A DNA stretch of 51,757 bases. Origin: a virus (taxonomy: Duplodnaviria > Caudoviricetes). Shown piece after piece: positions 1-51,757 of the stretch (within the stretch, counting starts at the first letter, position 1; each line of letters opens with the position of its first letter). The DNA is taken from positions 1-51,757 of the IMG/VR virus record IMGVR_UViG_3300036717_000008. One strand, 5' to 3'. The translations under genes were made by a program, and so were the position numbers. Below the pieces are notes generated by a model. It did not search any database. It saw nothing but the letters and a program-made list of their open reading frames with translations, and had not been told where the DNA came from.

Positions 1-127
1 CGGAGTCACGGAAAACGGAGGAAGACCAGACATGTCGGTCAATGCTCCTTATTCTCACGTCTTAGACTTTTTTGTGCAATCATCAGGTTTGTCGGATTTC
101 CATTTCGTGAATGGCACGAACTGGATG
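1..127. repeat. 127-bp direct terminal overlap, copy 1 (identical to 51631..51757)
   Basis: The first and last 127 nt are identical, and an open reading frame runs through the join. This fits an assembler k=127 overlap of a circular or permuted genome. Confidence 0.97.
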
Positions 128-337
128 TCGGACGTTGGTAATTTTACGAACCAGGCAAACCTGTTTATTGGGGCGTTGGTCCCTGTTGTCTGCACAAACA
201 ATCCTCCATGGTGGGGAGTATCTAATGTTTCGCTGCTCTTTCAGAGCAACAACGCCGCAAGGACAGCAGTGCCAAACGGGTATCGCATCTACTACGACGC
301 TGGTACGAATGCGCATGTTTCGGCTGTTGTGTATTGA
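2..337 (+). CDS. 3' end of the tailspike/depolymerase-like gene that starts at 50204 and spans the origin
   Basis: Position 32 equals 51662, which is in frame with ATG 50204. No stop was found on manual translation; total 587 aa. Confidence 0.85.
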   Translation, partial: GVTENGGRPDMSVNAPYSHVLDFFVQSSGLSDFHFVNGTNWMSDVGNFTNQANLFIGALVPVVCTNNPPWWGVSNVSLLFQSNNAARTAVPNGYRIYYDAGTNAHVSAVVY

Positions 338-371
338 TCCATGACCCTAACCACCGCAATACTTAAATGAT

Positions 372-596
372 ATGCAAGAATTAAAAGAACTGATTGGAGA
401 ACTAAAAGAATCATTTGGAAGATTTGATGAGCGACTTAAGAGTCTTGAAAAGGTTATACCAGAACTTACAAAAGCTATGAATGATTCTAACATTCGTAAT
501 GCAAAAAGTGATATGTTAAGTTTGATTGGTAAGACAGCATGGAATGTTGTTGTAGTAGCTATTACAGCAATTCTAACAATCAAATTTGGTCATTAA
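372..596 (+). CDS. Coiled-coil protein with C-terminal TM helix (holin/XhlA-like lysis-module protein)
   Basis: Heptad N-terminus (LKELIGELKESFGRFDERLKSLEK) and hydrophobic C-terminus (WNVVVVAITAILTI). Confidence 0.55.
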   Translation: MQELKELIGELKESFGRFDERLKSLEKVIPELTKAMNDSNIRNAKSDMLSLIGKTAWNVVVVAITAILTIKFGH

Positions 597-602
597 ATTA
601 TT

Positions 603-803
603 ATGAATAATCTACAAACTCTTTGGTCAAACCCTCATCTACGTTACCCTCTTATTGCAGCTGGTCTATTGAAGATAGCTGTAGTTTGGCTTCCAACTTA
701 CAAGGAGCAGTTGGAAGAAACAGCGCAATTGGTTATGTATTATACAATTGCTGCTGCTGCAAATAGTGCTCCTACAAACAAACAAGAAAAGAAAGAAAAC
801 TAA
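603..803 (+). CDS. Small membrane protein, holin candidate
   Basis: 66 aa with two hydrophobic segments and a charged C-terminal tail (NKQEKKEN). Confidence 0.5.
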   Translation: MNNLQTLWSNPHLRYPLIAAGLLKIAVVWLPTYKEQLEETAQLVMYYTIAAAANSAPTNKQEKKEN

Positions 804-804
804 T

Positions 805-1059
805 ATGCACTATAAAAACGGCCGCCCTGCCAACAATGGGGACAAAGTAGTTCTGCTTGGTGATCAATGGAATGCCCCAGTTGCTGGCATCCTGTATAAT
901 GCAGTTGTCGTTGACAGCAACTGCATTGGACGGATTGCACCAACTTCACCAAATGATCCATGCCCCAACCTCGCTAATTGCTTGCACGCGGATGACATTG
1001 CGCAAGCCACAAGTCAATTAGTAATCGTGCCACTTGTTACGGACAATCCGGTTTCATAA
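805..1059 (+). CDS. Hypothetical protein (MHYKNGRPANNGDKVV...)
   Basis: ATG lies 2 nt after the previous stop; Cys/His-containing, locally higher GC. Confidence 0.7.
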   Translation: MHYKNGRPANNGDKVVLLGDQWNAPVAGILYNAVVVDSNCIGRIAPTSPNDPCPNLANCLHADDIAQATSQLVIVPLVTDNPVS

Positions 1060-1070
1060 CTAAAAAACAA

Positions 1071-1454
1071 ATGAAAAAGATATTCTATTACGCCCCAATT
1101 GTACTTACTGTCATATTGACAGGATGTGCGTCTAACAGACAACAGATTGCTGAAAATGCATCTGGTGATGGTATGTTGGCTAAAGCAGCTGTTCCTATCC
1201 CATCTGTAGGGTCTATTGGATTGAGCCTTTTTGTTGGGAGATTTTCAACCAGTAGTGCTATCAATCCCACCTCAACTAATACTCTTCATGCTGCTAGTAT
1301 TAGCTTTACTGGATATGGCCGTGGTAAACAATCTGTAATTGGATCTATTACTAATGGCGCTGGTATTGGAGATGCATCTGTTGATGTCAGTTCTACCAGT
1401 CTTGGTGAGACTAGTGTTACTAATACTAACATCAGTTCTATAGGTCACAACTAA
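1071..1454 (+). CDS. Lipoprotein
   Basis: MKK + hydrophobic core + lipobox LTGC. Confidence 0.75.
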   Translation: MKKIFYYAPIVLTVILTGCASNRQQIAENASGDGMLAKAAVPIPSVGSIGLSLFVGRFSTSSAINPTSTNTLHAASISFTGYGRGKQSVIGSITNGAGIGDASVDVSSTSLGETSVTNTNISSIGHN

Positions 1455-1468
1455 TTAAGGGCGCGCCT

Positions 1469-1515
1469 GTGTGTTGAGTGGCTTTAGTATTTTCTCCATT
1501 CAACACACGAATTTG
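1469..1515 (+). terminator. Stem-loop, possible terminator or processing site
   Basis: GTGTGTTGAGTGG...CCATTCAACACAC inverted repeat followed by GAATTT. Confidence 0.4.
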
Positions 1516-1543
1516 GTGGGGAATGAAAATACAAACTAATTTT

Positions 1544-1948
1544 ATGAATTACGGATTTAAAGATACCAAGTTTGAAGTAGAGACAGAAGATGGACGTAAT
1601 TTTGTCATCATTAAAGATGCTGATTATGTATCTAAGAAAGGTATTATATACCGTATTCCAATTGGTGCAACTACTGATGGCGCATCAACTCCTCAGGTCA
1701 GCTGGAACTTAATTCCACCTTTTGGTAAGTACTGGAAAGCAGCTGTATTACATGATGCTGCCTATCGTAATAGTTTGTTAGTTTGGAATGGCACGGTATT
1801 TGCTAAAGCTAACTTAGGATTTGAGGATTCTAATGATTTAATTCTTGAAGCTATGCAATCATGTGGTGTCAATGAAGTAGAGTGTTACACAATTTATGAA
1901 GCTGTTGCTACCTGTGGTAAACTGTCATTTATAAAAGATAGAAACTAA
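1544..1948 (+). CDS. DUF1353 family protein (start could be 1523)
   Basis: Motifs IPIGATTDGASTP and YWKAAVLHDAAY are typical of DUF1353. Confidence 0.8.
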   Translation: MNYGFKDTKFEVETEDGRNFVIIKDADYVSKKGIIYRIPIGATTDGASTPQVSWNLIPPFGKYWKAAVLHDAAYRNSLLVWNGTVFAKANLGFEDSNDLILEAMQSCGVNEVECYTIYEAVATCGKLSFIKDRN

Positions 1949-1950
1949 TT

Positions 1951-3174
1951 ATGGCATATCCATTAGTTCCTCCTCCTGCTGGTGATGTTGGTGCCTTAAC
2001 TTGGCCTAGACAGTTACAGCGATGGCTTGATGATAATCCTGTTGGACCATTAACAAGGATTAGTACATACATTGTATTACCTGCCTTTACTCAGGCTTCT
2101 AATACTTGGAATGGATATTCTGACATTGTTGTAGCATTTAATTTTGAAGGACCAAATCACTTTAGCCTTAAAGGTTTTGTTGCTCCTATTACACCCAATT
2201 ATTCCTTATGTATATCTTATCAGGTACAAGGGGTTGTAACACGTTACTCACTGTGGAGAGCTGTGGGGGATAATATTCCAGGGCCAGTAATACCATATGT
2301 CAATCAATATATTGATCCCAATTTTAGACTTGAGATATGGAATACCTCACAAGGTGTAGCATCACAAGCCTCATCATTTACCTTTTACACTGGAAAATTG
2401 GGTGGAATTGATTATAGATGGGGAGCTGATACTACATTAGTTGGCAGTGATGTGCCTGTTACTAATTTTGAGAATATCAATAGTGCAGCTACTTTTCCTG
2501 TTGCCAATTTGATGTTTAATTTTCAGCCAACATCTGGAATGGTACTATCAGGACAACAGGTAGTGACATGGACAGATAGTGTTACTGGATGTGTGTTATA
2601 TGCAACACCTAGTGCATCAACATATTTTGTACAAGTAGCAGACCCAGTTTTTAATAGACTTGTTTTAGGTGTTACTGGCGGAGGACCAGACACTTTAATC
2701 GGTGCTGGATTAGGAAATACTGGAACAGTAGCAGTTGTATTTGGATTATCTACAATAGGTAGTAGCGGTACTCCTATTATAGCAGCATCTGATACAGGTG
2801 TTACATTAAGTTTTGATATCGCAACTGGAAAATTTCATGCCTTTGGTGGAGTTGGGTCTGTAAATTTTAATTTTTCCATCATCATATTTTTAGCTATTCT
2901 TAATCCTACTACATTTACTGCCTATATCTACAATATACAAACTGGTGCATTGGTAGATACTGTTGTAGGTTCAGGATTAAGTTCTAGTGGTCCAGTTGAA
3001 TTGGGGCCCTGTGGATGTTTTATTTATGAAGCAGAATTCTATTCTACAACTATTTCGTTAGGTGAACAAACTCAATTACAAGCCTATCTTGCTGCTAAAT
3101 ATTTAGCATCAGGATTAGCTTATATGTCAGTTCCAATAACTTTTCCAGCTAATTCAATCTCAGTAACCAATTAA
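1951..3174 (+). CDS. Tail fibre/receptor-binding protein, possible LamG-like beta-sandwich C-terminal domain
   Basis: Beta-rich 407 aa in the tail module; V.TWTD..G and IYEAEFYSTTIS..E..QLQAYLAAKY patterns. Confidence 0.55.
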   Translation: MAYPLVPPPAGDVGALTWPRQLQRWLDDNPVGPLTRISTYIVLPAFTQASNTWNGYSDIVVAFNFEGPNHFSLKGFVAPITPNYSLCISYQVQGVVTRYSLWRAVGDNIPGPVIPYVNQYIDPNFRLEIWNTSQGVASQASSFTFYTGKLGGIDYRWGADTTLVGSDVPVTNFENINSAATFPVANLMFNFQPTSGMVLSGQQVVTWTDSVTGCVLYATPSASTYFVQVADPVFNRLVLGVTGGGPDTLIGAGLGNTGTVAVVFGLSTIGSSGTPIIAASDTGVTLSFDIATGKFHAFGGVGSVNFNFSIIIFLAILNPTTFTAYIYNIQTGALVDTVVGSGLSSSGPVELGPCGCFIYEAEFYSTTISLGEQTQLQAYLAAKYLASGLAYMSVPITFPANSISVTN

Positions 3175-3180
3175 TTATTT

Positions 3181-4398
3181 ATGTCAACACCATCAATTTT
3201 TACTGCAGGATTAGATCCTACAGGATTTACTCAAATAACAGGCGCTCAGTTAAAACAGCTTATAGCCTCCGCTCAATTTGCATCAGGTATTGGAGGAATT
3301 ATAGTTACAGTTGATAGTGGAGTTGTGCCGGTATTACCTGACACTACTGACTATCCAACATTCGAGAATTTCATATGGTTGCGTGTTGCTACTACTTATG
3401 GTGCAACAGTGATTCTTTATACATGGAACCCTAATGCAACATACATTCTATCCTATAGTACTGGTAACATAACTACTAATTGGACTCCTGCATTTATTGG
3501 TGCTATTCCTCCACAGTCTATTTTAGGTAGTCAGATTGCTAATGGTACTATTACAGCTACTCAGGTTAATATAGCTAACTTGTTAACAGCAATGGGTCTA
3601 ACACCATCTAGCTATATTACCACTGCTACTACTCCAACAGGAGGTCAGATTGGTGGATCATATGGAGCAGGGTTAACTCTCAATAATAATACTGTTACCT
3701 CAGCTGAAATTGCAGTTGATGGTGTTAATGGTATTCAGACTGCTAACATTAATGCTAAACAGGTTACTGCTGCTAAGATGTTGGGTGGTACCATAAATCA
3801 GATATTAGCTACCACTGATGGAGCTAATTCTGCTGCTTGGGTTGCAGGTAATACTGTTGGTGCTAGAATACTACAACAGATTGTTTATTATGATTCCTCT
3901 ATATTAACTGACACTAACCACCTTGCTGTAACATCACTACCTCAATTTAGCGCAGCTGGTACACTGTATGGATCTGCTGGTACACCTGGCGGTACATCAG
4001 CATATCCTCCCAGTAACACTGGATTAATTGCACCTATAACCCCCAAGAATGCAGCTTCTACAATTCGAGTTAGAGCTTGTGTAAAGTTGGGTGTTAGTGC
4101 TGCTGATTGGCAGTCATTAGCTTTATTTGTTGATACCAGTGGTGCAAAATTTACTGGATTTTCTGCGTCAACTGTTGCAAAAGCAGCCACATCACAGTAT
4201 AATGGCCCAACTGGTATTATGGAAATTACTCTTATGTATGAAATGACATCAGGTCAAACTACTGAGATTGATTTTGGTCTTAGATTTGGTGGTATCACTA
4301 ATACTTGCTATACTAATAAAGATAATACAAAAGCATCTTTCTTTGGTGGCTCGGGAACTGGTATGTATGGTTGGATTGAGTTAACTGAATACATCTAA
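3181..4398 (+). CDS. Tail fibre protein
   Basis: G/T/A-rich with repeats such as IANGTITATQV, NNTVTSAEIA and AKQVTAAKM; C-terminal RILQQIVY...ITPKNAASTIRV knob-like region. Confidence 0.65.
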   Translation: MSTPSIFTAGLDPTGFTQITGAQLKQLIASAQFASGIGGIIVTVDSGVVPVLPDTTDYPTFENFIWLRVATTYGATVILYTWNPNATYILSYSTGNITTNWTPAFIGAIPPQSILGSQIANGTITATQVNIANLLTAMGLTPSSYITTATTPTGGQIGGSYGAGLTLNNNTVTSAEIAVDGVNGIQTANINAKQVTAAKMLGGTINQILATTDGANSAAWVAGNTVGARILQQIVYYDSSILTDTNHLAVTSLPQFSAAGTLYGSAGTPGGTSAYPPSNTGLIAPITPKNAASTIRVRACVKLGVSAADWQSLALFVDTSGAKFTGFSASTVAKAATSQYNGPTGIMEITLMYEMTSGQTTEIDFGLRFGGITNTCYTNKDNTKASFFGGSGTGMYGWIELTEYI

Positions 4399-4403
4399 TA
4401 GTA

Positions 4404-6176
4404 ATGGAATATAATCAAGAGTCATTCATCGGTGGAATGAATTTGTTGCTAGATGATACACGTCTAGCCAATTTCAGTAGGTGGAGTTATAATCAGGCTC
4501 TATCTAATAACCAGTATCGACTACTGTTGAACGGTCGTAATCGTTATGATGAGATTGATTCTATAGCCTCCTCAGTATTAGACATTTCATTACCAGCCGG
4601 TGTGATTCAAGAGATTACCACCTTTGGTAATTTTGTAATAGCATTTGTATCAGGATCATGCTATTACCGGCTATATAATGGTCTATTCTGGAATCAAGTA
4701 GATGCATTTAGCATGAGTGCCTCTGCTCCAAGATACTGGACCGTATCAGTACCACTTGCTACTACTAACTATGGACGTGCCTCTATATTACAGGCTAATA
4801 CAGTATTAGTATCAGGAGCTACAAATGTGGCACCAGCTAATACTGGTATATTACAGATTCAAAGTCTAGCTGCATCATTCTCCGGTAATGTACCTGGATT
4901 ACTGGTACAAGATGGTATCAATCAACCAACATTCATTTATATAGATAACTATGGAAATGTTCAAGCTCGTGTAACACAAAACTATAATCAGTGGAATGCT
5001 GTATATGGATTAACACCATCTAATTATGGTGTGTTGTTAACTGACAATCGTGAATATGTACCTATTGGTACTACGATGGCCTACACCTCAGATGGTAAGT
5101 TATTTATAGCATCAACTGATGGAGTTAGTATATTGCAGTCAGTTTCGGGGCGCCCCTTGGATTTTGTCATAAATGTTAATGTTGATGGTTCTAAAGGTGG
5201 AAATGCTTATACAACATCATACAGTGTTGGAGTTGGACCTATTGCTTGTCTTAGACCAATATCTACTGGTGGTCTGTTTGTAGCAGCAGCTAATAGCAAT
5301 TTTACTGTCACTCTTAACAAAACTCCAGGTGCACCAACTCAGTTTGGAGAGTATACGTTCATTAGAACATTCCTATTTGAATCTACCTGTCTGAGTGATA
5401 GATGTATTATGGATTCGTTAGGTGATACGAGATTTATAGATTTGACAGGAGTTAGATCTTTTAATGCCATTGAGCAGTCATTAAATGAGGGTCGTAATAG
5501 TGTTTTCACGTCAACTATTGCTAAAGCATTTCAGGGTATAGTACAAGATGTAGCAGCAGCTATATTCTATGATAACTATGAGTACTATGGAGTCAATACA
5601 ATCTTTGGTCCAGCTATAGCCATCTATGATACAATCAATAATAATTGGGTAGGATTTGATGTGTTGCAAACTGGTGGTAAAAAGATTAAGGCATTCGCTA
5701 AAATTGAGCTAGCAATTCAAGCCTTATTTGCCATCACTGAGGATGATCAATTATACCAGTTGTATGCCTCCACTATCAATGAGGATTTACCTACAATTCG
5801 ATTAGCTGGATTGTGTACAATGGATCCTCGTAAAGAGCAGAGTGTTATTAATACGAGAGTGATATTAACCAACATCACACAAGACTATTCTGTTACTGCG
5901 TCACTGTTTGTCAATAATAGGTTTGTTACATCTCGTCAACAAAATTTTAAGTACGTCCCTGCTCCTAATCCTTATACTGGCATATCTCTTGGACCTGATA
6001 TTGGAACACAGACCAATAACATACTATTCACCTTCCCGAACTCTCAACAAGGGTGGAAAGCATTTATAGTATTAAGCTGGACTGGTGGTGGATCATTAGT
6101 ATCTACATCAGTTAGTACTGAAGACTTAATGCCTATGCAACCCCCTACAACTCAATCTGTCGTAAATCAAAGCTAA
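4404..6176 (+). CDS. Tail nozzle/tubular protein B-like
   Basis: 590 aa, beta-rich, N-terminal SFIGGMN pattern, located before the adaptor and internal virion genes. Confidence 0.55.
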   Translation: MEYNQESFIGGMNLLLDDTRLANFSRWSYNQALSNNQYRLLLNGRNRYDEIDSIASSVLDISLPAGVIQEITTFGNFVIAFVSGSCYYRLYNGLFWNQVDAFSMSASAPRYWTVSVPLATTNYGRASILQANTVLVSGATNVAPANTGILQIQSLAASFSGNVPGLLVQDGINQPTFIYIDNYGNVQARVTQNYNQWNAVYGLTPSNYGVLLTDNREYVPIGTTMAYTSDGKLFIASTDGVSILQSVSGRPLDFVINVNVDGSKGGNAYTTSYSVGVGPIACLRPISTGGLFVAAANSNFTVTLNKTPGAPTQFGEYTFIRTFLFESTCLSDRCIMDSLGDTRFIDLTGVRSFNAIEQSLNEGRNSVFTSTIAKAFQGIVQDVAAAIFYDNYEYYGVNTIFGPAIAIYDTINNNWVGFDVLQTGGKKIKAFAKIELAIQALFAITEDDQLYQLYASTINEDLPTIRLAGLCTMDPRKEQSVINTRVILTNITQDYSVTASLFVNNRFVTSRQQNFKYVPAPNPYTGISLGPDIGTQTNNILFTFPNSQQGWKAFIVLSWTGGGSLVSTSVSTEDLMPMQPPTTQSVVNQS

Positions 6177-7150
6177 TGAGCACTAAATATATACTGGAAT
6201 TAGTTGGATACAAAACCTCTCTTAATCCGGCTGTTGGACAGGATAGAGCAATCTTATTGCGGTATCTTAATCAGGCCGCTAAAGAATTGTACCATATGTC
6301 TGATATGGCAGGATGTCTTGATGAACAACTATTTAAGGTTAACTCAAATCAGACAATTGCCCTTCCTGATACTGTTGGACAGATTAGAGCTATGCGTGAA
6401 GCTTATAATCACACTGCTATAAGCTTACAACAGATGCGACCTTACTATAACCAATTTAACTGGGAATCAGAATGGAAAGCTTGGAGATTGAAAGGTTTAC
6501 ATCCATTACAAACTACTCTCACTAACCAATCTAACATTGTACTATCAGTTAAAGCTGTTGAGGCTAATCCTATAGTAGTTAGTATTGCTGGACCATCTGA
6601 CGGATCGTCTATGACAAGTGAAACCATCACAATGTCATCTACATCTATGACTACAGTTAATACCTATAATGACATCACAGTACTGTCAAAGTCTGGTAAT
6701 TCTCAATATGATGTGATAGTGTCAGATATTGATGGTAATCAGTTATCATACATTCCATCAAATAAAACCAAAGCTGAGTTTCAGATTGTTGATGTTTCTA
6801 CTGCTCCATGGTGGCCACCTAATCTTAATCCTCTAATTGGATGGGTTGATGTGTTGTACAAGAAAGCATTAGTTCACATGTATAATGATACTGATGAATT
6901 TGTAGCACCAGATTATGATGATGTTCTAGTCAACAAGTGTTTACAAATGTTCTATGAGGAACAAAGTAATGTTCAAGTTGCCGCTAGTTACTACCAGAAA
7001 GCTCAACAAATGCTAGCTCAGATTCATGAGGATGCTAATAGAGGAACTAATGATTGTGTAGCATTAGTTGAGTTTGGCCATGACAAAATGACACACAGGG
7101 TTGGGTATGGCAGAGATTGGCGATTTGCATATAGACTCACAGGACGATAA
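6176..7150 (+). CDS. Head-tail adaptor/tubular protein A-like
   Basis: LLRYLNQAAKELY N-terminal helix, ALPD motif, C-terminal YDDVLV...YYQKA helices; TAATG-coupled to the upstream gene. Confidence 0.55.
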   Translation: MSTKYILELVGYKTSLNPAVGQDRAILLRYLNQAAKELYHMSDMAGCLDEQLFKVNSNQTIALPDTVGQIRAMREAYNHTAISLQQMRPYYNQFNWESEWKAWRLKGLHPLQTTLTNQSNIVLSVKAVEANPIVVSIAGPSDGSSMTSETITMSSTSMTTVNTYNDITVLSKSGNSQYDVIVSDIDGNQLSYIPSNKTKAEFQIVDVSTAPWWPPNLNPLIGWVDVLYKKALVHMYNDTDEFVAPDYDDVLVNKCLQMFYEEQSNVQVAASYYQKAQQMLAQIHEDANRGTNDCVALVEFGHDKMTHRVGYGRDWRFAYRLTGR

Positions 7151-7151
7151 T

Positions 7152-7505
7152 ATGGCTACATTCCTTGATCTAATGACATTTATACTCCTCAACAGAGAAG
7201 ATAAAACTTTCATTGGCTATGATGAAGATCATATCGCTACTATGGTAGCTAAACACTTAGCTGATAACACTTGCTGGATTACACATGATTATCATGGAAA
7301 TATCACCGGCATGATAATTGCTACTCCCAATCATCAAGACAAACTTTTATTCATTGATGAGAATTTATCCATGAATACTACAAATCTATCAGCATTTGCT
7401 CGTCGCGCTAAGGAAGTATTCAAAGGTTACACACTAGAGTTTTTTAAACACGGTAAATATCATTTAGATAAAGGTAATGAATTGTATGATCGACTCACTG
7501 CATAA
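7152..7505 (+). CDS. Hypothetical protein, possibly GNAT-like as found at this position in podoviruses
   Basis: ATG 2 nt after the stop; WITHDYHGNITGMII hairpin pattern; synteny. Confidence 0.45.
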   Translation: MATFLDLMTFILLNREDKTFIGYDEDHIATMVAKHLADNTCWITHDYHGNITGMIIATPNHQDKLLFIDENLSMNTTNLSAFARRAKEVFKGYTLEFFKHGKYHLDKGNELYDRLTA

Positions 7506-8400
7506 ATTTGAATTTGAGGAAGTATTTCCAGCCTGGCGCCCCGATAAACAGCTTTACTGTTTACAAGGTGGATCTGGAAGTTCCAGCAATCAATCATCTG
7601 GACAGTCATCTAGTTCTAACACGACTACTAGTGGTCCTACATTAAGTCCTCAGGCCATATTGAATCTTTATGGTTCTGCGCTTCCATCAATGGCTACAAC
7701 TGCTACAGGAGCAGCTAATGCAGCTGCCTCACCAGCACTTAATACTGCAAATCAAGGTGCCGCAGCAGCTATTAATGCTATTAATCTTAACGGTTTATCC
7801 CCCGGTGAAAGTAATGCCATTGAGAGGTCCACTAATCAGGGTAACTCTGCCGGTGGCAATTTAGGGTTGAACAACCCATCTAACACAATATCCAATGCTA
7901 TGAATTTTGGTGGGGCATTTAATAGTAAGATTGGTCTAATGGATAATGCTGTCAATGCTGCTACAGGAGCAGCTAATGCTAGTACAAGCAATCTTTCTGC
8001 AATTGCTAATCTATTTAATCCAGTCGGCAACGCAGCTTCTGCAACTACGCTTAACTCTCTCTCTAAGTCATTTGGCACTAATTCTGGTTCAGGTGGATCT
8101 AGTAATATGTCAGCTGGTATCTGTTTCTTAACTACAGCTTGCTGTGAACATAAAGGTTTACCAGATGATTGTGAGGAATTGACTATTCTGAGAAATTTTC
8201 GTGATACATTTGTACCCAAAGATCTAATTGAGGAATACTATCGTATAGCTCCCAATATCTGTGTAAAACTGCAAGGAGATCGTGATACACTTGATAAGGT
8301 CTATAATGCAGTGAGATCCTGTGTAGAAGATATTAAAGCTAACCGTAAATGGTCAGCATTGATTAAATATCGTAATATGGTTAATGCATTAAAGAATTAA
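7477..8400 (+). CDS. Internal virion (ejection) protein with C-terminal CFI-box-CTERM-like domain
   Basis: GGSGSSS/Ala-Asn-rich body, then GICFLTTACC...DDCEELTILRNFRD...EEYYRIAP. Confidence 0.7.
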   Translation: MNCMIDSLHKFEFEEVFPAWRPDKQLYCLQGGSGSSSNQSSGQSSSSNTTTSGPTLSPQAILNLYGSALPSMATTATGAANAAASPALNTANQGAAAAINAINLNGLSPGESNAIERSTNQGNSAGGNLGLNNPSNTISNAMNFGGAFNSKIGLMDNAVNAATGAANASTSNLSAIANLFNPVGNAASATTLNSLSKSFGTNSGSGGSSNMSAGICFLTTACCEHKGLPDDCEELTILRNFRDTFVPKDLIEEYYRIAPNICVKLQGDRDTLDKVYNAVRSCVEDIKANRKWSALIKYRNMVNALKN

Positions 8401-8404
8401 TACT

Positions 8405-8770
8405 ATGTTAGGAATATCTTCTGATGACTGGGATAATCTTGGTGATAACGCTAAGAATAATTGGAATAAGACTATGAATGATGCATCTAATGGAAGTATT
8501 ATGAAGACTGCTGGAGATGTATACAAATTGAAGAATAACCCTTTTGGTGGGTCATCTAATAGCTCTTCTCCTAATTTACAACCGGCACATTTGGAAGAGC
8601 CAGATGAGAATGGTTACCAAAAGATTAATGATGCCGGGTTACAACATTTACAAGCACAGGCTGCTCAAGCTCAAATACCTGATATGCCAGCTAATAATAC
8701 CCCTGACATGAGTCAAACAACTAAACAAGGCAACCCAGGATTAGTGGGTTCATTACTTGCTGCTATATAA
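8405..8770 (+). CDS. Internal virion protein candidate
   Basis: Low-complexity N/Q/P sequence ending GLVGSLLAAI; synteny. Confidence 0.5.
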   Translation: MLGISSDDWDNLGDNAKNNWNKTMNDASNGSIMKTAGDVYKLKNNPFGGSSNSSSPNLQPAHLEEPDENGYQKINDAGLQHLQAQAAQAQIPDMPANNTPDMSQTTKQGNPGLVGSLLAAI

Positions 8771-8774
8771 TATT

Positions 8775-10088
8775 ATGGGATATCTAGGCGCAATAATTGG
8801 TGAAAATGTCCTGAATACCCTTTCAGGATATAATCCTACTATAGATTCATCTGTTCAACAGGCTAGTCATTGGAAAGATGGCAAGTACTATACTGATACT
8901 GGGGATGGTACAATGGATGAAGTTCCATCGCCATTCTTTAAGACAAATGATGATGGTTCTTATGCTAAGGCTGCTGGACCATATAATGAACCATCAACTT
9001 GGCAAAAGTTAATATCTACTCGTGCCAATAAGTACGCTGATATTAATGCTCAAGATCAGGCATCATTATTTAATGCTGGCATGGCAGAAAATGCAAGGAT
9101 GCAAACTCCATCTTATGCAGGTACACAACATTATGCTCAAGGGTTAGATCAGAACAATAACCAATTTAATACTGGTGCTCTAGTTGGACAAACTGGTCTT
9201 GCTACTGCTAATACAGGATTATCTGCTGCTCAGTCTGCACAAGCTAGACAGCCTACCATTAATGCAACCAGTGATGCTAATGCCAATTCTGAGAAGTTTC
9301 GTGCATTACATATTACACCAGATGAATATCAATTAGCATCTCAAACTGCTGCTAAACAATTGGGTCGATTTGGTACAGATGATGAGATCTTGAATATTAT
9401 TCAAAATACTCGTTTACAGCAAGCTCAAGCTGAAAACAAGGCTGCACCATACAATGCCTCATCTTTAGTTGGTCAAGCTCAATTTGGTGCTAATGCAACC
9501 GCTGGTGAATTGGCTCGTCAACCACTTGGTGAGAATGCTCGTATGTCAGAAGCCATAGGTGAAGCCTATCTAGCTCAACATCCTCATATATCTAGTCCTA
9601 CAGTATTTGATGCGACCATTGATCCTGATGCTGGTACTATAACAACAGGTAGAGCAAGTCCTCAACAGACAATACTTGGTAAGGTATCTAATGGACTAGG
9701 TCAATCTTCTGACCCAACTACAGTATCTATTGGTGGTAAATCTGTTGCTATTCCTCCTGAACCTACACAACAGTCAGGCGATGATTCTAATGCCGTTGAT
9801 CCTCTTCATAAACATGCTATGGATCTTCATAAAGCTAAAGGTGATGCAGATGCAGCTGGAATTAAAGCTCGCAAAGCTGCCATTGATGCTCAAGCTAAAC
9901 AACAGTCATTAAACCATTTAATTGGAACTACTCATTTAATGGACCCGTCTAATGCACAAGACATAATCAATAATTATGTTCGTCCACGATCCATCTTAAA
10001 TAAAGCATCTCAGGAGGATGAAGATTACTATAAACAACAGATGAGTCCTTTAATTGGGCGCCCCAGCATGTCTCCTAATACTTATTAA
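8775..10088 (+). CDS. Internal virion protein candidate
   Basis: A/Q-rich helical protein between ejection genes. Confidence 0.55.
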   Translation: MGYLGAIIGENVLNTLSGYNPTIDSSVQQASHWKDGKYYTDTGDGTMDEVPSPFFKTNDDGSYAKAAGPYNEPSTWQKLISTRANKYADINAQDQASLFNAGMAENARMQTPSYAGTQHYAQGLDQNNNQFNTGALVGQTGLATANTGLSAAQSAQARQPTINATSDANANSEKFRALHITPDEYQLASQTAAKQLGRFGTDDEILNIIQNTRLQQAQAENKAAPYNASSLVGQAQFGANATAGELARQPLGENARMSEAIGEAYLAQHPHISSPTVFDATIDPDAGTITTGRASPQQTILGKVSNGLGQSSDPTTVSIGGKSVAIPPEPTQQSGDDSNAVDPLHKHAMDLHKAKGDADAAGIKARKAAIDAQAKQQSLNHLIGTTHLMDPSNAQDIINNYVRPRSILNKASQEDEDYYKQQMSPLIGRPSMSPNTY

Positions 10089-10090
10089 GT

Positions 10091-13000
10091 ATGCCCCTAA
10101 CACCCTATCAAATACAGTATCTTAAGTCTCAGGGTTACTCTGATGAAGATATTGCTGCTGCTAAACCAGTTGGTCCTGCTCCATCCATACCTAGTACTAT
10201 TGGTAAAACTTTAGTTGCTCATGCTGGTGGGTTAATAGGTGGTGGAGGTGGAACGTTAGCCGGTGCAGAAGCTGGTGGATTAGCTGGTGAAGCTTTATTT
10301 CCTGCTGGTGGGTTAATACCGGGTGCTATTATTGGTGGTATAGCAGGTGGTATGGGAGGTGGTGCAGCTGGACAGAAAGCTCAACAGTTAATTGAACCAG
10401 AAGAACTCTACAATAGTCAACAAGAATCAGCTGAGGAAGCTGCTCAAGCTAATCCTAAAACAGCTGCTGGTACAGATATTGTTGCATCTGCTTTAGCAGC
10501 TGGTGGTAGACCATCAATGGATGCTTTAAGGGCTGGTGAAGGATTGATTGGGAAGTTAAGTGGTAAGGCTTTAACACCTGAAGCTAGAAATTCTTTAATC
10601 TCTACTACTCTAAATACAGCTGTTAACCCTGCCATTAATGCAGGTATTAGTGCTGTTACCGGACAGCCAGAATCAGTAGGAGATGTTGCAAGTCAAGCAT
10701 TGGGTGGAGCTATATTTGGTGGCCAAGCTAAGTGGGCTAAGAGACTATTAGGTAAAGTTGAAGAACCATCTCAGGATGTTAGTAATAATGATACTCCATC
10801 GTCTGATCCTGATGCTGGTATTGATAAAGCTGAACCTATCACAGCCTTTACAGCTAAAGATCCTGATGATAACTATAAGATTGGTGATCCACAGATTAAC
10901 AAGATATTCAAGAAACGTCTTGATGCTTTGTATCCCGTGCCTGATGATGCAGATGAGATAACTAAAGCTCAGATCTTAACTCAGAAAGCTAATGCTGCTA
11001 AAGATCTTGATACTGATGGTAAACGACAATTCTTACATCAGCAAGAATTAGGTAATCAGCAACAAGCAATGGAGCTATTACAGGCTAGAGAATTTAACGA
11101 AAACCAGAAAGCAGAACAAGAAAGAGCAAATGAAGAAAATGCTAGAAACAATCCCCAACCTGAAATTGAACCTGAAGATGGGAGTGTACAAGTTAATGAT
11201 GTTCCTGCAAAGCCTCCCATAACTGCTACACCTGAGATATTGGATGGTATTATTGCTAGGAAGATAACTAAACCCTCAGCAGTACAGAATGCATTTCCTA
11301 ATATGAAATTAGGAGATGATGAGGCGTCAGAATTATTGACTCAAGCCTTACTAAGAAAACATCAGTTAGATCAACAAGATCAAGAGGACTATTTAAAGAA
11401 TGAGACTAACTTAACTTCAGAACAGGTTAAACAGGTATTACAGGAACCAAAAGGAGAAGTTGCTCAGACCGGTAAAGAGACACCTATTGTTCCTGTTACT
11501 AATACTACCGCCACTAACCCAACAGTTGAGCCGATAAAAGGGGCGCCAGTAAAATTGACTAAGGAGGAACAGGACGCTATTAATAAGACTACACAAACGT
11601 CTATTAATAGTTCTCCCACCAATGATACAACTACTGCCACACCTCCACAGGTAGTTAATCATATCATGAATGATCCTAATGCTACAACAGGATCAGTAAT
11701 GAAATTGATGTCACAACAGCATGGTCATCCATTCCAACCATTAGCTAAATGGCTATCGGATAACATGGATAAGATCAGTGCTAAAGTTCCATGGAAAACC
11801 ACTCTTGCTAAGAGGTCTAGTTATTTCCCACCGGGAGGTAGACCTGAACTATCAGATCAGGTTAGGATGACAGGAGAGGGGACATATAAAGCTGCTACTG
11901 TAATGGAAGAAGCATTACATAGTATGACCTCAGCTAAGATACCATCTGAATGGGAAGGATTGAAGGGTGGAGATTTACTTACGGCAATGGACGGGTTTGT
12001 TGCTAAAAATCCTAATCATCCTGTATCAGATCTAATTGGAGCATATAAAGAGACTGCTAAAGCTATGAAGCTTCAGAGTACTTTATTTGACTATGGTAAT
12101 GGTACAGCTGGCCGTCCAGACTATGCAAAATCTGCTGCAATGGATGAATGGGATAATCCACATGGTTACGCCATGGGTGACTTACATGAGTTTATTGCTC
12201 ATGCATTCATGGACAAAGACTTTCAAGAGAAGCTTAATACTATACCCACAACAGGCAATAAGACCTTATGGCAAAAGGTTGTAGAAGCTGTAGCACATCT
12301 ATTAGGTATTCCAGTCAACCAACATCATATGTTAGACAGAGTGTTGCGTTCATCAGCTGAACTGATTAAACGTGAACGTCCCTCTATGTGGGGAGCATTA
12401 GCACATGATCCTCACAACTCTCCACCTGATACAGCTGATGGTCAAGGTAAAAAGCCTAATGAGTACATGGACAAAACAAAGTCCAGAGGTATTGCGGTCA
12501 TAGATGCTATTCATAAGATGGGTACTCCGATTGCTCATAAGATTGGTGATGCTATGAAGATGGCATTAAATAAAACTGATGAATTAAGAGGAGCATGGAA
12601 GAATACTATTGTTCAAGCTGGTAAAGATTTAACTGCCCGTGATAAACAGCAATTAAATGCAGCTTTTGAAGCACGACGAATTAATAAGACTAACACCATA
12701 GGAATGTTATCTTCTCAAGCTGCTAAGAGATTTTATAACCAGACATATAAAACTCTTGATGAATCTGGTAAACACCGTATTGCTATTGGCGAACCCGTAA
12801 ATCAAGGTAATGGTAAATTACGCTTGCTAAAACAAGATCCTAATTACGTCCCCACAATGCCTAACCAAAAGGTAATGGACATCATACGAGCTAATTCCGA
12901 TCCTAAGGCTACTAAAGATATTCATGATAAATTTGTAGATTACAACACAAAGGTAATTGGTAATTCTCCTAAAGATGCTGAACAAAGCTGGAATGATTTT

Positions 13001-14851
13001 ACTACAGCTTTAAGAGGAGATTTATCCAATACAGATAAGTCTCATCAAGACTGGTTTAATGCTTCTCGTAAAGCTATGGGTGATCCTTTGCCACCTGAGT
13101 TTCGTGAACAAGATCCAGTTCTTAACATGGAACGTTACACTGATAGAGCTGCTGTTGATGCAGGACATTATGAATTCATGGAGAAAAATCATGAAGTAAT
13201 GGCAGCACTAGGACAGACTAAGGACGCATGGAAGAATCCTATAAAGCCCTCTAAAGATGGATCATTAGCCGGTAATCAAACCATTAAGAATGGATTAGAT
13301 CAATGGAGACATGAGGTTACTGATACTGCTGATAAGAATGAACATAGCTTATCATCATTAATAACATCCTTTTTTATCTCTGGTCCATCTCTTGAATCTC
13401 ATAAGGTAATATCTAATGTAGTATCTACACTAGCATCTACGTCAAATCCTATCATCATGACCAGGGCTTTAATTCATGGGTTAGTTCATGTGAATTCTGG
13501 ATACGAAACTGCTGTTAAAAATGGCGCAGTGAAGATGTCTGCAAGAAGTGGCTTAGCAATGATTTCAGGTTCTGCAACAGCAGCTGAAAGAATGCAAGCT
13601 ATAGCGAAGACTATCAGGAAGATTAGCACATTGAATGACTTGACTAACATAGCTGGTTATGGATTAGTTCAATCAATGAATGAAGTTATTATACCCTCCA
13701 AGATGCAACGTGCATCGCGTGGAGATATTACACAACAAAAGTTCCTTAAAAACCTAAACCCATCATATGATCCAAGCAAGACGTACTCACAAGCTGAAAT
13801 TTCTAAATACGCATCTAAGATGGCACAATATGTTCACGGGACAGGAGACATACGTTCACTACCGCACTGGATGCTTAATGATGGTGAGGTATCAGGATTC
13901 TTTTCTCTTGCTCATTGGTCAGTAGCACAGACTAATAACTTCATTAAGAATGTCTATGATCCTGCTACTAGAGGAGAATTTGGACCATTGCTGACTGGGG
14001 TATTTGGAGCAACTATTGGAGGATATTTGATCAAAGAAGTTAGAGAGAAGTTGCAAGGTAAGCATAATCAGATTCCCTCTTTAACAGAGATTTCAGCCTC
14101 TAGTAGAGGAATAGCTGGTAATCCAGGATTGGTAGGATACAATATCATATCATCCATGATGTATTCTGGGTTTGGAGGATTGCTATCTCAGGTTGCTAAA
14201 TATCCATTTGATTTTGTGTATAAGAATACACCACAAGGGGCGACCTTTCCAATGGACGAAGTGGTAACTGATATGGCAGGAACACTACATGGAGTATCCG
14301 AAGCAATAGCTAATGATCCCAATATCAATTGGGTTGATTTAGCTAAGGCAGTATCTATGCATGTGTTAAGTACTAACTTTCAGTTAGGACGTATAGCTAT
14401 CAATCAGGGAATTAACAATGGACTTATTGATGGATACCCAGCTGAGAAGAAAGAGTTATCTGATAAGATGGGACAATTGAGAAGGTTTGATATGACAGAA
14501 GGGTTGCCCTATGAAGATATAGATGAGCAACAGGGAAGTTATATGAATCTGGAACAGAAGAAGTTTAAGTCTACTCAGGACTTGAATAAAGCTGTACAAG
14601 AGCTACCTCAATTGGTAGGAAATATTGTACAGACTTATAGGTCTAAACCTGATGTGATGATGCAGAAATTGAAAGCCCTGAAAGAGAATCAGTACGATAC
14701 ATTCCCTTCAATGGAACAGACTCCTCTAAGTTTCTTCAAGTATGTAGGATACTTAAATAACTTAGAGGGTCCTGAAAAGGCAAATGAAGAATTAATGGAT
14801 TACATGAAGCATAAAACCATTAATGAAGTTAAGGCTTCTGCTGTGCCTTAA
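10091..14851 (+). CDS. Large internal virion/polyvalent protein (1586 aa) with zincin-like domain
   Basis: N-terminal glycine-zipper segments; VMEEALHSMT...DLHEFIAHAFMDKDFQEKL...LWQKVVEAVAHLLG pattern. Confidence 0.7.
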   Translation: MPLTPYQIQYLKSQGYSDEDIAAAKPVGPAPSIPSTIGKTLVAHAGGLIGGGGGTLAGAEAGGLAGEALFPAGGLIPGAIIGGIAGGMGGGAAGQKAQQLIEPEELYNSQQESAEEAAQANPKTAAGTDIVASALAAGGRPSMDALRAGEGLIGKLSGKALTPEARNSLISTTLNTAVNPAINAGISAVTGQPESVGDVASQALGGAIFGGQAKWAKRLLGKVEEPSQDVSNNDTPSSDPDAGIDKAEPITAFTAKDPDDNYKIGDPQINKIFKKRLDALYPVPDDADEITKAQILTQKANAAKDLDTDGKRQFLHQQELGNQQQAMELLQAREFNENQKAEQERANEENARNNPQPEIEPEDGSVQVNDVPAKPPITATPEILDGIIARKITKPSAVQNAFPNMKLGDDEASELLTQALLRKHQLDQQDQEDYLKNETNLTSEQVKQVLQEPKGEVAQTGKETPIVPVTNTTATNPTVEPIKGAPVKLTKEEQDAINKTTQTSINSSPTNDTTTATPPQVVNHIMNDPNATTGSVMKLMSQQHGHPFQPLAKWLSDNMDKISAKVPWKTTLAKRSSYFPPGGRPELSDQVRMTGEGTYKAATVMEEALHSMTSAKIPSEWEGLKGGDLLTAMDGFVAKNPNHPVSDLIGAYKETAKAMKLQSTLFDYGNGTAGRPDYAKSAAMDEWDNPHGYAMGDLHEFIAHAFMDKDFQEKLNTIPTTGNKTLWQKVVEAVAHLLGIPVNQHHMLDRVLRSSAELIKRERPSMWGALAHDPHNSPPDTADGQGKKPNEYMDKTKSRGIAVIDAIHKMGTPIAHKIGDAMKMALNKTDELRGAWKNTIVQAGKDLTARDKQQLNAAFEARRINKTNTIGMLSSQAAKRFYNQTYKTLDESGKHRIAIGEPVNQGNGKLRLLKQDPNYVPTMPNQKVMDIIRANSDPKATKDIHDKFVDYNTKVIGNSPKDAEQSWNDFTTALRGDLSNTDKSHQDWFNASRKAMGDPLPPEFREQDPVLNMERYTDRAAVDAGHYEFMEKNHEVMAALGQTKDAWKNPIKPSKDGSLAGNQTIKNGLDQWRHEVTDTADKNEHSLSSLITSFFISGPSLESHKVISNVVSTLASTSNPIIMTRALIHGLVHVNSGYETAVKNGAVKMSARSGLAMISGSATAAERMQAIAKTIRKISTLNDLTNIAGYGLVQSMNEVIIPSKMQRASRGDITQQKFLKNLNPSYDPSKTYSQAEISKYASKMAQYVHGTGDIRSLPHWMLNDGEVSGFFSLAHWSVAQTNNFIKNVYDPATRGEFGPLLTGVFGATIGGYLIKEVREKLQGKHNQIPSLTEISASSRGIAGNPGLVGYNIISSMMYSGFGGLLSQVAKYPFDFVYKNTPQGATFPMDEVVTDMAGTLHGVSEAIANDPNINWVDLAKAVSMHVLSTNFQLGRIAINQGINNGLIDGYPAEKKELSDKMGQLRRFDMTEGLPYEDIDEQQGSYMNLEQKKFKSTQDLNKAVQELPQLVGNIVQTYRSKPDVMMQKLKALKENQYDTFPSMEQTPLSFFKYVGYLNNLEGPEKANEELMDYMKHKTINEVKASAVP

Positions 14852-14853
14852 GT

Positions 14854-15216
14854 TTAATTCTTCTTTCCATGCTTATACGGACGAGTTTTATTATACTCAT
14901 GCTTAGAGTTAAGTGCCTCCACTATATTAACTCCAAGCCTTTGTGATACATCAAGGGCTCGGATTATAATATCTGCCAGCTCTTCTTCTGTACAATCTAA
15001 TGGGGTCAAACCTAGGTCTTGCATCTTAGCTGCCTTATCACAGAGTTGATATTGCGTATCTGATCTAAATGCATCCCAAAGTTCAGTTATCTCAGCGTGC
15101 ATATTATTGCACTGATTAGCTATAAACTGATCTTCAGATTCATCAGTGGAATGAAAACCTTTCTTTCTTGCATTCTCGTGTACAGCTTGTGCGAACTCAT
15201 TAATGTCAGTTATCAT
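14854..15216 (-). CDS. MazG-like nucleotide pyrophosphohydrolase
   Basis: HAEITELWDA, EEELADIIIRALD and KHEYNKTRPYKHGK motifs. Confidence 0.85.
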   Translation of the reverse strand: MITDINEFAQAVHENARKKGFHSTDESEDQFIANQCNNMHAEITELWDAFRSDTQYQLCDKAAKMQDLGLTPLDCTEEELADIIIRALDVSQRLGVNIVEALNSKHEYNKTRPYKHGKKN

Positions 15217-15217
15217 A

Positions 15218-16570
15218 TTATCCTTTCACTATGTATGTTATTGTTCCGTCCTCTTCTACATTTTGTTTTACTTTGTCTAACGCAATGAGATGCTCTAAAC
15301 AATCCTCAAGAGACTTTTTTCCTTGGGGTAGATCATCCCAAAATTCTGTCTCAAAATCTACCCTTGTTGGTTTTTGATATTTAACGATAAAGTCATATAT
15401 CTTATTGGATAGTTTAGCTAATGGATTCTTAGGGTTAGCTACTAAGCCAATGTGCATAGTGGGTTCTTCATCTTCCAAATCTTTAATAGCTTGTTTTACC
15501 TCATCAGTAGTTATAGTCATAGATAAGGACTCTGAGAAGTGATTAGCCATTACAGTCTTCCACATATGTAATTGTTTACGAGCATAATATCCCTCTAATT
15601 TAGAGCACTTATTTATGCGTAGATTCTTATGCTCCTCTATATCGTTCCACCACCATTGAACATAATCTAAGGTTTCTTTATCAACTTTAACTTCACCATG
15701 AAGCTGTGATAGATGTTTAATGTGCTCTAATATCTCAACCCGAAGTCTCTCTTGGTCCTCTGTAAGCTTCGGAATAGAACTAACATTCTTTCTGTTTCTT
15801 GTAGCACATATAAACAAGCATCTGGCAGCAAACCCTGATCCAACGAGTTTATCATCCTGAACTTCCTCCATAAAATCAGGAGTCGTACCTGCAATAAAAG
15901 ACAGGCAACCATTAACAACTCTATCCTCACCAGCAGTTTTTGTTTTATATTCATATTCTTTTGGACAGCCATGAAGGCCTAATAAGTAGTTTATAACTGA
16001 GTCAGCTTTCTTCTTAAATAATGAACCTAATTCATCTAAACAGAAATACATAGAACAGTGTCCATATATGGCTAGTTTAGGTGGAGCACCATTTGCACCA
16101 TTCTTACTGAAGTCTAAATAATTAATACGTCTAAAAGCCTTAGACATTGAATCCACCAATGCCTCATAAGTAGTAGCATCAGGTGCGTAAGGAAAAGCTG
16201 GTGGAGTTGGAACATCTACATTCTTACGAGCTTTAACCATTGAGTCATCAGCTAGTGTACTATTAGTCTCATGAATCTTATCTATCAATACTGCCTCAGC
16301 TTGACTTCTACCATCTTTATTAGGCCGCACGTCTTTAGCTTTCCAGTATCTCAATATATGATTAATGTCACCTAATACTATTGATTTACCAGTACCAGGA
16401 GGGCCATAAAGAATAATGTATTGATTAGGATAGATAGGCTTATCTTCTGATCCATACCAGACACGTCTCTGTAATGCAGCTCCAACTATAAATCTCCATG
16501 ACCATTTTACATAGTTATCAGGAGATGGCAATCTATCTGTTATCTCCAACCATTTTTCAAAGTTGGTCAT
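15218..16570 (-). CDS. DUF3987/YfjI-like AAA+ ATPase, probable replicative helicase
   Basis: PNQYIILYGPPGTGKS (Walker A), TYEAL, FCLDELG (Walker B), GFAARCLF. Confidence 0.75.
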   Translation of the reverse strand: MTNFEKWLEITDRLPSPDNYVKWSWRFIVGAALQRRVWYGSEDKPIYPNQYIILYGPPGTGKSIVLGDINHILRYWKAKDVRPNKDGRSQAEAVLIDKIHETNSTLADDSMVKARKNVDVPTPPAFPYAPDATTYEALVDSMSKAFRRINYLDFSKNGANGAPPKLAIYGHCSMYFCLDELGSLFKKKADSVINYLLGLHGCPKEYEYKTKTAGEDRVVNGCLSFIAGTTPDFMEEVQDDKLVGSGFAARCLFICATRNRKNVSSIPKLTEDQERLRVEILEHIKHLSQLHGEVKVDKETLDYVQWWWNDIEEHKNLRINKCSKLEGYYARKQLHMWKTVMANHFSESLSMTITTDEVKQAIKDLEDEEPTMHIGLVANPKNPLAKLSNKIYDFIVKYQKPTRVDFETEFWDDLPQGKKSLEDCLEHLIALDKVKQNVEEDGTITYIVKG

Positions 16571-16571
16571 A

Positions 16572-16772
16572 TCAAAACTTATAACAGTCTATCATGTCGT
16601 GTTCAACGGTGATAATTATCATTGGATGAGGCATAAAATCAAAAGCAAATATTATATCACAAACAAAAGATTTAATCTTTTCTGAGTCTTCGGTATATGG
16701 AATGCATCCAATGTACTGAGCTTCTATCAAACCATCAGGTGTTGTCGTCAAGCGATATATTGTCATAATCAA
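16572..16772 (-). CDS. Hypothetical protein
   Basis: Tightly packed ORF with ATGA overlap. Confidence 0.6.
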   Translation of the reverse strand: MIMTIYRLTTTPDGLIEAQYIGCIPYTEDSEKIKSFVCDIIFAFDFMPHPMIIITVEHDMIDCYKF

Positions 16773-17764
16773 AATTTCAGTTCCCTTAAACCAAGTTTGT
16801 TAACGTCCTCTTTACCATCTTTTCCCTTTTTATAAACTCCCCAATTAAAGCCAAATTGAGTTTCTGATCTCATGTTAAATACAGCACCATCAACAGGAGA
16901 TGTGAATTGCATCTCAATATACTCTTTGTGTTTCTTTCCTAATTCAGTCTCCTCTCCTATAGGACATTGTGATAATACACTATCATGACAATTAATCATA
17001 TGATCCCATCTTAGATTATTAGATTCTGTGTGTTGTTGTAATTTACTAAATGCCATATTAGTAATCATGCCTACTGTAGATTGAGGAGGTAGTGCATAGA
17101 TTTCTTTCCATTTAGCTTCCTCAACTTCGTGCCAAGTTATAGTTAAAGGATGACCATGAAGATTATAAACTATGTGGGTCCTCTCAACTTGTTCACGCAA
17201 TCTTCTATGCCAATCTCTAATCTCAGGAAATAAAGAGTGGTACGTTAACAGAAACCGATCAGCTTCCTCTTGAGGTAACATTATCTTACCACCAGATTTC
17301 TCAAGAACATTCATCCTAAATGGGTTGGTTGTAATACCATAATTCGCCGAATGGCAAGTCTGTTTTGCAAGATAATAATAACGTTCATTTACTGGCCAAT
17401 TATCAGAGTCTTTGATTAAGGAATCTAACTCTTTAAAGAACGGCAAAGTCTTAATAGACTCAATAGGTGAATTGATAAAGGTGTTAATATCAAATTTAAA
17501 ATCAGAACTAATCTGATTCCTCATTCGTTTATTCCATACCTCAGCAAACACCTGTATAGCAACATAGACATGGGGTTTAACACCATGAATAAACAATTTA
17601 CGAAAATCAGCATTCTTACAAAGGTAAGCTACTATTAATGCCTCAGCTCCTGATTGGTCAGTTTGAACAAATACTTTAAGTTTAGATCTTTGCTCCTCAG
17701 TGAAGATTGAAATGTCATGTGAGGCGAGATAATAGCTACACTTGTTATAGAGGTCGCTACTCAT
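16769..17764 (-). CDS. polA: DNA polymerase family A, C-terminal catalytic part (+1 frame relative to the N-terminal ORF; possible own ATG at 17764)
   Basis: Motif A FVQTDQSGAEA, motif B AKQTCHSANYG, PQSTV, motif C INCHDSVL. Confidence 0.92.
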   Translation of the reverse strand: MSSDLYNKCSYYLASHDISIFTEEQRSKLKVFVQTDQSGAEALIVAYLCKNADFRKLFIHGVKPHVYVAIQVFAEVWNKRMRNQISSDFKFDINTFINSPIESIKTLPFFKELDSLIKDSDNWPVNERYYYLAKQTCHSANYGITTNPFRMNVLEKSGGKIMLPQEEADRFLLTYHSLFPEIRDWHRRLREQVERTHIVYNLHGHPLTITWHEVEEAKWKEIYALPPQSTVGMITNMAFSKLQQHTESNNLRWDHMINCHDSVLSQCPIGEETELGKKHKEYIEMQFTSPVDGAVFNMRSETQFGFNWGVYKKGKDGKEDVNKLGLRELKF

Positions 17765-19514
17765 TAGGCACTCCATCAGCAATGTAGATTTCTCTCATTG
17801 ATTTTTCTATGTTAGCTAAGTTTCCTCCAAGTCCACGCTCTTTCCATTCTCCGTTAGGTAATAGACGTTTCTTTTTAAACAGGGCTCTACTACCCAATCG
17901 AAATGATTTAGTACCCCCAATTGTCCATTGACAACTATCCCGCATCATATCCTCAGTACTAATCCATGGCAAGAATCTTAACCGGGTTGTCTCTTTCTTA
18001 ACTTCACGGTATGCACATATAAGATTGATAACAGGATTATCATGCTTTAAAGCTAGTCTATACAAGGCTTTCTTTCCTAATGATGGCGCCCTTTTTCCAT
18101 CGACAATAGATGGTTTGCCTCTAGCAATAATAGGATAACCAAGCATCTCATGAAAATATTTCACACACTGAGGATTAGATCCAGCAAACATTCCTAACTT
18201 CTTTTTGCCACGAATTTCACCTAATGCTTTCTCACCTACGAAATATTCTATGAGCCTGTTATACTGAAACATTAAGGCATCATTCTCTTTTACTTTATCA
18301 TCTATCAACTTACGATTTACTTTGATACCATTTAAGGTTGAGATAAGATAAGGACGTATACACGCCATCGCATCATTGATAGAAGATTCAAGTCCTGGAA
18401 TAGTTTTAGCATACTCTGTAACAGCTTGTTTAATAAGGCCCATTGTGTATACGTCTTTACCACAATACTTCATCCTATTAACCATTTGATCGTTAGTTCT
18501 ATACCCTTGTGAGTCTTCATCTTTATGAAACTTCTCCCAGGTCCAGTATGACGTAGCATGACCTAATGACTTCTCTAAGTCAGGAAAACATCTATGAAGA
18601 GCTATCAATGTATCATATGAAGATGAACCCAGTGGGATATGATATTTAAGTGCAAAGACAAGAAAGTCAAAACAAGCACCATTGTGAGCGACAGTGGTAT
18701 TCCTACTGATTCCGATAGCAAGGGCTTGTAACACTTGCGGAACCTCAGGAAAAGCAATTCTATAGTTGTAATCAAGAACAGGAACAGAATAGACAGTCCT
18801 ATAATCCAAACTAAAACTAAAGCATTGTAAATTACATTCTTCATAATCAGTCTCTATGTCTATTAACAGATCCTTATCTTTAGTGTCTCTTAAGATCTCT
18901 ATTACCTCTTTTGGATGAGGGAAGATCTTATAAATTGGTTTAGGTCTTTCACATTCTCTTTGCCAAACGGATGTGCTGAATAATATTTGCTTACACTTCC
19001 AGGTATCCCGACGTAACCAGAATGCATAGTTTGTCCTTTTAGTCCTACCATGCCTTTTGACATCTCCCTCATCCTCATCCTCCCCTTCATCACCTCCAGT
19101 AAATACTTCATCGTCTGGGGTATAACCATCAGATAAAGGATTGGATTGTTTCTCAACATCTTTAAATATATCCACGGCTTGTTGAGGTAAGTATGAACAT
19201 ATAGCGGGTATTCCATTGACATAAAATAATGATCCTCTCATCTCATGAAGAGAGTTCTTTAAAGTTTCAGGTAAGTAATGATGCATCGTAGGTTCACCTA
19301 ATAATAGTAAACACTTTGTATTAGGTAGAAATGGAGACTTATCATCCTTAAGTCTCACATCACACATCATACTATTAAGCTCTGGTTGAAGACAGAAGTT
19401 GCCGAACATAACTCCTCCATTACCTGATAATAGACGGGTTATATCAAAGCGACTTTGGTTTGACATAATGATTGTCAAACCACAGTATTTGAATTTAGGA
19501 AGAGACCTTAACAT
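17757..19514 (-). CDS. polA: DNA polymerase family A, N-terminal part: degenerate UDG-like domain, 3'-5' exonuclease and thumb
   Basis: Exo motifs IDIETD, AHNGACFD, YCGKD; SNPQ, TKSFRLGS, NLANIEKSMREIYIAD; ends at TAG. Confidence 0.9.
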   Translation of the reverse strand: MLRSLPKFKYCGLTIIMSNQSRFDITRLLSGNGGVMFGNFCLQPELNSMMCDVRLKDDKSPFLPNTKCLLLLGEPTMHHYLPETLKNSLHEMRGSLFYVNGIPAICSYLPQQAVDIFKDVEKQSNPLSDGYTPDDEVFTGGDEGEDEDEGDVKRHGRTKRTNYAFWLRRDTWKCKQILFSTSVWQRECERPKPIYKIFPHPKEVIEILRDTKDKDLLIDIETDYEECNLQCFSFSLDYRTVYSVPVLDYNYRIAFPEVPQVLQALAIGISRNTTVAHNGACFDFLVFALKYHIPLGSSSYDTLIALHRCFPDLEKSLGHATSYWTWEKFHKDEDSQGYRTNDQMVNRMKYCGKDVYTMGLIKQAVTEYAKTIPGLESSINDAMACIRPYLISTLNGIKVNRKLIDDKVKENDALMFQYNRLIEYFVGEKALGEIRGKKKLGMFAGSNPQCVKYFHEMLGYPIIARGKPSIVDGKRAPSLGKKALYRLALKHDNPVINLICAYREVKKETTRLRFLPWISTEDMMRDSCQWTIGGTKSFRLGSRALFKKKRLLPNGEWKERGLGGNLANIEKSMREIYIADGVPNE

Positions 19515-19671
19515 CTTTAATAGTTATTTCAAGTCCTTCATTACCATAACTCATTGATGTGGTTCTATGAATATCAACCAATTCAAATGTATCTTCACCT
19601 CTGCCTAGAATAAAAGCAACCATTTTCTTTGTTTCAGATTCAGATAATTGATATATTTTAGATTCTGTCAT
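19495..19671 (-). CDS. Hypothetical protein
   Basis: MTESKIYQ... ORF overlapping the polymerase start. Confidence 0.55.
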   Translation of the reverse strand: MTESKIYQLSESETKKMVAFILGRGEDTFELVDIHRTTSMSYGNEGLEITIKDVKVSS

Positions 19672-19703
19672 AATAAAATTCGGCATACTATAACTGGTAT
19701 GCC
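19672..19703 (-). terminator. Intrinsic terminator-like hairpin
   Basis: GGCATAC-8nt-GTATGCC followed by GAATTTTATT on the minus strand. Confidence 0.5.
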
Positions 19704-19721
19704 AGCAGTTTGGTTAACTAA

Positions 19722-19904
19722 CTATTCTGGTGATTCAGATGATTCATCTTCGTCATCATCAATAATGTCACAATCCACCTCTTCAGCTCCATGAACACCA
19801 TCAAGGCGTTTAATGTTGGTTATAATCTCACCAGTCAATCTTTGCAATGCCTCTTCATTGACAACCTCGATGTCAACATCAAACATCAATTTTCCAGTAA
19901 TCAT
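19722..19904 (-). CDS. Small acidic protein
   Basis: 60-aa ORF with D/E-rich tail. Confidence 0.6.
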   Translation of the reverse strand: MITGKLMFDVDIEVVNEEALQRLTGEIITNIKRLDGVHGAEEVDCDIIDDDEDESSESPE

Positions 19905-19912
19905 AACACTCC

Positions 19913-20473
19913 TTACAACGATTGACCACCAGTTGGCAATTCAGCAAGACAATAGATCTCCTTAATTTCAGGATAGTTGTCAATGAGGGGTTGCTTAGTC
20001 TTGGGATGTAGCAACACTTTACCAACTTTAATACCCCTAGCCAATTCCTCTCTAGTGGGTGAAGCAGTCTTAGGATTGGCCTCATTTTTAATCAAAGCAT
20101 AAGCCAACACTTTCTTAATATCCTCAGTAGCAGGATTTTCCCAATTAGTTTCTTCAGGAAGTTCAAGCTTCTTACGGAAGTCATTCCACCTTTGGCGACA
20201 AGCTTCAGTCTTGTCTACAATAATTCCACCTTCATTACTGACCTGAATTGTCATGTACATTGCACTGGGCTTAACACCAGCTACAACCACTGGTTTAGTG
20301 TCATTACCAACAGTCATATCTACTGTATCTGGTGCAGCGATTTCAGTCTTGATGGTAATCATTGGATTACCTTTGCTATTCGGGGCTAAAGACAATTCCG
20401 TAAACCGGATGATATAATCTGATTTTGTTACAAAAGGAATTGACATGTTCCACTTAATTGCATTCTCACTCAT
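19913..20473 (-). CDS. Single-stranded DNA-binding protein candidate (DUF669-like)
   Basis: DYIIRFTELSLAPNSKGNPMITIK pattern; next to the Sak4-like ATPase. Confidence 0.5.
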   Translation of the reverse strand: MSENAIKWNMSIPFVTKSDYIIRFTELSLAPNSKGNPMITIKTEIAAPDTVDMTVGNDTKPVVVAGVKPSAMYMTIQVSNEGGIIVDKTEACRQRWNDFRKKLELPEETNWENPATEDIKKVLAYALIKNEANPKTASPTREELARGIKVGKVLLHPKTKQPLIDNYPEIKEIYCLAELPTGGQSL

Positions 20474-20527
20474 ATGTTTTATTTTGTTGTTTACTTAATT
20501 ACTGATCGTAGTTTGTGATCAGTAAAT

Positions 20528-20719
20528 TTATTTCTCACTTTTATTCTTTTGCTGTGAGATAAATTCTCGTACTTGTGCAACATATTCTGAGACTACCTCA
20601 GACATTTCTTTCTGCACTTTTTCATAGTCATCATAAGAGTAAAATACTCTAGTATGACCTTGACGGGTTACGACGTTTAGAACAAACCCATTTGCTAATG
20701 TTTCAAGTTTAATTTCCAT
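20528..20719 (-). CDS. Hypothetical protein
   Basis: MEIKLETLANGFVL ORF in operon. Confidence 0.65.
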   Translation of the reverse strand: MEIKLETLANGFVLNVVTRQGHTRVFYSYDDYEKVQKEMSEVVSEYVAQVREFISQQKNKSEK

Positions 20720-20722
20720 ATA

Positions 20723-21613
20723 CTATTTTGTTGCTGGTGTTATTTGTTGTTTAGTGTACTTCAAGAAAGTCTCATATGTCGCAGGTATTTTAGTTGGGAT
20801 ATTCTGTAATCCTGATGCCTTAGCATCAAAGTTATCATCTCCACAAGTTTGCCAATAGTAAAATGTTTCACCAGTAAACATCTTCTGGCATTCAATAAAC
20901 TCAGATTTAGTCATCCTAAAATCTCTTAAAGTTTCGTCTTTAGGTTCAAGATTCTTACGAGCCGAGAATTGACGAAACCACATAGTGTATTCCTTGACTA
21001 ACTTATCACCAAATTTACCTGTTAGTAAAGGACGAATCTTACCTGTGTACAATCCAGGTTGGCCAGGTGAGGTAGGCTTATCAGCTTTCTCAGCTTCGTG
21101 AGTTAGGGTTATAACATCACACCTAAGATTCTTGATGATAGAATGTATCTCACTAAACCATGTGTCTTTAATATTCCACTGCTCAAACTTATTAAAGTTT
21201 CCATCTTGTGTTATTGTGGCAGATTTACCAAACTTATCCCACCAACTATGATAGATAGTCTCCATGTCAGATAGAGAGTCTATTACTAAGGTCTGATTCT
21301 CTGTGAGACGGGGCGCCTCATTATTGAACCAGACTGTAAGATCATCTTTACGATTCTCTAACTTTGACATTTTGTAAAATGGAATCTGATAGATCCAAGT
21401 GCATCCAACGTGTGATCCTAATCCACGATCAAGATTCAAAACCATACAGTTAGGAAAACCTTTCTGTTTACCATCAGGTGTTCCTAGTATAGACCAGTTC
21501 TTACCAGAACCACCAGCACCCTGTATACCTAGACGAATCTGTTGTTTAACTGTTTCATCTGATAATGGCAATGCTGATTTGGGAATATAAATATCTGTTG
21601 TCATATCATTCAA
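20723..21613 (-). CDS. AAA_24/Sak4-like P-loop NTPase (recombination)
   Basis: IRLGIQGAGGSGKN, LNLDRG, TLVIDSLS, LTHE, IRPLLTGK. Confidence 0.75.
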   Translation of the reverse strand: MNDMTTDIYIPKSALPLSDETVKQQIRLGIQGAGGSGKNWSILGTPDGKQKGFPNCMVLNLDRGLGSHVGCTWIYQIPFYKMSKLENRKDDLTVWFNNEAPRLTENQTLVIDSLSDMETIYHSWWDKFGKSATITQDGNFNKFEQWNIKDTWFSEIHSIIKNLRCDVITLTHEAEKADKPTSPGQPGLYTGKIRPLLTGKFGDKLVKEYTMWFRQFSARKNLEPKDETLRDFRMTKSEFIECQKMFTGETFYYWQTCGDDNFDAKASGLQNIPTKIPATYETFLKYTKQQITPATK

Positions 21614-21941
21614 GAAAGAAAATGTCTACTCGTTTGTTCTGATACTCATACTGAATTACATCTTTATCATCACCATAACCGGAATGAACTGCTCCACGAT
21701 CACTAATCTCCACTAACCCAAATTGCCGTAATGCACTCTTCATCCAATTAATACCTTGATGTGTAGTTTTATGTGGATAAATAATTATGTCAAGATCTTT
21801 ATTGCTAAATCCTTTATGTAGTACTGACCCTCCAAGAGCTACATGATAGTGATTATACACACGTTTAAGTTTAAGCTCAAGCTGTCTAACTAAATCAATA
21901 GCTTGATCGAGTGTCCATTGTAGTTGTGGTTCAATTTTCAT
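21606..21941 (-). CDS. Minimal Pol-beta-like nucleotidyltransferase
   Basis: VALGGSVL....SNKDLDIII and RVDIFF (GS + DxD + third Asp). Confidence 0.75.
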   Translation of the reverse strand: MKIEPQLQWTLDQAIDLVRQLELKLKRVYNHYHVALGGSVLHKGFSNKDLDIIIYPHKTTHQGINWMKSALRQFGLVEISDRGAVHSGYGDDKDVIQYEYQNKRVDIFFLE

Positions 21942-22432
21942 ACTATCTCCATTACTTTTTGTTGTAGGTCCATCAAGGACCCGATGTTTAAAATCGTGTG
22001 ATCAAAGGTTGCATTGTCAAGTTCAACCTCTGAAGCATGAACATCACCATAGTCATGATTTCGCTCTACCCTGATAACTATTCCACCATTTCGTTTCACC
22101 CACTCATACTCATTAATGAATCTCACGTCAGGAACAATTAAGACATCATGGTTGATAGACAATCTTTCCCTTGCATCTTCCATCTTTTTAATCCAGTAAT
22201 CTACACCAAACAATTTACGCCTAAAATCTGTACCCCAACCCTGTAGAATACGGCGGAAGTTATCTTTATGAAGTTCAATGTACTCAACACCATAGCCTGT
22301 TGCATGAGAAACTTCAATCTTAAGTTGTGCAGCAAAGCTATACTTAATTGATTTAGGATAATGACACAACAGTATATCTGCTATTGTATCCTTACCTGCA
22401 CCTTTCTTACCTGATATTCCAATGATTTTCAT
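21938..22432 (-). CDS. Deoxynucleoside monophosphate kinase
   Basis: IIGISGKKGAGKDT, FAAQLK, RRILQGWGTD, VPDVRFINE, HASE. Confidence 0.92.
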   Translation of the reverse strand: MKIIGISGKKGAGKDTIADILLCHYPKSIKYSFAAQLKIEVSHATGYGVEYIELHKDNFRRILQGWGTDFRRKLFGVDYWIKKMEDARERLSINHDVLIVPDVRFINEYEWVKRNGGIVIRVERNHDYGDVHASEVELDNATFDHTILNIGSLMDLQQKVMEIV

Positions 22433-23356
22433 TTAGTCGTTATAATGCATGGGGTTGAATTGTTTAACATCAAAATCTCTCTTCAGTAAACCATCCATAA
22501 TTAATGGATTATTATGTTTACAGACATACCAAAAGTCGCACTTGCCATATTTCTTATTACATGACCCATTAACAATACCTTGTTTAGGGAATTGATTATT
22601 TTTAATGGCAAGAGATAAATCTTTACAAACCTTAATGACACCCTCTTTAAACTCATCTATCTCTTCAGGTTGATAAACAAAAACATCGGAGGATTGAAAT
22701 CTAACCTCATTGATCTTAGGTTTAACATATATGCCATCAAACCGAGCACCAATTTGTTGACGAGAAATCTGTCCTAAAATACTATCAGGATGTTTCTCAG
22801 CAAACAATTTCAATCCTAACATGTACCCTCTAGGAGAATTCTTTAACTCATACTGACTCAAATGATCTTTAGCATTCCATGATGAAGTTGTTTTCCAATC
22901 TGTAATCAACCATATCCCATTTCGTTTCTTACCTATACGATCTATGGTACCACACCAGTTAAATACATTATCCTCATCACGATAGATCTCCTCAGAGAAA
23001 GTCTGTTCTACAGCTGGTTTATCATTTAGAATCAAAACCTCAAAGTCAACCTCTTGCTTAACAAACAGTTCCCAAGTCATTAAGGCTACAGCTGTCATGT
23101 GATTAACATCGCTAAGCTGCATTGATTTACTATTATCAATACGAGGTATGCTAGCAAAGGCTATGATAGCCTGTTCTCTGGCAGTAGGAATATGACCACC
23201 AGTTAAGTACATAATTTCTATATACTTATGAACTCCTATACCATAGATCATCTTAGCTGGCATAGCTTTGGTCTTATAGCCTTGCACAACTGTACGATAT
23301 AGATCCAGAATACAGTTGCTATGACCTAATGCTGAAGATGAGAGATTGATTTCCAT
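22433..23356 (-). CDS. PD-(D/E)XK exonuclease (Cas4/RecB-like)
   Basis: GIGVHK, VEQ, GTIDRI, ITDWKTT; N-terminal Cys plus C-terminal C......CDFWYVC cluster. Confidence 0.85.
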   Translation of the reverse strand: MEINLSSSALGHSNCILDLYRTVVQGYKTKAMPAKMIYGIGVHKYIEIMYLTGGHIPTAREQAIIAFASIPRIDNSKSMQLSDVNHMTAVALMTWELFVKQEVDFEVLILNDKPAVEQTFSEEIYRDEDNVFNWCGTIDRIGKKRNGIWLITDWKTTSSWNAKDHLSQYELKNSPRGYMLGLKLFAEKHPDSILGQISRQQIGARFDGIYVKPKINEVRFQSSDVFVYQPEEIDEFKEGVIKVCKDLSLAIKNNQFPKQGIVNGSCNKKYGKCDFWYVCKHNNPLIMDGLLKRDFDVKQFNPMHYND

Positions 23357-23601
23357 TACTTTTTATATTTGTTTTTCATGATGGCTATAGCAGGAATAAC
23401 AATTCCTACTGACGCAGCAAGTTGTCTAGCCTTTTCAAATTGTGGATTAGCTTGTAACACATGTTGTTCCATTTTACGAACATGAGATTGTTGCTCAGGA
23501 CGAGTAATACATAGATAATGACTAAAGTGTTCTGTTACTTGTTCAGGAGTCATAGCTGTTAATTCAGCAGCAGACATTCCTATACATTGTTCTATGGTCA
23601 T
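23356..23601 (-). CDS. Hypothetical protein
   Basis: TAATG-coupled ORF. Confidence 0.65.
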   Translation of the reverse strand: MTIEQCIGMSAAELTAMTPEQVTEHFSHYLCITRPEQQSHVRKMEQHVLQANPQFEKARQLAASVGIVIPAIAIMKNKYKK

Positions 23602-23602
23602 A

Positions 23603-23995
23603 TTATTCCATTACTCCGCAAGGGAGCCAGGTTTTTCCTTGGTCTAGGGAGTGCATCCAGTAATCCTTCAAAATGTTTGTTCTATAATCGGTATCTCTTA
23701 ATATAATATAACGCTGGCCATTGGACATATAAGTGAATTGAGTTTTGTGCATTTTATGCAAAGCTTCAATCGGAGCATACCATGCATCAATAGGCACTTC
23801 CTCCGCTCTCCACGCGCGCAGTTTCTTGGTCGGAGGTTCGGGGGCGACTCGCCAGTTTAAATTGGTGTCGAAAAATGGATTTGTTACTTTAACCCAACAA
23901 TCCTCTGGATATTCATATTCAATATCCTTCCCGTCAGCGAACGCCTTAATTACAGGCATCAGCTCCAGTATTTTCTTTGCTTCTTCTCTTGTCAT
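23603..23995 (-). CDS. Hypothetical phage protein (MTREEAK..L.PVIKAFADGKDIEY family)
   Basis: 130-aa ORF with a pattern common in small phage proteins. Confidence 0.7.
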   Translation of the reverse strand: MTREEAKKILELMPVIKAFADGKDIEYEYPEDCWVKVTNPFFDTNLNWRVAPEPPTKKLRAWRAEEVPIDAWYAPIEALHKMHKTQFTYMSNGQRYIILRDTDYRTNILKDYWMHSLDQGKTWLPCGVME

Positions 23996-24078
23996 AAATT
24001 TAATGCACAGATTTTCACCAAACAGGATAACAGACTGATGACGTTTTTGTGTGCCCCATAATCTCCTCGGTAACTGTT

Positions 24079-24228
24079 TTAGTTTTCCGCACGGTCAGCC
24101 GGTTCGGTAAAGACGGATTCGCGGGATTGTTGTTCGGCGAATTGTTTCTGCCGCATCTTTTCGAGATACTCAGTTACGGCTTTATCAGTCGCCTTTTTCT
24201 CTTTCCATTCTTCGTAAGTCATTGTCAT
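24079..24228 (-). CDS. Small hypothetical protein, 49 aa (not in ORF track)
   Basis: Manual translation MTMTYEEWKEKKATDKAVTEYLEKMRQKQFAEQQ...; A-rich upstream. Confidence 0.55.
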   Translation of the reverse strand: MTMTYEEWKEKKATDKAVTEYLEKMRQKQFAEQQSRESVFTEPADRAEN

Positions 24229-24253
24229 ATGTTTGTTGGTTTGGTTTGCTAAA

Positions 24254-24340
24254 TCACATCAGCAGCATGTAAATTAAAAATCCGATACCGAACGCAATTA
24301 ACTCGATGTCAAATAGCTTATCGTCATACTTGTTGCTCAT
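24254..24340 (-). CDS. Small membrane peptide, 28 aa
   Basis: MSNKYDDKLFDIELIAFGIGFLIYMLLM; ATGA overlap with the upstream stop. Confidence 0.45.
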   Translation of the reverse strand: MSNKYDDKLFDIELIAFGIGFLIYMLLM

Positions 24341-24930
24341 AACATCCTTATAATCTTAATCTCTTTGTTATCTATCTTGTATTGAATGTTATCTAACCCA
24401 TCAAGCTCTATCTTAAGTTGTTCAACATCCTCATTAGACAAGATCAATCCACTCTTATGAAAGGGTTTAATCTCATCACCCTCAAGATAATCATTCAGTT
24501 CACGTTTCCACTTAGGAGCTTCCTTTACATCAACAAAATCAGAACCATGAGGTAAGTCAGTAAATGTTTCTCTCAGTTGAATTATGACTCCAACACCTTT
24601 CTTACGAGCTACCTTACATCTCTCCCACAGATCAATCCACTTCTGTTTATCATCAGACTCTTCTCTTAAGTAAAGCCATGCTTGATTGATTAGAAGATAT
24701 AAAGTATTCATAGTGTAACGTCCTGATAGACGAAACACTTTAGGTTTACCATCATCAATTATTTCTTGAAGTTCCTTTGCAGCCCATCTAGCATAATCCT
24801 GATTGTAATAGGTTGCAGTTGATTTTCTACCCCAACCAACAGGCTTCTTCCTGACAACTAAATCTATAACACGCTCAACAGTTTTCTTGTCAGGAAAAAT
24901 AACTGTTATTGGTTGTGGATTATCTGACAT
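24337..24930 (-). CDS. Hypothetical protein
   Basis: 197-aa ORF directly downstream of the tRNA. Confidence 0.75.
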   Translation of the reverse strand: MSDNPQPITVIFPDKKTVERVIDLVVRKKPVGWGRKSTATYYNQDYARWAAKELQEIIDDGKPKVFRLSGRYTMNTLYLLINQAWLYLREESDDKQKWIDLWERCKVARKKGVGVIIQLRETFTDLPHGSDFVDVKEAPKWKRELNDYLEGDEIKPFHKSGLILSNEDVEQLKIELDGLDNIQYKIDNKEIKIIRML

Positions 24931-24956
24931 GATATGTTATTACAGTTACTTAAAAT

Positions 24957-25033
24957 TGGTTCCAGAGGCAAGGCTTGAACTTGCTACTCACTATTTAGTA
25001 ACTAGTGCGTTTTACCAATTAAACTACTCTGGA
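24957..25033 (-). tRNA. Atypical tRNA, 77 nt, with expanded 9-nt anticodon loop GUUACUAAA; identity undetermined
   Basis: TCCAGAG TA GTTT AATTGGTA AAAC G CACTA GTTACTAAA TAGTG AGTA GCAAG TTCAAGC CTTGC CTCTGGA A CCA. All four stems pair perfectly, with D-loop GG, T-loop TTC and encoded CCA. Confidence 0.9.
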
Positions 25034-25099
25034 AGTCAAGTTTGCTATTAGAGATTATCGTGGGAATACGCATAACTTCACGTTATAAAACCATAAACC

Positions 25100-25245
25100 A
25101 CTATACCTTATGTTACTGTTCAACTATAGGTATTAAGCCAGCTCAGTATTTAGACAGGTGAACAACCTGTATTCTGACTGCAATCACAATCTTCTATTAG
25201 ACAGAACTAATAGACACGGAGTGTATCAACAGTCAGTGGCTAGGG
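25100..25245 (-). ncRNA. Candidate multibranch structured RNA upstream of the tRNA
   Basis: Nested stems AGCCA/TGGCT, CTGACTG/CAGTCAG, ACAGGT/ACCTGT and TCTATTAG/CTAATAGA, plus an adjacent ATACCT/AGGTAT hairpin. Confidence 0.5.
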
Positions 25246-25256
25246 GATGAGAGAAA

Positions 25257-25355
25257 TTATTTCTTCACTCGGAGAATGTATAATATGGCAAGTGAACATC
25301 CTAGAAATGATCCTAAGATGTTGGAAAAGACAAGCTCAGAGAAATGAATTGTCAT
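25257..25355 (-). CDS. Small membrane peptide, 32 aa
   Basis: MTIHFSELVFSNILGSFLGCSLAILYILRVKK; first ORF after the sigma-54 promoter. Confidence 0.5.
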   Translation of the reverse strand: MTIHFSELVFSNILGSFLGCSLAILYILRVKK

Positions 25356-25396
25356 ATTGTGGTTAAAGAATTTAATAGTTGTGGCAATATTATGTA

Positions 25397-25413
25397 AGCA
25401 AGAATCGTGCCAA
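25397..25413 (-). promoter_or_regulatory. Sigma-54 (-24/-12) promoter for the tRNA/replication operon
   Basis: TTGGCACGATTCTTGCT is a perfect match to TGGCACG-N4-TTGC; intergenic. Confidence 0.9.
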
Positions 25414-25474
25414 CTAATCACAACATATATTATGTTATATTAGATTATACTATGTATGTATCGTTAAAGATTTA

Positions 25475-26368
25475 TTAGATCTTTTTCAACACACTGTATC
25501 GTTTAATTATTTGTTCGAGTGACCTAACATTAAGTTCAAGTTTAAACTCGGAAGACATAATCATATCTCGGAAGGATCCATTCAATAGTTCAGCTACATC
25601 TTTTTCTTTATGGAGGATCTTCCCAATCTCTTGCATGATGTCTGGTATATCACATCTTCTCTCTCTCAAAGGTTTGATCTTAAGAACAAAGGTTGATATA
25701 CGAGCGTAAAGATCAAGCCTAAACAACTTATCATTAACCATCTCCATTAAGTTACGATGTGTAGCACATACTATTCTACAGCTAATCTCAACCTCTTCTG
25801 TACCACCAACAGGACGTATGTATCGTTTACCATCTATTGGCTGTAATGCATTTAATAGCTTAGCTTGAATCTCAAGTGGCAAATCACCAACCTCATCAAG
25901 AAACAATACTCCACCTTTAGCAACTTCCATCATCCCTTTCTTGTCAGTCATTGCACCAGTAAATGATCCTTTCTTATGTCCAAATAGCTCTGATTCAATC
26001 AATTCTTTTGGCATTGCAGCACAGTTGATACGACAGAATTTAGCATCTCGATCACCAATCATGGCGCGAGCTATCAACTCTTTACCAGTACCAGTCTCAC
26101 CTAAGATTAAGACTTCATCGTCAATCATTGATAACTTACGAGCATCATCTTTTAAAGCTACAGTATCAGAGTCTATTGATATGAATTTATTGAGCCATGT
26201 CTCACATCCAGGAGTTGTGTTTAACAGGACAGGTTTGTCATCACGAATCTCAATTTTATAAGGTAACTTAAATGCAGCAATGTGCATCTTAGCACCATCA
26301 ATTAGATTATTCTGCAACATCAAGTTCAGAATATCTACCGGATCACTTTGTTGTGGATTGTTGGACAT
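25475..26368 (-). CDS. Sigma-54 enhancer-binding protein (bEBP) AAA+ domain, with no receiver and no HTH
   Basis: LGETGTGKE, INCAA, ESELFGHKKGSFTGA, GGVLFLDEVG, QAKLL, RIVCATH, FRLDLYAR, PLRERR, NVRSL; ends right after sensor II. Confidence 0.95.
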   Translation of the reverse strand: MSNNPQQSDPVDILNLMLQNNLIDGAKMHIAAFKLPYKIEIRDDKPVLLNTTPGCETWLNKFISIDSDTVALKDDARKLSMIDDEVLILGETGTGKELIARAMIGDRDAKFCRINCAAMPKELIESELFGHKKGSFTGAMTDKKGMMEVAKGGVLFLDEVGDLPLEIQAKLLNALQPIDGKRYIRPVGGTEEVEISCRIVCATHRNLMEMVNDKLFRLDLYARISTFVLKIKPLRERRCDIPDIMQEIGKILHKEKDVAELLNGSFRDMIMSSEFKLELNVRSLEQIIKRYSVLKKI

Positions 26369-26369
26369 A

Positions 26370-26555
26370 TTATTTCTTTTTAGTTATAATCATGGCAAAC
26401 ATATAACCAAGCATACCCACTAGCATTAGTGGCCATAGAAAAGCCATGATAATACACATAGTTGTATTATCAGTTTTGGGCTCTATTTTTTCGTTGTGAA
26501 TAAAAATCCCAAACCAAAATGGGATTAATACAATATACAACAATATAATATTCAT
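26370..26555 (-). CDS. Small two-TM membrane protein
   Basis: Two hydrophobic segments, FLWP motif. Confidence 0.65.
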   Translation of the reverse strand: MNIILLYIVLIPFWFGIFIHNEKIEPKTDNTTMCIIMAFLWPLMLVGMLGYMFAMIITKKK

Positions 26556-26899
26556 TTCTTTTTTCCTTTTTTATTAAAGACTCGTTCGTTCCACGCTTTC
26601 CATAATGACATTGCTTTATCACCTGTGTAGGTTAGTCTGTGATTAGCTGTCACTTGGAAAGTTACACAAGGTATCCAGGTATCAAGAAGTCGTTTACGGC
26701 TAGCCTCTTCAAGCATAGTTACAGGAGTAAGACTGCTTAATCCTGACATAAAAGCAGGAGCATCACAATCAAACTCATGACCATGAACTGTTGGGAATTT
26801 TGGTTTGAAAGCTCGTTTGTAATTACCACATGTAGTTACCCAACTATGCCATGCGTATTGACATTTACTTAAATCTACCACTATTCTATTATTTTTCAT
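26552..26899 (-). CDS. Hypothetical protein
   Basis: 115-aa packed ORF. Confidence 0.7.
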   Translation of the reverse strand: MKNNRIVVDLSKCQYAWHSWVTTCGNYKRAFKPKFPTVHGHEFDCDAPAFMSGLSSLTPVTMLEEASRKRLLDTWIPCVTFQVTANHRLTYTGDKAMSLWKAWNERVFNKKGKKK

Positions 26900-26906
26900 A
26901 TCACGA

Positions 26907-27092
26907 TTATGCCATAATTACGCCACAATTAATCCAGGTTCGGATAATTGTATCATAACTTACACTAGAGCCATCAATCTCATCTTGACTTCGTACATGC
27001 ATTATAGTATCACCCTGCCAAAAGACAAAACCTTTATCAGTGCAGACAACACTATAAATTGGTTTAGTTTTATTTAACTTTTTCTTTTTCAT
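26907..27092 (-). CDS. Hypothetical protein
   Basis: Packed ORF, likely start MKKKKL. Confidence 0.55.
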   Translation of the reverse strand: MKKKKLNKTKPIYSVVCTDKGFVFWQGDTIMHVRSQDEIDGSSVSYDTIIRTWINCGVIMA

Positions 27093-27094
27093 AA

Positions 27095-27328
27095 TTAATC
27101 TCCACATTCTTCTTTAGCTTGTTGAATAGCCTCTTCCTCCTCACCCTTTGTTAACTCAAAATCCTTTTCAAGCAAAGGCTGTGGCTTAGTTGATAGTATC
27201 TCCCAAGATTCAGGATCATCAGGTTCCTCAGGTGCACCATACTTATCTCTGTGTCCTTTCATTCCCCTGTGATACTCTAATGTAACCTCAACCTCAATCT
27301 CACGGGTTACTACTAATGTTATTGTCAT
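27095..27328 (-). CDS. Hypothetical acidic protein
   Basis: ATGA overlap; G.RDKYGAPEEPDDP motif. Confidence 0.65.
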   Translation of the reverse strand: MTITLVVTREIEVEVTLEYHRGMKGHRDKYGAPEEPDDPESWEILSTKPQPLLEKDFELTKGEEEEAIQQAKEECGD

Positions 27329-28266
27329 ATATCAATTCCATTTCTAAACCCCATAAATATAGGGTGTCGTAGTTTATCTTTTTGACCAACAGGTTTATAT
27401 TTACCAACAATGAATTTACCAAGATACTTATCTTGATTCATCCAAATTCTTTTCCTTAATTGATTTGTCAATCCTACACCTGTCCCAACATTGACAGTGT
27501 ATCCATCAGGATGTTGACATATAAAGGCTCCTAATGTATTCTTAGGAATCATATTATCCTGATGACTACTTCTATCCATAGCACCAAGGGCATTATGATT
27601 AGTAGGATTAACATTCTCCATCTGCTCCTCAAATCCTATAATCAATAATTCAGTTCGCAAGTATCTGGCAAACTTAACTAATATCTGTTCCTTTAAAGTT
27701 GACCTGTTATCTACAGTTCCTTTCTGGATATATAAACCATTAGGGTCACGAAAACAAATACCCTCTCCACCCAAATCTTCTATTGTTCGTAACTCCAAGA
27801 ATAAAGAATTAGCATTAGAACAAACATGTGGAAAGGAAAATTTAAATGGTGGTATAGACCAACATCTAAGATCTTTATCTATGGATCTCATGCGCTGTTC
27901 ATAAGTCATCCTCTCAAGATTAAAGTTATCAAGCACACGAAATTGAATAAGATCTGAATCCTTATGTTCACGGCTCATTACAATAGACTCAATCTCAGAA
28001 TAACTAAAAGATCGGTTATACAACTCCATATCATATCCACCCGGTAGAAGCATTGATCTGTCACGAATTGATCTGTTAGGAATAGGCTTTAGACGCTTAG
28101 ATAACAATGTACCATTAGCACGAATAGCCCTTATACCATCAAGTTTTACAGAGCATAGTACAGGGTATCTTAGACGGGACATTGCTTCTAGAATGTTATC
28201 ATCAGTATGTTCCACATTTGGTGGTAACAATGATGCTGCTGACATTGGACAGAATTTTCTTTTCAT
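27325..28266 (-). CDS. lig: ATP-dependent DNA ligase (minimal type)
   Basis: Motif I KLDGIR, YDMEL, FRVLD, GEGICFR, VKF, LGAF, VGTG, LRHPIFMGFR. Confidence 0.93.
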   Translation of the reverse strand: MKRKFCPMSAASLLPPNVEHTDDNILEAMSRLRYPVLCSVKLDGIRAIRANGTLLSKRLKPIPNRSIRDRSMLLPGGYDMELYNRSFSYSEIESIVMSREHKDSDLIQFRVLDNFNLERMTYEQRMRSIDKDLRCWSIPPFKFSFPHVCSNANSLFLELRTIEDLGGEGICFRDPNGLYIQKGTVDNRSTLKEQILVKFARYLRTELLIIGFEEQMENVNPTNHNALGAMDRSSHQDNMIPKNTLGAFICQHPDGYTVNVGTGVGLTNQLRKRIWMNQDKYLGKFIVGKYKPVGQKDKLRHPIFMGFRNGIDI

Positions 28267-28269
28267 AAA

Positions 28270-28452
28270 TTAAAAATAGCTTAAACACCAGTTATGATTA
28301 AATATACTAATTGTCAAATGATAATGTGTACCATTTCTTACAAAGATAATTTGCCAACATACAAATTTATCAGGGCTAGGTTTTACTTTGTAATGTACAC
28401 AACAAAATTTTCTTTTCATAATTTTATTCATCATCTTCTTCTGTATTTCCAT
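28270..28452 (-). CDS. Small hypothetical protein (true start probably near 28419)
   Basis: Fills the gap between helicase and ligase. Confidence 0.4.
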   Translation of the reverse strand: MEIQKKMMNKIMKRKFCCVHYKVKPSPDKFVCWQIIFVRNGTHYHLTISIFNHNWCLSYF

Positions 28453-30739
28453 CTCCTAAATCAGTAGGAGCTTCATCAGTTTCATCTTTCTCCCATTCCT
28501 TAATCATCTGCTCTACAACCTCTTTTCTATTCTCGTACTTCTCGATAAGTCCATACCAATTCTCACCAGGAGATCGTACTACTTTAGTAAGACATCGCAA
28601 TCTGTGCATAACAACACTAGATTGCTCTTCCTCAACTGTACCTTTAAAGAACAGAAATTCTTGTAAAGTGTTAGATAAGGAATTAAGCCTACCAGCACGA
28701 GCTGATCCTTGAACTAAATCAATACCACTCCAACATGGACCGATAGTAACTTTTCTAGGTCTAGTCCACACATACTTAATGTCCTCCTCATAAGCATAAC
28801 CAGACTCTTTATGTCTAACTTTCCCTGGCTCAACTTTATCTTTAGGATTCTTATGAGTTTGATTCCATTTATCAATCATCTCTTTCCACTCTTTAAACCC
28901 TTCAACACTTTCGTTCCATCTAGTACAAAGTTCATCAGTATGATGTAATGATAACCCTACACCACCAGCTTTGTAAGTGTAGATACAATATAAAGATTGT
29001 CCAGATTGAAACTTATCAATCTCACGCTGACGTTCCTCTTTGTTCTGATTACCCAATCTATACTCTTTAGGTATGTCTTCAAGATTTCTATCTTGTACAT
29101 CATCAAGCATCATATCTTCAAGAGTTACACCCGCAGCATCAAAAATATCCTTATTAGCCATTACCTGTTTCTTAAGTTTCTGTTTAACAGATAATTGTGT
29201 TTGTCCACCGCCCCAAATTAAAGAGATATTATCACGACTAATGCCATAGTCCTCAATTAGAATTCTAACTACAGCAATGATAGTTTGTTTATTCTTAGCT
29301 GCCAGCGCAGCAGCATAACCCTCTTTAACATCATGAACCATCTGTGCAGCAAAGATGTACCGTTTTGAGTACTCTGCTGCCATTAGTAACTGACCTAACT
29401 CAATCATTGCTAAAAAGGCAGGATTGTCTGTTACCTGCTCCTTTAATTTTGCTTTACGGGCTAAGTATCTTTCCCATGCAGAATTAAACTCTTTACGAGC
29501 ATCATATTTAGCATTAGCGGGAGGGAAATCCATAACCCTCACAGAGTTTATGGCATTAAACTGCCACCTAACACCCTTAACCCTGACGATATAATCATCA
29601 AGATCATCCATCAATCTATCTACTGCTGTAGCATTATAGTCTTCAGGATCACAGTTCTCACCACAAATTGCTTTAGCATAAGTTGGCCACATTGCACTGG
29701 TTAATCTGGCACCAGGAATTCCAACAGTAGTACTAATATCTTTACGAGTAGCACATGCAAATGCTTTAAAATCTGCTACTCGTTGACCAGGTGTTGCAGA
29801 GATAAAGATAACAGTTGTGTTATCAGGAATGTCAATATACGACATTATGATTTTACTTTGTGTACTATCAGGATTTTTAACAGATTGACACTCATCAAGT
29901 AGTAACACACAAGGATTAATCATTGATTTCCATTGCCAATTAGTAACCTCTTCACCCTTTTCAATGGTATTAATTTCCTCAATCCATATTTGTCCTGCTC
30001 TAGTGTGCAACTTCTCAATATTTATAACCTCAGTCTCAGTGATAGGATCAATACCAAATTTGCTCTTTAGTACTCTCTTAGTTTGCTCTACAACAGAGTT
30101 ACGAGTAATGGCTATATAAGGCATATGACCCCATGTCTTACCCTTATGGAAATTCATGTCCTTAAGTCGTCTATCAACAGCACCCTGAATGAAAGTCTTG
30201 CCGCTGCCCGGGGCTGCTATCAGCATTACAGCACGATAACGCTTTACTACTAACTTATCTAGCATTTCTGCTGCACTTTTCTTTTGGAAATAATAGAGGT
30301 TTGCTTTCTCTTTTTCGGAGGGGACCAAGCCATAATCTGAGTCAATATTTTCTTTTGGCTTTTCTGGTTGATTGTCACGAACAATAGATAGCTTTTCCAA
30401 AACGGGTTCTGTAACCACACTATTGTTACCTTGTTTATAATTGACATTATCCCTATTCTCATCTTTAACAGTTTCAACTCTTGTGGCATTATCATTTGCT
30501 TCTCCTAGTTGTTTGTTTAGATTATCTTTTAAAGCAGTACAGAATGATTTGACATCATCAATAGTAACCTTTATATCACAGTTAGGTTGGCTATTAATCC
30601 ATGTGCTGTCATACCCTACCGTGGTATAAACATCTCGCCACGTTGAGATAGACTTTATACTAAAATAGCTAATCAACTTATTACATATAGCTTGTACAGC
30701 TAGACGTTGACGCTTGTCATTCTTTTCTTTTGGTGTCAT
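28424..30739 (-). CDS. Superfamily 2 helicase
   Basis: YFQ, APGSGKT, LLLDECQ, SATP, ERQREIDKFQ, AGGVGLSLH, QGSARAGR. Confidence 0.9.
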   Translation of the reverse strand: MTPKEKNDKRQRLAVQAICNKLISYFSIKSISTWRDVYTTVGYDSTWINSQPNCDIKVTIDDVKSFCTALKDNLNKQLGEANDNATRVETVKDENRDNVNYKQGNNSVVTEPVLEKLSIVRDNQPEKPKENIDSDYGLVPSEKEKANLYYFQKKSAAEMLDKLVVKRYRAVMLIAAPGSGKTFIQGAVDRRLKDMNFHKGKTWGHMPYIAITRNSVVEQTKRVLKSKFGIDPITETEVINIEKLHTRAGQIWIEEINTIEKGEEVTNWQWKSMINPCVLLLDECQSVKNPDSTQSKIIMSYIDIPDNTTVIFISATPGQRVADFKAFACATRKDISTTVGIPGARLTSAMWPTYAKAICGENCDPEDYNATAVDRLMDDLDDYIVRVKGVRWQFNAINSVRVMDFPPANAKYDARKEFNSAWERYLARKAKLKEQVTDNPAFLAMIELGQLLMAAEYSKRYIFAAQMVHDVKEGYAAALAAKNKQTIIAVVRILIEDYGISRDNISLIWGGGQTQLSVKQKLKKQVMANKDIFDAAGVTLEDMMLDDVQDRNLEDIPKEYRLGNQNKEERQREIDKFQSGQSLYCIYTYKAGGVGLSLHHTDELCTRWNESVEGFKEWKEMIDKWNQTHKNPKDKVEPGKVRHKESGYAYEEDIKYVWTRPRKVTIGPCWSGIDLVQGSARAGRLNSLSNTLQEFLFFKGTVEEEQSSVVMHRLRCLTKVVRSPGENWYGLIEKYENRKEVVEQMIKEWEKDETDEAPTDLGDGNTEEDDE

Positions 30740-30885
30740 ATTAATAAAAGTGAAACCCTCACTACCAAGGCCATTTGTGGAAGATTTGTCGGCCTGATAC
30801 TACCTGCAATACAATACGAATCCCATTACGCATTGATGCATTTGGGGTAATTCATTAGGTAAGGTAGTGAGAGATGTTGGTGAGA

Positions 30886-31161
30886 TTATTCGTCTGTTTT
30901 AATGAAAGTCGTGAAGGGCCAAACAGGATTATTTTCTGATAAATTTTCTTGCAAGGCTTTCATAGCTCCTTTTTCTATTTCAGGTGTTTGATTTGGATTT
31001 AGATTAAGAACCAGATTTTCTAATTGTTCAGACATAGATACCATAGCTAATGAGATGTATGCTAATCCTTTGACATCACTAGCTCGATTAATATCTATAT
31101 CAAGATCAGTGTTTAAGGTAAACGTGCTTGAATTTGAATTAAAGTCTATTGTTAATTTCAT
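30886..31161 (-). CDS. Hypothetical protein
   Basis: Packed ORF. Confidence 0.65.
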   Translation of the reverse strand: MKLTIDFNSNSSTFTLNTDLDIDINRASDVKGLAYISLAMVSMSEQLENLVLNLNPNQTPEIEKGAMKALQENLSENNPVWPFTTFIKTDE

Positions 31162-31162
31162 A

Positions 31163-31408
31163 TTACGGTTTGATGTGGTATTGTTTTAAAGCTTCACAAA
31201 TTAGTCGTTCAATAAATTCTGCCTCTTGATCTTCTGGAGAACATAGGTAATTTAAGACTCTAACTAAGCATTCATGCATCTTTTTGTTTTCTTTGTAGAG
31301 TTCATCCATCTCAATAGTCATGTTATAGATTCGAGCTTGAAGTCTCATTGTTTGATCATAAGGGGATGTGGTTCTTTGATTTAGCAAAATACCCTCTTCT
31401 TCACTCAT
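31163..31408 (-). CDS. Hypothetical coiled-coil protein
   Basis: Packed ORF with ATGA overlap. Confidence 0.65.
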   Translation of the reverse strand: MSEEEGILLNQRTTSPYDQTMRLQARIYNMTIEMDELYKENKKMHECLVRVLNYLCSPEDQEAEFIERLICEALKQYHIKP

Positions 31409-31854
31409 AACTCCTCCACACTTGTTATTAGTTTACGAACTCCCCAATACTCATGCACAACCGGCCAAGTTGTATCTATGTTATTTAACATCCTCATAGC
31501 CATCATAGATGCATGACTATAAGGTAAAGCTGGTGTCTTTCTAATCATTGCCTGTGCTATAAGCTTATGATTAGCTTCTCGAATCCAATGTTCAATGCGC
31601 CTTTTATCAGAGTATTCTTTACGTCGTCTCAAGATCTCTAAATCCTCATTCCAAGCTTTAAGATGCCACAATACACATACATCATTATCCCACACTACTT
31701 TATGTGTAGTTGAAGTCTTAAACAATTGCGCTAGTATTAGACCAGTCTTTGGTGGCACCTCACACTTAGCTGATCCATGCGGGGAACCATAATAGTCACC
31801 GAGAAGAATATAGAGAAGTTCTGAAAGAGGAATAGTTATGTTTTGGTCATTCAT
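31405..31854 (-). CDS. Hypothetical protein
   Basis: 149-aa ORF. Confidence 0.7.
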   Translation of the reverse strand: MNDQNITIPLSELLYILLGDYYGSPHGSAKCEVPPKTGLILAQLFKTSTTHKVVWDNDVCVLWHLKAWNEDLEILRRRKEYSDKRRIEHWIREANHKLIAQAMIRKTPALPYSHASMMAMRMLNNIDTTWPVVHEYWGVRKLITSVEEL

Positions 31855-31967
31855 AGTTGTGGACTATTCGGAAATTAACACATGACAATTAGTCGCATTA
31901 ACTATTGACCTGATTATCAGATCGCCTGATGCAACAGAAACAGGTAGCTTTTGTAACTGTCATGTAG

Positions 31968-32297
31968 TCAAATTCCTTTAAGCTTAAAGTCAGGAGTCAA
32001 TGCTTGAATAAATTCTTGCATATTCTCAAACACATAGCAATCCCAGCCTGGACAACGATCATTTATGGCATCCTGTACTGATGCATAAACTCCTAAATGG
32101 CCGCAAGGCTGATTCATGCTACGAAAAATAAATCCACCTCTATTATTTCCAATCTCCGGTTCATGTCGTAAAATATAAATTATTCTTCCATTGGTTAAAA
32201 TAAAAACCTTACCCAAGATATAGTCTTGGTTACAGATTTGTTTAACAGAAATTTGTGACACCTGCTCTTGATCAACTACTTTTTTCATATTTGTCAT
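31968..32297 (-). CDS. Hypothetical protein (resembles 33205..33504)
   Basis: Shares a (S/T)(V/I)QDA(I/V)...F...EF/LF C-terminal pattern with the 33205 ORF. Confidence 0.65.
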   Translation of the reverse strand: MTNMKKVVDQEQVSQISVKQICNQDYILGKVFILTNGRIIYILRHEPEIGNNRGGFIFRSMNQPCGHLGVYASVQDAINDRCPGWDCYVFENMQEFIQALTPDFKLKGI

Positions 32298-32391
32298 TTG
32301 GTTGTGGTTAACTAAGTAGAATCAATAATAATTTATTGATTCTAGTTAATTGACATACTCTACTGTGTATGTCAGACAGTGCTAGGGTCAA

Positions 32392-33036
32392 TTACTCAGG
32401 ACGAACAGTGTCCGTCTCAACCTCCTTAGACTTCTTGTTAATCCGCTCGTCATACTCAGCTTTACGCTGAGTCATGATAGCACCGAGCTTGGTGAATTTC
32501 TCACCAATAGCTTTGCGTTCCTCGTCAGTACGGGCTGCAATCATGTCAGTAACAAACTGAGTTTGAGCACTGGTATAAGTTGCAATTGCTTCATCCAACA
32601 GTTCCCGCAATTCAGAGATACGCAACTGAGCAACAGAGAAGTCTTGGATACTACGCAAGAACTTGTCCAGCTGAAACACACCCTTTTGTTCACCTGCGTC
32701 AGGAATAGCATCAAGATGTGCATCTTGTGCAAACCGTTTACAGAAGATGTTCAGAATGGTCTGAACCTTCTCTTTCGAGATGAACCTCAAACCATTAAGG
32801 AAGGTTTCATCTTGTTCAATGAGCTTACCATCTTCCACATTGATCTGTGGAGCTTGATAAACAATACCATCCCAATTGCCACGTTTACCCGCAAATGGTG
32901 TCAATGGAAGTTTAACTCCATTACGTTCCACGACATAAGGTTTGACCTTACTAAGGTCAGGAGCAACCTTTTCAGTGGTAACAGGAGGAGGCAATGGAAC
33001 AGTAGGAGCAGTATGTTGATGTTCGTGTTCAGACAT
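32392..33036 (-). CDS. Hypothetical protein, probably highly expressed
   Basis: 214 aa, first gene after a sigma-54 promoter, followed by two hairpins (32318-32374). Confidence 0.8.
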   Translation of the reverse strand: MSEHEHQHTAPTVPLPPPVTTEKVAPDLSKVKPYVVERNGVKLPLTPFAGKRGNWDGIVYQAPQINVEDGKLIEQDETFLNGLRFISKEKVQTILNIFCKRFAQDAHLDAIPDAGEQKGVFQLDKFLRSIQDFSVAQLRISELRELLDEAIATYTSAQTQFVTDMIAARTDEERKAIGEKFTKLGAIMTQRKAEYDERINKKSKEVETDTVRPE

Positions 33037-33142
33037 ATTATGTTTTCTTTTTGTTTTGATTAACTATTTGTTATTCGTGGTTAATCGTTCACGTTTCCGT
33101 TAGTTGGAAATTGGAAATTGTGGATTGCAAGGAGATTGTATA

Positions 33143-33159
33143 AGCAATTATCATGCCAA
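33143..33159 (-). promoter_or_regulatory. Sigma-54 promoter
   Basis: TTGGCATGATAATTGCT; intergenic and correctly oriented. Confidence 0.88.
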
Positions 33160-33204
33160 CTATCAACAGCATGTAATCGTTAACGATAAATATATAGTGT
33201 TATA

Positions 33205-33504
33205 TTAATCCTCTGCAAGCCATTTAAATAGTTCCTTATAAGTATCAAATTGGAATATGGTAAAATTGTCTTGAGCTTTGGTAACAGCATCTTGTATAGT
33301 GACGCAATTTTCAAATCCACTAAAACGACTACCTTCGGTTAAATCTATGGCACAAAAGATTATAAATTTACCATTATGTGGTAAAGCAGAGACAAATCCC
33401 TTATCACTAGTGTATTTATGAATCACTCCATAATATTTGTCTGAACTAGCATTTAAAGGATTAATAGTTGGAATATGGACCTCGTTAATAACTTGTATTT
33501 TCAT
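33205..33504 (-). CDS. Hypothetical protein
   Basis: 99-aa ORF ending FDTYKELFKWL. Confidence 0.65.
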   Translation of the reverse strand: MKIQVINEVHIPTINPLNASSDKYYGVIHKYTSDKGFVSALPHNGKFIIFCAIDLTEGSRFSGFENCVTIQDAVTKAQDNFTIFQFDTYKELFKWLAED

Positions 33505-33505
33505 A

Positions 33506-33715
33506 TCACTTGTGTTTAATTATTACAGTTTGTTGTGTTTCATTACTGGAAGGAAATTGAATATCAATATGGTTAATTGATTGCTGTTGCTGAGAAGAAT
33601 GGCTTCGCGGAAGTCGGCTTCGCATAAGCTCTTTACATGCTCTTGGGATAATTCTCCATAGAATCGCCCAAACATCTTGTTCATTACGGATATAGCGGAT
33701 TGTTGATGGTTTCAT
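33506..33715 (-). CDS. Hypothetical protein
   Basis: Packed ORF. Confidence 0.55.
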   Translation of the reverse strand: MKPSTIRYIRNEQDVWAILWRIIPRACKELMRSRLPRSHSSQQQQSINHIDIQFPSSNETQQTVIIKHK

Positions 33716-33733
33716 ATTAATTGTGTTTGGTTA

Positions 33734-34393
<660 letters not shown>

Positions 34394-34423
34394 ATTATGA
34401 TGCTCCAGACTAGAGCGTGGAAT

Positions 34424-34627
34424 TCAATGTGATGAAAGGTTGTCATGGTAAAGGTAATCATCCCATTGTTTATTATAACACGTTTTACATATCCCATGAC
34501 TGGTGCGACGATGGAATAAGGCTTTTCTTAGCCATTTACGGCACCATGCACATTGGATACTGGTTGTTAGGTAGAATAGTAGTTTTTTCATATTATTTGG
34601 ATGATGGAATTGTACTTTTGTTTTCAT
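34424..34627 (-). CDS. Small zinc-finger protein
   Basis: CAWC...SHGICKTC. Confidence 0.6.
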   Translation of the reverse strand: MKTKVQFHHPNNMKKLLFYLTTSIQCAWCRKWLRKALFHRRTSHGICKTCYNKQWDDYLYHDNLSSH

Positions 34628-34638
34628 ATTATTGTCCG

Positions 34639-34851
34639 TCAGTTGGGCTTACCAAAGTACCCGAGGCCAAGCTTGTTACGCACATGGTTTGCTTTCAAAT
34701 TTTTGCTTCTCAGAAAATGTTGCCAGTTACTAAAACCGCATTGCCTAGATGCCTCATCCAAAGCTTCATGATGAGGGATGCCTAGTTCCTTTTTTATTCT
34801 AGAGGTTAGCCGCTTGATATGTTCAACAGTATGATTTTGCATAACAATCAA
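34639..34851 (-). CDS. Small helical protein (Glyoxalase_8/DUF5623-like N-terminal domain)
   Basis: IKRLTSRIKKELGIPHHEALDEASRQCGFSNWQHF. Confidence 0.6.
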   Translation of the reverse strand: MIVMQNHTVEHIKRLTSRIKKELGIPHHEALDEASRQCGFSNWQHFLRSKNLKANHVRNKLGLGYFGKPN

Positions 34852-35162
34852 TTAGCTGTCATGGCATTAATAGCCTGTTGTTTGAGAAATTCAAGTTGTT
34901 GTTCACAGTAAGCTTTGTCACAATTAAACTGGTTATCTCCACTATGTGCTGTATCAAAACCCAGCCACCAATAACCTTTCTCAGAATTATCAGGTAACTC
35001 ATTCTGTGAATAAGTGAGTCCACCATGAACATCAGCATCAATATGATTATATTCTTTATTATACCAAGGATGTTCATGAGGAACACCGATGTAACCATTA
35101 GCATAACCATGAGATATGCTATTAAGGTGAGTAATTGGGATTAGTTTTGTTTTAATTTTCAT
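34848..35162 (-). CDS. Conserved phage protein (VHGGLTY/GFDTAH family)
   Basis: NGYIGVP..HPWY, DVHGGLTYS, WWLGFDTAH. Confidence 0.75.
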   Translation of the reverse strand: MKIKTKLIPITHLNSISHGYANGYIGVPHEHPWYNKEYNHIDADVHGGLTYSQNELPDNSEKGYWWLGFDTAHSGDNQFNCDKAYCEQQLEFLKQQAINAMTAN

Positions 35163-35171
35163 AATATTATT

Positions 35172-35264
35172 CTAGTTGGTCGGTTTTTCTTTTCTCGCTC
35201 TTAAGGTTTCTTTATGTAAGCAACCACAGCTTTTAGTCGCGCCTTTCTTAAGGTGTTTTATCAT
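35172..35264 (-). pseudogene. Fragment resembling an HNH/AP2 homing endonuclease N-terminal repeat
   Basis: 30-aa ORF MIKHLKKGATKSCGCLHKE; no nuclease domain nearby. Confidence 0.55.
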
Positions 35265-35288
35265 GTTGTTTTTTCTTGTTTGAGAAGT

Positions 35289-35612
35289 TTATTGTCCGTC
35301 AGTTGGGAGGAGAGACTTGAGAAAGACAAGTTCTTTCTTAGCATGAATTAGAAAGTTGGGAAAATCCTCACCTAAAAAACTCCGATTAATATTTTCATAT
35401 GGAGAATTACGACAACCCTCTAACCCGGTGCGTTCATAGACAGGACATCCAATACATATTTTACCCAACCTCTTTTTTAGAGGTGTATTAAATAGTCCAC
35501 ATAGAGCACAGGATGACGGACCAATATTAGCATCATCTAATGACGTTGCATTGGATAATTCTTCCCAGTGCTGGATTGATACCTTTAAGGCGGTTAAAGT
35601 TTCAGGATTCAT
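35289..35612 (-). CDS. Cys-rich hypothetical protein
   Basis: SIQHWE, CALC, CIGCPV...GC.NSPY. Confidence 0.7.
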   Translation of the reverse strand: MNPETLTALKVSIQHWEELSNATSLDDANIGPSSCALCGLFNTPLKKRLGKICIGCPVYERTGLEGCRNSPYENINRSFLGEDFPNFLIHAKKELVFLKSLLPTDGQ

Positions 35613-35626
35613 AGTTGATATGTTTT

Positions 35627-36181
35627 TTAAAATGGGTATTGTATAATTTCTCGTATTTTGTCAGCTTGCCATTTCCATTCATTAATAGGAGACCAACCAA
35701 CACCAACACCAACACTCAAGACAGCATAATAAATGGTCGTGGAAGTCATATGAGTAATGTTTTCATAGTGAGTATACATAGTTGAACGAGCTGCACATGA
35801 TGCAGCATGTGCAGCTTGTTTAGCACTATAATCAATTGATAATACGGCAGCCTCACAAGCCCCAAAGCTAGCTTTATCGGCTTCATTAACGGTAATATAT
35901 GATGGCTCTGTTAACCAACGCTTCGCTGCTTCAATTGCTTGTTTTGGTTTATTATTTTCAGGGTATTTTTCTTCAAACTTAAATAATACATGCTCTGCAC
36001 AAGCAATTGCGATCTTGACTGAATGATCTTTGTTTAAACGATTAGTTTTTCTTAAAAACCAAATCAACCAATTTCCATGGTGACACTCATTCCATGCACG
36101 TATTGGATCATAATCAACTGATTCCATGAATTGAATAGATTCATAGCACGGGTTTAAGTCTAAAAATTCTTGTTTTGTCAT
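35627..36181 (-). CDS. Imm5-like/Ala-rich early protein
   Basis: AIACAEHVL..FE..YP....PKQAIEAAKRWL. Confidence 0.65.
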   Translation of the reverse strand: MTKQEFLDLNPCYESIQFMESVDYDPIRAWNECHHGNWLIWFLRKTNRLNKDHSVKIAIACAEHVLFKFEEKYPENNKPKQAIEAAKRWLTEPSYITVNEADKASFGACEAAVLSIDYSAKQAAHAASCAARSTMYTHYENITHMTSTTIYYAVLSVGVGVGWSPINEWKWQADKIREIIQYPF

Positions 36182-36192
36182 AATTGATATGT

Positions 36193-36543
36193 CTATTGGC
36201 TAAATTTGAAGTATAAAGTCATTTTGATTTTTCCCTCTGCTAAATTGGTAAGGAAGTTGTCAATGCCAGTACCTAGAAAGACATTAGTCTCTTTTGAAAA
36301 AGATTGATCATGTCTCCAATGGCTACAAAAGTCACATATTTCAAACCAGAGTTTTATAGGCGTAAAGCCTTCAGCAGGTGTTTTCCTAAGTATTAGAGTA
36401 AATCGTTCTTTATTAGGGATGTACTTTCCAACTTGGGTCATACAAAGAGCCAAAGTTTGGTTATTCCATTCACATTCCCATCCACCCTCGTTAGAATAAA
36501 CAAACTGTAATTTGATTGGTGTTTTCATAATTGGTGTTTTCAT
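36193..36543 (-). CDS. Hypothetical protein
   Basis: ATGA-coupled; duplicated MKTPI start. Confidence 0.65.
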   Translation of the reverse strand: MKTPIMKTPIKLQFVYSNEGGWECEWNNQTLALCMTQVGKYIPNKERFTLILRKTPAEGFTPIKLWFEICDFCSHWRHDQSFSKETNVFLGTGIDNFLTNLAEGKIKMTLYFKFSQ

Positions 36544-36827
36544 ACGTAAATGCTTCCTGCATCAATGTCCCACGCGTGAATGCTTCCTGCATCAATGTTT
36601 CTCGCATCAATGTTTTCCGCATCAATACTCCACGCATCAATGTTTTCCGCGTGAATGTTTCCTGCGTAAATGTTCCATGCGTGAATATCTCCCGCGTAAA
36701 TGTTCCCTCTAATTTGCATCGAAGCTTCGATGCAAATTGGGAAGGTAAATTTCACTGAGTCATTTACGATCAGTTTTCCATCCTTAATATCTGCCTTGAC
36801 CTCTTCAAGGTTATGGTAAGTTTTCAT
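36540..36827 (-). CDS. Five-residue-repeat (beta-solenoid-like) protein
   Basis: 11 x [GWER][NDS]I[YHD][AV], encoded by 15-nt tandem repeats at about 36543-36707. Confidence 0.75.
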   Translation of the reverse strand: MKTYHNLEEVKADIKDGKLIVNDSVKFTFPICIEASMQIRGNIYAGDIHAWNIYAGNIHAENIDAWSIDAENIDARNIDAGSIHAWDIDAGSIYV

Positions 36828-36831
36828 AATG

Positions 36832-36993
36832 TTATCGATTCCATGAAGGATGGTTAAATACAGTTTCTAATGGCACCATTCGTCGTCCTGATTCACCATT
36901 CAAGGCTTTACCTTTTGCCTTGTGACGGGAAGTGCCCGACCAATAAGGGAAACTTTGCTTTCTCTTCATGAATCGTTTATGTTTTGTGCTCAT
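36832..36993 (-). CDS. Small basic protein, 53 aa (not in ORF track)
   Basis: Manual translation MSTKHKRFMKRKQSFPYWSG...; A-rich upstream. Confidence 0.5.
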   Translation of the reverse strand: MSTKHKRFMKRKQSFPYWSGTSRHKAKGKALNGESGRRMVPLETVFNHPSWNR

Positions 36994-37372
36994 AATTTTT
37001 GTTTCCTTTTGTTTTGTTATTTGTCAACTGAGAGTAATGCACAGATTTTCACCTATGCACTATTGCTCATTCGACTTATTGAAGCAATCACCTCCAAAGC
37101 TCTTAACTAATAGAGGGACTTGACTGATATATCCAATTCATTTTCTTGGATTTCCATAATAGTTGAATGCTGAAGTCTAGTCTATGGTTCATAATGCACT
37201 ATGAAAACATTACTCACATTCGTTAGGGACATACAATACGCGAATATTGTTCTACCCTTAAACTTCAGCAGTCAACCATTATGGTTATCTATTTACAGTC
37301 ATCAGACATCCTAATTGTGCTCGTCACACACTCACCTATTCGGATAGTATTCCAGTGAGATATGGTTAACCA

Positions 37373-37389
37373 AGCATATTACATGCCAA
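37373..37389 (-). promoter_or_regulatory. Sigma-54 promoter
   Basis: TTGGCATGTAATATGCT; intergenic, heads the early cluster. Confidence 0.8.
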
Positions 37390-37550
37390 TGCATGTTCTA
37401 TCTATTGATCCATTTTTAAATAACTCACCTCGTTGCTACCTACACGGTGTTAAGGATTTCAGGGTTTGCATGTTCTTAGTTGCGTTGATAACAGTATTAG
37501 ATGTTATAACGGGTTAGAACATACAATCATCACGGTCTTATTTGTCAGAG

Positions 37551-37608
37551 AAAATAAAAAGCCGGACTAAAGTGAGCTTTTGTAAGCTGCTAACTCTAGC
37601 CCGGCTTG
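37551..37608 (-). terminator. Intrinsic terminator after the first minus-strand gene
   Basis: AAGCCGGGCTAGAG...CTTTAGTCCGGCTT followed by a T-tract. Confidence 0.7.
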
Positions 37609-37627
37609 TGTCGTGAGTAGTTGTTGA

Positions 37628-38023
37628 TTAGGGTTTTACCGGTTTCTCGTTCAGACTTGCCAAGTACTCTTCCTTAAACTTGGCTGCCCACACTTCGCAA
37701 CAGGCGGGAACATCGGCTTGGATGCCCATTTTATACACCGGTTCATCGGTGCTACCATTGTTGGCGATGCGGTTGATTTGCATGCCAAACAGCAACAATT
37801 GTGCCCATGCTGCATTCAACGGGAGTGAGAGAGTATGTCCCTCTTTCGATGTGATACGTCCCTTTGTCCCTACAGACCACCCGGTTGCTTTGGACACAAT
37901 GCTACCTTCCAGTCGTCCCACATTCGCCGCCGTGTCATTGACCAACTTGTCAAATGCGGGACCGAATTCATCGGAGAAACAGGACAATTCCGCACGAACA
38001 TTAAGGTTATTAATTTTGCTCAT
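37628..38023 (-). CDS. Hypothetical first early protein (131 aa, GC-richer)
   Basis: ATG with AT-rich context at 38023; followed by a terminator. Confidence 0.75.
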   Translation of the reverse strand: MSKINNLNVRAELSCFSDEFGPAFDKLVNDTAANVGRLEGSIVSKATGWSVGTKGRITSKEGHTLSLPLNAAWAQLLLFGMQINRIANNGSTDEPVYKMGIQADVPACCEVWAAKFKEEYLASLNEKPVKP

Positions 38024-38229
38024 AATACTATCTTTCCTATACTCCATGCCCAACTTGTCCAAGGTTTGATTGTCGCCTGTGTCACATGTATTACCCCAAC
38101 AATGATGGATTAACCATGGTATGTTGGGTACGCCTTTGGCGGTTCAAATTGTCAAATAAGTTTAAGACATGGAAATTACCTTGTGTATAACCTTAAGTTA
38201 TTCCCTAATATCTACTCACGACGAAATTA

Positions 38230-38668
38230 ATTGTCATTAATCAGCTGTCTAATGACAGGTGACTAATCAGGTTATTCGCCGTGTGACCTATTGGATAGTG
38301 ACGCCTGACCGCCTGTCTTTCGGCTATGTAAGCTAGCGAGTGTCTATTGGCTCCTTAATCTAGCTGCCGTCACCGGCGTGTGATTGTGTCCTACTAACAG
38401 TCGATCAGGAGTCACTATCCAATCTGTCATACCCAATAGTCCGGCTATCGTCCGCTAGTGCCTTACGTTGTCTCCAGTCTCATAGTTGGTTCGCATGCTG
38501 TCTGAAGTGTCCTGCGTTGCACAGGGTGTCATCATGCGTCAATCTAACCGGGTGAGTACTAGCTATTGTCGCTTACTATATTGGGTGCGGTGGTCTATTC
38601 AGGGTGCTAGCCCTATACCTGCCGATCAGGTCCGCTATGTGCCGTAGCGCACTCATGTGTGCGGACCT
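38230..38668 (-). ncRNA. Candidate large structured ncRNA or leader (strand inferred from the adjacent promoter)
   Basis: No ORF of 60 aa or more; GC-rich; consecutive long hairpins at 38281-38432, 38431-38586, 38588-38624 and 38628-38668. Confidence 0.6.
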
Positions 38669-38675
38669 TGCCGTT

Positions 38676-38692
38676 AGCTGTTATGATGCCAA
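38676..38692 (-). promoter_or_regulatory. Sigma-54 promoter (variant -12)
   Basis: TTGGCATCATAACAGCT; predicted +1 near 38665, at the edge of the structured region. Confidence 0.65.
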
Positions 38693-38739
38693 CACTATAT
38701 GTTGTAGTGTATTAACCATGGTGACACTACATGTGGTGG
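38692..38739. promoter_or_regulatory. Tandem NrdR-like boxes
   Basis: ACACTATATGTTGTAG (38692) and ACACTACATGTGGTGG (38724), 32 bp apart. Confidence 0.65.
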
Positions 38740-38744
38740 TTTTA

Positions 38745-38761
38745 TTGGCATAAAGATTGCT
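38745..38761 (+). promoter_or_regulatory. Sigma-54 promoter firing into the AT-rich region
   Basis: TTGGCATAAAGATTGCT. Confidence 0.75.
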
Positions 38762-38900
38762 ACGTTAATGATAAAGTTGTGTCATTATATTGTCATTATG
38801 GTCAAATTAATACATTAGAGTTAACCTGTTAATAATTAACATGTTATGATGATTATGCTGTCTATAATCGCTCACTTCACCTAACTTTATCGTTATAGTT

Positions 38901-38917
38901 AGCTATTAAAGTGCCAA
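38901..38917 (-). promoter_or_regulatory. Sigma-54 promoter
   Basis: TTGGCACTTTAATAGCT. Confidence 0.7.
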
Positions 38918-38951
38918 CAAATAAATGTCAATAAATCTTACTTAACAGTCA

Positions 38952-38964
38952 TAACCTGTTGATT
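38952..38964 (-). promoter_or_regulatory. IHF-binding site
   Basis: AATCAACAGGTTA matches WATCAANNNNTTR, 35 bp upstream of the 38901-38917 promoter. Confidence 0.55.
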
Positions 38965-39039
38965 TTGAACATAATCCAATTGTATCATAGCCTAATGAGT
39001 TAGGCTAAGTTAACTATTAAAATCCACCGAGTGCAACAG

Positions 39040-39650
39040 TTAGTATAACATTTCATTAAAGGTCTATATAACACTTTTCATTATTTTATATAAATAATTA
39101 ATTATAATATATATATAGTATACATACTTATATATTATATAATATATAACTTTATAAACTTTGGTTAAAAACGAAAATTTTATATAGACCAAAAGTAAAG
39201 TGAGTATTATATAAAACTTTAATAAGAAACTATACAAAGTTATATAATTAATAAGGTTTAATACTTAATTAAGCTTATTAACTATTAAGTAATCATTACT
39301 CAACACTAAGTAATCATTATTGATTAGTAAACATTACTAATTAACTGATTAGTAAGGTTTATTAAGTAAATCCGGTAATCAGGAAGTTGAAAATGAAAAC
39401 CAGAAAGTAAAACCCGAAACTTGACTATGCTATTCTCGAAATTTGATAAAAAATAAGTTTAGAAATATATAACAATATATAAATCCTATATAAACCCTAT
39501 ATACTAAATATATAATCTGTATATAACTATACAGAGATATTTTGTGAATCTTTAACGTTAAAGAATAGTTCGTTAACGTTAACTCTTCTGTGTTAAACGT
39601 TAACGATAACTCTTCCTGTATAATTATACTGTTATATAACCATAATATCA
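39040..39650. other. Very AT-rich non-coding divergence region; candidate replication origin or packaging/terminus site
   Basis: Extreme AT content; TAAGTAATCATTA x2, TGATTAGTAA x2, AACGTTAA palindromic cluster at 39552-39605. Confidence 0.5.
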
Positions 39651-39651
39651 A

Positions 39652-39668
39652 TTGGCATGAATCTTGCT
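39652..39668 (+). promoter_or_regulatory. Sigma-54 promoter for the packaging/late operon
   Basis: TTGGCATGAATCTTGCT. Confidence 0.9.
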
Positions 39669-39686
39669 TATGTTAGAGTTACAGTA

Positions 39687-39890
39687 ATGAAATATGACGA
39701 ATCACAAATACTATCTGACTCAGATTATGAAGCTCTTAAATCAAAAAGAGATAGTATTACCTCATTAATGAATTCTGGACCATTACCAGAACATTATGTG
39801 AATCATTTAAACACTCAATTAGGTCAGATTCGTACCACTTTAAAAAATCATCATCATGCTAAATTCCACTCTGGAAAAGGAAATAGATAA
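39687..39890 (+). CDS. Hypothetical protein
   Basis: Start moved to MKYDESQ because ATG 39657 lies inside the promoter. Confidence 0.6.
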   Translation: MKYDESQILSDSDYEALKSKRDSITSLMNSGPLPEHYVNHLNTQLGQIRTTLKNHHHAKFHSGKGNR

Positions 39891-40038
39891 TCGTTCAGAT
39901 TTTGACAAGTCATTAGATAACTGTAACACAATCAAGACTGTCTCATTGAAAGATCTGGCGCCCTTATTTATGACTCAAGATAACAAATACATCAACGATT
40001 ATGTCTCTACACAGGCAATTGCTAGTACTTCCAATTAA
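39856..40038 (+). CDS. Hypothetical protein
   Basis: Overlapping small ORF. Confidence 0.45.
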   Translation: MLNSTLEKEIDNRSDFDKSLDNCNTIKTVSLKDLAPLFMTQDNKYINDYVSTQAIASTSN

Positions 40039-40306
40039 GGAACAACAGGTTTGTGATAAGTTGAAAGGACTTACACCTGTTAAGGATATTATAGATCACC
40101 GTCATAATAAAGCTTATGATGAGTATTTTTTAAGGTCACCAGTTGAGACTCATACTAAAGAAGAATTAGATGCTGTACATAGAGCAATTCTATACACTCA
40201 TCTATTTAAACGTGAAGAATCAATGAGAAAGATGGACGAGGAAGAATTGTTATATCGTCCTATGCCTAAGATCAGTTTTTCTGCTAAACCTAATAAAAGA
40301 AAATGA
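40001..40306 (+). CDS. Hypothetical protein
   Basis: 101-aa ORF. Confidence 0.6.
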   Translation: MSLHRQLLVLPIKEQQVCDKLKGLTPVKDIIDHRHNKAYDEYFLRSPVETHTKEELDAVHRAILYTHLFKREESMRKMDEEELLYRPMPKISFSAKPNKRK

Positions 40307-40418
40307 AATCAATTCATATTGAGATAAGATCTTTCTGGTATGATTATTACATGCTTAATCCCAGAACTAACAAACACATTAAGATTTATAGCTTTTGTTT
40401 TAATTAACAATAACTAAT

Positions 40419-40817
40419 ATGACAGCTCAAGAGACAGCTATTAAGACAGCCTTTGAAGTAGAGGAAATGACTCCACAAGAGATTTCTGAATGTATGGGTC
40501 TTGATGTCATAGCTGTTAAGTCCTGTCTATTAAATTACTCAACTAGATACCGTAAACTTTGTAATGAAGCTCCTGAAGAGGAAGATACTCTTAACTATAA
40601 TCGTGAAGAGCAACAGCGCATTAAAGATGTGATAATGGATCTAGCTATGGGAGCTGAATCTGAGAAGTTGAGATTTGAGGCAGCAGTTTATATTCGTGAT
40701 GATGCTAAAGGCCGTAAAGATCGTAATAACAATCTGCCAACTACTAACGTGCTAGTCCTTAATAACATCTTAAAACAGGGACGTGAGATGGCAGATAAGA
40801 TTAAACAGATTAATTAA
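40419..40817 (+). CDS. Terminase small subunit candidate
   Basis: N-terminal HTH-like MTPQEISECMGLDVIAVKSCL; directly before terL. Confidence 0.6.
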   Translation: MTAQETAIKTAFEVEEMTPQEISECMGLDVIAVKSCLLNYSTRYRKLCNEAPEEEDTLNYNREEQQRIKDVIMDLAMGAESEKLRFEAAVYIRDDAKGRKDRNNNLPTTNVLVLNNILKQGREMADKIKQIN

Positions 40818-42825
40818 GGTGGACCTCTCATCTCTAACACCTGAACAGTTAGCTGATGCCATTAATAATGGTACTGAACTTTCATCGTTGGTACAGAAAT
40901 CTTCTCATCCTGAATCTGAGAGTTGTGGCTTAGATTCTAACTCTGTACCAACGATATCTTCTGGGACCCACGCAAGTGGGGGCAACACGATAGATAATAA
41001 GACTGTAATTCCCCTTAATTCTAACTCTAACTTAACGGCGACCGCAGGTCGAACTTCCATAGAAACGATTTCTCCAAGTACACTCATAACCACAAATACA
41101 ATTGAACCAACTGTTATCCCTGACTATGTAGCCATTAATAGATCTATTAATGGTTCCTCACTTGACAAGGGAGAATTTGATGGATTAGATATACAAGATC
41201 CTGTAGAGCTATTAGTTCTATTAGAAGATGATATTCGTACTGGTGAGACTAAATTGCACCCTTGGCAAATCACTTTTATGTTAGATTTTGCCAATTCTAA
41301 ACATACTAAAGAGTCACCATTTCAGGCTGCTGTACAGGCATGTAACTCTTCAGGAAAAGATAAGTATGTAATAGCTGCTTGTGCAGTATGGTTATGTATG
41401 AGATATAGGGATGTTATATGTCCTATTACCTCCTCTTCTGGTGAACAGTTAGACAAGCAAACATGTGCTCATATTACAAGGTTATCTAATAAGGCTAATG
41501 TATTGTTTGCCAGTTATGGATTATCTTGGAAGATTAACTATAGAGATTACAAATTTCTACATGTTGATCCAATTACAGGTCGCCCTTGTACTAGTCAAAT
41601 AACACTATTTGCAACAGATGAACCTGGTAAAGCAGAGGGCTATCATCCCTTAGAAAAGGGTAAAAAGATGGCTGTATTCACGTCAGAAACAAAGTCTATC
41701 CCCTCTGACATTACTGATGCTATTGAACGGTGTACAGGGTTTACACATCGTGTAGATGCATCATCTCCTGGAGCAGCAGCAGGATATTTCTATAACGTAT
41801 GCTCATATGGTATAGCTCGTACCTCAATTTCCGACATTAAACAGCTTGATTCTACACAGATTATTCTATATAAAATTACAGCCTATGATTGTCCTCATAT
41901 TACCCCTTCAGAGATAAACCGGTTCGCAGCTAAACAACCGGGTGGAGTTAATAGCATTGTATACAGATCCTCAATATTAGCAGAATTTGGATCTACAGAT
42001 GAACAGGTTGTTATACCATCTGATATGGTACATAGAGCTGTTGAAAATACTAGAATGTTCTGTAAGATACAATGGATACAGGAACAATGCAATCATGCTG
42101 GATTTGATATTTCAATGGGTGGAGCAGAGAGTGTTATCTGCGTTAGAAATGGTAATAAACTCATTGGCATGGAATATGCTAATATACATGATACCAGTGC
42201 CCAGATTAGTTGGGCTGAAGAGATGTTCTTTAAACATAAATTGAACAATTCTGACTCTAAAATAAGAGGTGATTATGTTGGCATTGGCGGTCCTATATTA
42301 CAGATCTTAAAGAAGACTAAAAAGTGGGACAACATTATCTATGTTGACAGTCGTAATAAGGCCTCAGAATTTAAGACTTATAAGAATCGTGGTACTGAAT
42401 TATTCTTTCATGTACGTTCTTTATTTGAGAAAAAACACATCATTTTGTTTTATGATAAAGAACTCATAGAGCAATTGTGTTCTAGACATTTTAAAGTGAT
42501 TGATGCTAAGATACATCAATTACTATCTAAACAAGAGGAACGTAATAAAGGGTTTGTATCTCCTGATAGAGCTGATGCATTGAATCTTTGCTTTTGGGGA
42601 TATGAACGAACAGATTTAAAAGAGGATGAATCAAATCCTCCTTATAAACAGAAGGAACTTGAAGAAGTCTATGATCCTTCTAATGAAGCATTTGACCTTA
42701 AGAGCTGGGCTAATAGAGGTCGAAAGATGTATCAACCTGATCATGTTGAGATATCTGAAATGAAAGAAACTGGTCTTATAGATGAAATTAATCACTATAA
42801 TCAACAACTGCTAATGTGCCGATAA
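40783..42825 (+). CDS. terL: Terminase large subunit (start possibly GTG 40819)
   Basis: LHPWQ, ACNSSGKD, AEGYH, SSPG...GYFY, DCPHIT, GFDISMGG, GDYVGIGG, SPDRADAL. Confidence 0.92.
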   Translation: MRWQIRLNRLIKVDLSSLTPEQLADAINNGTELSSLVQKSSHPESESCGLDSNSVPTISSGTHASGGNTIDNKTVIPLNSNSNLTATAGRTSIETISPSTLITTNTIEPTVIPDYVAINRSINGSSLDKGEFDGLDIQDPVELLVLLEDDIRTGETKLHPWQITFMLDFANSKHTKESPFQAAVQACNSSGKDKYVIAACAVWLCMRYRDVICPITSSSGEQLDKQTCAHITRLSNKANVLFASYGLSWKINYRDYKFLHVDPITGRPCTSQITLFATDEPGKAEGYHPLEKGKKMAVFTSETKSIPSDITDAIERCTGFTHRVDASSPGAAAGYFYNVCSYGIARTSISDIKQLDSTQIILYKITAYDCPHITPSEINRFAAKQPGGVNSIVYRSSILAEFGSTDEQVVIPSDMVHRAVENTRMFCKIQWIQEQCNHAGFDISMGGAESVICVRNGNKLIGMEYANIHDTSAQISWAEEMFFKHKLNNSDSKIRGDYVGIGGPILQILKKTKKWDNIIYVDSRNKASEFKTYKNRGTELFFHVRSLFEKKHIILFYDKELIEQLCSRHFKVIDAKIHQLLSKQEERNKGFVSPDRADALNLCFWGYERTDLKEDESNPPYKQKELEEVYDPSNEAFDLKSWANRGRKMYQPDHVEISEMKETGLIDEINHYNQQLLMCR

Positions 42826-42829
42826 TAAT

Positions 42830-43282
42830 ATGAGTACTACTTACAATCCTCGGGATAACACCTTCATTAAGAAACCTGAACCATCTACATGTCCTACATG
42901 TGGTCAGTTGGTACAAGATCTTGGTAAGCCCTTTCAAAATCACATGAATAATTACATCTCTGAAACAGGTGTGATTATGACTATGAATAGTAATGAGGAC
43001 ATCATTGAAATTAAAGGTGTCCCTATGTATAAGTGTGATGACACTAACTCTAAGAATGGCTTGATGCATGTGTCACGTTATCTTGAGAATAAGAAATGTG
43101 CTGCTGCTAAGGTTGTAGTTGGGGTTGATAGGCAACCTCAGGCACAACAGCAACAGGTACAACAGCAGGTCAATCCTGAAAAAGCTATTGCGCCACAAAT
43201 TAATGTCGCAATTCCCCCACCTGCCAGTAAGCTACGAGCTTCACAATTGGTGGCTCCTAAACCCTTGGAAGGAGCTGTTTAA
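42830..43282 (+). CDS. Hypothetical protein (CPTCG motif, Q/P-rich tail)
   Basis: 150-aa packed ORF. Confidence 0.65.
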   Translation: MSTTYNPRDNTFIKKPEPSTCPTCGQLVQDLGKPFQNHMNNYISETGVIMTMNSNEDIIEIKGVPMYKCDDTNSKNGLMHVSRYLENKKCAAAKVVVGVDRQPQAQQQQVQQQVNPEKAIAPQINVAIPPPASKLRASQLVAPKPLEGAV

Positions 43283-43284
43283 TT

Positions 43285-43572
43285 ATGAATGAAACCATCG
43301 AACAACTTCAGGTTAAAACTATCGAACAACATATCATCCAAGTTAAAACCTTGCGTCGTGATATTGATGCTCAAATTCAACAGGTTAAATCTTTGAAGTC
43401 TTCCCGTGAACTATCATTGGTGATTACCAAATTGCAAGAAGGAGTTATGTGGCTTGGTATGGAGCTTAAAAGAGTTAATGAACTCACTGGTGTTGGTACT
43501 AATCCTTACCCAAATAGTAAGGACCCATCTAATACGAAGATTGAACCAACTGCGGATGGACTTAAACTTTAA
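43285..43572 (+). CDS. Acb2/Tad1-hairpin-like small protein
   Basis: SRELSLVITKLQEGVMWL motif. Confidence 0.5.
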   Translation: MNETIEQLQVKTIEQHIIQVKTLRRDIDAQIQQVKSLKSSRELSLVITKLQEGVMWLGMELKRVNELTGVGTNPYPNSKDPSNTKIEPTADGLKL

Positions 43573-43583
43573 CTAATAATATT

Positions 43584-43877
43584 ATGCCACTAGAATCTAA
43601 TCAAGATCCAGAAGATGATAAACAGAATACCGGAACTGTTGAATATGCTAAGTCGGGAGATAATGATGGAGATGATGACTCCACTCCTGAAGATGGTGTA
43701 AGTATTCCAGAAGACTTCCAGAAACAGGTGCATGGAGTAATGTCTAAATGCACTAATTGTCATCACATAGATCATGTGAGGTCAAAACTCAATGAGAAAG
43801 AAAAAGAGATGAGGGATAAGGAGATGAAGGGTAAGAGGAAGTCATTCTCTATGGATGACGCACCTACACAATATTAA
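43584..43877 (+). CDS. Hypothetical protein, acidic N-terminus and basic C-terminus
   Basis: Packed ORF. Confidence 0.65.
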   Translation: MPLESNQDPEDDKQNTGTVEYAKSGDNDGDDDSTPEDGVSIPEDFQKQVHGVMSKCTNCHHIDHVRSKLNEKEKEMRDKEMKGKRKSFSMDDAPTQY

Positions 43878-43885
43878 GGACTATT

Positions 43886-45760
43886 ATGCCAGATGACTCT
43901 GCTGTTGATTACGGTACAGAATATATAGATGCCACTGACTATAAGAAATTGGTCACCAAGATCAATAACTTATATGATGTCGCGTTTGACCTAACAACCA
44001 AGTCTCTGGCAACCCGTAAATTGCGTTATGTAGAACTTGACCTTGAAGTAGAACGTAAAGCTGGGAGATTGGCACCTGACGAAATCTACACTCCAATACA
44101 TGTAATTGACACTAACATACGACGTGAACAATCTCAATATGTACAGTATGTTACACAGTCTCCAAGAGCAGTTATATTGAAAGATCGTGATGATCCTGCT
44201 AATGATCTTTCCTTACTAGAAGTTGATCTAACAGAGAAGTTGAGATTTGATGGTTGGCAATTAGCAACTTATGCTAATATTGATGGGTTTCAGTCCTATG
44301 GCTATGGTGTAATGGAAACCATAATGGACCAAAATAATCCTGGTGAGATTGGTCGTGAGTATGTTCAATTTGGTGACTTCTCATTCATTGCTGATACTAG
44401 GGATTTACAGAAGTGTGAAATGATAGGGCGAGCTTATTATTTCACTAAGACTAAACTAAAGCACTTAACAAGTATTGATAACAAGGAGGATAGATGGGAT
44501 AAAGATCAGACTGAGAAGTTGTTAAAGGCTGAGCCTAATGATGAACAATCTCAGATCTATTCTGGGACTACAACCATAAACCGTTCCTTATACAAAGTCT
44601 TCAAGATAATGTTTAGGGTTAAAGGTACAGTATTTGTAGGTTGGGCTTGTCCTAAATTGTGTGATGACTGGTTGCGTAAACCACGAGAATTATATCTTGG
44701 GAGAAGGACAATTCGTGATGACATTATCAAGCAATCTCAGAATCCTCTCTCAGGTGGTCAGATTGATCCTAAATACATTGCAATGATGCAGAAAGGGTTA
44801 CCTCCCTCTGATGAGGAATATGAGACTGAATATCCATATGTTCTTTACCCTTATCTCATCTCTGAAAATGACACTATCAGCAATTTAAAAGGGCGCACAT
44901 TTCTAGATCAAGATACTCAGAATGCAGCTACTAGTCTATTAAGTTGTACCTTAACTAAGGCTAGGAGATCTTCAATTCTGGCTTTCTCTAAGGACACAAC
45001 TGATCCTAATGATGACTTCTTGATGCAGAAGAATATCATCTTAAAGCAAGGAGCATTGATTAATGGTAAAGTTAAAGAGTTCTCAATGGAGCCTCCTGAT
45101 GCTCAGATGTTTACTGCCATTAACACTCTGATTTCCATCAATCAACAGGAAACCTCACAAATCAATTTCGCAGAGAATAACAGACAAGCTGATTCTAGAA
45201 AGACTGCTACAGCTATTAAGGCCTCCATTTCACAGGCACAACAGTTATCCTCAACACAAATAACCTTGTTTAGCATGGCTCTTAAGAAGCAATATACTTA
45301 TGAGTCAATGATTATTCGGTCACGGGTAATGGCTGGGTTAATTAAAGTGTCGCCAGTACTAGCCCAGATGTATGCTAAGAATTGGACTGTTAAGCCCTCT
45401 GGTGATACAGATGTTATTGAGAAACAACAGATGGTTGAGAAGATGACTGAGGCATGGCCTATTATGTCTCAAACAGCTTGTGCGTCCTTATTTTTAGCTG
45501 ATCTATTAGAGAAGATGTTTCCTGATAGTGCAGCCAAGTATGTACAAGCATTACAGCAGGCCGATCAACAGAAACAATCTCAGCAACAACAGATGATGCA
45601 ACAGGGATTAATGTTTGCTAAACAGTTAGGTACTGATATCATAGGTCTAGCTAAGAAACCTGAGATGTTTAGTGAGAGTGGATTGATACACGTTTATCCT
45701 CAAATTGAGAATCTCGCAGATAAAGCAAAACAACTAATGGCACAACTAGAAGCTAAATAA
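43886..45760 (+). CDS. Portal protein
   Basis: 624 aa, helical, between terL and scaffold; YGYGVM, RKTATAI, Q-rich barrel-like tail. Confidence 0.75.
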   Translation: MPDDSAVDYGTEYIDATDYKKLVTKINNLYDVAFDLTTKSLATRKLRYVELDLEVERKAGRLAPDEIYTPIHVIDTNIRREQSQYVQYVTQSPRAVILKDRDDPANDLSLLEVDLTEKLRFDGWQLATYANIDGFQSYGYGVMETIMDQNNPGEIGREYVQFGDFSFIADTRDLQKCEMIGRAYYFTKTKLKHLTSIDNKEDRWDKDQTEKLLKAEPNDEQSQIYSGTTTINRSLYKVFKIMFRVKGTVFVGWACPKLCDDWLRKPRELYLGRRTIRDDIIKQSQNPLSGGQIDPKYIAMMQKGLPPSDEEYETEYPYVLYPYLISENDTISNLKGRTFLDQDTQNAATSLLSCTLTKARRSSILAFSKDTTDPNDDFLMQKNIILKQGALINGKVKEFSMEPPDAQMFTAINTLISINQQETSQINFAENNRQADSRKTATAIKASISQAQQLSSTQITLFSMALKKQYTYESMIIRSRVMAGLIKVSPVLAQMYAKNWTVKPSGDTDVIEKQQMVEKMTEAWPIMSQTACASLFLADLLEKMFPDSAAKYVQALQQADQQKQSQQQQMMQQGLMFAKQLGTDIIGLAKKPEMFSESGLIHVYPQIENLADKAKQLMAQLEAK

Positions 45761-45761
45761 A

Positions 45762-46019
45762 ATGTCAAACATCACCCCAGAAAACGTAGCAGAGTTACAG
45801 CACATAGATTGGTTAAAGCACCCTGTAACAGTACAAATGATAAAGAATATTCGTGCCCATAAAAAGGATCTAATAGAAAAGGGTATTGCTATTAGTAGTG
45901 ATTACACTCAGCCAGATAACTTCTTTAGATCCTTGAGTTATGGGGCTAAAACTATTGATGCAATTTTAAGGCAAATTGAAAACACTGATCAATACTTAGA
46001 AGTGAGTAAACGGAACTAA
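45762..46019 (+). CDS. Hypothetical head-associated protein
   Basis: WLKHPVT motif; follows the portal. Confidence 0.65.
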   Translation: MSNITPENVAELQHIDWLKHPVTVQMIKNIRAHKKDLIEKGIAISSDYTQPDNFFRSLSYGAKTIDAILRQIENTDQYLEVSKRN

Positions 46020-46160
46020 TGGACGCTCGCTACCTGGAACGTAACCGAGCGACCGTAAGGGCGCGAGGTAACCACTGCTTTCCCCACTACAGGCAATGCG
46101 GGCGCGGGTAGCTGGCACGAAATGAAGGCTAATCCCGCCCACTGCGTGGATTCGGGATAC
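46020..46160 (+). ncRNA. GC-rich structured intergenic element
   Basis: CGCTCG/CGAGCG stem, CC-GTAA-GG tetraloop, GGGCG/CGCCC and TAGC/GCTA stems. Confidence 0.4.
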
Positions 46161-46191
46161 TAACAAAACAACAAACAGAAAGAAAATACAT

Positions 46192-47382
46192 ATGCCAATG
46201 GACGTACTAGTTAATACACCCGGTGCAACTCCTGCTCTTCTTGAGAAGACAATGGAGATTCCGGACAACATTAAATCAATGGTATTTGACTCTAGTTCAA
46301 TGCCTAATATGGATGGTACAGGAGATACTACCATAACAACTGATAAAGGTGTAGAACTTAAGGTTGAAGAGCCTGATATTAAAGAGGAGAAATCTGGACA
46401 GGAAGAACCTAAACTTGAAGTTAAGAAAGAGGAGAAGATAACTCCTCCATCCGCAAAGAAAGATACTGAGAAAGTGGCGCCAGTTAAAACTGATGATAAG
46501 CCAAAAATTAATCAAATATCTCCTGTTAAGAAAGCTGATAAAAAGGATGATACTCAGGATACTTTTGATTATACAAAGTATGCTCCTCAAGAGGTAACTA
46601 ATATGAAGAATATGTCTCGTCAATCACGAGAGGCATATGCTAAAGTTATTGAGGAAAATAAAACATTATCTCAGCTGAAAGATTCTAATTATCTTCAACA
46701 TGAGCAAGGCTATACCTTATCACCTGAATATCGTCAATTGCAGACTCGTGAAACAGAGGTCTATTCTGAAGGTAAGGCTTGGGAGAATGCACTATTGGCT
46801 ATTAAGAAAGGTGAGAAGTTTCGTCAACCTATTGATAGGGATAAGGATGGAAGATTAGTATTTAGCGAGCTTACTGCACCTACTGATGTTGATGAGATTC
46901 GTATTGCACAGAATTTAGCATTGTGTACTACTGAATTGGGTAAGGTGAGAGGAGAGCTGAATGGTTATGGTACTCAATTTAAGAATAGGATTAGTCAGGA
47001 TGTAAAGGATATTCAAGCAGAAAGATCTAATCGTTTTGCATGGGTATCAGATCCTAAATTGATGGATGCTCCTGTTAATGTCAATGGTAAAGAGATTCCT
47101 GTTAAACAGATCATTTCTGAGTTTAAATCTCTATTGCCAGTTTATCATCGTAATTCCATTGTTGCAGATGTTGCTGCTGATCTATTTGTAGCATTACAAA
47201 TTCAAAATGGATTGTTACAAGAGGCACAAAAGGGCGCAACTATTAGTGATCTTAAAGCTAAAGAGGCTAGTAGAGCAGAACCTACATCAGAGGATTCTAA
47301 TCGTAATGATGGAGGAGATAAATTAACCATTAAAGGTAAATCTGTACCTCGTAAATTTAGCCTTGAGGAAATGCCTGAATAA
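46192..47382 (+). CDS. Scaffolding protein
   Basis: Charged, disordered N-terminus plus coiled coil, between portal and capsid. Confidence 0.65.
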   Translation: MPMDVLVNTPGATPALLEKTMEIPDNIKSMVFDSSSMPNMDGTGDTTITTDKGVELKVEEPDIKEEKSGQEEPKLEVKKEEKITPPSAKKDTEKVAPVKTDDKPKINQISPVKKADKKDDTQDTFDYTKYAPQEVTNMKNMSRQSREAYAKVIEENKTLSQLKDSNYLQHEQGYTLSPEYRQLQTRETEVYSEGKAWENALLAIKKGEKFRQPIDRDKDGRLVFSELTAPTDVDEIRIAQNLALCTTELGKVRGELNGYGTQFKNRISQDVKDIQAERSNRFAWVSDPKLMDAPVNVNGKEIPVKQIISEFKSLLPVYHRNSIVADVAADLFVALQIQNGLLQEAQKGATISDLKAKEASRAEPTSEDSNRNDGGDKLTIKGKSVPRKFSLEEMPE

Positions 47383-47383
47383 T

Positions 47384-47608
47384 ATGAAAAAGATTGCTGT
47401 TCTATTTGTGTACCAGTTTTTATTTATCGTGTCTGTTACTTACGTTGTTGAAATTAAGATAAAAGAGTTTGATGATCGTATTAGCAAACTGGAAAATAAT
47501 CAACCAAAATCTGTGATATATCCTGGGTTTAGTATACCTTGTATTACCACTACAAATTATTATACCTTAGTGGCCTGTTCCTCAAACTTAGTTGAAGAGC
47601 AGAAATAA
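47384..47608 (+). CDS. Small membrane-anchored protein
   Basis: MKK + hydrophobic helix, short coiled coil. Confidence 0.6.
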   Translation: MKKIAVLFVYQFLFIVSVTYVVEIKIKEFDDRISKLENNQPKSVIYPGFSIPCITTTNYYTLVACSSNLVEEQK

Positions 47609-47621
47609 CCCTTAATTACAC

Positions 47622-47638
47622 TTGGCATGATTTCTGCT
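47622..47638 (+). promoter_or_regulatory. Sigma-54 promoter for the major capsid operon
   Basis: TTGGCATGATTTCTGCT, 140 nt upstream of the capsid ATG. Confidence 0.85.
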
Positions 47639-47777
47639 AATAGAATAATTAGCTTCTAATAAACTTCAAGAGCATGAAGTAATTTAGCCTCAAATGTTGT
47701 CAAAGGGCATTGACTCGGAGTTGTAGATTTCCGTATAATCTACGAATTTCAAGTAACAATCAATCTTTTGATGACAC

Positions 47778-49118
47778 ATGCCAAGTATTTATAATCTCCC
47801 GGGACAGTTTAATAACGTCCCCATTGAAGCAGTTAATCGGTTTGCTCAACTTCCATTCTATCTCGTTCATAACGAAATCCAACAGTATGCTGTCTGGAAT
47901 GAGTTTGATCAGGTTTATGGATCTATTCCATGGCAAGAGAACATGGGTTCAACCATGGAAGCTGTAACTCCTCAGCGTTCACCTGTTGGTCGCTCATTGT
48001 TCTTCCCTAATCCTATTACTACTGCTAGTAATAAGGATATCTATCAGATCTCTGAATCAAACGAAACTGCTGTGCTTTACAAGCATAAGTATGGTAGTTT
48101 TGTATTTAACTTCCTCCCGTCTTTTCAAATCTTCTGGGATAAATACATTAAGTTCAACAGTGATGACGTTGTTAAGCAGATTGCTATCTCTAACAATCAA
48201 TTCATTGAAACTCAAATGTTGCAGTGCTGTACCTACATTTATCTGTGTGGTACTGGTTTGATTGGTGGACAACCTACTGGTGCTATGAATTCAGCACTCA
48301 ATGCTGCTGGTTCTAAGACTGCTGCATGGTTGGTTGCTACCACATTGGGTACTGGTAATAATACTGGCGTTCTTCAGAATCTTCGTTTGAGGGACATTAA
48401 ACGTGCTATTATGAACCTCCAAGATGATCTTGGTGCTCCTTCATTTAATGGTTCGTTGAATATGCCTAAGGATAACGAAGGTTTGAAAGGTCGTTATGCT
48501 TTGTTTTGTTCTTCAGAGGATTATTACAACTTTGACTATGATCCTGATGTCAATAAGTTTAGTGGTTCTACTGCTGGTGCTGGTCTTGGTAGTATTAATC
48601 TCGACCTGTTGTTCAATGATTTCAAGGGTTCATTGTTTGGTCAGTTGACCTGTAAGATTAAGAAATACCCGATTCGTTACAACGTAGTTAATACTACTGA
48701 TACATTGGGTAATGTTCTGTGGCCTGCTGGTTTCCCAATTGATCCTGAAATTTTTGATCCTATTGATCAGAAGTGGAAACCCAATCCGTATTACACATCC
48801 TTGGCATCTGCTCCTTTCTCCATTGCTTGGATGCTTGGTAATAACTTCATCAAGACTCTTAAAGTTGGTCCTCCTCCGAAAGAGTTTGCTACTAAGAATA
48901 TGTCTGGTGAGAAGTTCTACTCTCTTAGGTGGAATGGTGAAGTGAGACTTACTGACCAGATCTTGATTACCAATCCTGACGGTTCTATTGAACTGAATGA
49001 TTTTGGTGAAAACTTGCAACTCAAAGCTCAGCTTACACACGGTGTAATTCCTACTGAACGTAGGTTTGCATTCCCGATGCTGTTAGCTCGTAGTCGTCCT
49101 GCTATTCAGGTGAACTAA
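47778..49118 (+). CDS. Major capsid protein
   Basis: 446 aa after the scaffold, own promoter, strongly biased codons; W...YGSIPWQ.NMG.TM pattern. Confidence 0.75.
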   Translation: MPSIYNLPGQFNNVPIEAVNRFAQLPFYLVHNEIQQYAVWNEFDQVYGSIPWQENMGSTMEAVTPQRSPVGRSLFFPNPITTASNKDIYQISESNETAVLYKHKYGSFVFNFLPSFQIFWDKYIKFNSDDVVKQIAISNNQFIETQMLQCCTYIYLCGTGLIGGQPTGAMNSALNAAGSKTAAWLVATTLGTGNNTGVLQNLRLRDIKRAIMNLQDDLGAPSFNGSLNMPKDNEGLKGRYALFCSSEDYYNFDYDPDVNKFSGSTAGAGLGSINLDLLFNDFKGSLFGQLTCKIKKYPIRYNVVNTTDTLGNVLWPAGFPIDPEIFDPIDQKWKPNPYYTSLASAPFSIAWMLGNNFIKTLKVGPPPKEFATKNMSGEKFYSLRWNGEVRLTDQILITNPDGSIELNDFGENLQLKAQLTHGVIPTERRFAFPMLLARSRPAIQVN

Positions 49119-49157
49119 TCTAACTTAACACACTGTAATCTATACAAACGAAATAAT

Positions 49158-49712
49158 ATGAATAAATTCTTCAATAAACTTGCAATTGGTGTTAGTCTTG
49201 GATTGACTCTTTTTGCATGTAGTTCAAAAGCTGGTACAGCTACTGTCACAGTACTTGGTGGTACTATGACTAACCTGTTCAGCTTCACTCCCAATCAAGG
49301 TTCAGTGCTGCTTAAGCAGGTGATTGTGTCACCGGCGACTGGCGTTGTTCCTCAACTGTTGAGTTTGGTTGATACTCCTACTAACTTGCTGGTGTTTACT
49401 ACACTGGCTTATAGTAATAAGATCAGCTACGCTACTAACTATGTTGTTGTTTATACCAACGTTTATGGAGTTGTTACTAGCAATAACTGGTATCAAGCTG
49501 CGGTTGGTAATACTTATACCAACTTCTCTTTGGTAGATATTACCAACTCTGTTCCTCAAGCTACTAATAACTACAATGTTCGATTCTCTGTTGCTGTTGT
49601 TAGTAACTCTCCTCCCATTGTTTATAGTGCTATCAATCAGTATTATGACAATGGTATTTGGGTCACTAATGCTGCTGCTTCTGGTTCTGCTACAGTGACA
49701 ATTGTTTGGTAA
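49158..49712 (+). CDS. Signal-peptide-bearing beta-rich protein co-transcribed with the capsid gene
   Basis: MNKFFNKLAIGVSLGLTLFACSSKA|G; same codon bias as the capsid gene; terminator follows. Confidence 0.75.
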   Translation: MNKFFNKLAIGVSLGLTLFACSSKAGTATVTVLGGTMTNLFSFTPNQGSVLLKQVIVSPATGVVPQLLSLVDTPTNLLVFTTLAYSNKISYATNYVVVYTNVYGVVTSNNWYQAAVGNTYTNFSLVDITNSVPQATNNYNVRFSVAVVSNSPPIVYSAINQYYDNGIWVTNAAASGSATVTIVW

Positions 49713-49719
49713 TGGTTAT

Positions 49720-49754
49720 TGGGTGTGTGGTTGTTGTGGCCACACACCCATTTT
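49720..49754 (+). terminator. Intrinsic terminator
   Basis: TGGGTGTGTGG...CCACACACCCA followed by TTTT. Confidence 0.85.
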
Positions 49755-49779
49755 AGTTTAAATTTAAATTTATAATTTT

Positions 49780-50199
49780 ATGGGAGTTAGAGTAATAAAT
49801 ACAGTTGAGAAGAATGTTGTACCTAAGCCATATAACTTGGTGGTGGTACCAGCTAATAAGCCCATTCAAGTTCTAGCTGCTATCAATAATGATTTTGAAG
49901 AGTATGCTGCTAGGTATATCCAGAATGTTGGAACTGGTATAACCTATTACAATTTCACTTCTGGAACTCCTGCTGGTACTGGTGTTACATCCACTGATCC
50001 TGCTGGTATTGGGCCTAATCAATTTTGTGGTATAATGAACGGTGCTGGAACAGTTGATAGTAATGGATTTGGTTATGGTCAACAGGTGGATTGTTCTAAT
50101 CATCCCGGTGATGTATGGGTATATAGTACAACTGGTACCACCATTGCCATTACTGTTCTGATTCGTAAAGACTTAATTCGTGGTGGTAATCCGATGTAA
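49780..50199 (+). CDS. Virion structural protein candidate
   Basis: ARYIQNVGT...YYNF beta-sandwich-like pattern. Confidence 0.6.
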   Translation: MGVRVINTVEKNVVPKPYNLVVVPANKPIQVLAAINNDFEEYAARYIQNVGTGITYYNFTSGTPAGTGVTSTDPAGIGPNQFCGIMNGAGTVDSNGFGYGQQVDCSNHPGDVWVYSTTGTTIAITVLIRKDLIRGGNPM

Positions 50200-50203
50200 T
50201 GAT

Positions 50204-51757
50204 ATGAGAAAATATCTATCTATAATTTCTGTTTGTGCATCATTGGTTGTCACGTCTGCTTATGGTTTAGGTGGGATGGTTAATAGTACAATCTCTGGTA
50301 CACCTTTTCCATTTAATGTGGGGAGTGTGGTGACTAACTTTACGTTCATCTCGCCCATGCAGTTTGGTGCTGTGGGGAACGGGGTGGCGAATGACACTGC
50401 AGCGCTGTCAAACTCGGTGGCGGCAATGAACGCGGGGAACATCCTTAATTGGGATGGGCAGGGGCAGACGTATTATATAACGTCTGGTGTGGCGTGGACC
50501 GGAGGACACATCGAGGTGCGCAATGCCACGATCGTGATCCCCAGCAATTTTCTAGGGTCGGTCTTTATTCACAGCCAAAACGGCCTGCCGGTGAGTGGGG
50601 CGAATTTTCATAACCTCACGATAGAAAGAATTGGAACAAATGCCCCCGATCCATCCGTTGTAGGTATCCAAAATGGTGTATTGGGATTTGGCTATTTCGA
50701 AGATTTAAAAACGGAATTTGTTCACTTTTCCAACCTGTGGCGGTGCGTGGAAATTATCAACACTCCTCAATTTGACATCAGGCATTGTTTTATGGGTAAT
50801 TGTTGGAGTAATAAAGTATATGTTGCTCAATCTGTTGCTCAATCACAAACTTCTAGCGAAGGAGGTGATGAATCAATTATCACATTGAACGACATGAACA
50901 CGCTGGATGACAATGGATCGTCACCGACCAGCGTTGTTGATTCACAGCGTCATAATTGCATCGACATCCAACTGGATGCGTACTGCATTCACCTGGAGGT
51001 CTCGTACAATAACGGCGGCAGCGATAAGCAGGCAGTGAAAGTTTCCCCATGGGTGGGTGGATCAACGATCTTTTTCCGGGGTGGCGAATATGAAGGGATG
51101 TTTGCGAACTATCCCACAAATCTGTGCGAGTTCGAAATCTGGAACTCAGTGGTGCACTTCGAGGACTGTCATATTGCGGGGAACGGTGTCTTTGGAACAA
51201 GTAATTATCTTGCCGCAATTGGTTTGTACGCGACGAACGGTCAGCATATCTCTTTCCGGTCGGACACGTTTACCGGCCAGCTGTCGAATGAGACGAACGT
51301 ATTCGATATTTGGACGGCAGACGGATTCCTGGGCAACATCGATTCCGCCCAGTTTCCTCAATACTTGTCAGCCAATACGTGCGGCTTCACATGGCACACT
51401 AACCTCTATGACGTGGGGGTGAATTATCCCTTGCAGGGCACGTATGGGATCAACGGCCTCGCAGGGACTAATATAATAGTTGACGCACCGAATGGAGGGA
51501 CAGTGACAATCGGCACGGCGAATTGCATGGTGGCGCTCAACGAAAACGGGGTGGGGCAGTACTGCACGTTCGGAAATGAGGCATATTTCAACAATGGTTT
51601 TTTGTCGCTTGGGAATGCTTATTTTAACAGCGGAGTCACGGAAAACGGAGGAAGACCAGACATGTCGGTCAATGCTCCTTATTCTCACGTCTTAGACTTT
51701 TTTGTGCAATCATCAGGTTTGTCGGATTTCCATTTCGTGAATGGCACGAACTGGATG
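50204..51757 (+). CDS. Tailspike/depolymerase-like beta-helix protein with N-terminal signal peptide (continues to 337; absent from ORF track)
   Basis: MRKYLSIISVCASLVVTSAYG|LG...ISPMQFGAVGNGVANDTAAL (Pectate_lyase_3-type start); open to the window end. Confidence 0.85.
   Translation, partial: MRKYLSIISVCASLVVTSAYGLGGMVNSTISGTPFPFNVGSVVTNFTFISPMQFGAVGNGVANDTAALSNSVAAMNAGNILNWDGQGQTYYITSGVAWTGGHIEVRNATIVIPSNFLGSVFIHSQNGLPVSGANFHNLTIERIGTNAPDPSVVGIQNGVLGFGYFEDLKTEFVHFSNLWRCVEIINTPQFDIRHCFMGNCWSNKVYVAQSVAQSQTSSEGGDESIITLNDMNTLDDNGSSPTSVVDSQRHNCIDIQLDAYCIHLEVSYNNGGSDKQAVKVSPWVGGSTIFFRGGEYEGMFANYPTNLCEFEIWNSVVHFEDCHIAGNGVFGTSNYLAAIGLYATNGQHISFRSDTFTGQLSNETNVFDIWTADGFLGNIDSAQFPQYLSANTCGFTWHTNLYDVGVNYPLQGTYGINGLAGTNIIVDAPNGGTVTIGTANCMVALNENGVGQYCTFGNEAYFNNGFLSLGNAYFNSGVTENGGRPDMSVNAPYSHVLDFFVQSSGLSDFHFVNGTNWM
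51631..51757. repeat. 127-bp direct terminal overlap, copy 2
   Basis: Identical to 1..127. Confidence 0.97.

Follow-up and report, generated by a model that had tools for sequence, protein, structure and literature searches.

A strain-variable tRNA gene of a peat phage and tRNA-shaped elements at the same site in its relatives

The stretch of DNA analysed here (the window) is a complete phage genome of 51,757 bp (51.8-kb) with direct terminal repeats, obtained from peat metagenomes, and ARAGORN called one tRNA only in its entire length, a tRNA-Ser(act) on the minus strand at 25033..24957. The gene lies in the gap between an activator gene and an open reading frame designated ORF197, where the following features were recorded in the direction of transcription:

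25475..26368, minus strand: AAA+ activator with a sigma-54 interaction domain (Pfam PF00158, E 6.7e-55)
25398..25412, minus strand: perfect sigma-54-type promoter match, TGGCACGATTCTTGC, lying upstream of the tRNA by 365 nt (one of 4 in the window versus 0.24 expected)
25257..25355, minus strand: possible small ORF of 32 aa, hydrophobic, between the promoter and the RNA-covered region (ORF list, sequence alone)
25060..25233, strand not assigned: RNA-covered region, a 174-nt contig of RNA library X16 with word depth 177, which stops 26 nt before the tRNA
25034..25060, minus strand: conserved 5' flank, ..CCCACGATAA..AAACTTGACT, which runs up to the 5' end of the tRNA and has U at -1 (L033 alignment, L001 sequence, pattern matches)
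24957..25033, minus strand: class I tRNA gene (allele W) of 77 nt, of which 24957-24959 encode the CCA (ARAGORN; RF00005, 49.7 bits; identical in contig X11)
24997..25033, minus strand: strain-variable 5' half of the tRNA (L042/L043 alignment, X14 contig, column counts)
24989..25007, minus strand: anticodon arm, CACUA/UAGUG with 9 intervening bases (24994-25002) and ACU at 24997-24999 (sequence, ARAGORN, Infernal, GCC allele)
24337..24930, minus strand: ORF197, which starts 26 nt after the tRNA (homologues in 24/25 related loci that reach the region)

The presence of a tRNA at 24957-25033, proposed in an initial annotation that gave no strand, was confirmed by both programs applied to it, ARAGORN and Infernal. 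In a 401-nt search with the Rfam tRNA family (RF00005) the gene scored 49.7 bits (E 7e-10) versus a gathering cut-off of 29, and the match extended over model positions 1-71 of 71 as a full-length cloverleaf. A whole-window Rfam search at the gathering threshold and a search of the phage's own genome both overlooked the gene, so that filter-dependent negatives are weak evidence here.

Direct reading of the sequence gave an acceptor stem UCCAGAG/CUCUGGA (7/7 pairs), a D stem GUUU/AAAC (4/4), an anticodon stem CACUA/UAGUG (5/5) and a T stem GCAAG/CUUGC (5/5), such that all 21 stem pairs of allele W are Watson-Crick. U8, A14, G18G19, the T loop UUCAAGC, U1-A72, discriminator A73 and the encoded CCA are present, and the variable region comprises 4-5 nt and thus does not form a Ser-type arm. 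The perfect pairing, encoded CCA and missing Ser arm described earlier are borne out by these readings, as is the impression that the gene has not decayed. The stretch 24300-25500 recurs in peat metagenomes, in at least 14 runs that belong to at least 11 studies (some of the runs possibly being the source sample); contig X11, for which no flag as a possible source was raised, spans 24343-25500 and differs from the window at 3 places, 0 of them in the tRNA. An assembly slip as the origin of the extra bases in the anticodon loop was rejected, since the independent X11 assembly carries the identical loop. A real, intact class I tRNA gene is therefore well supported.

The Watson-Crick strands of the anticodon stem enclose nine bases, GUUACUAAA, and to this extent the 9-nt loop of the initial annotation stands. 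Loop size depends, however, on the manner of counting: Watson-Crick pairs only give 5 bp and 9 nt, while the ARAGORN structure and the Infernal alignment agree on a 7-nt loop UUACUAA (U33, A37, A38) closed by a G.A mismatch, and on these two models the arm is one of six tiers with a 7-nt loop, not a free 9-nt loop. A thermodynamic fold of the bare sequence favours another pairing in the arm because the loop repeats the ACUA of the stem, a result of little weight for a tRNA. A34 anticodons apart from ACG are rare in bacteria, and the earlier remark that an ANN anticodon is unusual there is upheld.

The register of the anticodon was settled by a natural second allele. Two metagenome contigs (L042, L043), retrieved in one scan by a pattern with free loop length, have flanks equal to those of the window except for one base in about 360, and their tRNA (allele V) differs in having G1 opposite A72, G4 (G.U with U69), an insertion of two bases after position 7, and A26. 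Its loop, G-CUGCCAA-A, stands at the same place as that of the window and was called by ARAGORN as tRNA-Gly(gcc). The standard Gly loop of the sister allele occupies precisely this frame, and the anticodon of the window tRNA is therefore the central triplet ACU, one of the readings put forward at the outset, and the competing ACUA, CUA and UAC readings are contradicted. The loop of allele V, CUGCCAA, sits between the same G and A as that of the window, and since the G...A frame is common to both alleles it is part of this gene's design. Ambiguity persists in a different respect, in that no class is a clean fit for the amino acid identity.

At least two natural alleles of the gene exist, W (ACU) and V (GCC), and the differences between them are strongly clustered, with 8/77 tRNA columns changed versus 5-7/1071 in the flanks (Fisher p about 1e-6). 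A further contig, X14, has nearly identical flanks and an allele similar to V, again with the loop CUGCCAA, and shows the same concentration, with 7/9 substitutions and its one 2-nt insertion falling in the tRNA 5' half; its allele as reported is two letters off L042/L043 in the acceptor and linker region, and may be a third allele or an alignment artefact. Acceptor pairs 1-72 and 4-69 are Watson-Crick in W, and GxA and G.U, respectively, in V. The better acceptor pairing of W is consistent with selection on acceptor-stem pairing, and a chimeric V would fit equally well; V could be a chimera made by a recombination patch, which would account for the clustering of the allele differences equally well. 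ORF130 is about 80% identical between strains while the adjoining genes are 99-100% identical, and patches at 23603-23995 (minus strand) and about 26900-27000 are 10-25% diverged between otherwise 98-100% identical strains (L042, L043). Such divergent patches point to frequent mosaic recombination in the population. A diversity-generating retroelement behind the clustered changes was rejected, there being no reverse transcriptase among the ORFs scanned and no adenine specificity in the changes.

Aminoacyl identity was compared with the bacterial determinant sets as given in the available part of Giege & Eriani 2023 (PMC9976931), in which tRNA-Ser is set apart by a long variable arm and G73, tRNA-Arg by A20, C35, U/G36 and A/G73 plus G2-C71 and C3-G70, and tRNA-Gly by U73, G1-C72, C2-G71, G3-C70, C35 and C36. 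Measured against these sets, a Ser identity was rejected (variable region of 4-5 nt, discriminator A), as was a Gly identity, with allele W possessing only C2-G71 and C35 and allele V only C2-G71, C35 and C36. The best partial fit was Arg, with 4/6 determinants (C35, U36, A73 and C3-G70), and this identity was also rejected, position 20 (the major determinant A20) being U and pair 2-71 being C-G. The earlier statement that U1-A72 with A73 matches no obvious class therefore holds against the sets in the part of that review available. An Arg-charged ACU tRNA would misread Ser codons. Bacterial tRNA-Gly(GCC) shares with allele V the loop CUGCCAA, C2-G71, and the G10-C25 pair with G45; the phage gene differs, by the same partially available source (PMC9976931), in A73 for U73 and C3-G70 for G3-C70, in G1xA72 in V, and in U1-A72 together with ACU in W.

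Codon usage of the phage favours T-ending codons: GGT constitutes 51% of Gly codons, AGT outnumbers AGC (180 vs 60), and ACT, ATT and TCT are preferred. An A34 or G34 reader of these codon boxes would not be pointless for this phage.

The order ligase, activator, gap, ORF197 and nuclease is kept in 24/25 loci that reach the region, and polA lies further on. In L004, L023, L025 and L042/L043 an exact sigma-54 consensus closely follows the activator gene; in L030 and L022 it lies in the same activator-ORF197 interval, but 200-590 nt downstream. The four sigma-54-type promoter matches in the window (1789-1803, plus strand; 25398-25412, minus; 33144-33158, minus; 39653-39667, plus) stand ahead of gene blocks, and the phage appears to drive part of its programme via the host sigma-54. 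A promoter and terminator scan of 24300-25500 returned nothing above shuffled sequences. ORF197 matched no Pfam or PHROG family and had no usable ESM Atlas match; its AF2 model (pLDDT 81) gave Foldseek E values of at best 0.024, which is weak, and VIA Z scores, obtained with Stn1 winged-helix and R3H/KhpB-like domains, that did not exceed 5.9, which is under the stated noise level.

The RNA data comprise library contigs only, which give neither strand nor RNA ends. The 25060..25233 contig of X16 (depth 177) is followed upstream by a contig of depth 4, and contigs of X15 cover ORF197 and the promoter region; the tRNA itself lies under no RNA-library contig, a gap in contigs that is not to be read as silence. 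Conservation of the 3' part of 25060-25233 extends to L001 and L023 and, less strongly, to L028 and L011. No Rfam family was matched in the stretch upstream of the tRNA, and the fold energy there is ordinary (z -1.26). The depth of the contig and the conservation of its 3' part suggest that an abundant RNA, possibly a phage small RNA, lies immediately upstream of the tRNA.

The activator-ORF197 gap also holds tRNA-shaped elements in relatives of the phage. Rfam tRNA matches in this gap were obtained for L033 (37.5 bits) and L036 (32.3 bits), which with the window (49.7) are all above cut-off. A strict scan of our own, in which the T stem had to pair 5/5, the T-loop motif had to be present and an acceptor stem pairing 7/7 had to lie within 60-150 nt, found slot matches in 5/25 loci (window, L001, L011, L015, L023; 19.8 kb of slot in total) versus 2 matches in 1.07 Mb elsewhere in the same loci, and returned no element in the other 20/25 slots. 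All five have U at -1 and terminate 14-46 nt short of the ORF197 start, and three possess NCCA. The window element measures 74 nt without CCA and the other four 109-126 nt, with middles that are hairpins, are not anticodon arms and are unrelated to each other. The acceptor and T-arm stack is thus kept, with the rest varying, at a fixed place in the transcript in 5/25 slots. Common to the window, L001 and L023/L033 are the flanks AAACTTGACT before the element and CCAATTT after it, the body between having been replaced.

Two related Leu-like elements, one of them outside the slot and the other the L036 element with the Rfam match given above, were as follows:

L034 1501-1588, minus strand, and L035: Leu-like class II tRNA-shaped element with A73, lacking CCA, with a 10-13-nt 'anticodon' loop (outside the slot, G002/G003)
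L036 1501-1613, minus strand: homologue of the Leu-like element in the slot of G014, with a different middle of 53 nt (paired acceptor-stem change)

The G002/G003 and G014 copies have the same D and T arms, a paired acceptor-stem change and wholly different middles. We take the D arms of some slot elements to resemble, by eye, those of E. coli Ser or Leu tRNAs. The slot element of L001 (5449-5563) contains an internal hairpin, UCCAGA-GUG-UCUGGA, the arms of which are the acceptor strands of the window tRNA; it may be a trace of a nested cassette history or a chance occurrence.

The L001 and L011 elements come from our scan and hand parsing alone, and Rfam tRNA searches of the whole L011, L012 and L018 loci and of small windows of L011 and L001 gave no match. 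ARAGORN at default settings called no tRNA in L001-L031; with introns and a low threshold it made many calls, several of them inside genes, which serve as pointers only. No close DNA relatives of 20000-30000 were present in the phage collection, where a query with the tRNA retrieved nothing but various phage tRNAs, mostly annotated Gln, with similarity limited to 19-21 nt of the D arm. When viral and genome contigs, from which the window's own record was possibly excluded, were scanned for the exact pattern of the tRNA body, nothing was found, and a search for relatives with one neighbouring protein was also negative. Taken as a whole, the sequence comparison lends good support to a family-wide slot for tRNA-shaped elements, with the order sigma-54 promoter, slot, ORF197.

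As the best explanation of this locus we tentatively propose that a tRNA or tRNA mimic is cut from the operon RNA and is selected for its acceptor/T-arm half, not for decoding. Transcription from the sigma-54 promoter would include the tRNA as part of the operon RNA, and tRNA-maturation enzymes would excise it, with RNase P acting at the 5' end and 3' processing at the CCA-AUUU end. RNase P prefers U at -1. Across the slot, selection would keep the acceptor/T-arm half and not codon reading; recognition by the maturation machinery or by proteins that bind the top half is proposed because the slot keeps the acceptor/T-arm, the -1 U, often the CCA and the position, and not the anticodon. The use of such an element might be transcript processing, by which the abundant upstream RNA would receive its 3' end and ORF197 a short 5' UTR, or alternatively that of a tRNA mimic or surrogate in conflict with host enzymes acting on tRNAs, and the ACU anticodon would be either a by-product of allele exchange or a re-specification. 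Evidence for this explanation is the occurrence of slot elements far above the control rate, their fixed position before ORF197 and the conserved sigma-54 promoter. Against it, no RNA contig lies over the tRNA, 20/25 slots were empty under the strict scan, both alleles keep canonical loops, and the D arm, anticodon stem, loop (U33, A37) and CCA are canonical, which gives the gene the look of a working decoder.

A stronger form of the same explanation, which is possible if rather doubtful, holds that the site is a cassette slot for interchangeable tRNA-shaped RNAs in which only the acceptor/T-arm/CCA half is selected, as a processing device or a mimic, and the bottom half can be swapped, enlarged or re-coded (GCC to ACU). 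As a processing device the cassette might depend on RNase P and serve both the abundant upstream RNA and the mRNA of ORF197; as a mimic it might be directed at host enzymes binding the top half of tRNAs. Known tRNA-like processing signals include MALAT1-mascRNA and mitochondrial tRNA punctuation. The arrangement here would resemble them in placing an acceptor/T-arm structure right after an abundant RNA and right before a coding region, and by the same logic RNase P cleavage would define both ends. The window element differs from those signals in being a nearly complete tRNA and not a reduced mimic, and it would be part of a sigma-54-driven phage operon.

An ordinary decoder, which we consider somewhat unlikely, would be charged, would read AGU (A34:U) and would supplement the T-ending codons, the GCC allele doing likewise for GGU/GGC. 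The canonical loop (U33, A37, A38), intact core and encoded CCA are as expected of such a tRNA, the codon preferences given above would provide it with a use, and allele W is found in several peat runs of different studies, with confirmation by X11. The SerRS determinants, however, are absent (no long variable arm, A73), relatives' elements in the same slot are incapable of decoding, and A34 in an anticodon other than ACG would be out of the ordinary for a bacterial system. Judged by the determinant sets in the available part of PMC9976931, moreover, the best fit to Arg, 4/6 without the major A20, would place Arg at Ser codons, and allele V is without the U73, G1-C72 and G3-C70 of the bacterial Gly set.

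A decoy or nuclease-resistant surrogate, an unlikely account in our estimation, would absorb or survive a host enzyme that cuts or modifies tRNA, with the changed loop and its G.A closure being part of the escape. Phage tRNAs evading tRNA-targeting defences via anticodon-loop changes are described in the available parts of PMC10264068, PMC11555353 and PMC11464382, and the changes between strains here are concentrated in the anticodon loop and 5' half. Phage-encoded elongator tRNAs, among them those proposed in the available parts of these sources to evade anticodon nucleases, resemble the present one in being a single tRNA gene in a lytic-type phage genome and in having a canonical L-shape core, an encoded CCA and a strain-variable anticodon loop. 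The present gene differs in its G.A-closed loop on a six-tier arm, its ACU without a Ser arm and the non-decoding look-alikes held by relatives at the same site. The phage also carries other candidate anti-defence genes, such as the first of the following entries, the other two being side observations:

43285-43572, plus strand: protein of 95 aa carrying an Acb2/Tad1 hairpin domain (Pfam E 4.6e-07), a candidate sponge for nucleotides used in defence signalling
35627-36181, minus strand: protein of 184 aa in which Pfam recognises an Imm5-like immunity domain (E 8e-12)
21606-21941, minus strand: ORF of 111 aa, weakly similar to a nucleotidyltransferase palm domain (E 0.003, below cut-off)

Weighing on the other side, no host, defence system, target tRNA or target nuclease is assigned, and a decoy does not predict the fixed position just before ORF197. 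A term search of the available text of PMC10264068 for enlarged loops, insertions and decoys gave no mention of them.

A recently disabled tRNA, i.e. a former tRNA-Gly(GCC) scrambled by a recombination patch or by mutation and now drifting without function, is in our view improbable. Its nearest relative is indeed the Gly-GCC allele, no RNA-library contig lies over the gene, 20/25 slots of relatives are without a detectable element, and the combination of ACU with mixed identity features fits no synthetase set in the part of PMC9976931 available. A drifting remnant is opposed, however, by the 21/21 Watson-Crick stem pairs of W, by the better pairing of W than V at 1-72 and 4-69, by the presence of W in independent samples, and by the recurrence of acceptor/T-arm elements in the slot far above the control rate.

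The initial annotation had further raised the possibility of a frameshift suppressor and of an amber-type reading of the loop, and a link of the tRNA to polA had also been entertained; the latter concerns these two genes:

17757..19514, minus strand: PolA N-part, 585 aa, ending ..AAT GAG TAG (PHROG 17)
16769..17764, minus strand: PolA C-part, with its own ATG at 17762-17764, GGAG 6 nt upstream, and the ATG overlapping the N-part stop (Pfam DNA_pol_A)

The C-part is in the +1 frame, and a four-base reading of TAGC would enter it exactly. In the family, however, where polA was examined in 31 related loci, it is split in all that show both parts, mostly about 60 residues earlier than in the window, in various frames and with spacers of 0-1300 nt, and the N-part homologues are all of 458-590 aa (120 of the 120 listed). 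L001 is split at the window's site with a 103-nt spacer that has further stops, and L023 has a single frame straight across the window's junction. Because sites, frames and spacers vary and the C-part has its own start, a split PolA with separately started parts is the family norm, and the proposed link between tRNA and polA fails. The two split sites are about 60 residues apart, that of the window and L001 lying just before motif A, and some relatives carry inserts of up to about 1.3 kb; the L001 spacer (11713-11816) includes a Shine-Dalgarno-like AAGGAGG and inverted repeats, and may be the scar of a mobile insert.

An amber suppressor was rejected, CUA being preceded by A and not by U33, the register lying on ACU and the genes being intact under code 11; TAG ends only 7/75 ORFs (a crude greedy set), and the genome is densely coding under that code. 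One gene alone, the Sak4-like gene, which ends in TAG and is followed one codon on in the same frame by a 63-aa ORF (20528-20725, minus strand), runs in frame into a next small ORF, and this arrangement, in which TAG read-through would fuse the two, was judged a probable coincidence. A +1 frameshift suppressor was likewise rejected, the extra bases being at the base of the loop and not by the anticodon, and the two polA parts having independent starts. With the +1 suppressors SufJ (PMC4238358) and SufB2 (bioRxiv 10.1101/2020.12.31.424971) the gene shares more than 7 bases between the Watson-Crick strands of the anticodon stem; in the available parts of these sources, SufJ and SufB2 have 8-nt loops with the extra base beside the anticodon, unlike the two extra bases here, which are opposed as G.A at the loop base, around a canonical inner seven and with no frameshift site in the genome that needs the tRNA. 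That a quadruplet or amber suppressor reads TAG-C at the N-part end and fuses both PolA ORFs is thus highly improbable: an unpaired stretch of nine could in principle offer an anticodon of four or five bases, but ACUA would match UAGU and not UAGC, the GCC allele fixes a triplet register, and 25/30 related whole records have no Rfam tRNA above cut-off, yet polA is split across the same phages.

Phage tRNAs are usually explained by codon supply and, lately, by escape from host enzymes that destroy tRNAs. The selection of an acceptor/T-arm half for processing or mimicry, which we tentatively prefer here, would add a different use. The tempting tie of an enlarged anticodon loop to a split polymerase gene was wrong and is removed, and what stands at this one site is a near-perfect tRNA, a different anticodon in a sister strain and look-alikes without a usable anticodon in cousins. 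If it is the top half that matters, the locus would be a bacterial-virus case of tRNA shape used beyond decoding, and would offer a natural series for which parts of a tRNA are needed by processing and defence enzymes.

Follow-up and report, generated by a model that had tools for sequence, protein, structure and literature searches.

Genes at the locus

The window, that is, the whole stretch of DNA analysed (51,757 bp), is a complete record of an uncultured phage. Parts of its sequence also occurred in RNA runs, as contigs only, and may there represent carried-over DNA. The genes that matter most here are:

25475..26368, minus strand: sigma-54 activator (bEBP), 297 aa, Pfam Sigma54_activat, E 6.7e-55
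24960..25033, minus strand: tRNA gene, anticodon ACT according to ARAGORN, Rfam tRNA 49.7 bits
40783..42825, plus strand: putative large terminase subunit, 680 aa, ESM Atlas feature matches to terminase clusters, score 0.98
43886..45760, plus strand: putative portal protein, P22/SU10-like, ESM Atlas feature matches 0.96-0.98
47778..49118, plus strand: putative major capsid protein, 446 aa, named from its position and as the most conserved protein

The putative capsid protein shares 77-82% identity with its counterparts in relatives and has no Pfam or PHROG match. No Pfam, PHROG or PDB sequence match was found for the putative terminase, and we treat both the terminase and the portal assignments as leads only. 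The tRNA is genuine; it lacks a long variable arm, lies ~350 nt downstream of the site at 25397, and was overlooked by an Rfam run with the fast filter. Many other ORFs of the phage have no family match.

A phage-encoded sigma-54 activator

The identification of a phage-encoded bEBP holds. The protein scores 185.8 bits against Sigma54_activat (cut-off 20.2). An N-terminal region of ~65 aa precedes its AAA+ sigma-54 interaction domain, which contains the motifs GETGTGK (Walker A), ESELFG and GSFTGA. In an alignment of 35 activator sequences, the Walker B residues DE, the arginine fingers and the sensor II motif NVRS are invariant. The predicted protein keeps every catalytic and sigma-54-contact motif. 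It scores under the curated cut-off for every NCBIfam equivalog.

The AAA+ domains of FlrA, FleQ, NtrC1 and PspF in the PDB align to residues 74-294 of 297, and we found no C-terminal HTH or other DNA-binding domain and no receiver, GAF, PAS or other known regulatory domain. Lacking these domains, the activator should be active constitutively and reach closed complexes from solution. Its N-terminal ~65 aa match no known family, and the extension is conserved.

Sigma-54 motifs in the window

Eight sites with the motif TTGGCA-N8-GCT had been listed in the first-pass annotation, and all eight are present with the positions and strands reported. The list overlooked an exact match at 42164(+) and a near-match at 1789(+). 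Outside the control region, the sites are:

25397..25413, minus strand: strongest predicted sigma-54-type promoter, 30.5 bits
33143..33159, minus strand: predicted sigma-54-type promoter, 26.7 bits
39652..39668, plus strand: predicted sigma-54-type promoter, 26.5 bits
47622..47638, plus strand: predicted sigma-54-type promoter, 23.2 bits
42164..42180, plus strand: intragenic sigma-54-type site, exact match, 17.5 bits, in the 680-aa ORF 40783-42825
1789..1804, plus strand: extra TGGCAC-N6-TTGCT site (TGGCACGGTATTTGCT), 18.0 bits

The whole window contains nine exact matches to TTGGCA-N8-GCT versus 0.36 expected (sd 0.59; maximum 3 in 100 dinucleotide shuffles). Eight of these are intergenic and one lies inside the putative terminase gene. 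Similarly, the pattern TGGCA-N7-[AT]GC[TA] has 10 sites, 8 of them intergenic, in a window of which a crude ORF caller assigns 90.3% to ORFs. The textbook sigma-54 core, TGGCA-N6-TTGC, has 5 exact matches versus 0.39 expected; with one mismatch allowed it no longer discriminates (18 versus 11.3 expected, with 2 of 100 shuffles reaching 18).

We also derived a weight matrix from the relatives, using 51 different sites, the cores of which were picked by regular expression, so that its independence is limited to the flanks. It gave 12 window matches of at least 10 bits, whereas 30 shuffles averaged 1.57; eight window matches exceeded the top shuffle score of 15.1. The consensus of these sites, TTGGCACGAATCTTGCTTA, corresponds to the canonical sigma-54 consensus; judged by sequence, the motifs are canonical -24/-12 elements.

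In agreement with the earlier reading that most of the motifs point into operons, each major transcription unit on either arm is preceded by a site. The site at 25397(-), 62 nt past the activator stop, heads the operon for the tRNA and replication, which runs from 24960 to 14854. The site at 33143(-) heads the operon from 33036 to 25475, which encodes a 214-aa protein, a helicase, a ligase and the activator; in the related genomes G001 and G002, sites likewise precede the orthologous 214-aa gene. On the other arm, 39652(+) heads a rightward operon of small genes, terminase and portal, its predicted +1 falling near 39679 and the next in-frame ATG at 39687, and both relatives have sites in the matching region. 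The site at 47622(+) lies 140 nt ahead of the putative major capsid gene. Two further sites lack a counterpart in G001 and G002: 42164(+), the function of which is doubtful, and 1789(+), which has none at the matching place and is located in the final 160 nt of ORF 1478-1948, 147 nt ahead of a 407-aa gene.

The remaining four sites occur in the control region (37.3-38.9 kb), near structured RNAs and repeats:

37373..37389, minus strand: weak sigma-54-type site, 12.9 bits, preceding a structured leader and the small-gene cluster 36827 to 33205
37090..37362, minus strand: structured leader downstream of site 37373, MFE z = -5.4, with a 31-nt inverted repeat
38676..38692, minus strand: weak sigma-54-type site, 13.2 bits, preceding a 566-nt structured RNA and the 144-aa ORF 38062-37628
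38100..38665, minus strand: structured, ORF-poor, G+C-richer RNA downstream of 38676, MFE z = -5.3, with a 36-nt inverted repeat
38745..38761, plus strand: sigma-54-type site, 16.6 bits, reading into ORF-free A+T-rich repeats
38901..38917, minus strand: sigma-54-type site, 15.4 bits, upstream of 38676 in the same direction and convergent with 38745
38762..39651, no strand: A+T-rich, ORF-free region between the two divergent arms, with iterated repeats seen in the sequence

These four sites are weak (12.9-16.6 bits, whereas the four operon-head sites reach 23-30 bits) and oddly arranged: 38745(+) stands back to back with 38676(-) and converges with 38901(-). A search of Rfam with the structured RNA at 38100..38665 gave no match up to E = 1. 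The region 38762..39651 combines the lowest G+C content with the minimum of the cumulative GC skew, and is possibly a replication origin or a regulatory hub.

Conservation in related phages

At the level of sequence comparison, the relatives provide the strongest evidence for the sigma-54 reading. A survey of co-occurrence found several sites in each of the 18 activator-bearing genomes examined (18/18). Exact sites numbered 3 in G001 and 5 in G002, versus 0 for the control, and fifteen further genomes (G003-G017) contained 117 sites versus 2 for the backward-read pattern that served as control. Of 80 related loci, 76 of them with 300 nt or more of sequence past the activator stop, 56 have a site between -60 and +300 relative to that stop. 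In 9/9 genomes, a site lies 133-211 nt upstream of the orthologous putative capsid gene. Sites are thus conserved at orthologous positions though the proteins of the relatives are only 30-80% identical.

Nine genomes together contain 81 sites; 47 of them are intergenic, compared with 9.4% intergenic DNA, and 36 of these 47 face the next gene. Another 34 of the 81 lie within ORFs, and some of these are conserved merely as coding sequence, such as TGGCAA... in the polymerase gene; hence, a regular-expression match alone is not a promoter.

Other promoters, sigma factors and polymerases

No Sigma54_DBD or Sigma70_r2 domain was found in the window, which upholds the sigma-factor part of the earlier claim that the phage has no recognizable sigma factor or polymerase gene. 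The polymerase part is less secure, as it depends on a search for T7-type RNA polymerases in which the control genomes themselves gave no match. Moreover, a sigma factor or polymerase of highly divergent sequence may be encoded among the ~30 small ORFs outside the protein-by-protein scan.

Sigma-70-type promoters in the window were at the level of shuffled sequence (70 vs 62.0 and 72 vs 73.6), although the promoter type of the host may differ, and showed no enrichment in the nine genomes (15 vs 18.0). The Bacteroidota-type -7 motif was not enriched either (0 vs 1.8 and 51 vs 55.5). Once A+T-rich repeats and an RNA hairpin loop are set aside, the promoter-like k-mers for which intergenic DNA is enriched all belong to the sigma-54 motif. 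A single leftward sigma-70-like match (11/12) occurs at 39651-39623. Shine-Dalgarno motifs are lacking at start codons (5 of 37 genes, versus 0.13 for random 17-mers), and gene leaders are A-rich. The lack of Shine-Dalgarno motifs and the A-rich leaders suggest a host with unusual expression signals.

Probable expression by host sigma-54

Most gene expression of this 52-kb phage, and of a large group of relatives, probably proceeds via an alternative sigma factor of the host. We consider it likely that, on the assumption of a host with rpoN, the motifs are promoters for host RNA polymerase with host sigma-54 (RpoN), opened by the phage ATPase encoded at 25475-26368. Sigma-54 holoenzyme would bind the motifs, and the activator would work from solution, in the manner of engineered activators reduced to the AAA+ domain. 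After its synthesis, it would turn on the strong promoters: 33143(-) would drive the activator's own operon (helicase, ligase, activator) and so create positive feedback, 25397(-) the tRNA and replication operon, 39652(+) the packaging operon, and 47622(+) the capsid and tail operon. Between 33143(-) and the activator gene, 6.8 kb further downstream, no convincing terminator was found, and the earlier argument for positive feedback with a priming step therefore stands. The first round of activator might come from an unrecognized housekeeping promoter, read-through, host activators, or leaky expression from the weak -12 sites at 37.3-38.9 kb.

Whether the whole lytic cascade runs on sigma-54, as originally proposed, is another matter. 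The operon-head sites, their conservation and the activator support sigma-54 use by the phage; to include the early genes overstates the case, the control-region sites being weak. Possibly, with a chance slightly below even, sigma-54 and the activator serve only the middle and late operons, while the earliest genes and the first activator are expressed from housekeeping promoters of the host that escaped recognition. With similar reserve, sites 37373, 38676, 38745 and 38901 could then be minor or otherwise employed. Such a mixed programme would resemble that of Pseudomonas phage YuA, in which early genes have sigma-70 promoters and only the structural region has -24/-12 promoters. It would also fit the gap in score between control-region and operon-head sites, the 1.6-kb non-coding stretch 38062-39687, which is roomy enough for other promoters and contains the 11/12 sigma-70-like match, and the hints of unusual host signals in the leaders. 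However, neither sigma-70-type matches (window or nine genomes) nor the Bacteroidota-type motif are enriched, and the sigma-54 motif stands alone among the enriched promoter-like k-mers. A mixed programme would be a refinement of the host sigma-54 explanation, at odds only with exclusive use of sigma-54.

Activators that lack a DNA-binding domain would work on closed complexes in general, host ones among them (PMC3844500). Hence, the main function of the phage activator might be to switch on the host sigma-54 regulon (such as RNA repair, nitrogen or envelope genes), with the phage motifs as incidental sequences or as decoys that retain sigma-54 holoenzyme; the three close, opposed sites at 38676-38917 indeed resemble a binding cluster more than simple promoters. 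Yet decoys would not need fixed distances before the capsid gene (9/9) and after the activator (56/80) or co-orientation with genes, and host activation is compatible with phage promoter use. We consider this explanation improbable. Less probable still is that the likeness to sigma-54 promoters is coincidental, and that the motif is bound by another protein, such as a repressor, a protein of replication or packaging, or a phage sigma factor of divergent sequence. The many ORFs without family match leave room for such a protein, and part of ORF 40419-40817 weakly resembles Sigma70_r4_2 (13.1 bits against a cut-off of 25.7). This stretch, however, adjoins the terminase gene on its 5' side, the usual place of HTH small terminase subunits, and may belong to one. 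Furthermore, the consensus fits sigma-54 in both elements and in spacing, the motif is asymmetric and oriented toward genes, and it co-occurs (18/18) with a protein whose sole known role is activation of sigma-54 holoenzyme.

Comparison with known systems

Contrary to the first-pass annotation, which saw no parallel among characterized phages, host sigma-54 use by phages is already known. Development of YuA is strictly dependent on host sigma-54 (PMC5053324, citing Ceyssens 2008; bioRxiv 10.1101/2023.10.13.562163). The YuA annotation includes three high-activity -24/-12 promoters in the structural region and sigma-70 promoters elsewhere. YuA has no RNA polymerase of its own and uses host sigma-54, as the phage described here probably does too; unlike here, it has -24/-12 promoters only among the late genes. 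We detected no activator homologue in YuA, no Pseudomonas phage was among 66 tblastn matches from a collection that includes YuA, and no sequence relationship between the two phages was found.

In other phages, host polymerase is redirected by a phage sigma factor or co-activators, as by gp36 of phiEco32 and by MotA/AsiA and gp55/gp33/gp45 of T4. These systems likewise lack a phage polymerase and use a phage protein to turn host polymerase to phage promoters. They differ in that the specificity subunit here would be a host alternative sigma factor, with the phage contributing only the ATP-driven opener. The SU10-type adaptor found with Pfam and the portal lead point to a podovirus body plan as in the phiEco32/SU10 group.

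Natural activators without a DNA-binding domain include FlgR of Helicobacter and CtcC of Chlamydia. The AAA+-only construct DctD250 drives sigma-54 promoters without an enhancer, promiscuously and from solution (PMC3844500). As in DctD250 and PspF(1-275), the central AAA+ domain stands essentially alone in the phage activator, which ends where solved AAA+ constructs end. In contrast to these AAA+-only activators, it has a conserved N-terminal extension of ~65 aa, is encoded by a virus and adjoins its own predicted target promoter. Htm (Gp204) of Escherichia phage AV110, an AAA+ protein folded like a bEBP, also lacks a C-terminal DNA-binding domain, and sigma-54 polymerase is its proposed target; the accessible text of the preprint describes no cognate -24/-12 promoter set (bioRxiv 10.64898/2026.10.06.757011). 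According to the same source, the GAFTGA loop is missing from Htm and its Walker B is altered, whereas the activator here keeps both.

A phage-encoded sigma-54 activator

The first-pass annotation proposed that the phage encodes its own bEBP ATPase. This is borne out by the 297-aa ORF at 25475-26368(-), which contains a Sigma54_activat domain (PF00158) at residues 69-229 (185.8 bits against a cut-off of 20.2, E 6.7e-55) and all catalytic motifs, including GETGTGKE (Walker A), ESELFG and GSFTGA. In an alignment of 35 family sequences, the Walker A lysine, D158/E159 of Walker B, the R217/R223 fingers and N280-V281-R282 of the NVRS sensor II are invariant. The GAFTGA-type loop, which contacts region I of sigma-54, occurs in these sequences with the variants GAFTGA, GAYTGS and GAFTDA, and its G134 and T137 are invariant. 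We predict that the protein opens sigma-54 closed complexes with ATP.

A C-terminal enhancer-binding helix-turn-helix (HTH) is typical of bEBPs, and a minority lack it. Residues 74-294 of the phage activator align with the solved AAA+ domains of FlrA, FleQ, NtrC1 and PspF, and the protein ends three residues further. Since the protein ends where the AAA+ domain ends, there is no space for the usual C-terminal HTH. In line with this, Pfam contained no match to such an HTH, and the NCBIfam matches end ahead of the HTH part of each model. At the other end, residues 1-75 gave no Pfam match to a sensor domain (REC, GAF, PAS, V4R) at E values up to 10, and a word-based search with residues 1-72 returned only the activator itself. 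Conservation of the first ~65 residues is confined to the phage family in the 35-sequence alignment. None of the named NCBIfam activator models is matched above its curated threshold, and a PHROG of unknown function matches the protein. With no room for the usual HTH and no known N-terminal domain, the activator resembles the engineered AAA+-only activators which, according to one study, act promiscuously on sigma-54 promoters and need no enhancer (PMC3844500).

Gene arms and sigma-54-type sites

The window comprises an entire IMG/VR virus record (51,757 bp, rated 100% complete) with a 127-bp terminal direct repeat. Its genes form two divergent arms, which are separated by a 1.6-kb non-coding region (38062-39687) and converge at 14851/14854. 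The leftward arm contains many small ORFs without a family match, and genes for a helicase, an ATP-dependent ligase, the sigma-54 activator, a tRNA, an exonuclease, a dNMP kinase, a Sak4-like protein, a primase/helicase and a split family-A DNA polymerase. The rightward arm contains putative large terminase and portal genes (leads from the ESM Atlas), an SU10-type adaptor, a 1586-aa protein and a tail-spike-like protein that spans the record ends. The most conserved rightward-arm protein is the putative major capsid protein, so named from position and conservation. PDB sequence searches gave no match for the terminase and portal candidates, and only an insignificant one for the 1586-aa protein (E 0.31, 11.8 bits).

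17757-19514(-) and 16769-17782(-): split family-A DNA polymerase, whose two ORFs overlap and encode 585 and 337 aa; the syntenic relatives G001 and G002 share the split

The pattern TTGGCA-N8-GCT has nine matches in the window, where 0.36 are expected. The eight intergenic motifs that had been listed from the sequence are all present and all intergenic; the ninth exact site, at 42164, lies within the terminase candidate, and a tenth, at 1789, falls short of the first T only. The textbook core TGGCA-N6-TTGC has five exact matches against 0.39 expected, and loses its discrimination when one mismatch is permitted. A weight matrix was built from 51 distinct sites of relatives, with consensus TTGGCACGAATCTTGCTTA and the GG and GC elements at canonical spacing (TGGCAC-N5-TTGCW). 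The scan against shuffled sequence that the first-pass annotation recommended was run with this matrix and yielded 12 window matches of at least 10 bits against 1.57, eight of them above the best shuffle score; because the cores of the matrix sites were picked by a regular expression, independent evidence comes from the flanks only.

On this matrix, the following four sites, each at the head of a major operon, reach 23-30 bits:

25397(-): site of the tRNA/replication operon
33143(-): site of the helicase/ligase/activator operon
39652(+): site of the packaging operon
47622(+): site of the capsid operon

At sites 37373, 38676, 38745 and 38901 the -12 element departs from the consensus, and the scores are lower, at 12.9-16.6 bits. 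Taken as sigma-54 promoters, the sites show above-chance frequency, intergenic placement, gene-directed orientation and orthologous conservation.

Activator family and sites in related phages

Full-length metagenome homologues of the activator measure 280-325 aa and form at least 120 clusters at 90% identity. Their longest contigs are very often 47-55 kb, and the IMG/VR viral contig collection contains 239 stretches. The relatives G001 and G002, whose proteins are 30-82% identical to those of the window and in syntenic arrangement, contain three and five exact sites, respectively, against none for a control pattern. Fifteen further activator-bearing genomes have 6-10 sites each, 117 in total, while the pattern read backward occurs twice. 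The co-occurrence of activator and motif that had been suggested for a survey is thus found in one direction, from activator to motif, the genomes covered being activator-bearing.

The sites travel with the activator gene. Of 80 loci, 76 offer at least 300 nt after the activator stop, and 56 have a same-strand site between -60 and +300 nt from this stop, most often at +3 to +50. Around the activator gene, these 80 loci contain 84 forward and 14 reverse sites, with 28 in reversed-sequence controls. The sites after the gene represent 46 distinct combinations of upstream sequence and protein N-terminus, two of which sit on long activators, probably of bacterial type. All nine whole genomes have a site 133-211 nt ahead of the putative capsid gene. 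Together these genomes have 81 sites, of which 47 are intergenic, although intergenic DNA makes up only 9.4%, and 36 of the 47 face the next gene. The other 34 lie within ORFs, and some are clearly mere coding sequence, such as the TGGCAA... site in the polymerase gene common to G001 and G002.

A second group of activators, of 241-260 aa and with nearly no N-terminal extension, was seen on other viral contigs (IMG/VR loci L057-L065 and L071-L093). Here a sigma-54-type site lies 3-41 nt past the stop, with direct repeats such as TTAGAAGATAGAA ahead of it, which points to a gene-plus-promoter module beyond one phage lineage. The activator was also matched by 66 records labelled as phage, most of which are misfiled bacterial contigs. 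The gut phage MT121960.1 (L204:5770-6684) encodes an unannotated activator-like protein of 304 aa with GAFTGA and an altered Walker A, GETGTDKE, beside a primase-like gene.

Scope of the proposed sigma-54 programme and its priming

A sigma-54 programme for the main operons is well supported by this comparative evidence. In the probable mechanism, the host sigma-54 holoenzyme would bind the phage sites as closed complexes, and the activator, which has no known sensor or DNA-binding domain, would assemble and open these complexes from solution. The first-pass annotation placed the activator gene downstream of such promoters and took this to imply positive feedback. The gene is indeed at the end of the 33143(-) operon with no convincing terminator between, and therefore self-reinforcing expression is expected. 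The strongest site, which begins 62 nt past the activator stop, would drive the tRNA and replication genes.

The first activator molecules would need a separate source. The 1.6-kb control region might contain a housekeeping promoter that went unrecognised, or its weak sites might be leaky; read-through and host activators are further candidates. Non-consensus -12 elements have been tied to low-level activator-independent transcription, which the source describes as rare in vivo (PMC4551910).

The earlier statement that the phage has no recognisable polymerase or sigma factor gene is supported for sigma factors by six-frame profile searches of the window, which found neither Sigma54_DBD nor Sigma70_r2. 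For a T7-type polymerase the search was uninformative, since the RNA_pol profile gave no signal in the control genomes. A Sigma70_r4_2-like stretch in ORF 40419-40817, directly before the terminase gene, scored 13.1 bits, under the cut-off, and was read as the helix-turn-helix of a small terminase. Sigma-70-type promoters occur at shuffle level in the two halves of the window (70 vs 62.0 and 72 vs 73.6), and are not enriched across nine genomes (15 vs 18.0). There is likewise no enrichment of the Bacteroidota-type -7 promoter motif. One sigma-70 match of 11 out of 12 positions, at 47710, coincides in part with a conserved hairpin stem in the RNA and is probably no promoter.

In a wider reading, a large and widespread clade of ~50-kb phages dispenses entirely with housekeeping-sigma promoters and transcribes all operons, early ones too, via host sigma-54 and a constitutive enhancer-independent activator. 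The first transcripts would then come from deliberately leaky control-region sites with non-consensus -12 elements, and timing would depend on how strong each promoter is, on lineage-specific elements immediately ahead of the -24 box and on structured leaders. If true, rpoN would be an absolute host factor clade-wide. We consider this wider reading rather unlikely. The earlier claim that the lytic cascade runs on sigma-54 is best kept to the main operons, where the comparative evidence lies, and was overstated for a whole cascade that includes the early genes.

Comparison with known phage strategies

Known routes by which phages seize the transcription of their host are their own polymerases, sigma factors or sigma-70-remodelling proteins. 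Use of host sigma-54 is documented for a single phage group, that of the Pseudomonas phage YuA, without a phage activator; a review-type text calls such use rare, not unprecedented (PMC5053324). In the GenBank record of YuA, the structural region has three annotated -24/-12 promoters, and sigma-70 promoters are annotated in other parts. YuA is in the searched phage collection and has no homologue of the activator. The suggestion that the strategy is not known from characterised phages was overstated, as YuA already uses host sigma-54. The phage studied here is akin to YuA in mechanism and is not a member of its group: megablast and capsid tblastn found no close relative of the window, YuA included, in 50,697 GenBank phage records. 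The Escherichia phage AV110 has a bEBP-like AAA+ protein, Htm (Gp204), but one that lacks the GAFTGA loop according to the preprint (bioRxiv 10.64898/2026.10.06.757011).

None of the papers turned up by searches of an open-access library describes a phage that has both a canonical GAFTGA-bearing activator and a genome-wide set of cognate promoters. Here the phage itself would supply the ATPase, and sigma-54-type promoters precede the replication, packaging and capsid operons, an arrangement that is widespread among relatives. If confirmed, this would add a distinct and common strategy to phage gene-expression programmes, and loss of rpoN is predicted to protect hosts against the whole phage clade. 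The activators would represent natural minimal, enhancer-independent sigma-54 activators, and synthetic biology could gain compact, orthogonal pairs of activator and promoter from them. The priming step poses the concrete question of how a tightly locked promoter class can launch a lytic cycle.

Upstream elements and structured RNAs

Each of the three strongest promoters of the leftward arm and packaging operon has an ATATAAC element 12-45 nt ahead of its -24 box (25434-25440, 33199-33205 and 39631-39640). The corresponding position in relatives is taken by TATAAC-N3-TAACA or by other repeats specific to the lineage, and the capsid promoters lack ATATAAC-type elements. In addition, the palindrome CGTTAACG occurs at 33178, 39571 and 39598 (three vs 0.11 expected), in all cases upstream of promoters 33143 and 39652. 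The two kinds of element suggest that the promoters fall into distinct classes or that a second regulator binds the DNA.

Several sites are followed by long leaders with strong predicted structure (z = -5.3, -5.4 and -3.0), for which Rfam gave no match. Two of these lie directly downstream of a site, and have no DNA similarity to G001 or G002:

38100-38665(-): structured ORF-poor RNA, z = -5.3, with a 36-nt inverted repeat
37090-37362(-): structured ORF-poor leader, z = -5.4, with a 31-nt inverted repeat

The 38100-38665 RNA is followed by a 144-aa ORF and then, as judged by eye, by a strong hairpin and T-run at ~37530-37610. The two closest relatives, G001 and G002, have a bona fide tmRNA gene (RF00023, 110.3 bits) ~200 nt downstream of a site, at L011:2997-3287(-) and L014:9551-9844(-), respectively. 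According to ARAGORN the tag of these tmRNAs is unusually long. No tmRNA is present in the window, which has structured RNAs at comparable places.

Leaders of the putative capsid gene have one or two short hairpins with the fixed loop AAGGGCAT in the window (47697-47716(+)) and in most relatives, among them G001, G002, G008, G012, G014 and G017. The stems differ among genomes yet stay complementary, and thus covary. AGGGCAT is 8-fold enriched in the intergenic DNA of nine genomes. The pattern is suggestive of an RNA operator to which a protein binds.

Several other features were observed along the genome. The stretch 38762-39651 between the two arms, into which site 38745(+) reads, comprises 890 bp of A+T-rich, ORF-free DNA with iterated repeats and the minimum of the cumulative GC skew, and is possibly a transcription-activated origin of replication. 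A G+C-rich intergenic stretch of 172 nt at 46020-46191(+) precedes a 396-aa gene. At 49713-49779(+), after gene 49158-49712, a perfect G+C-rich hairpin is followed by a T-rich run, and the capsid genes thus likely end in a terminator or attenuator. Trinucleotide-type repeats (CAGCAGCAT...) at 33760-33983 lie inside ORF 33734-34393, and seven copies of a 15/30-nt repeat at 36545-36694 lie inside ORF 36540-36827. The small-gene cluster of the leftward arm includes a 184-aa protein with an Imm5-like immunity-protein domain (35627-36181(-), E 8.2e-12). Between the terminase and portal genes, 43285-43572(+) encodes a 95-aa protein with an Acb2/Tad1 hairpin domain (30.4 bits, cut-off 27), the fold of phage sponges for defence signalling nucleotides. 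The tRNA at 24960-25033(-) has the anticodon ACT (which would read AGT, Ser) but lacks the long variable arm expected of a serine tRNA, and its identity is uncertain.

Host and habitat

Phage sequence is present in metagenome runs labelled as peat or permafrost, including metatranscriptomes, in which it occurs as contigs only. The best bacterial homologues of the activator (35-57% identity) are scattered over many phyla and have no adjoining phage genes. Compared to bacterial genomes, the G001 tmRNA matched only over the universal 3' end. Matches to tmRNA were found in 1/201, 31/201 and 15/201 genomes in the phyla of the bacterial genomes G018, G021 and G019, respectively, with the unpublished G446 among the 15.

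Absence of Shine-Dalgarno sequences combined with A-rich leaders is typical of Bacteroidota. In the window and eight relatives, Shine-Dalgarno-like 4-mers upstream of starts were no more frequent than in random 17-mers (5/37 genes of the window). The leaders are A-rich (47% vs 31%), and 19 of 37 have an A at -3. These patterns hint at a host without Shine-Dalgarno pairing.
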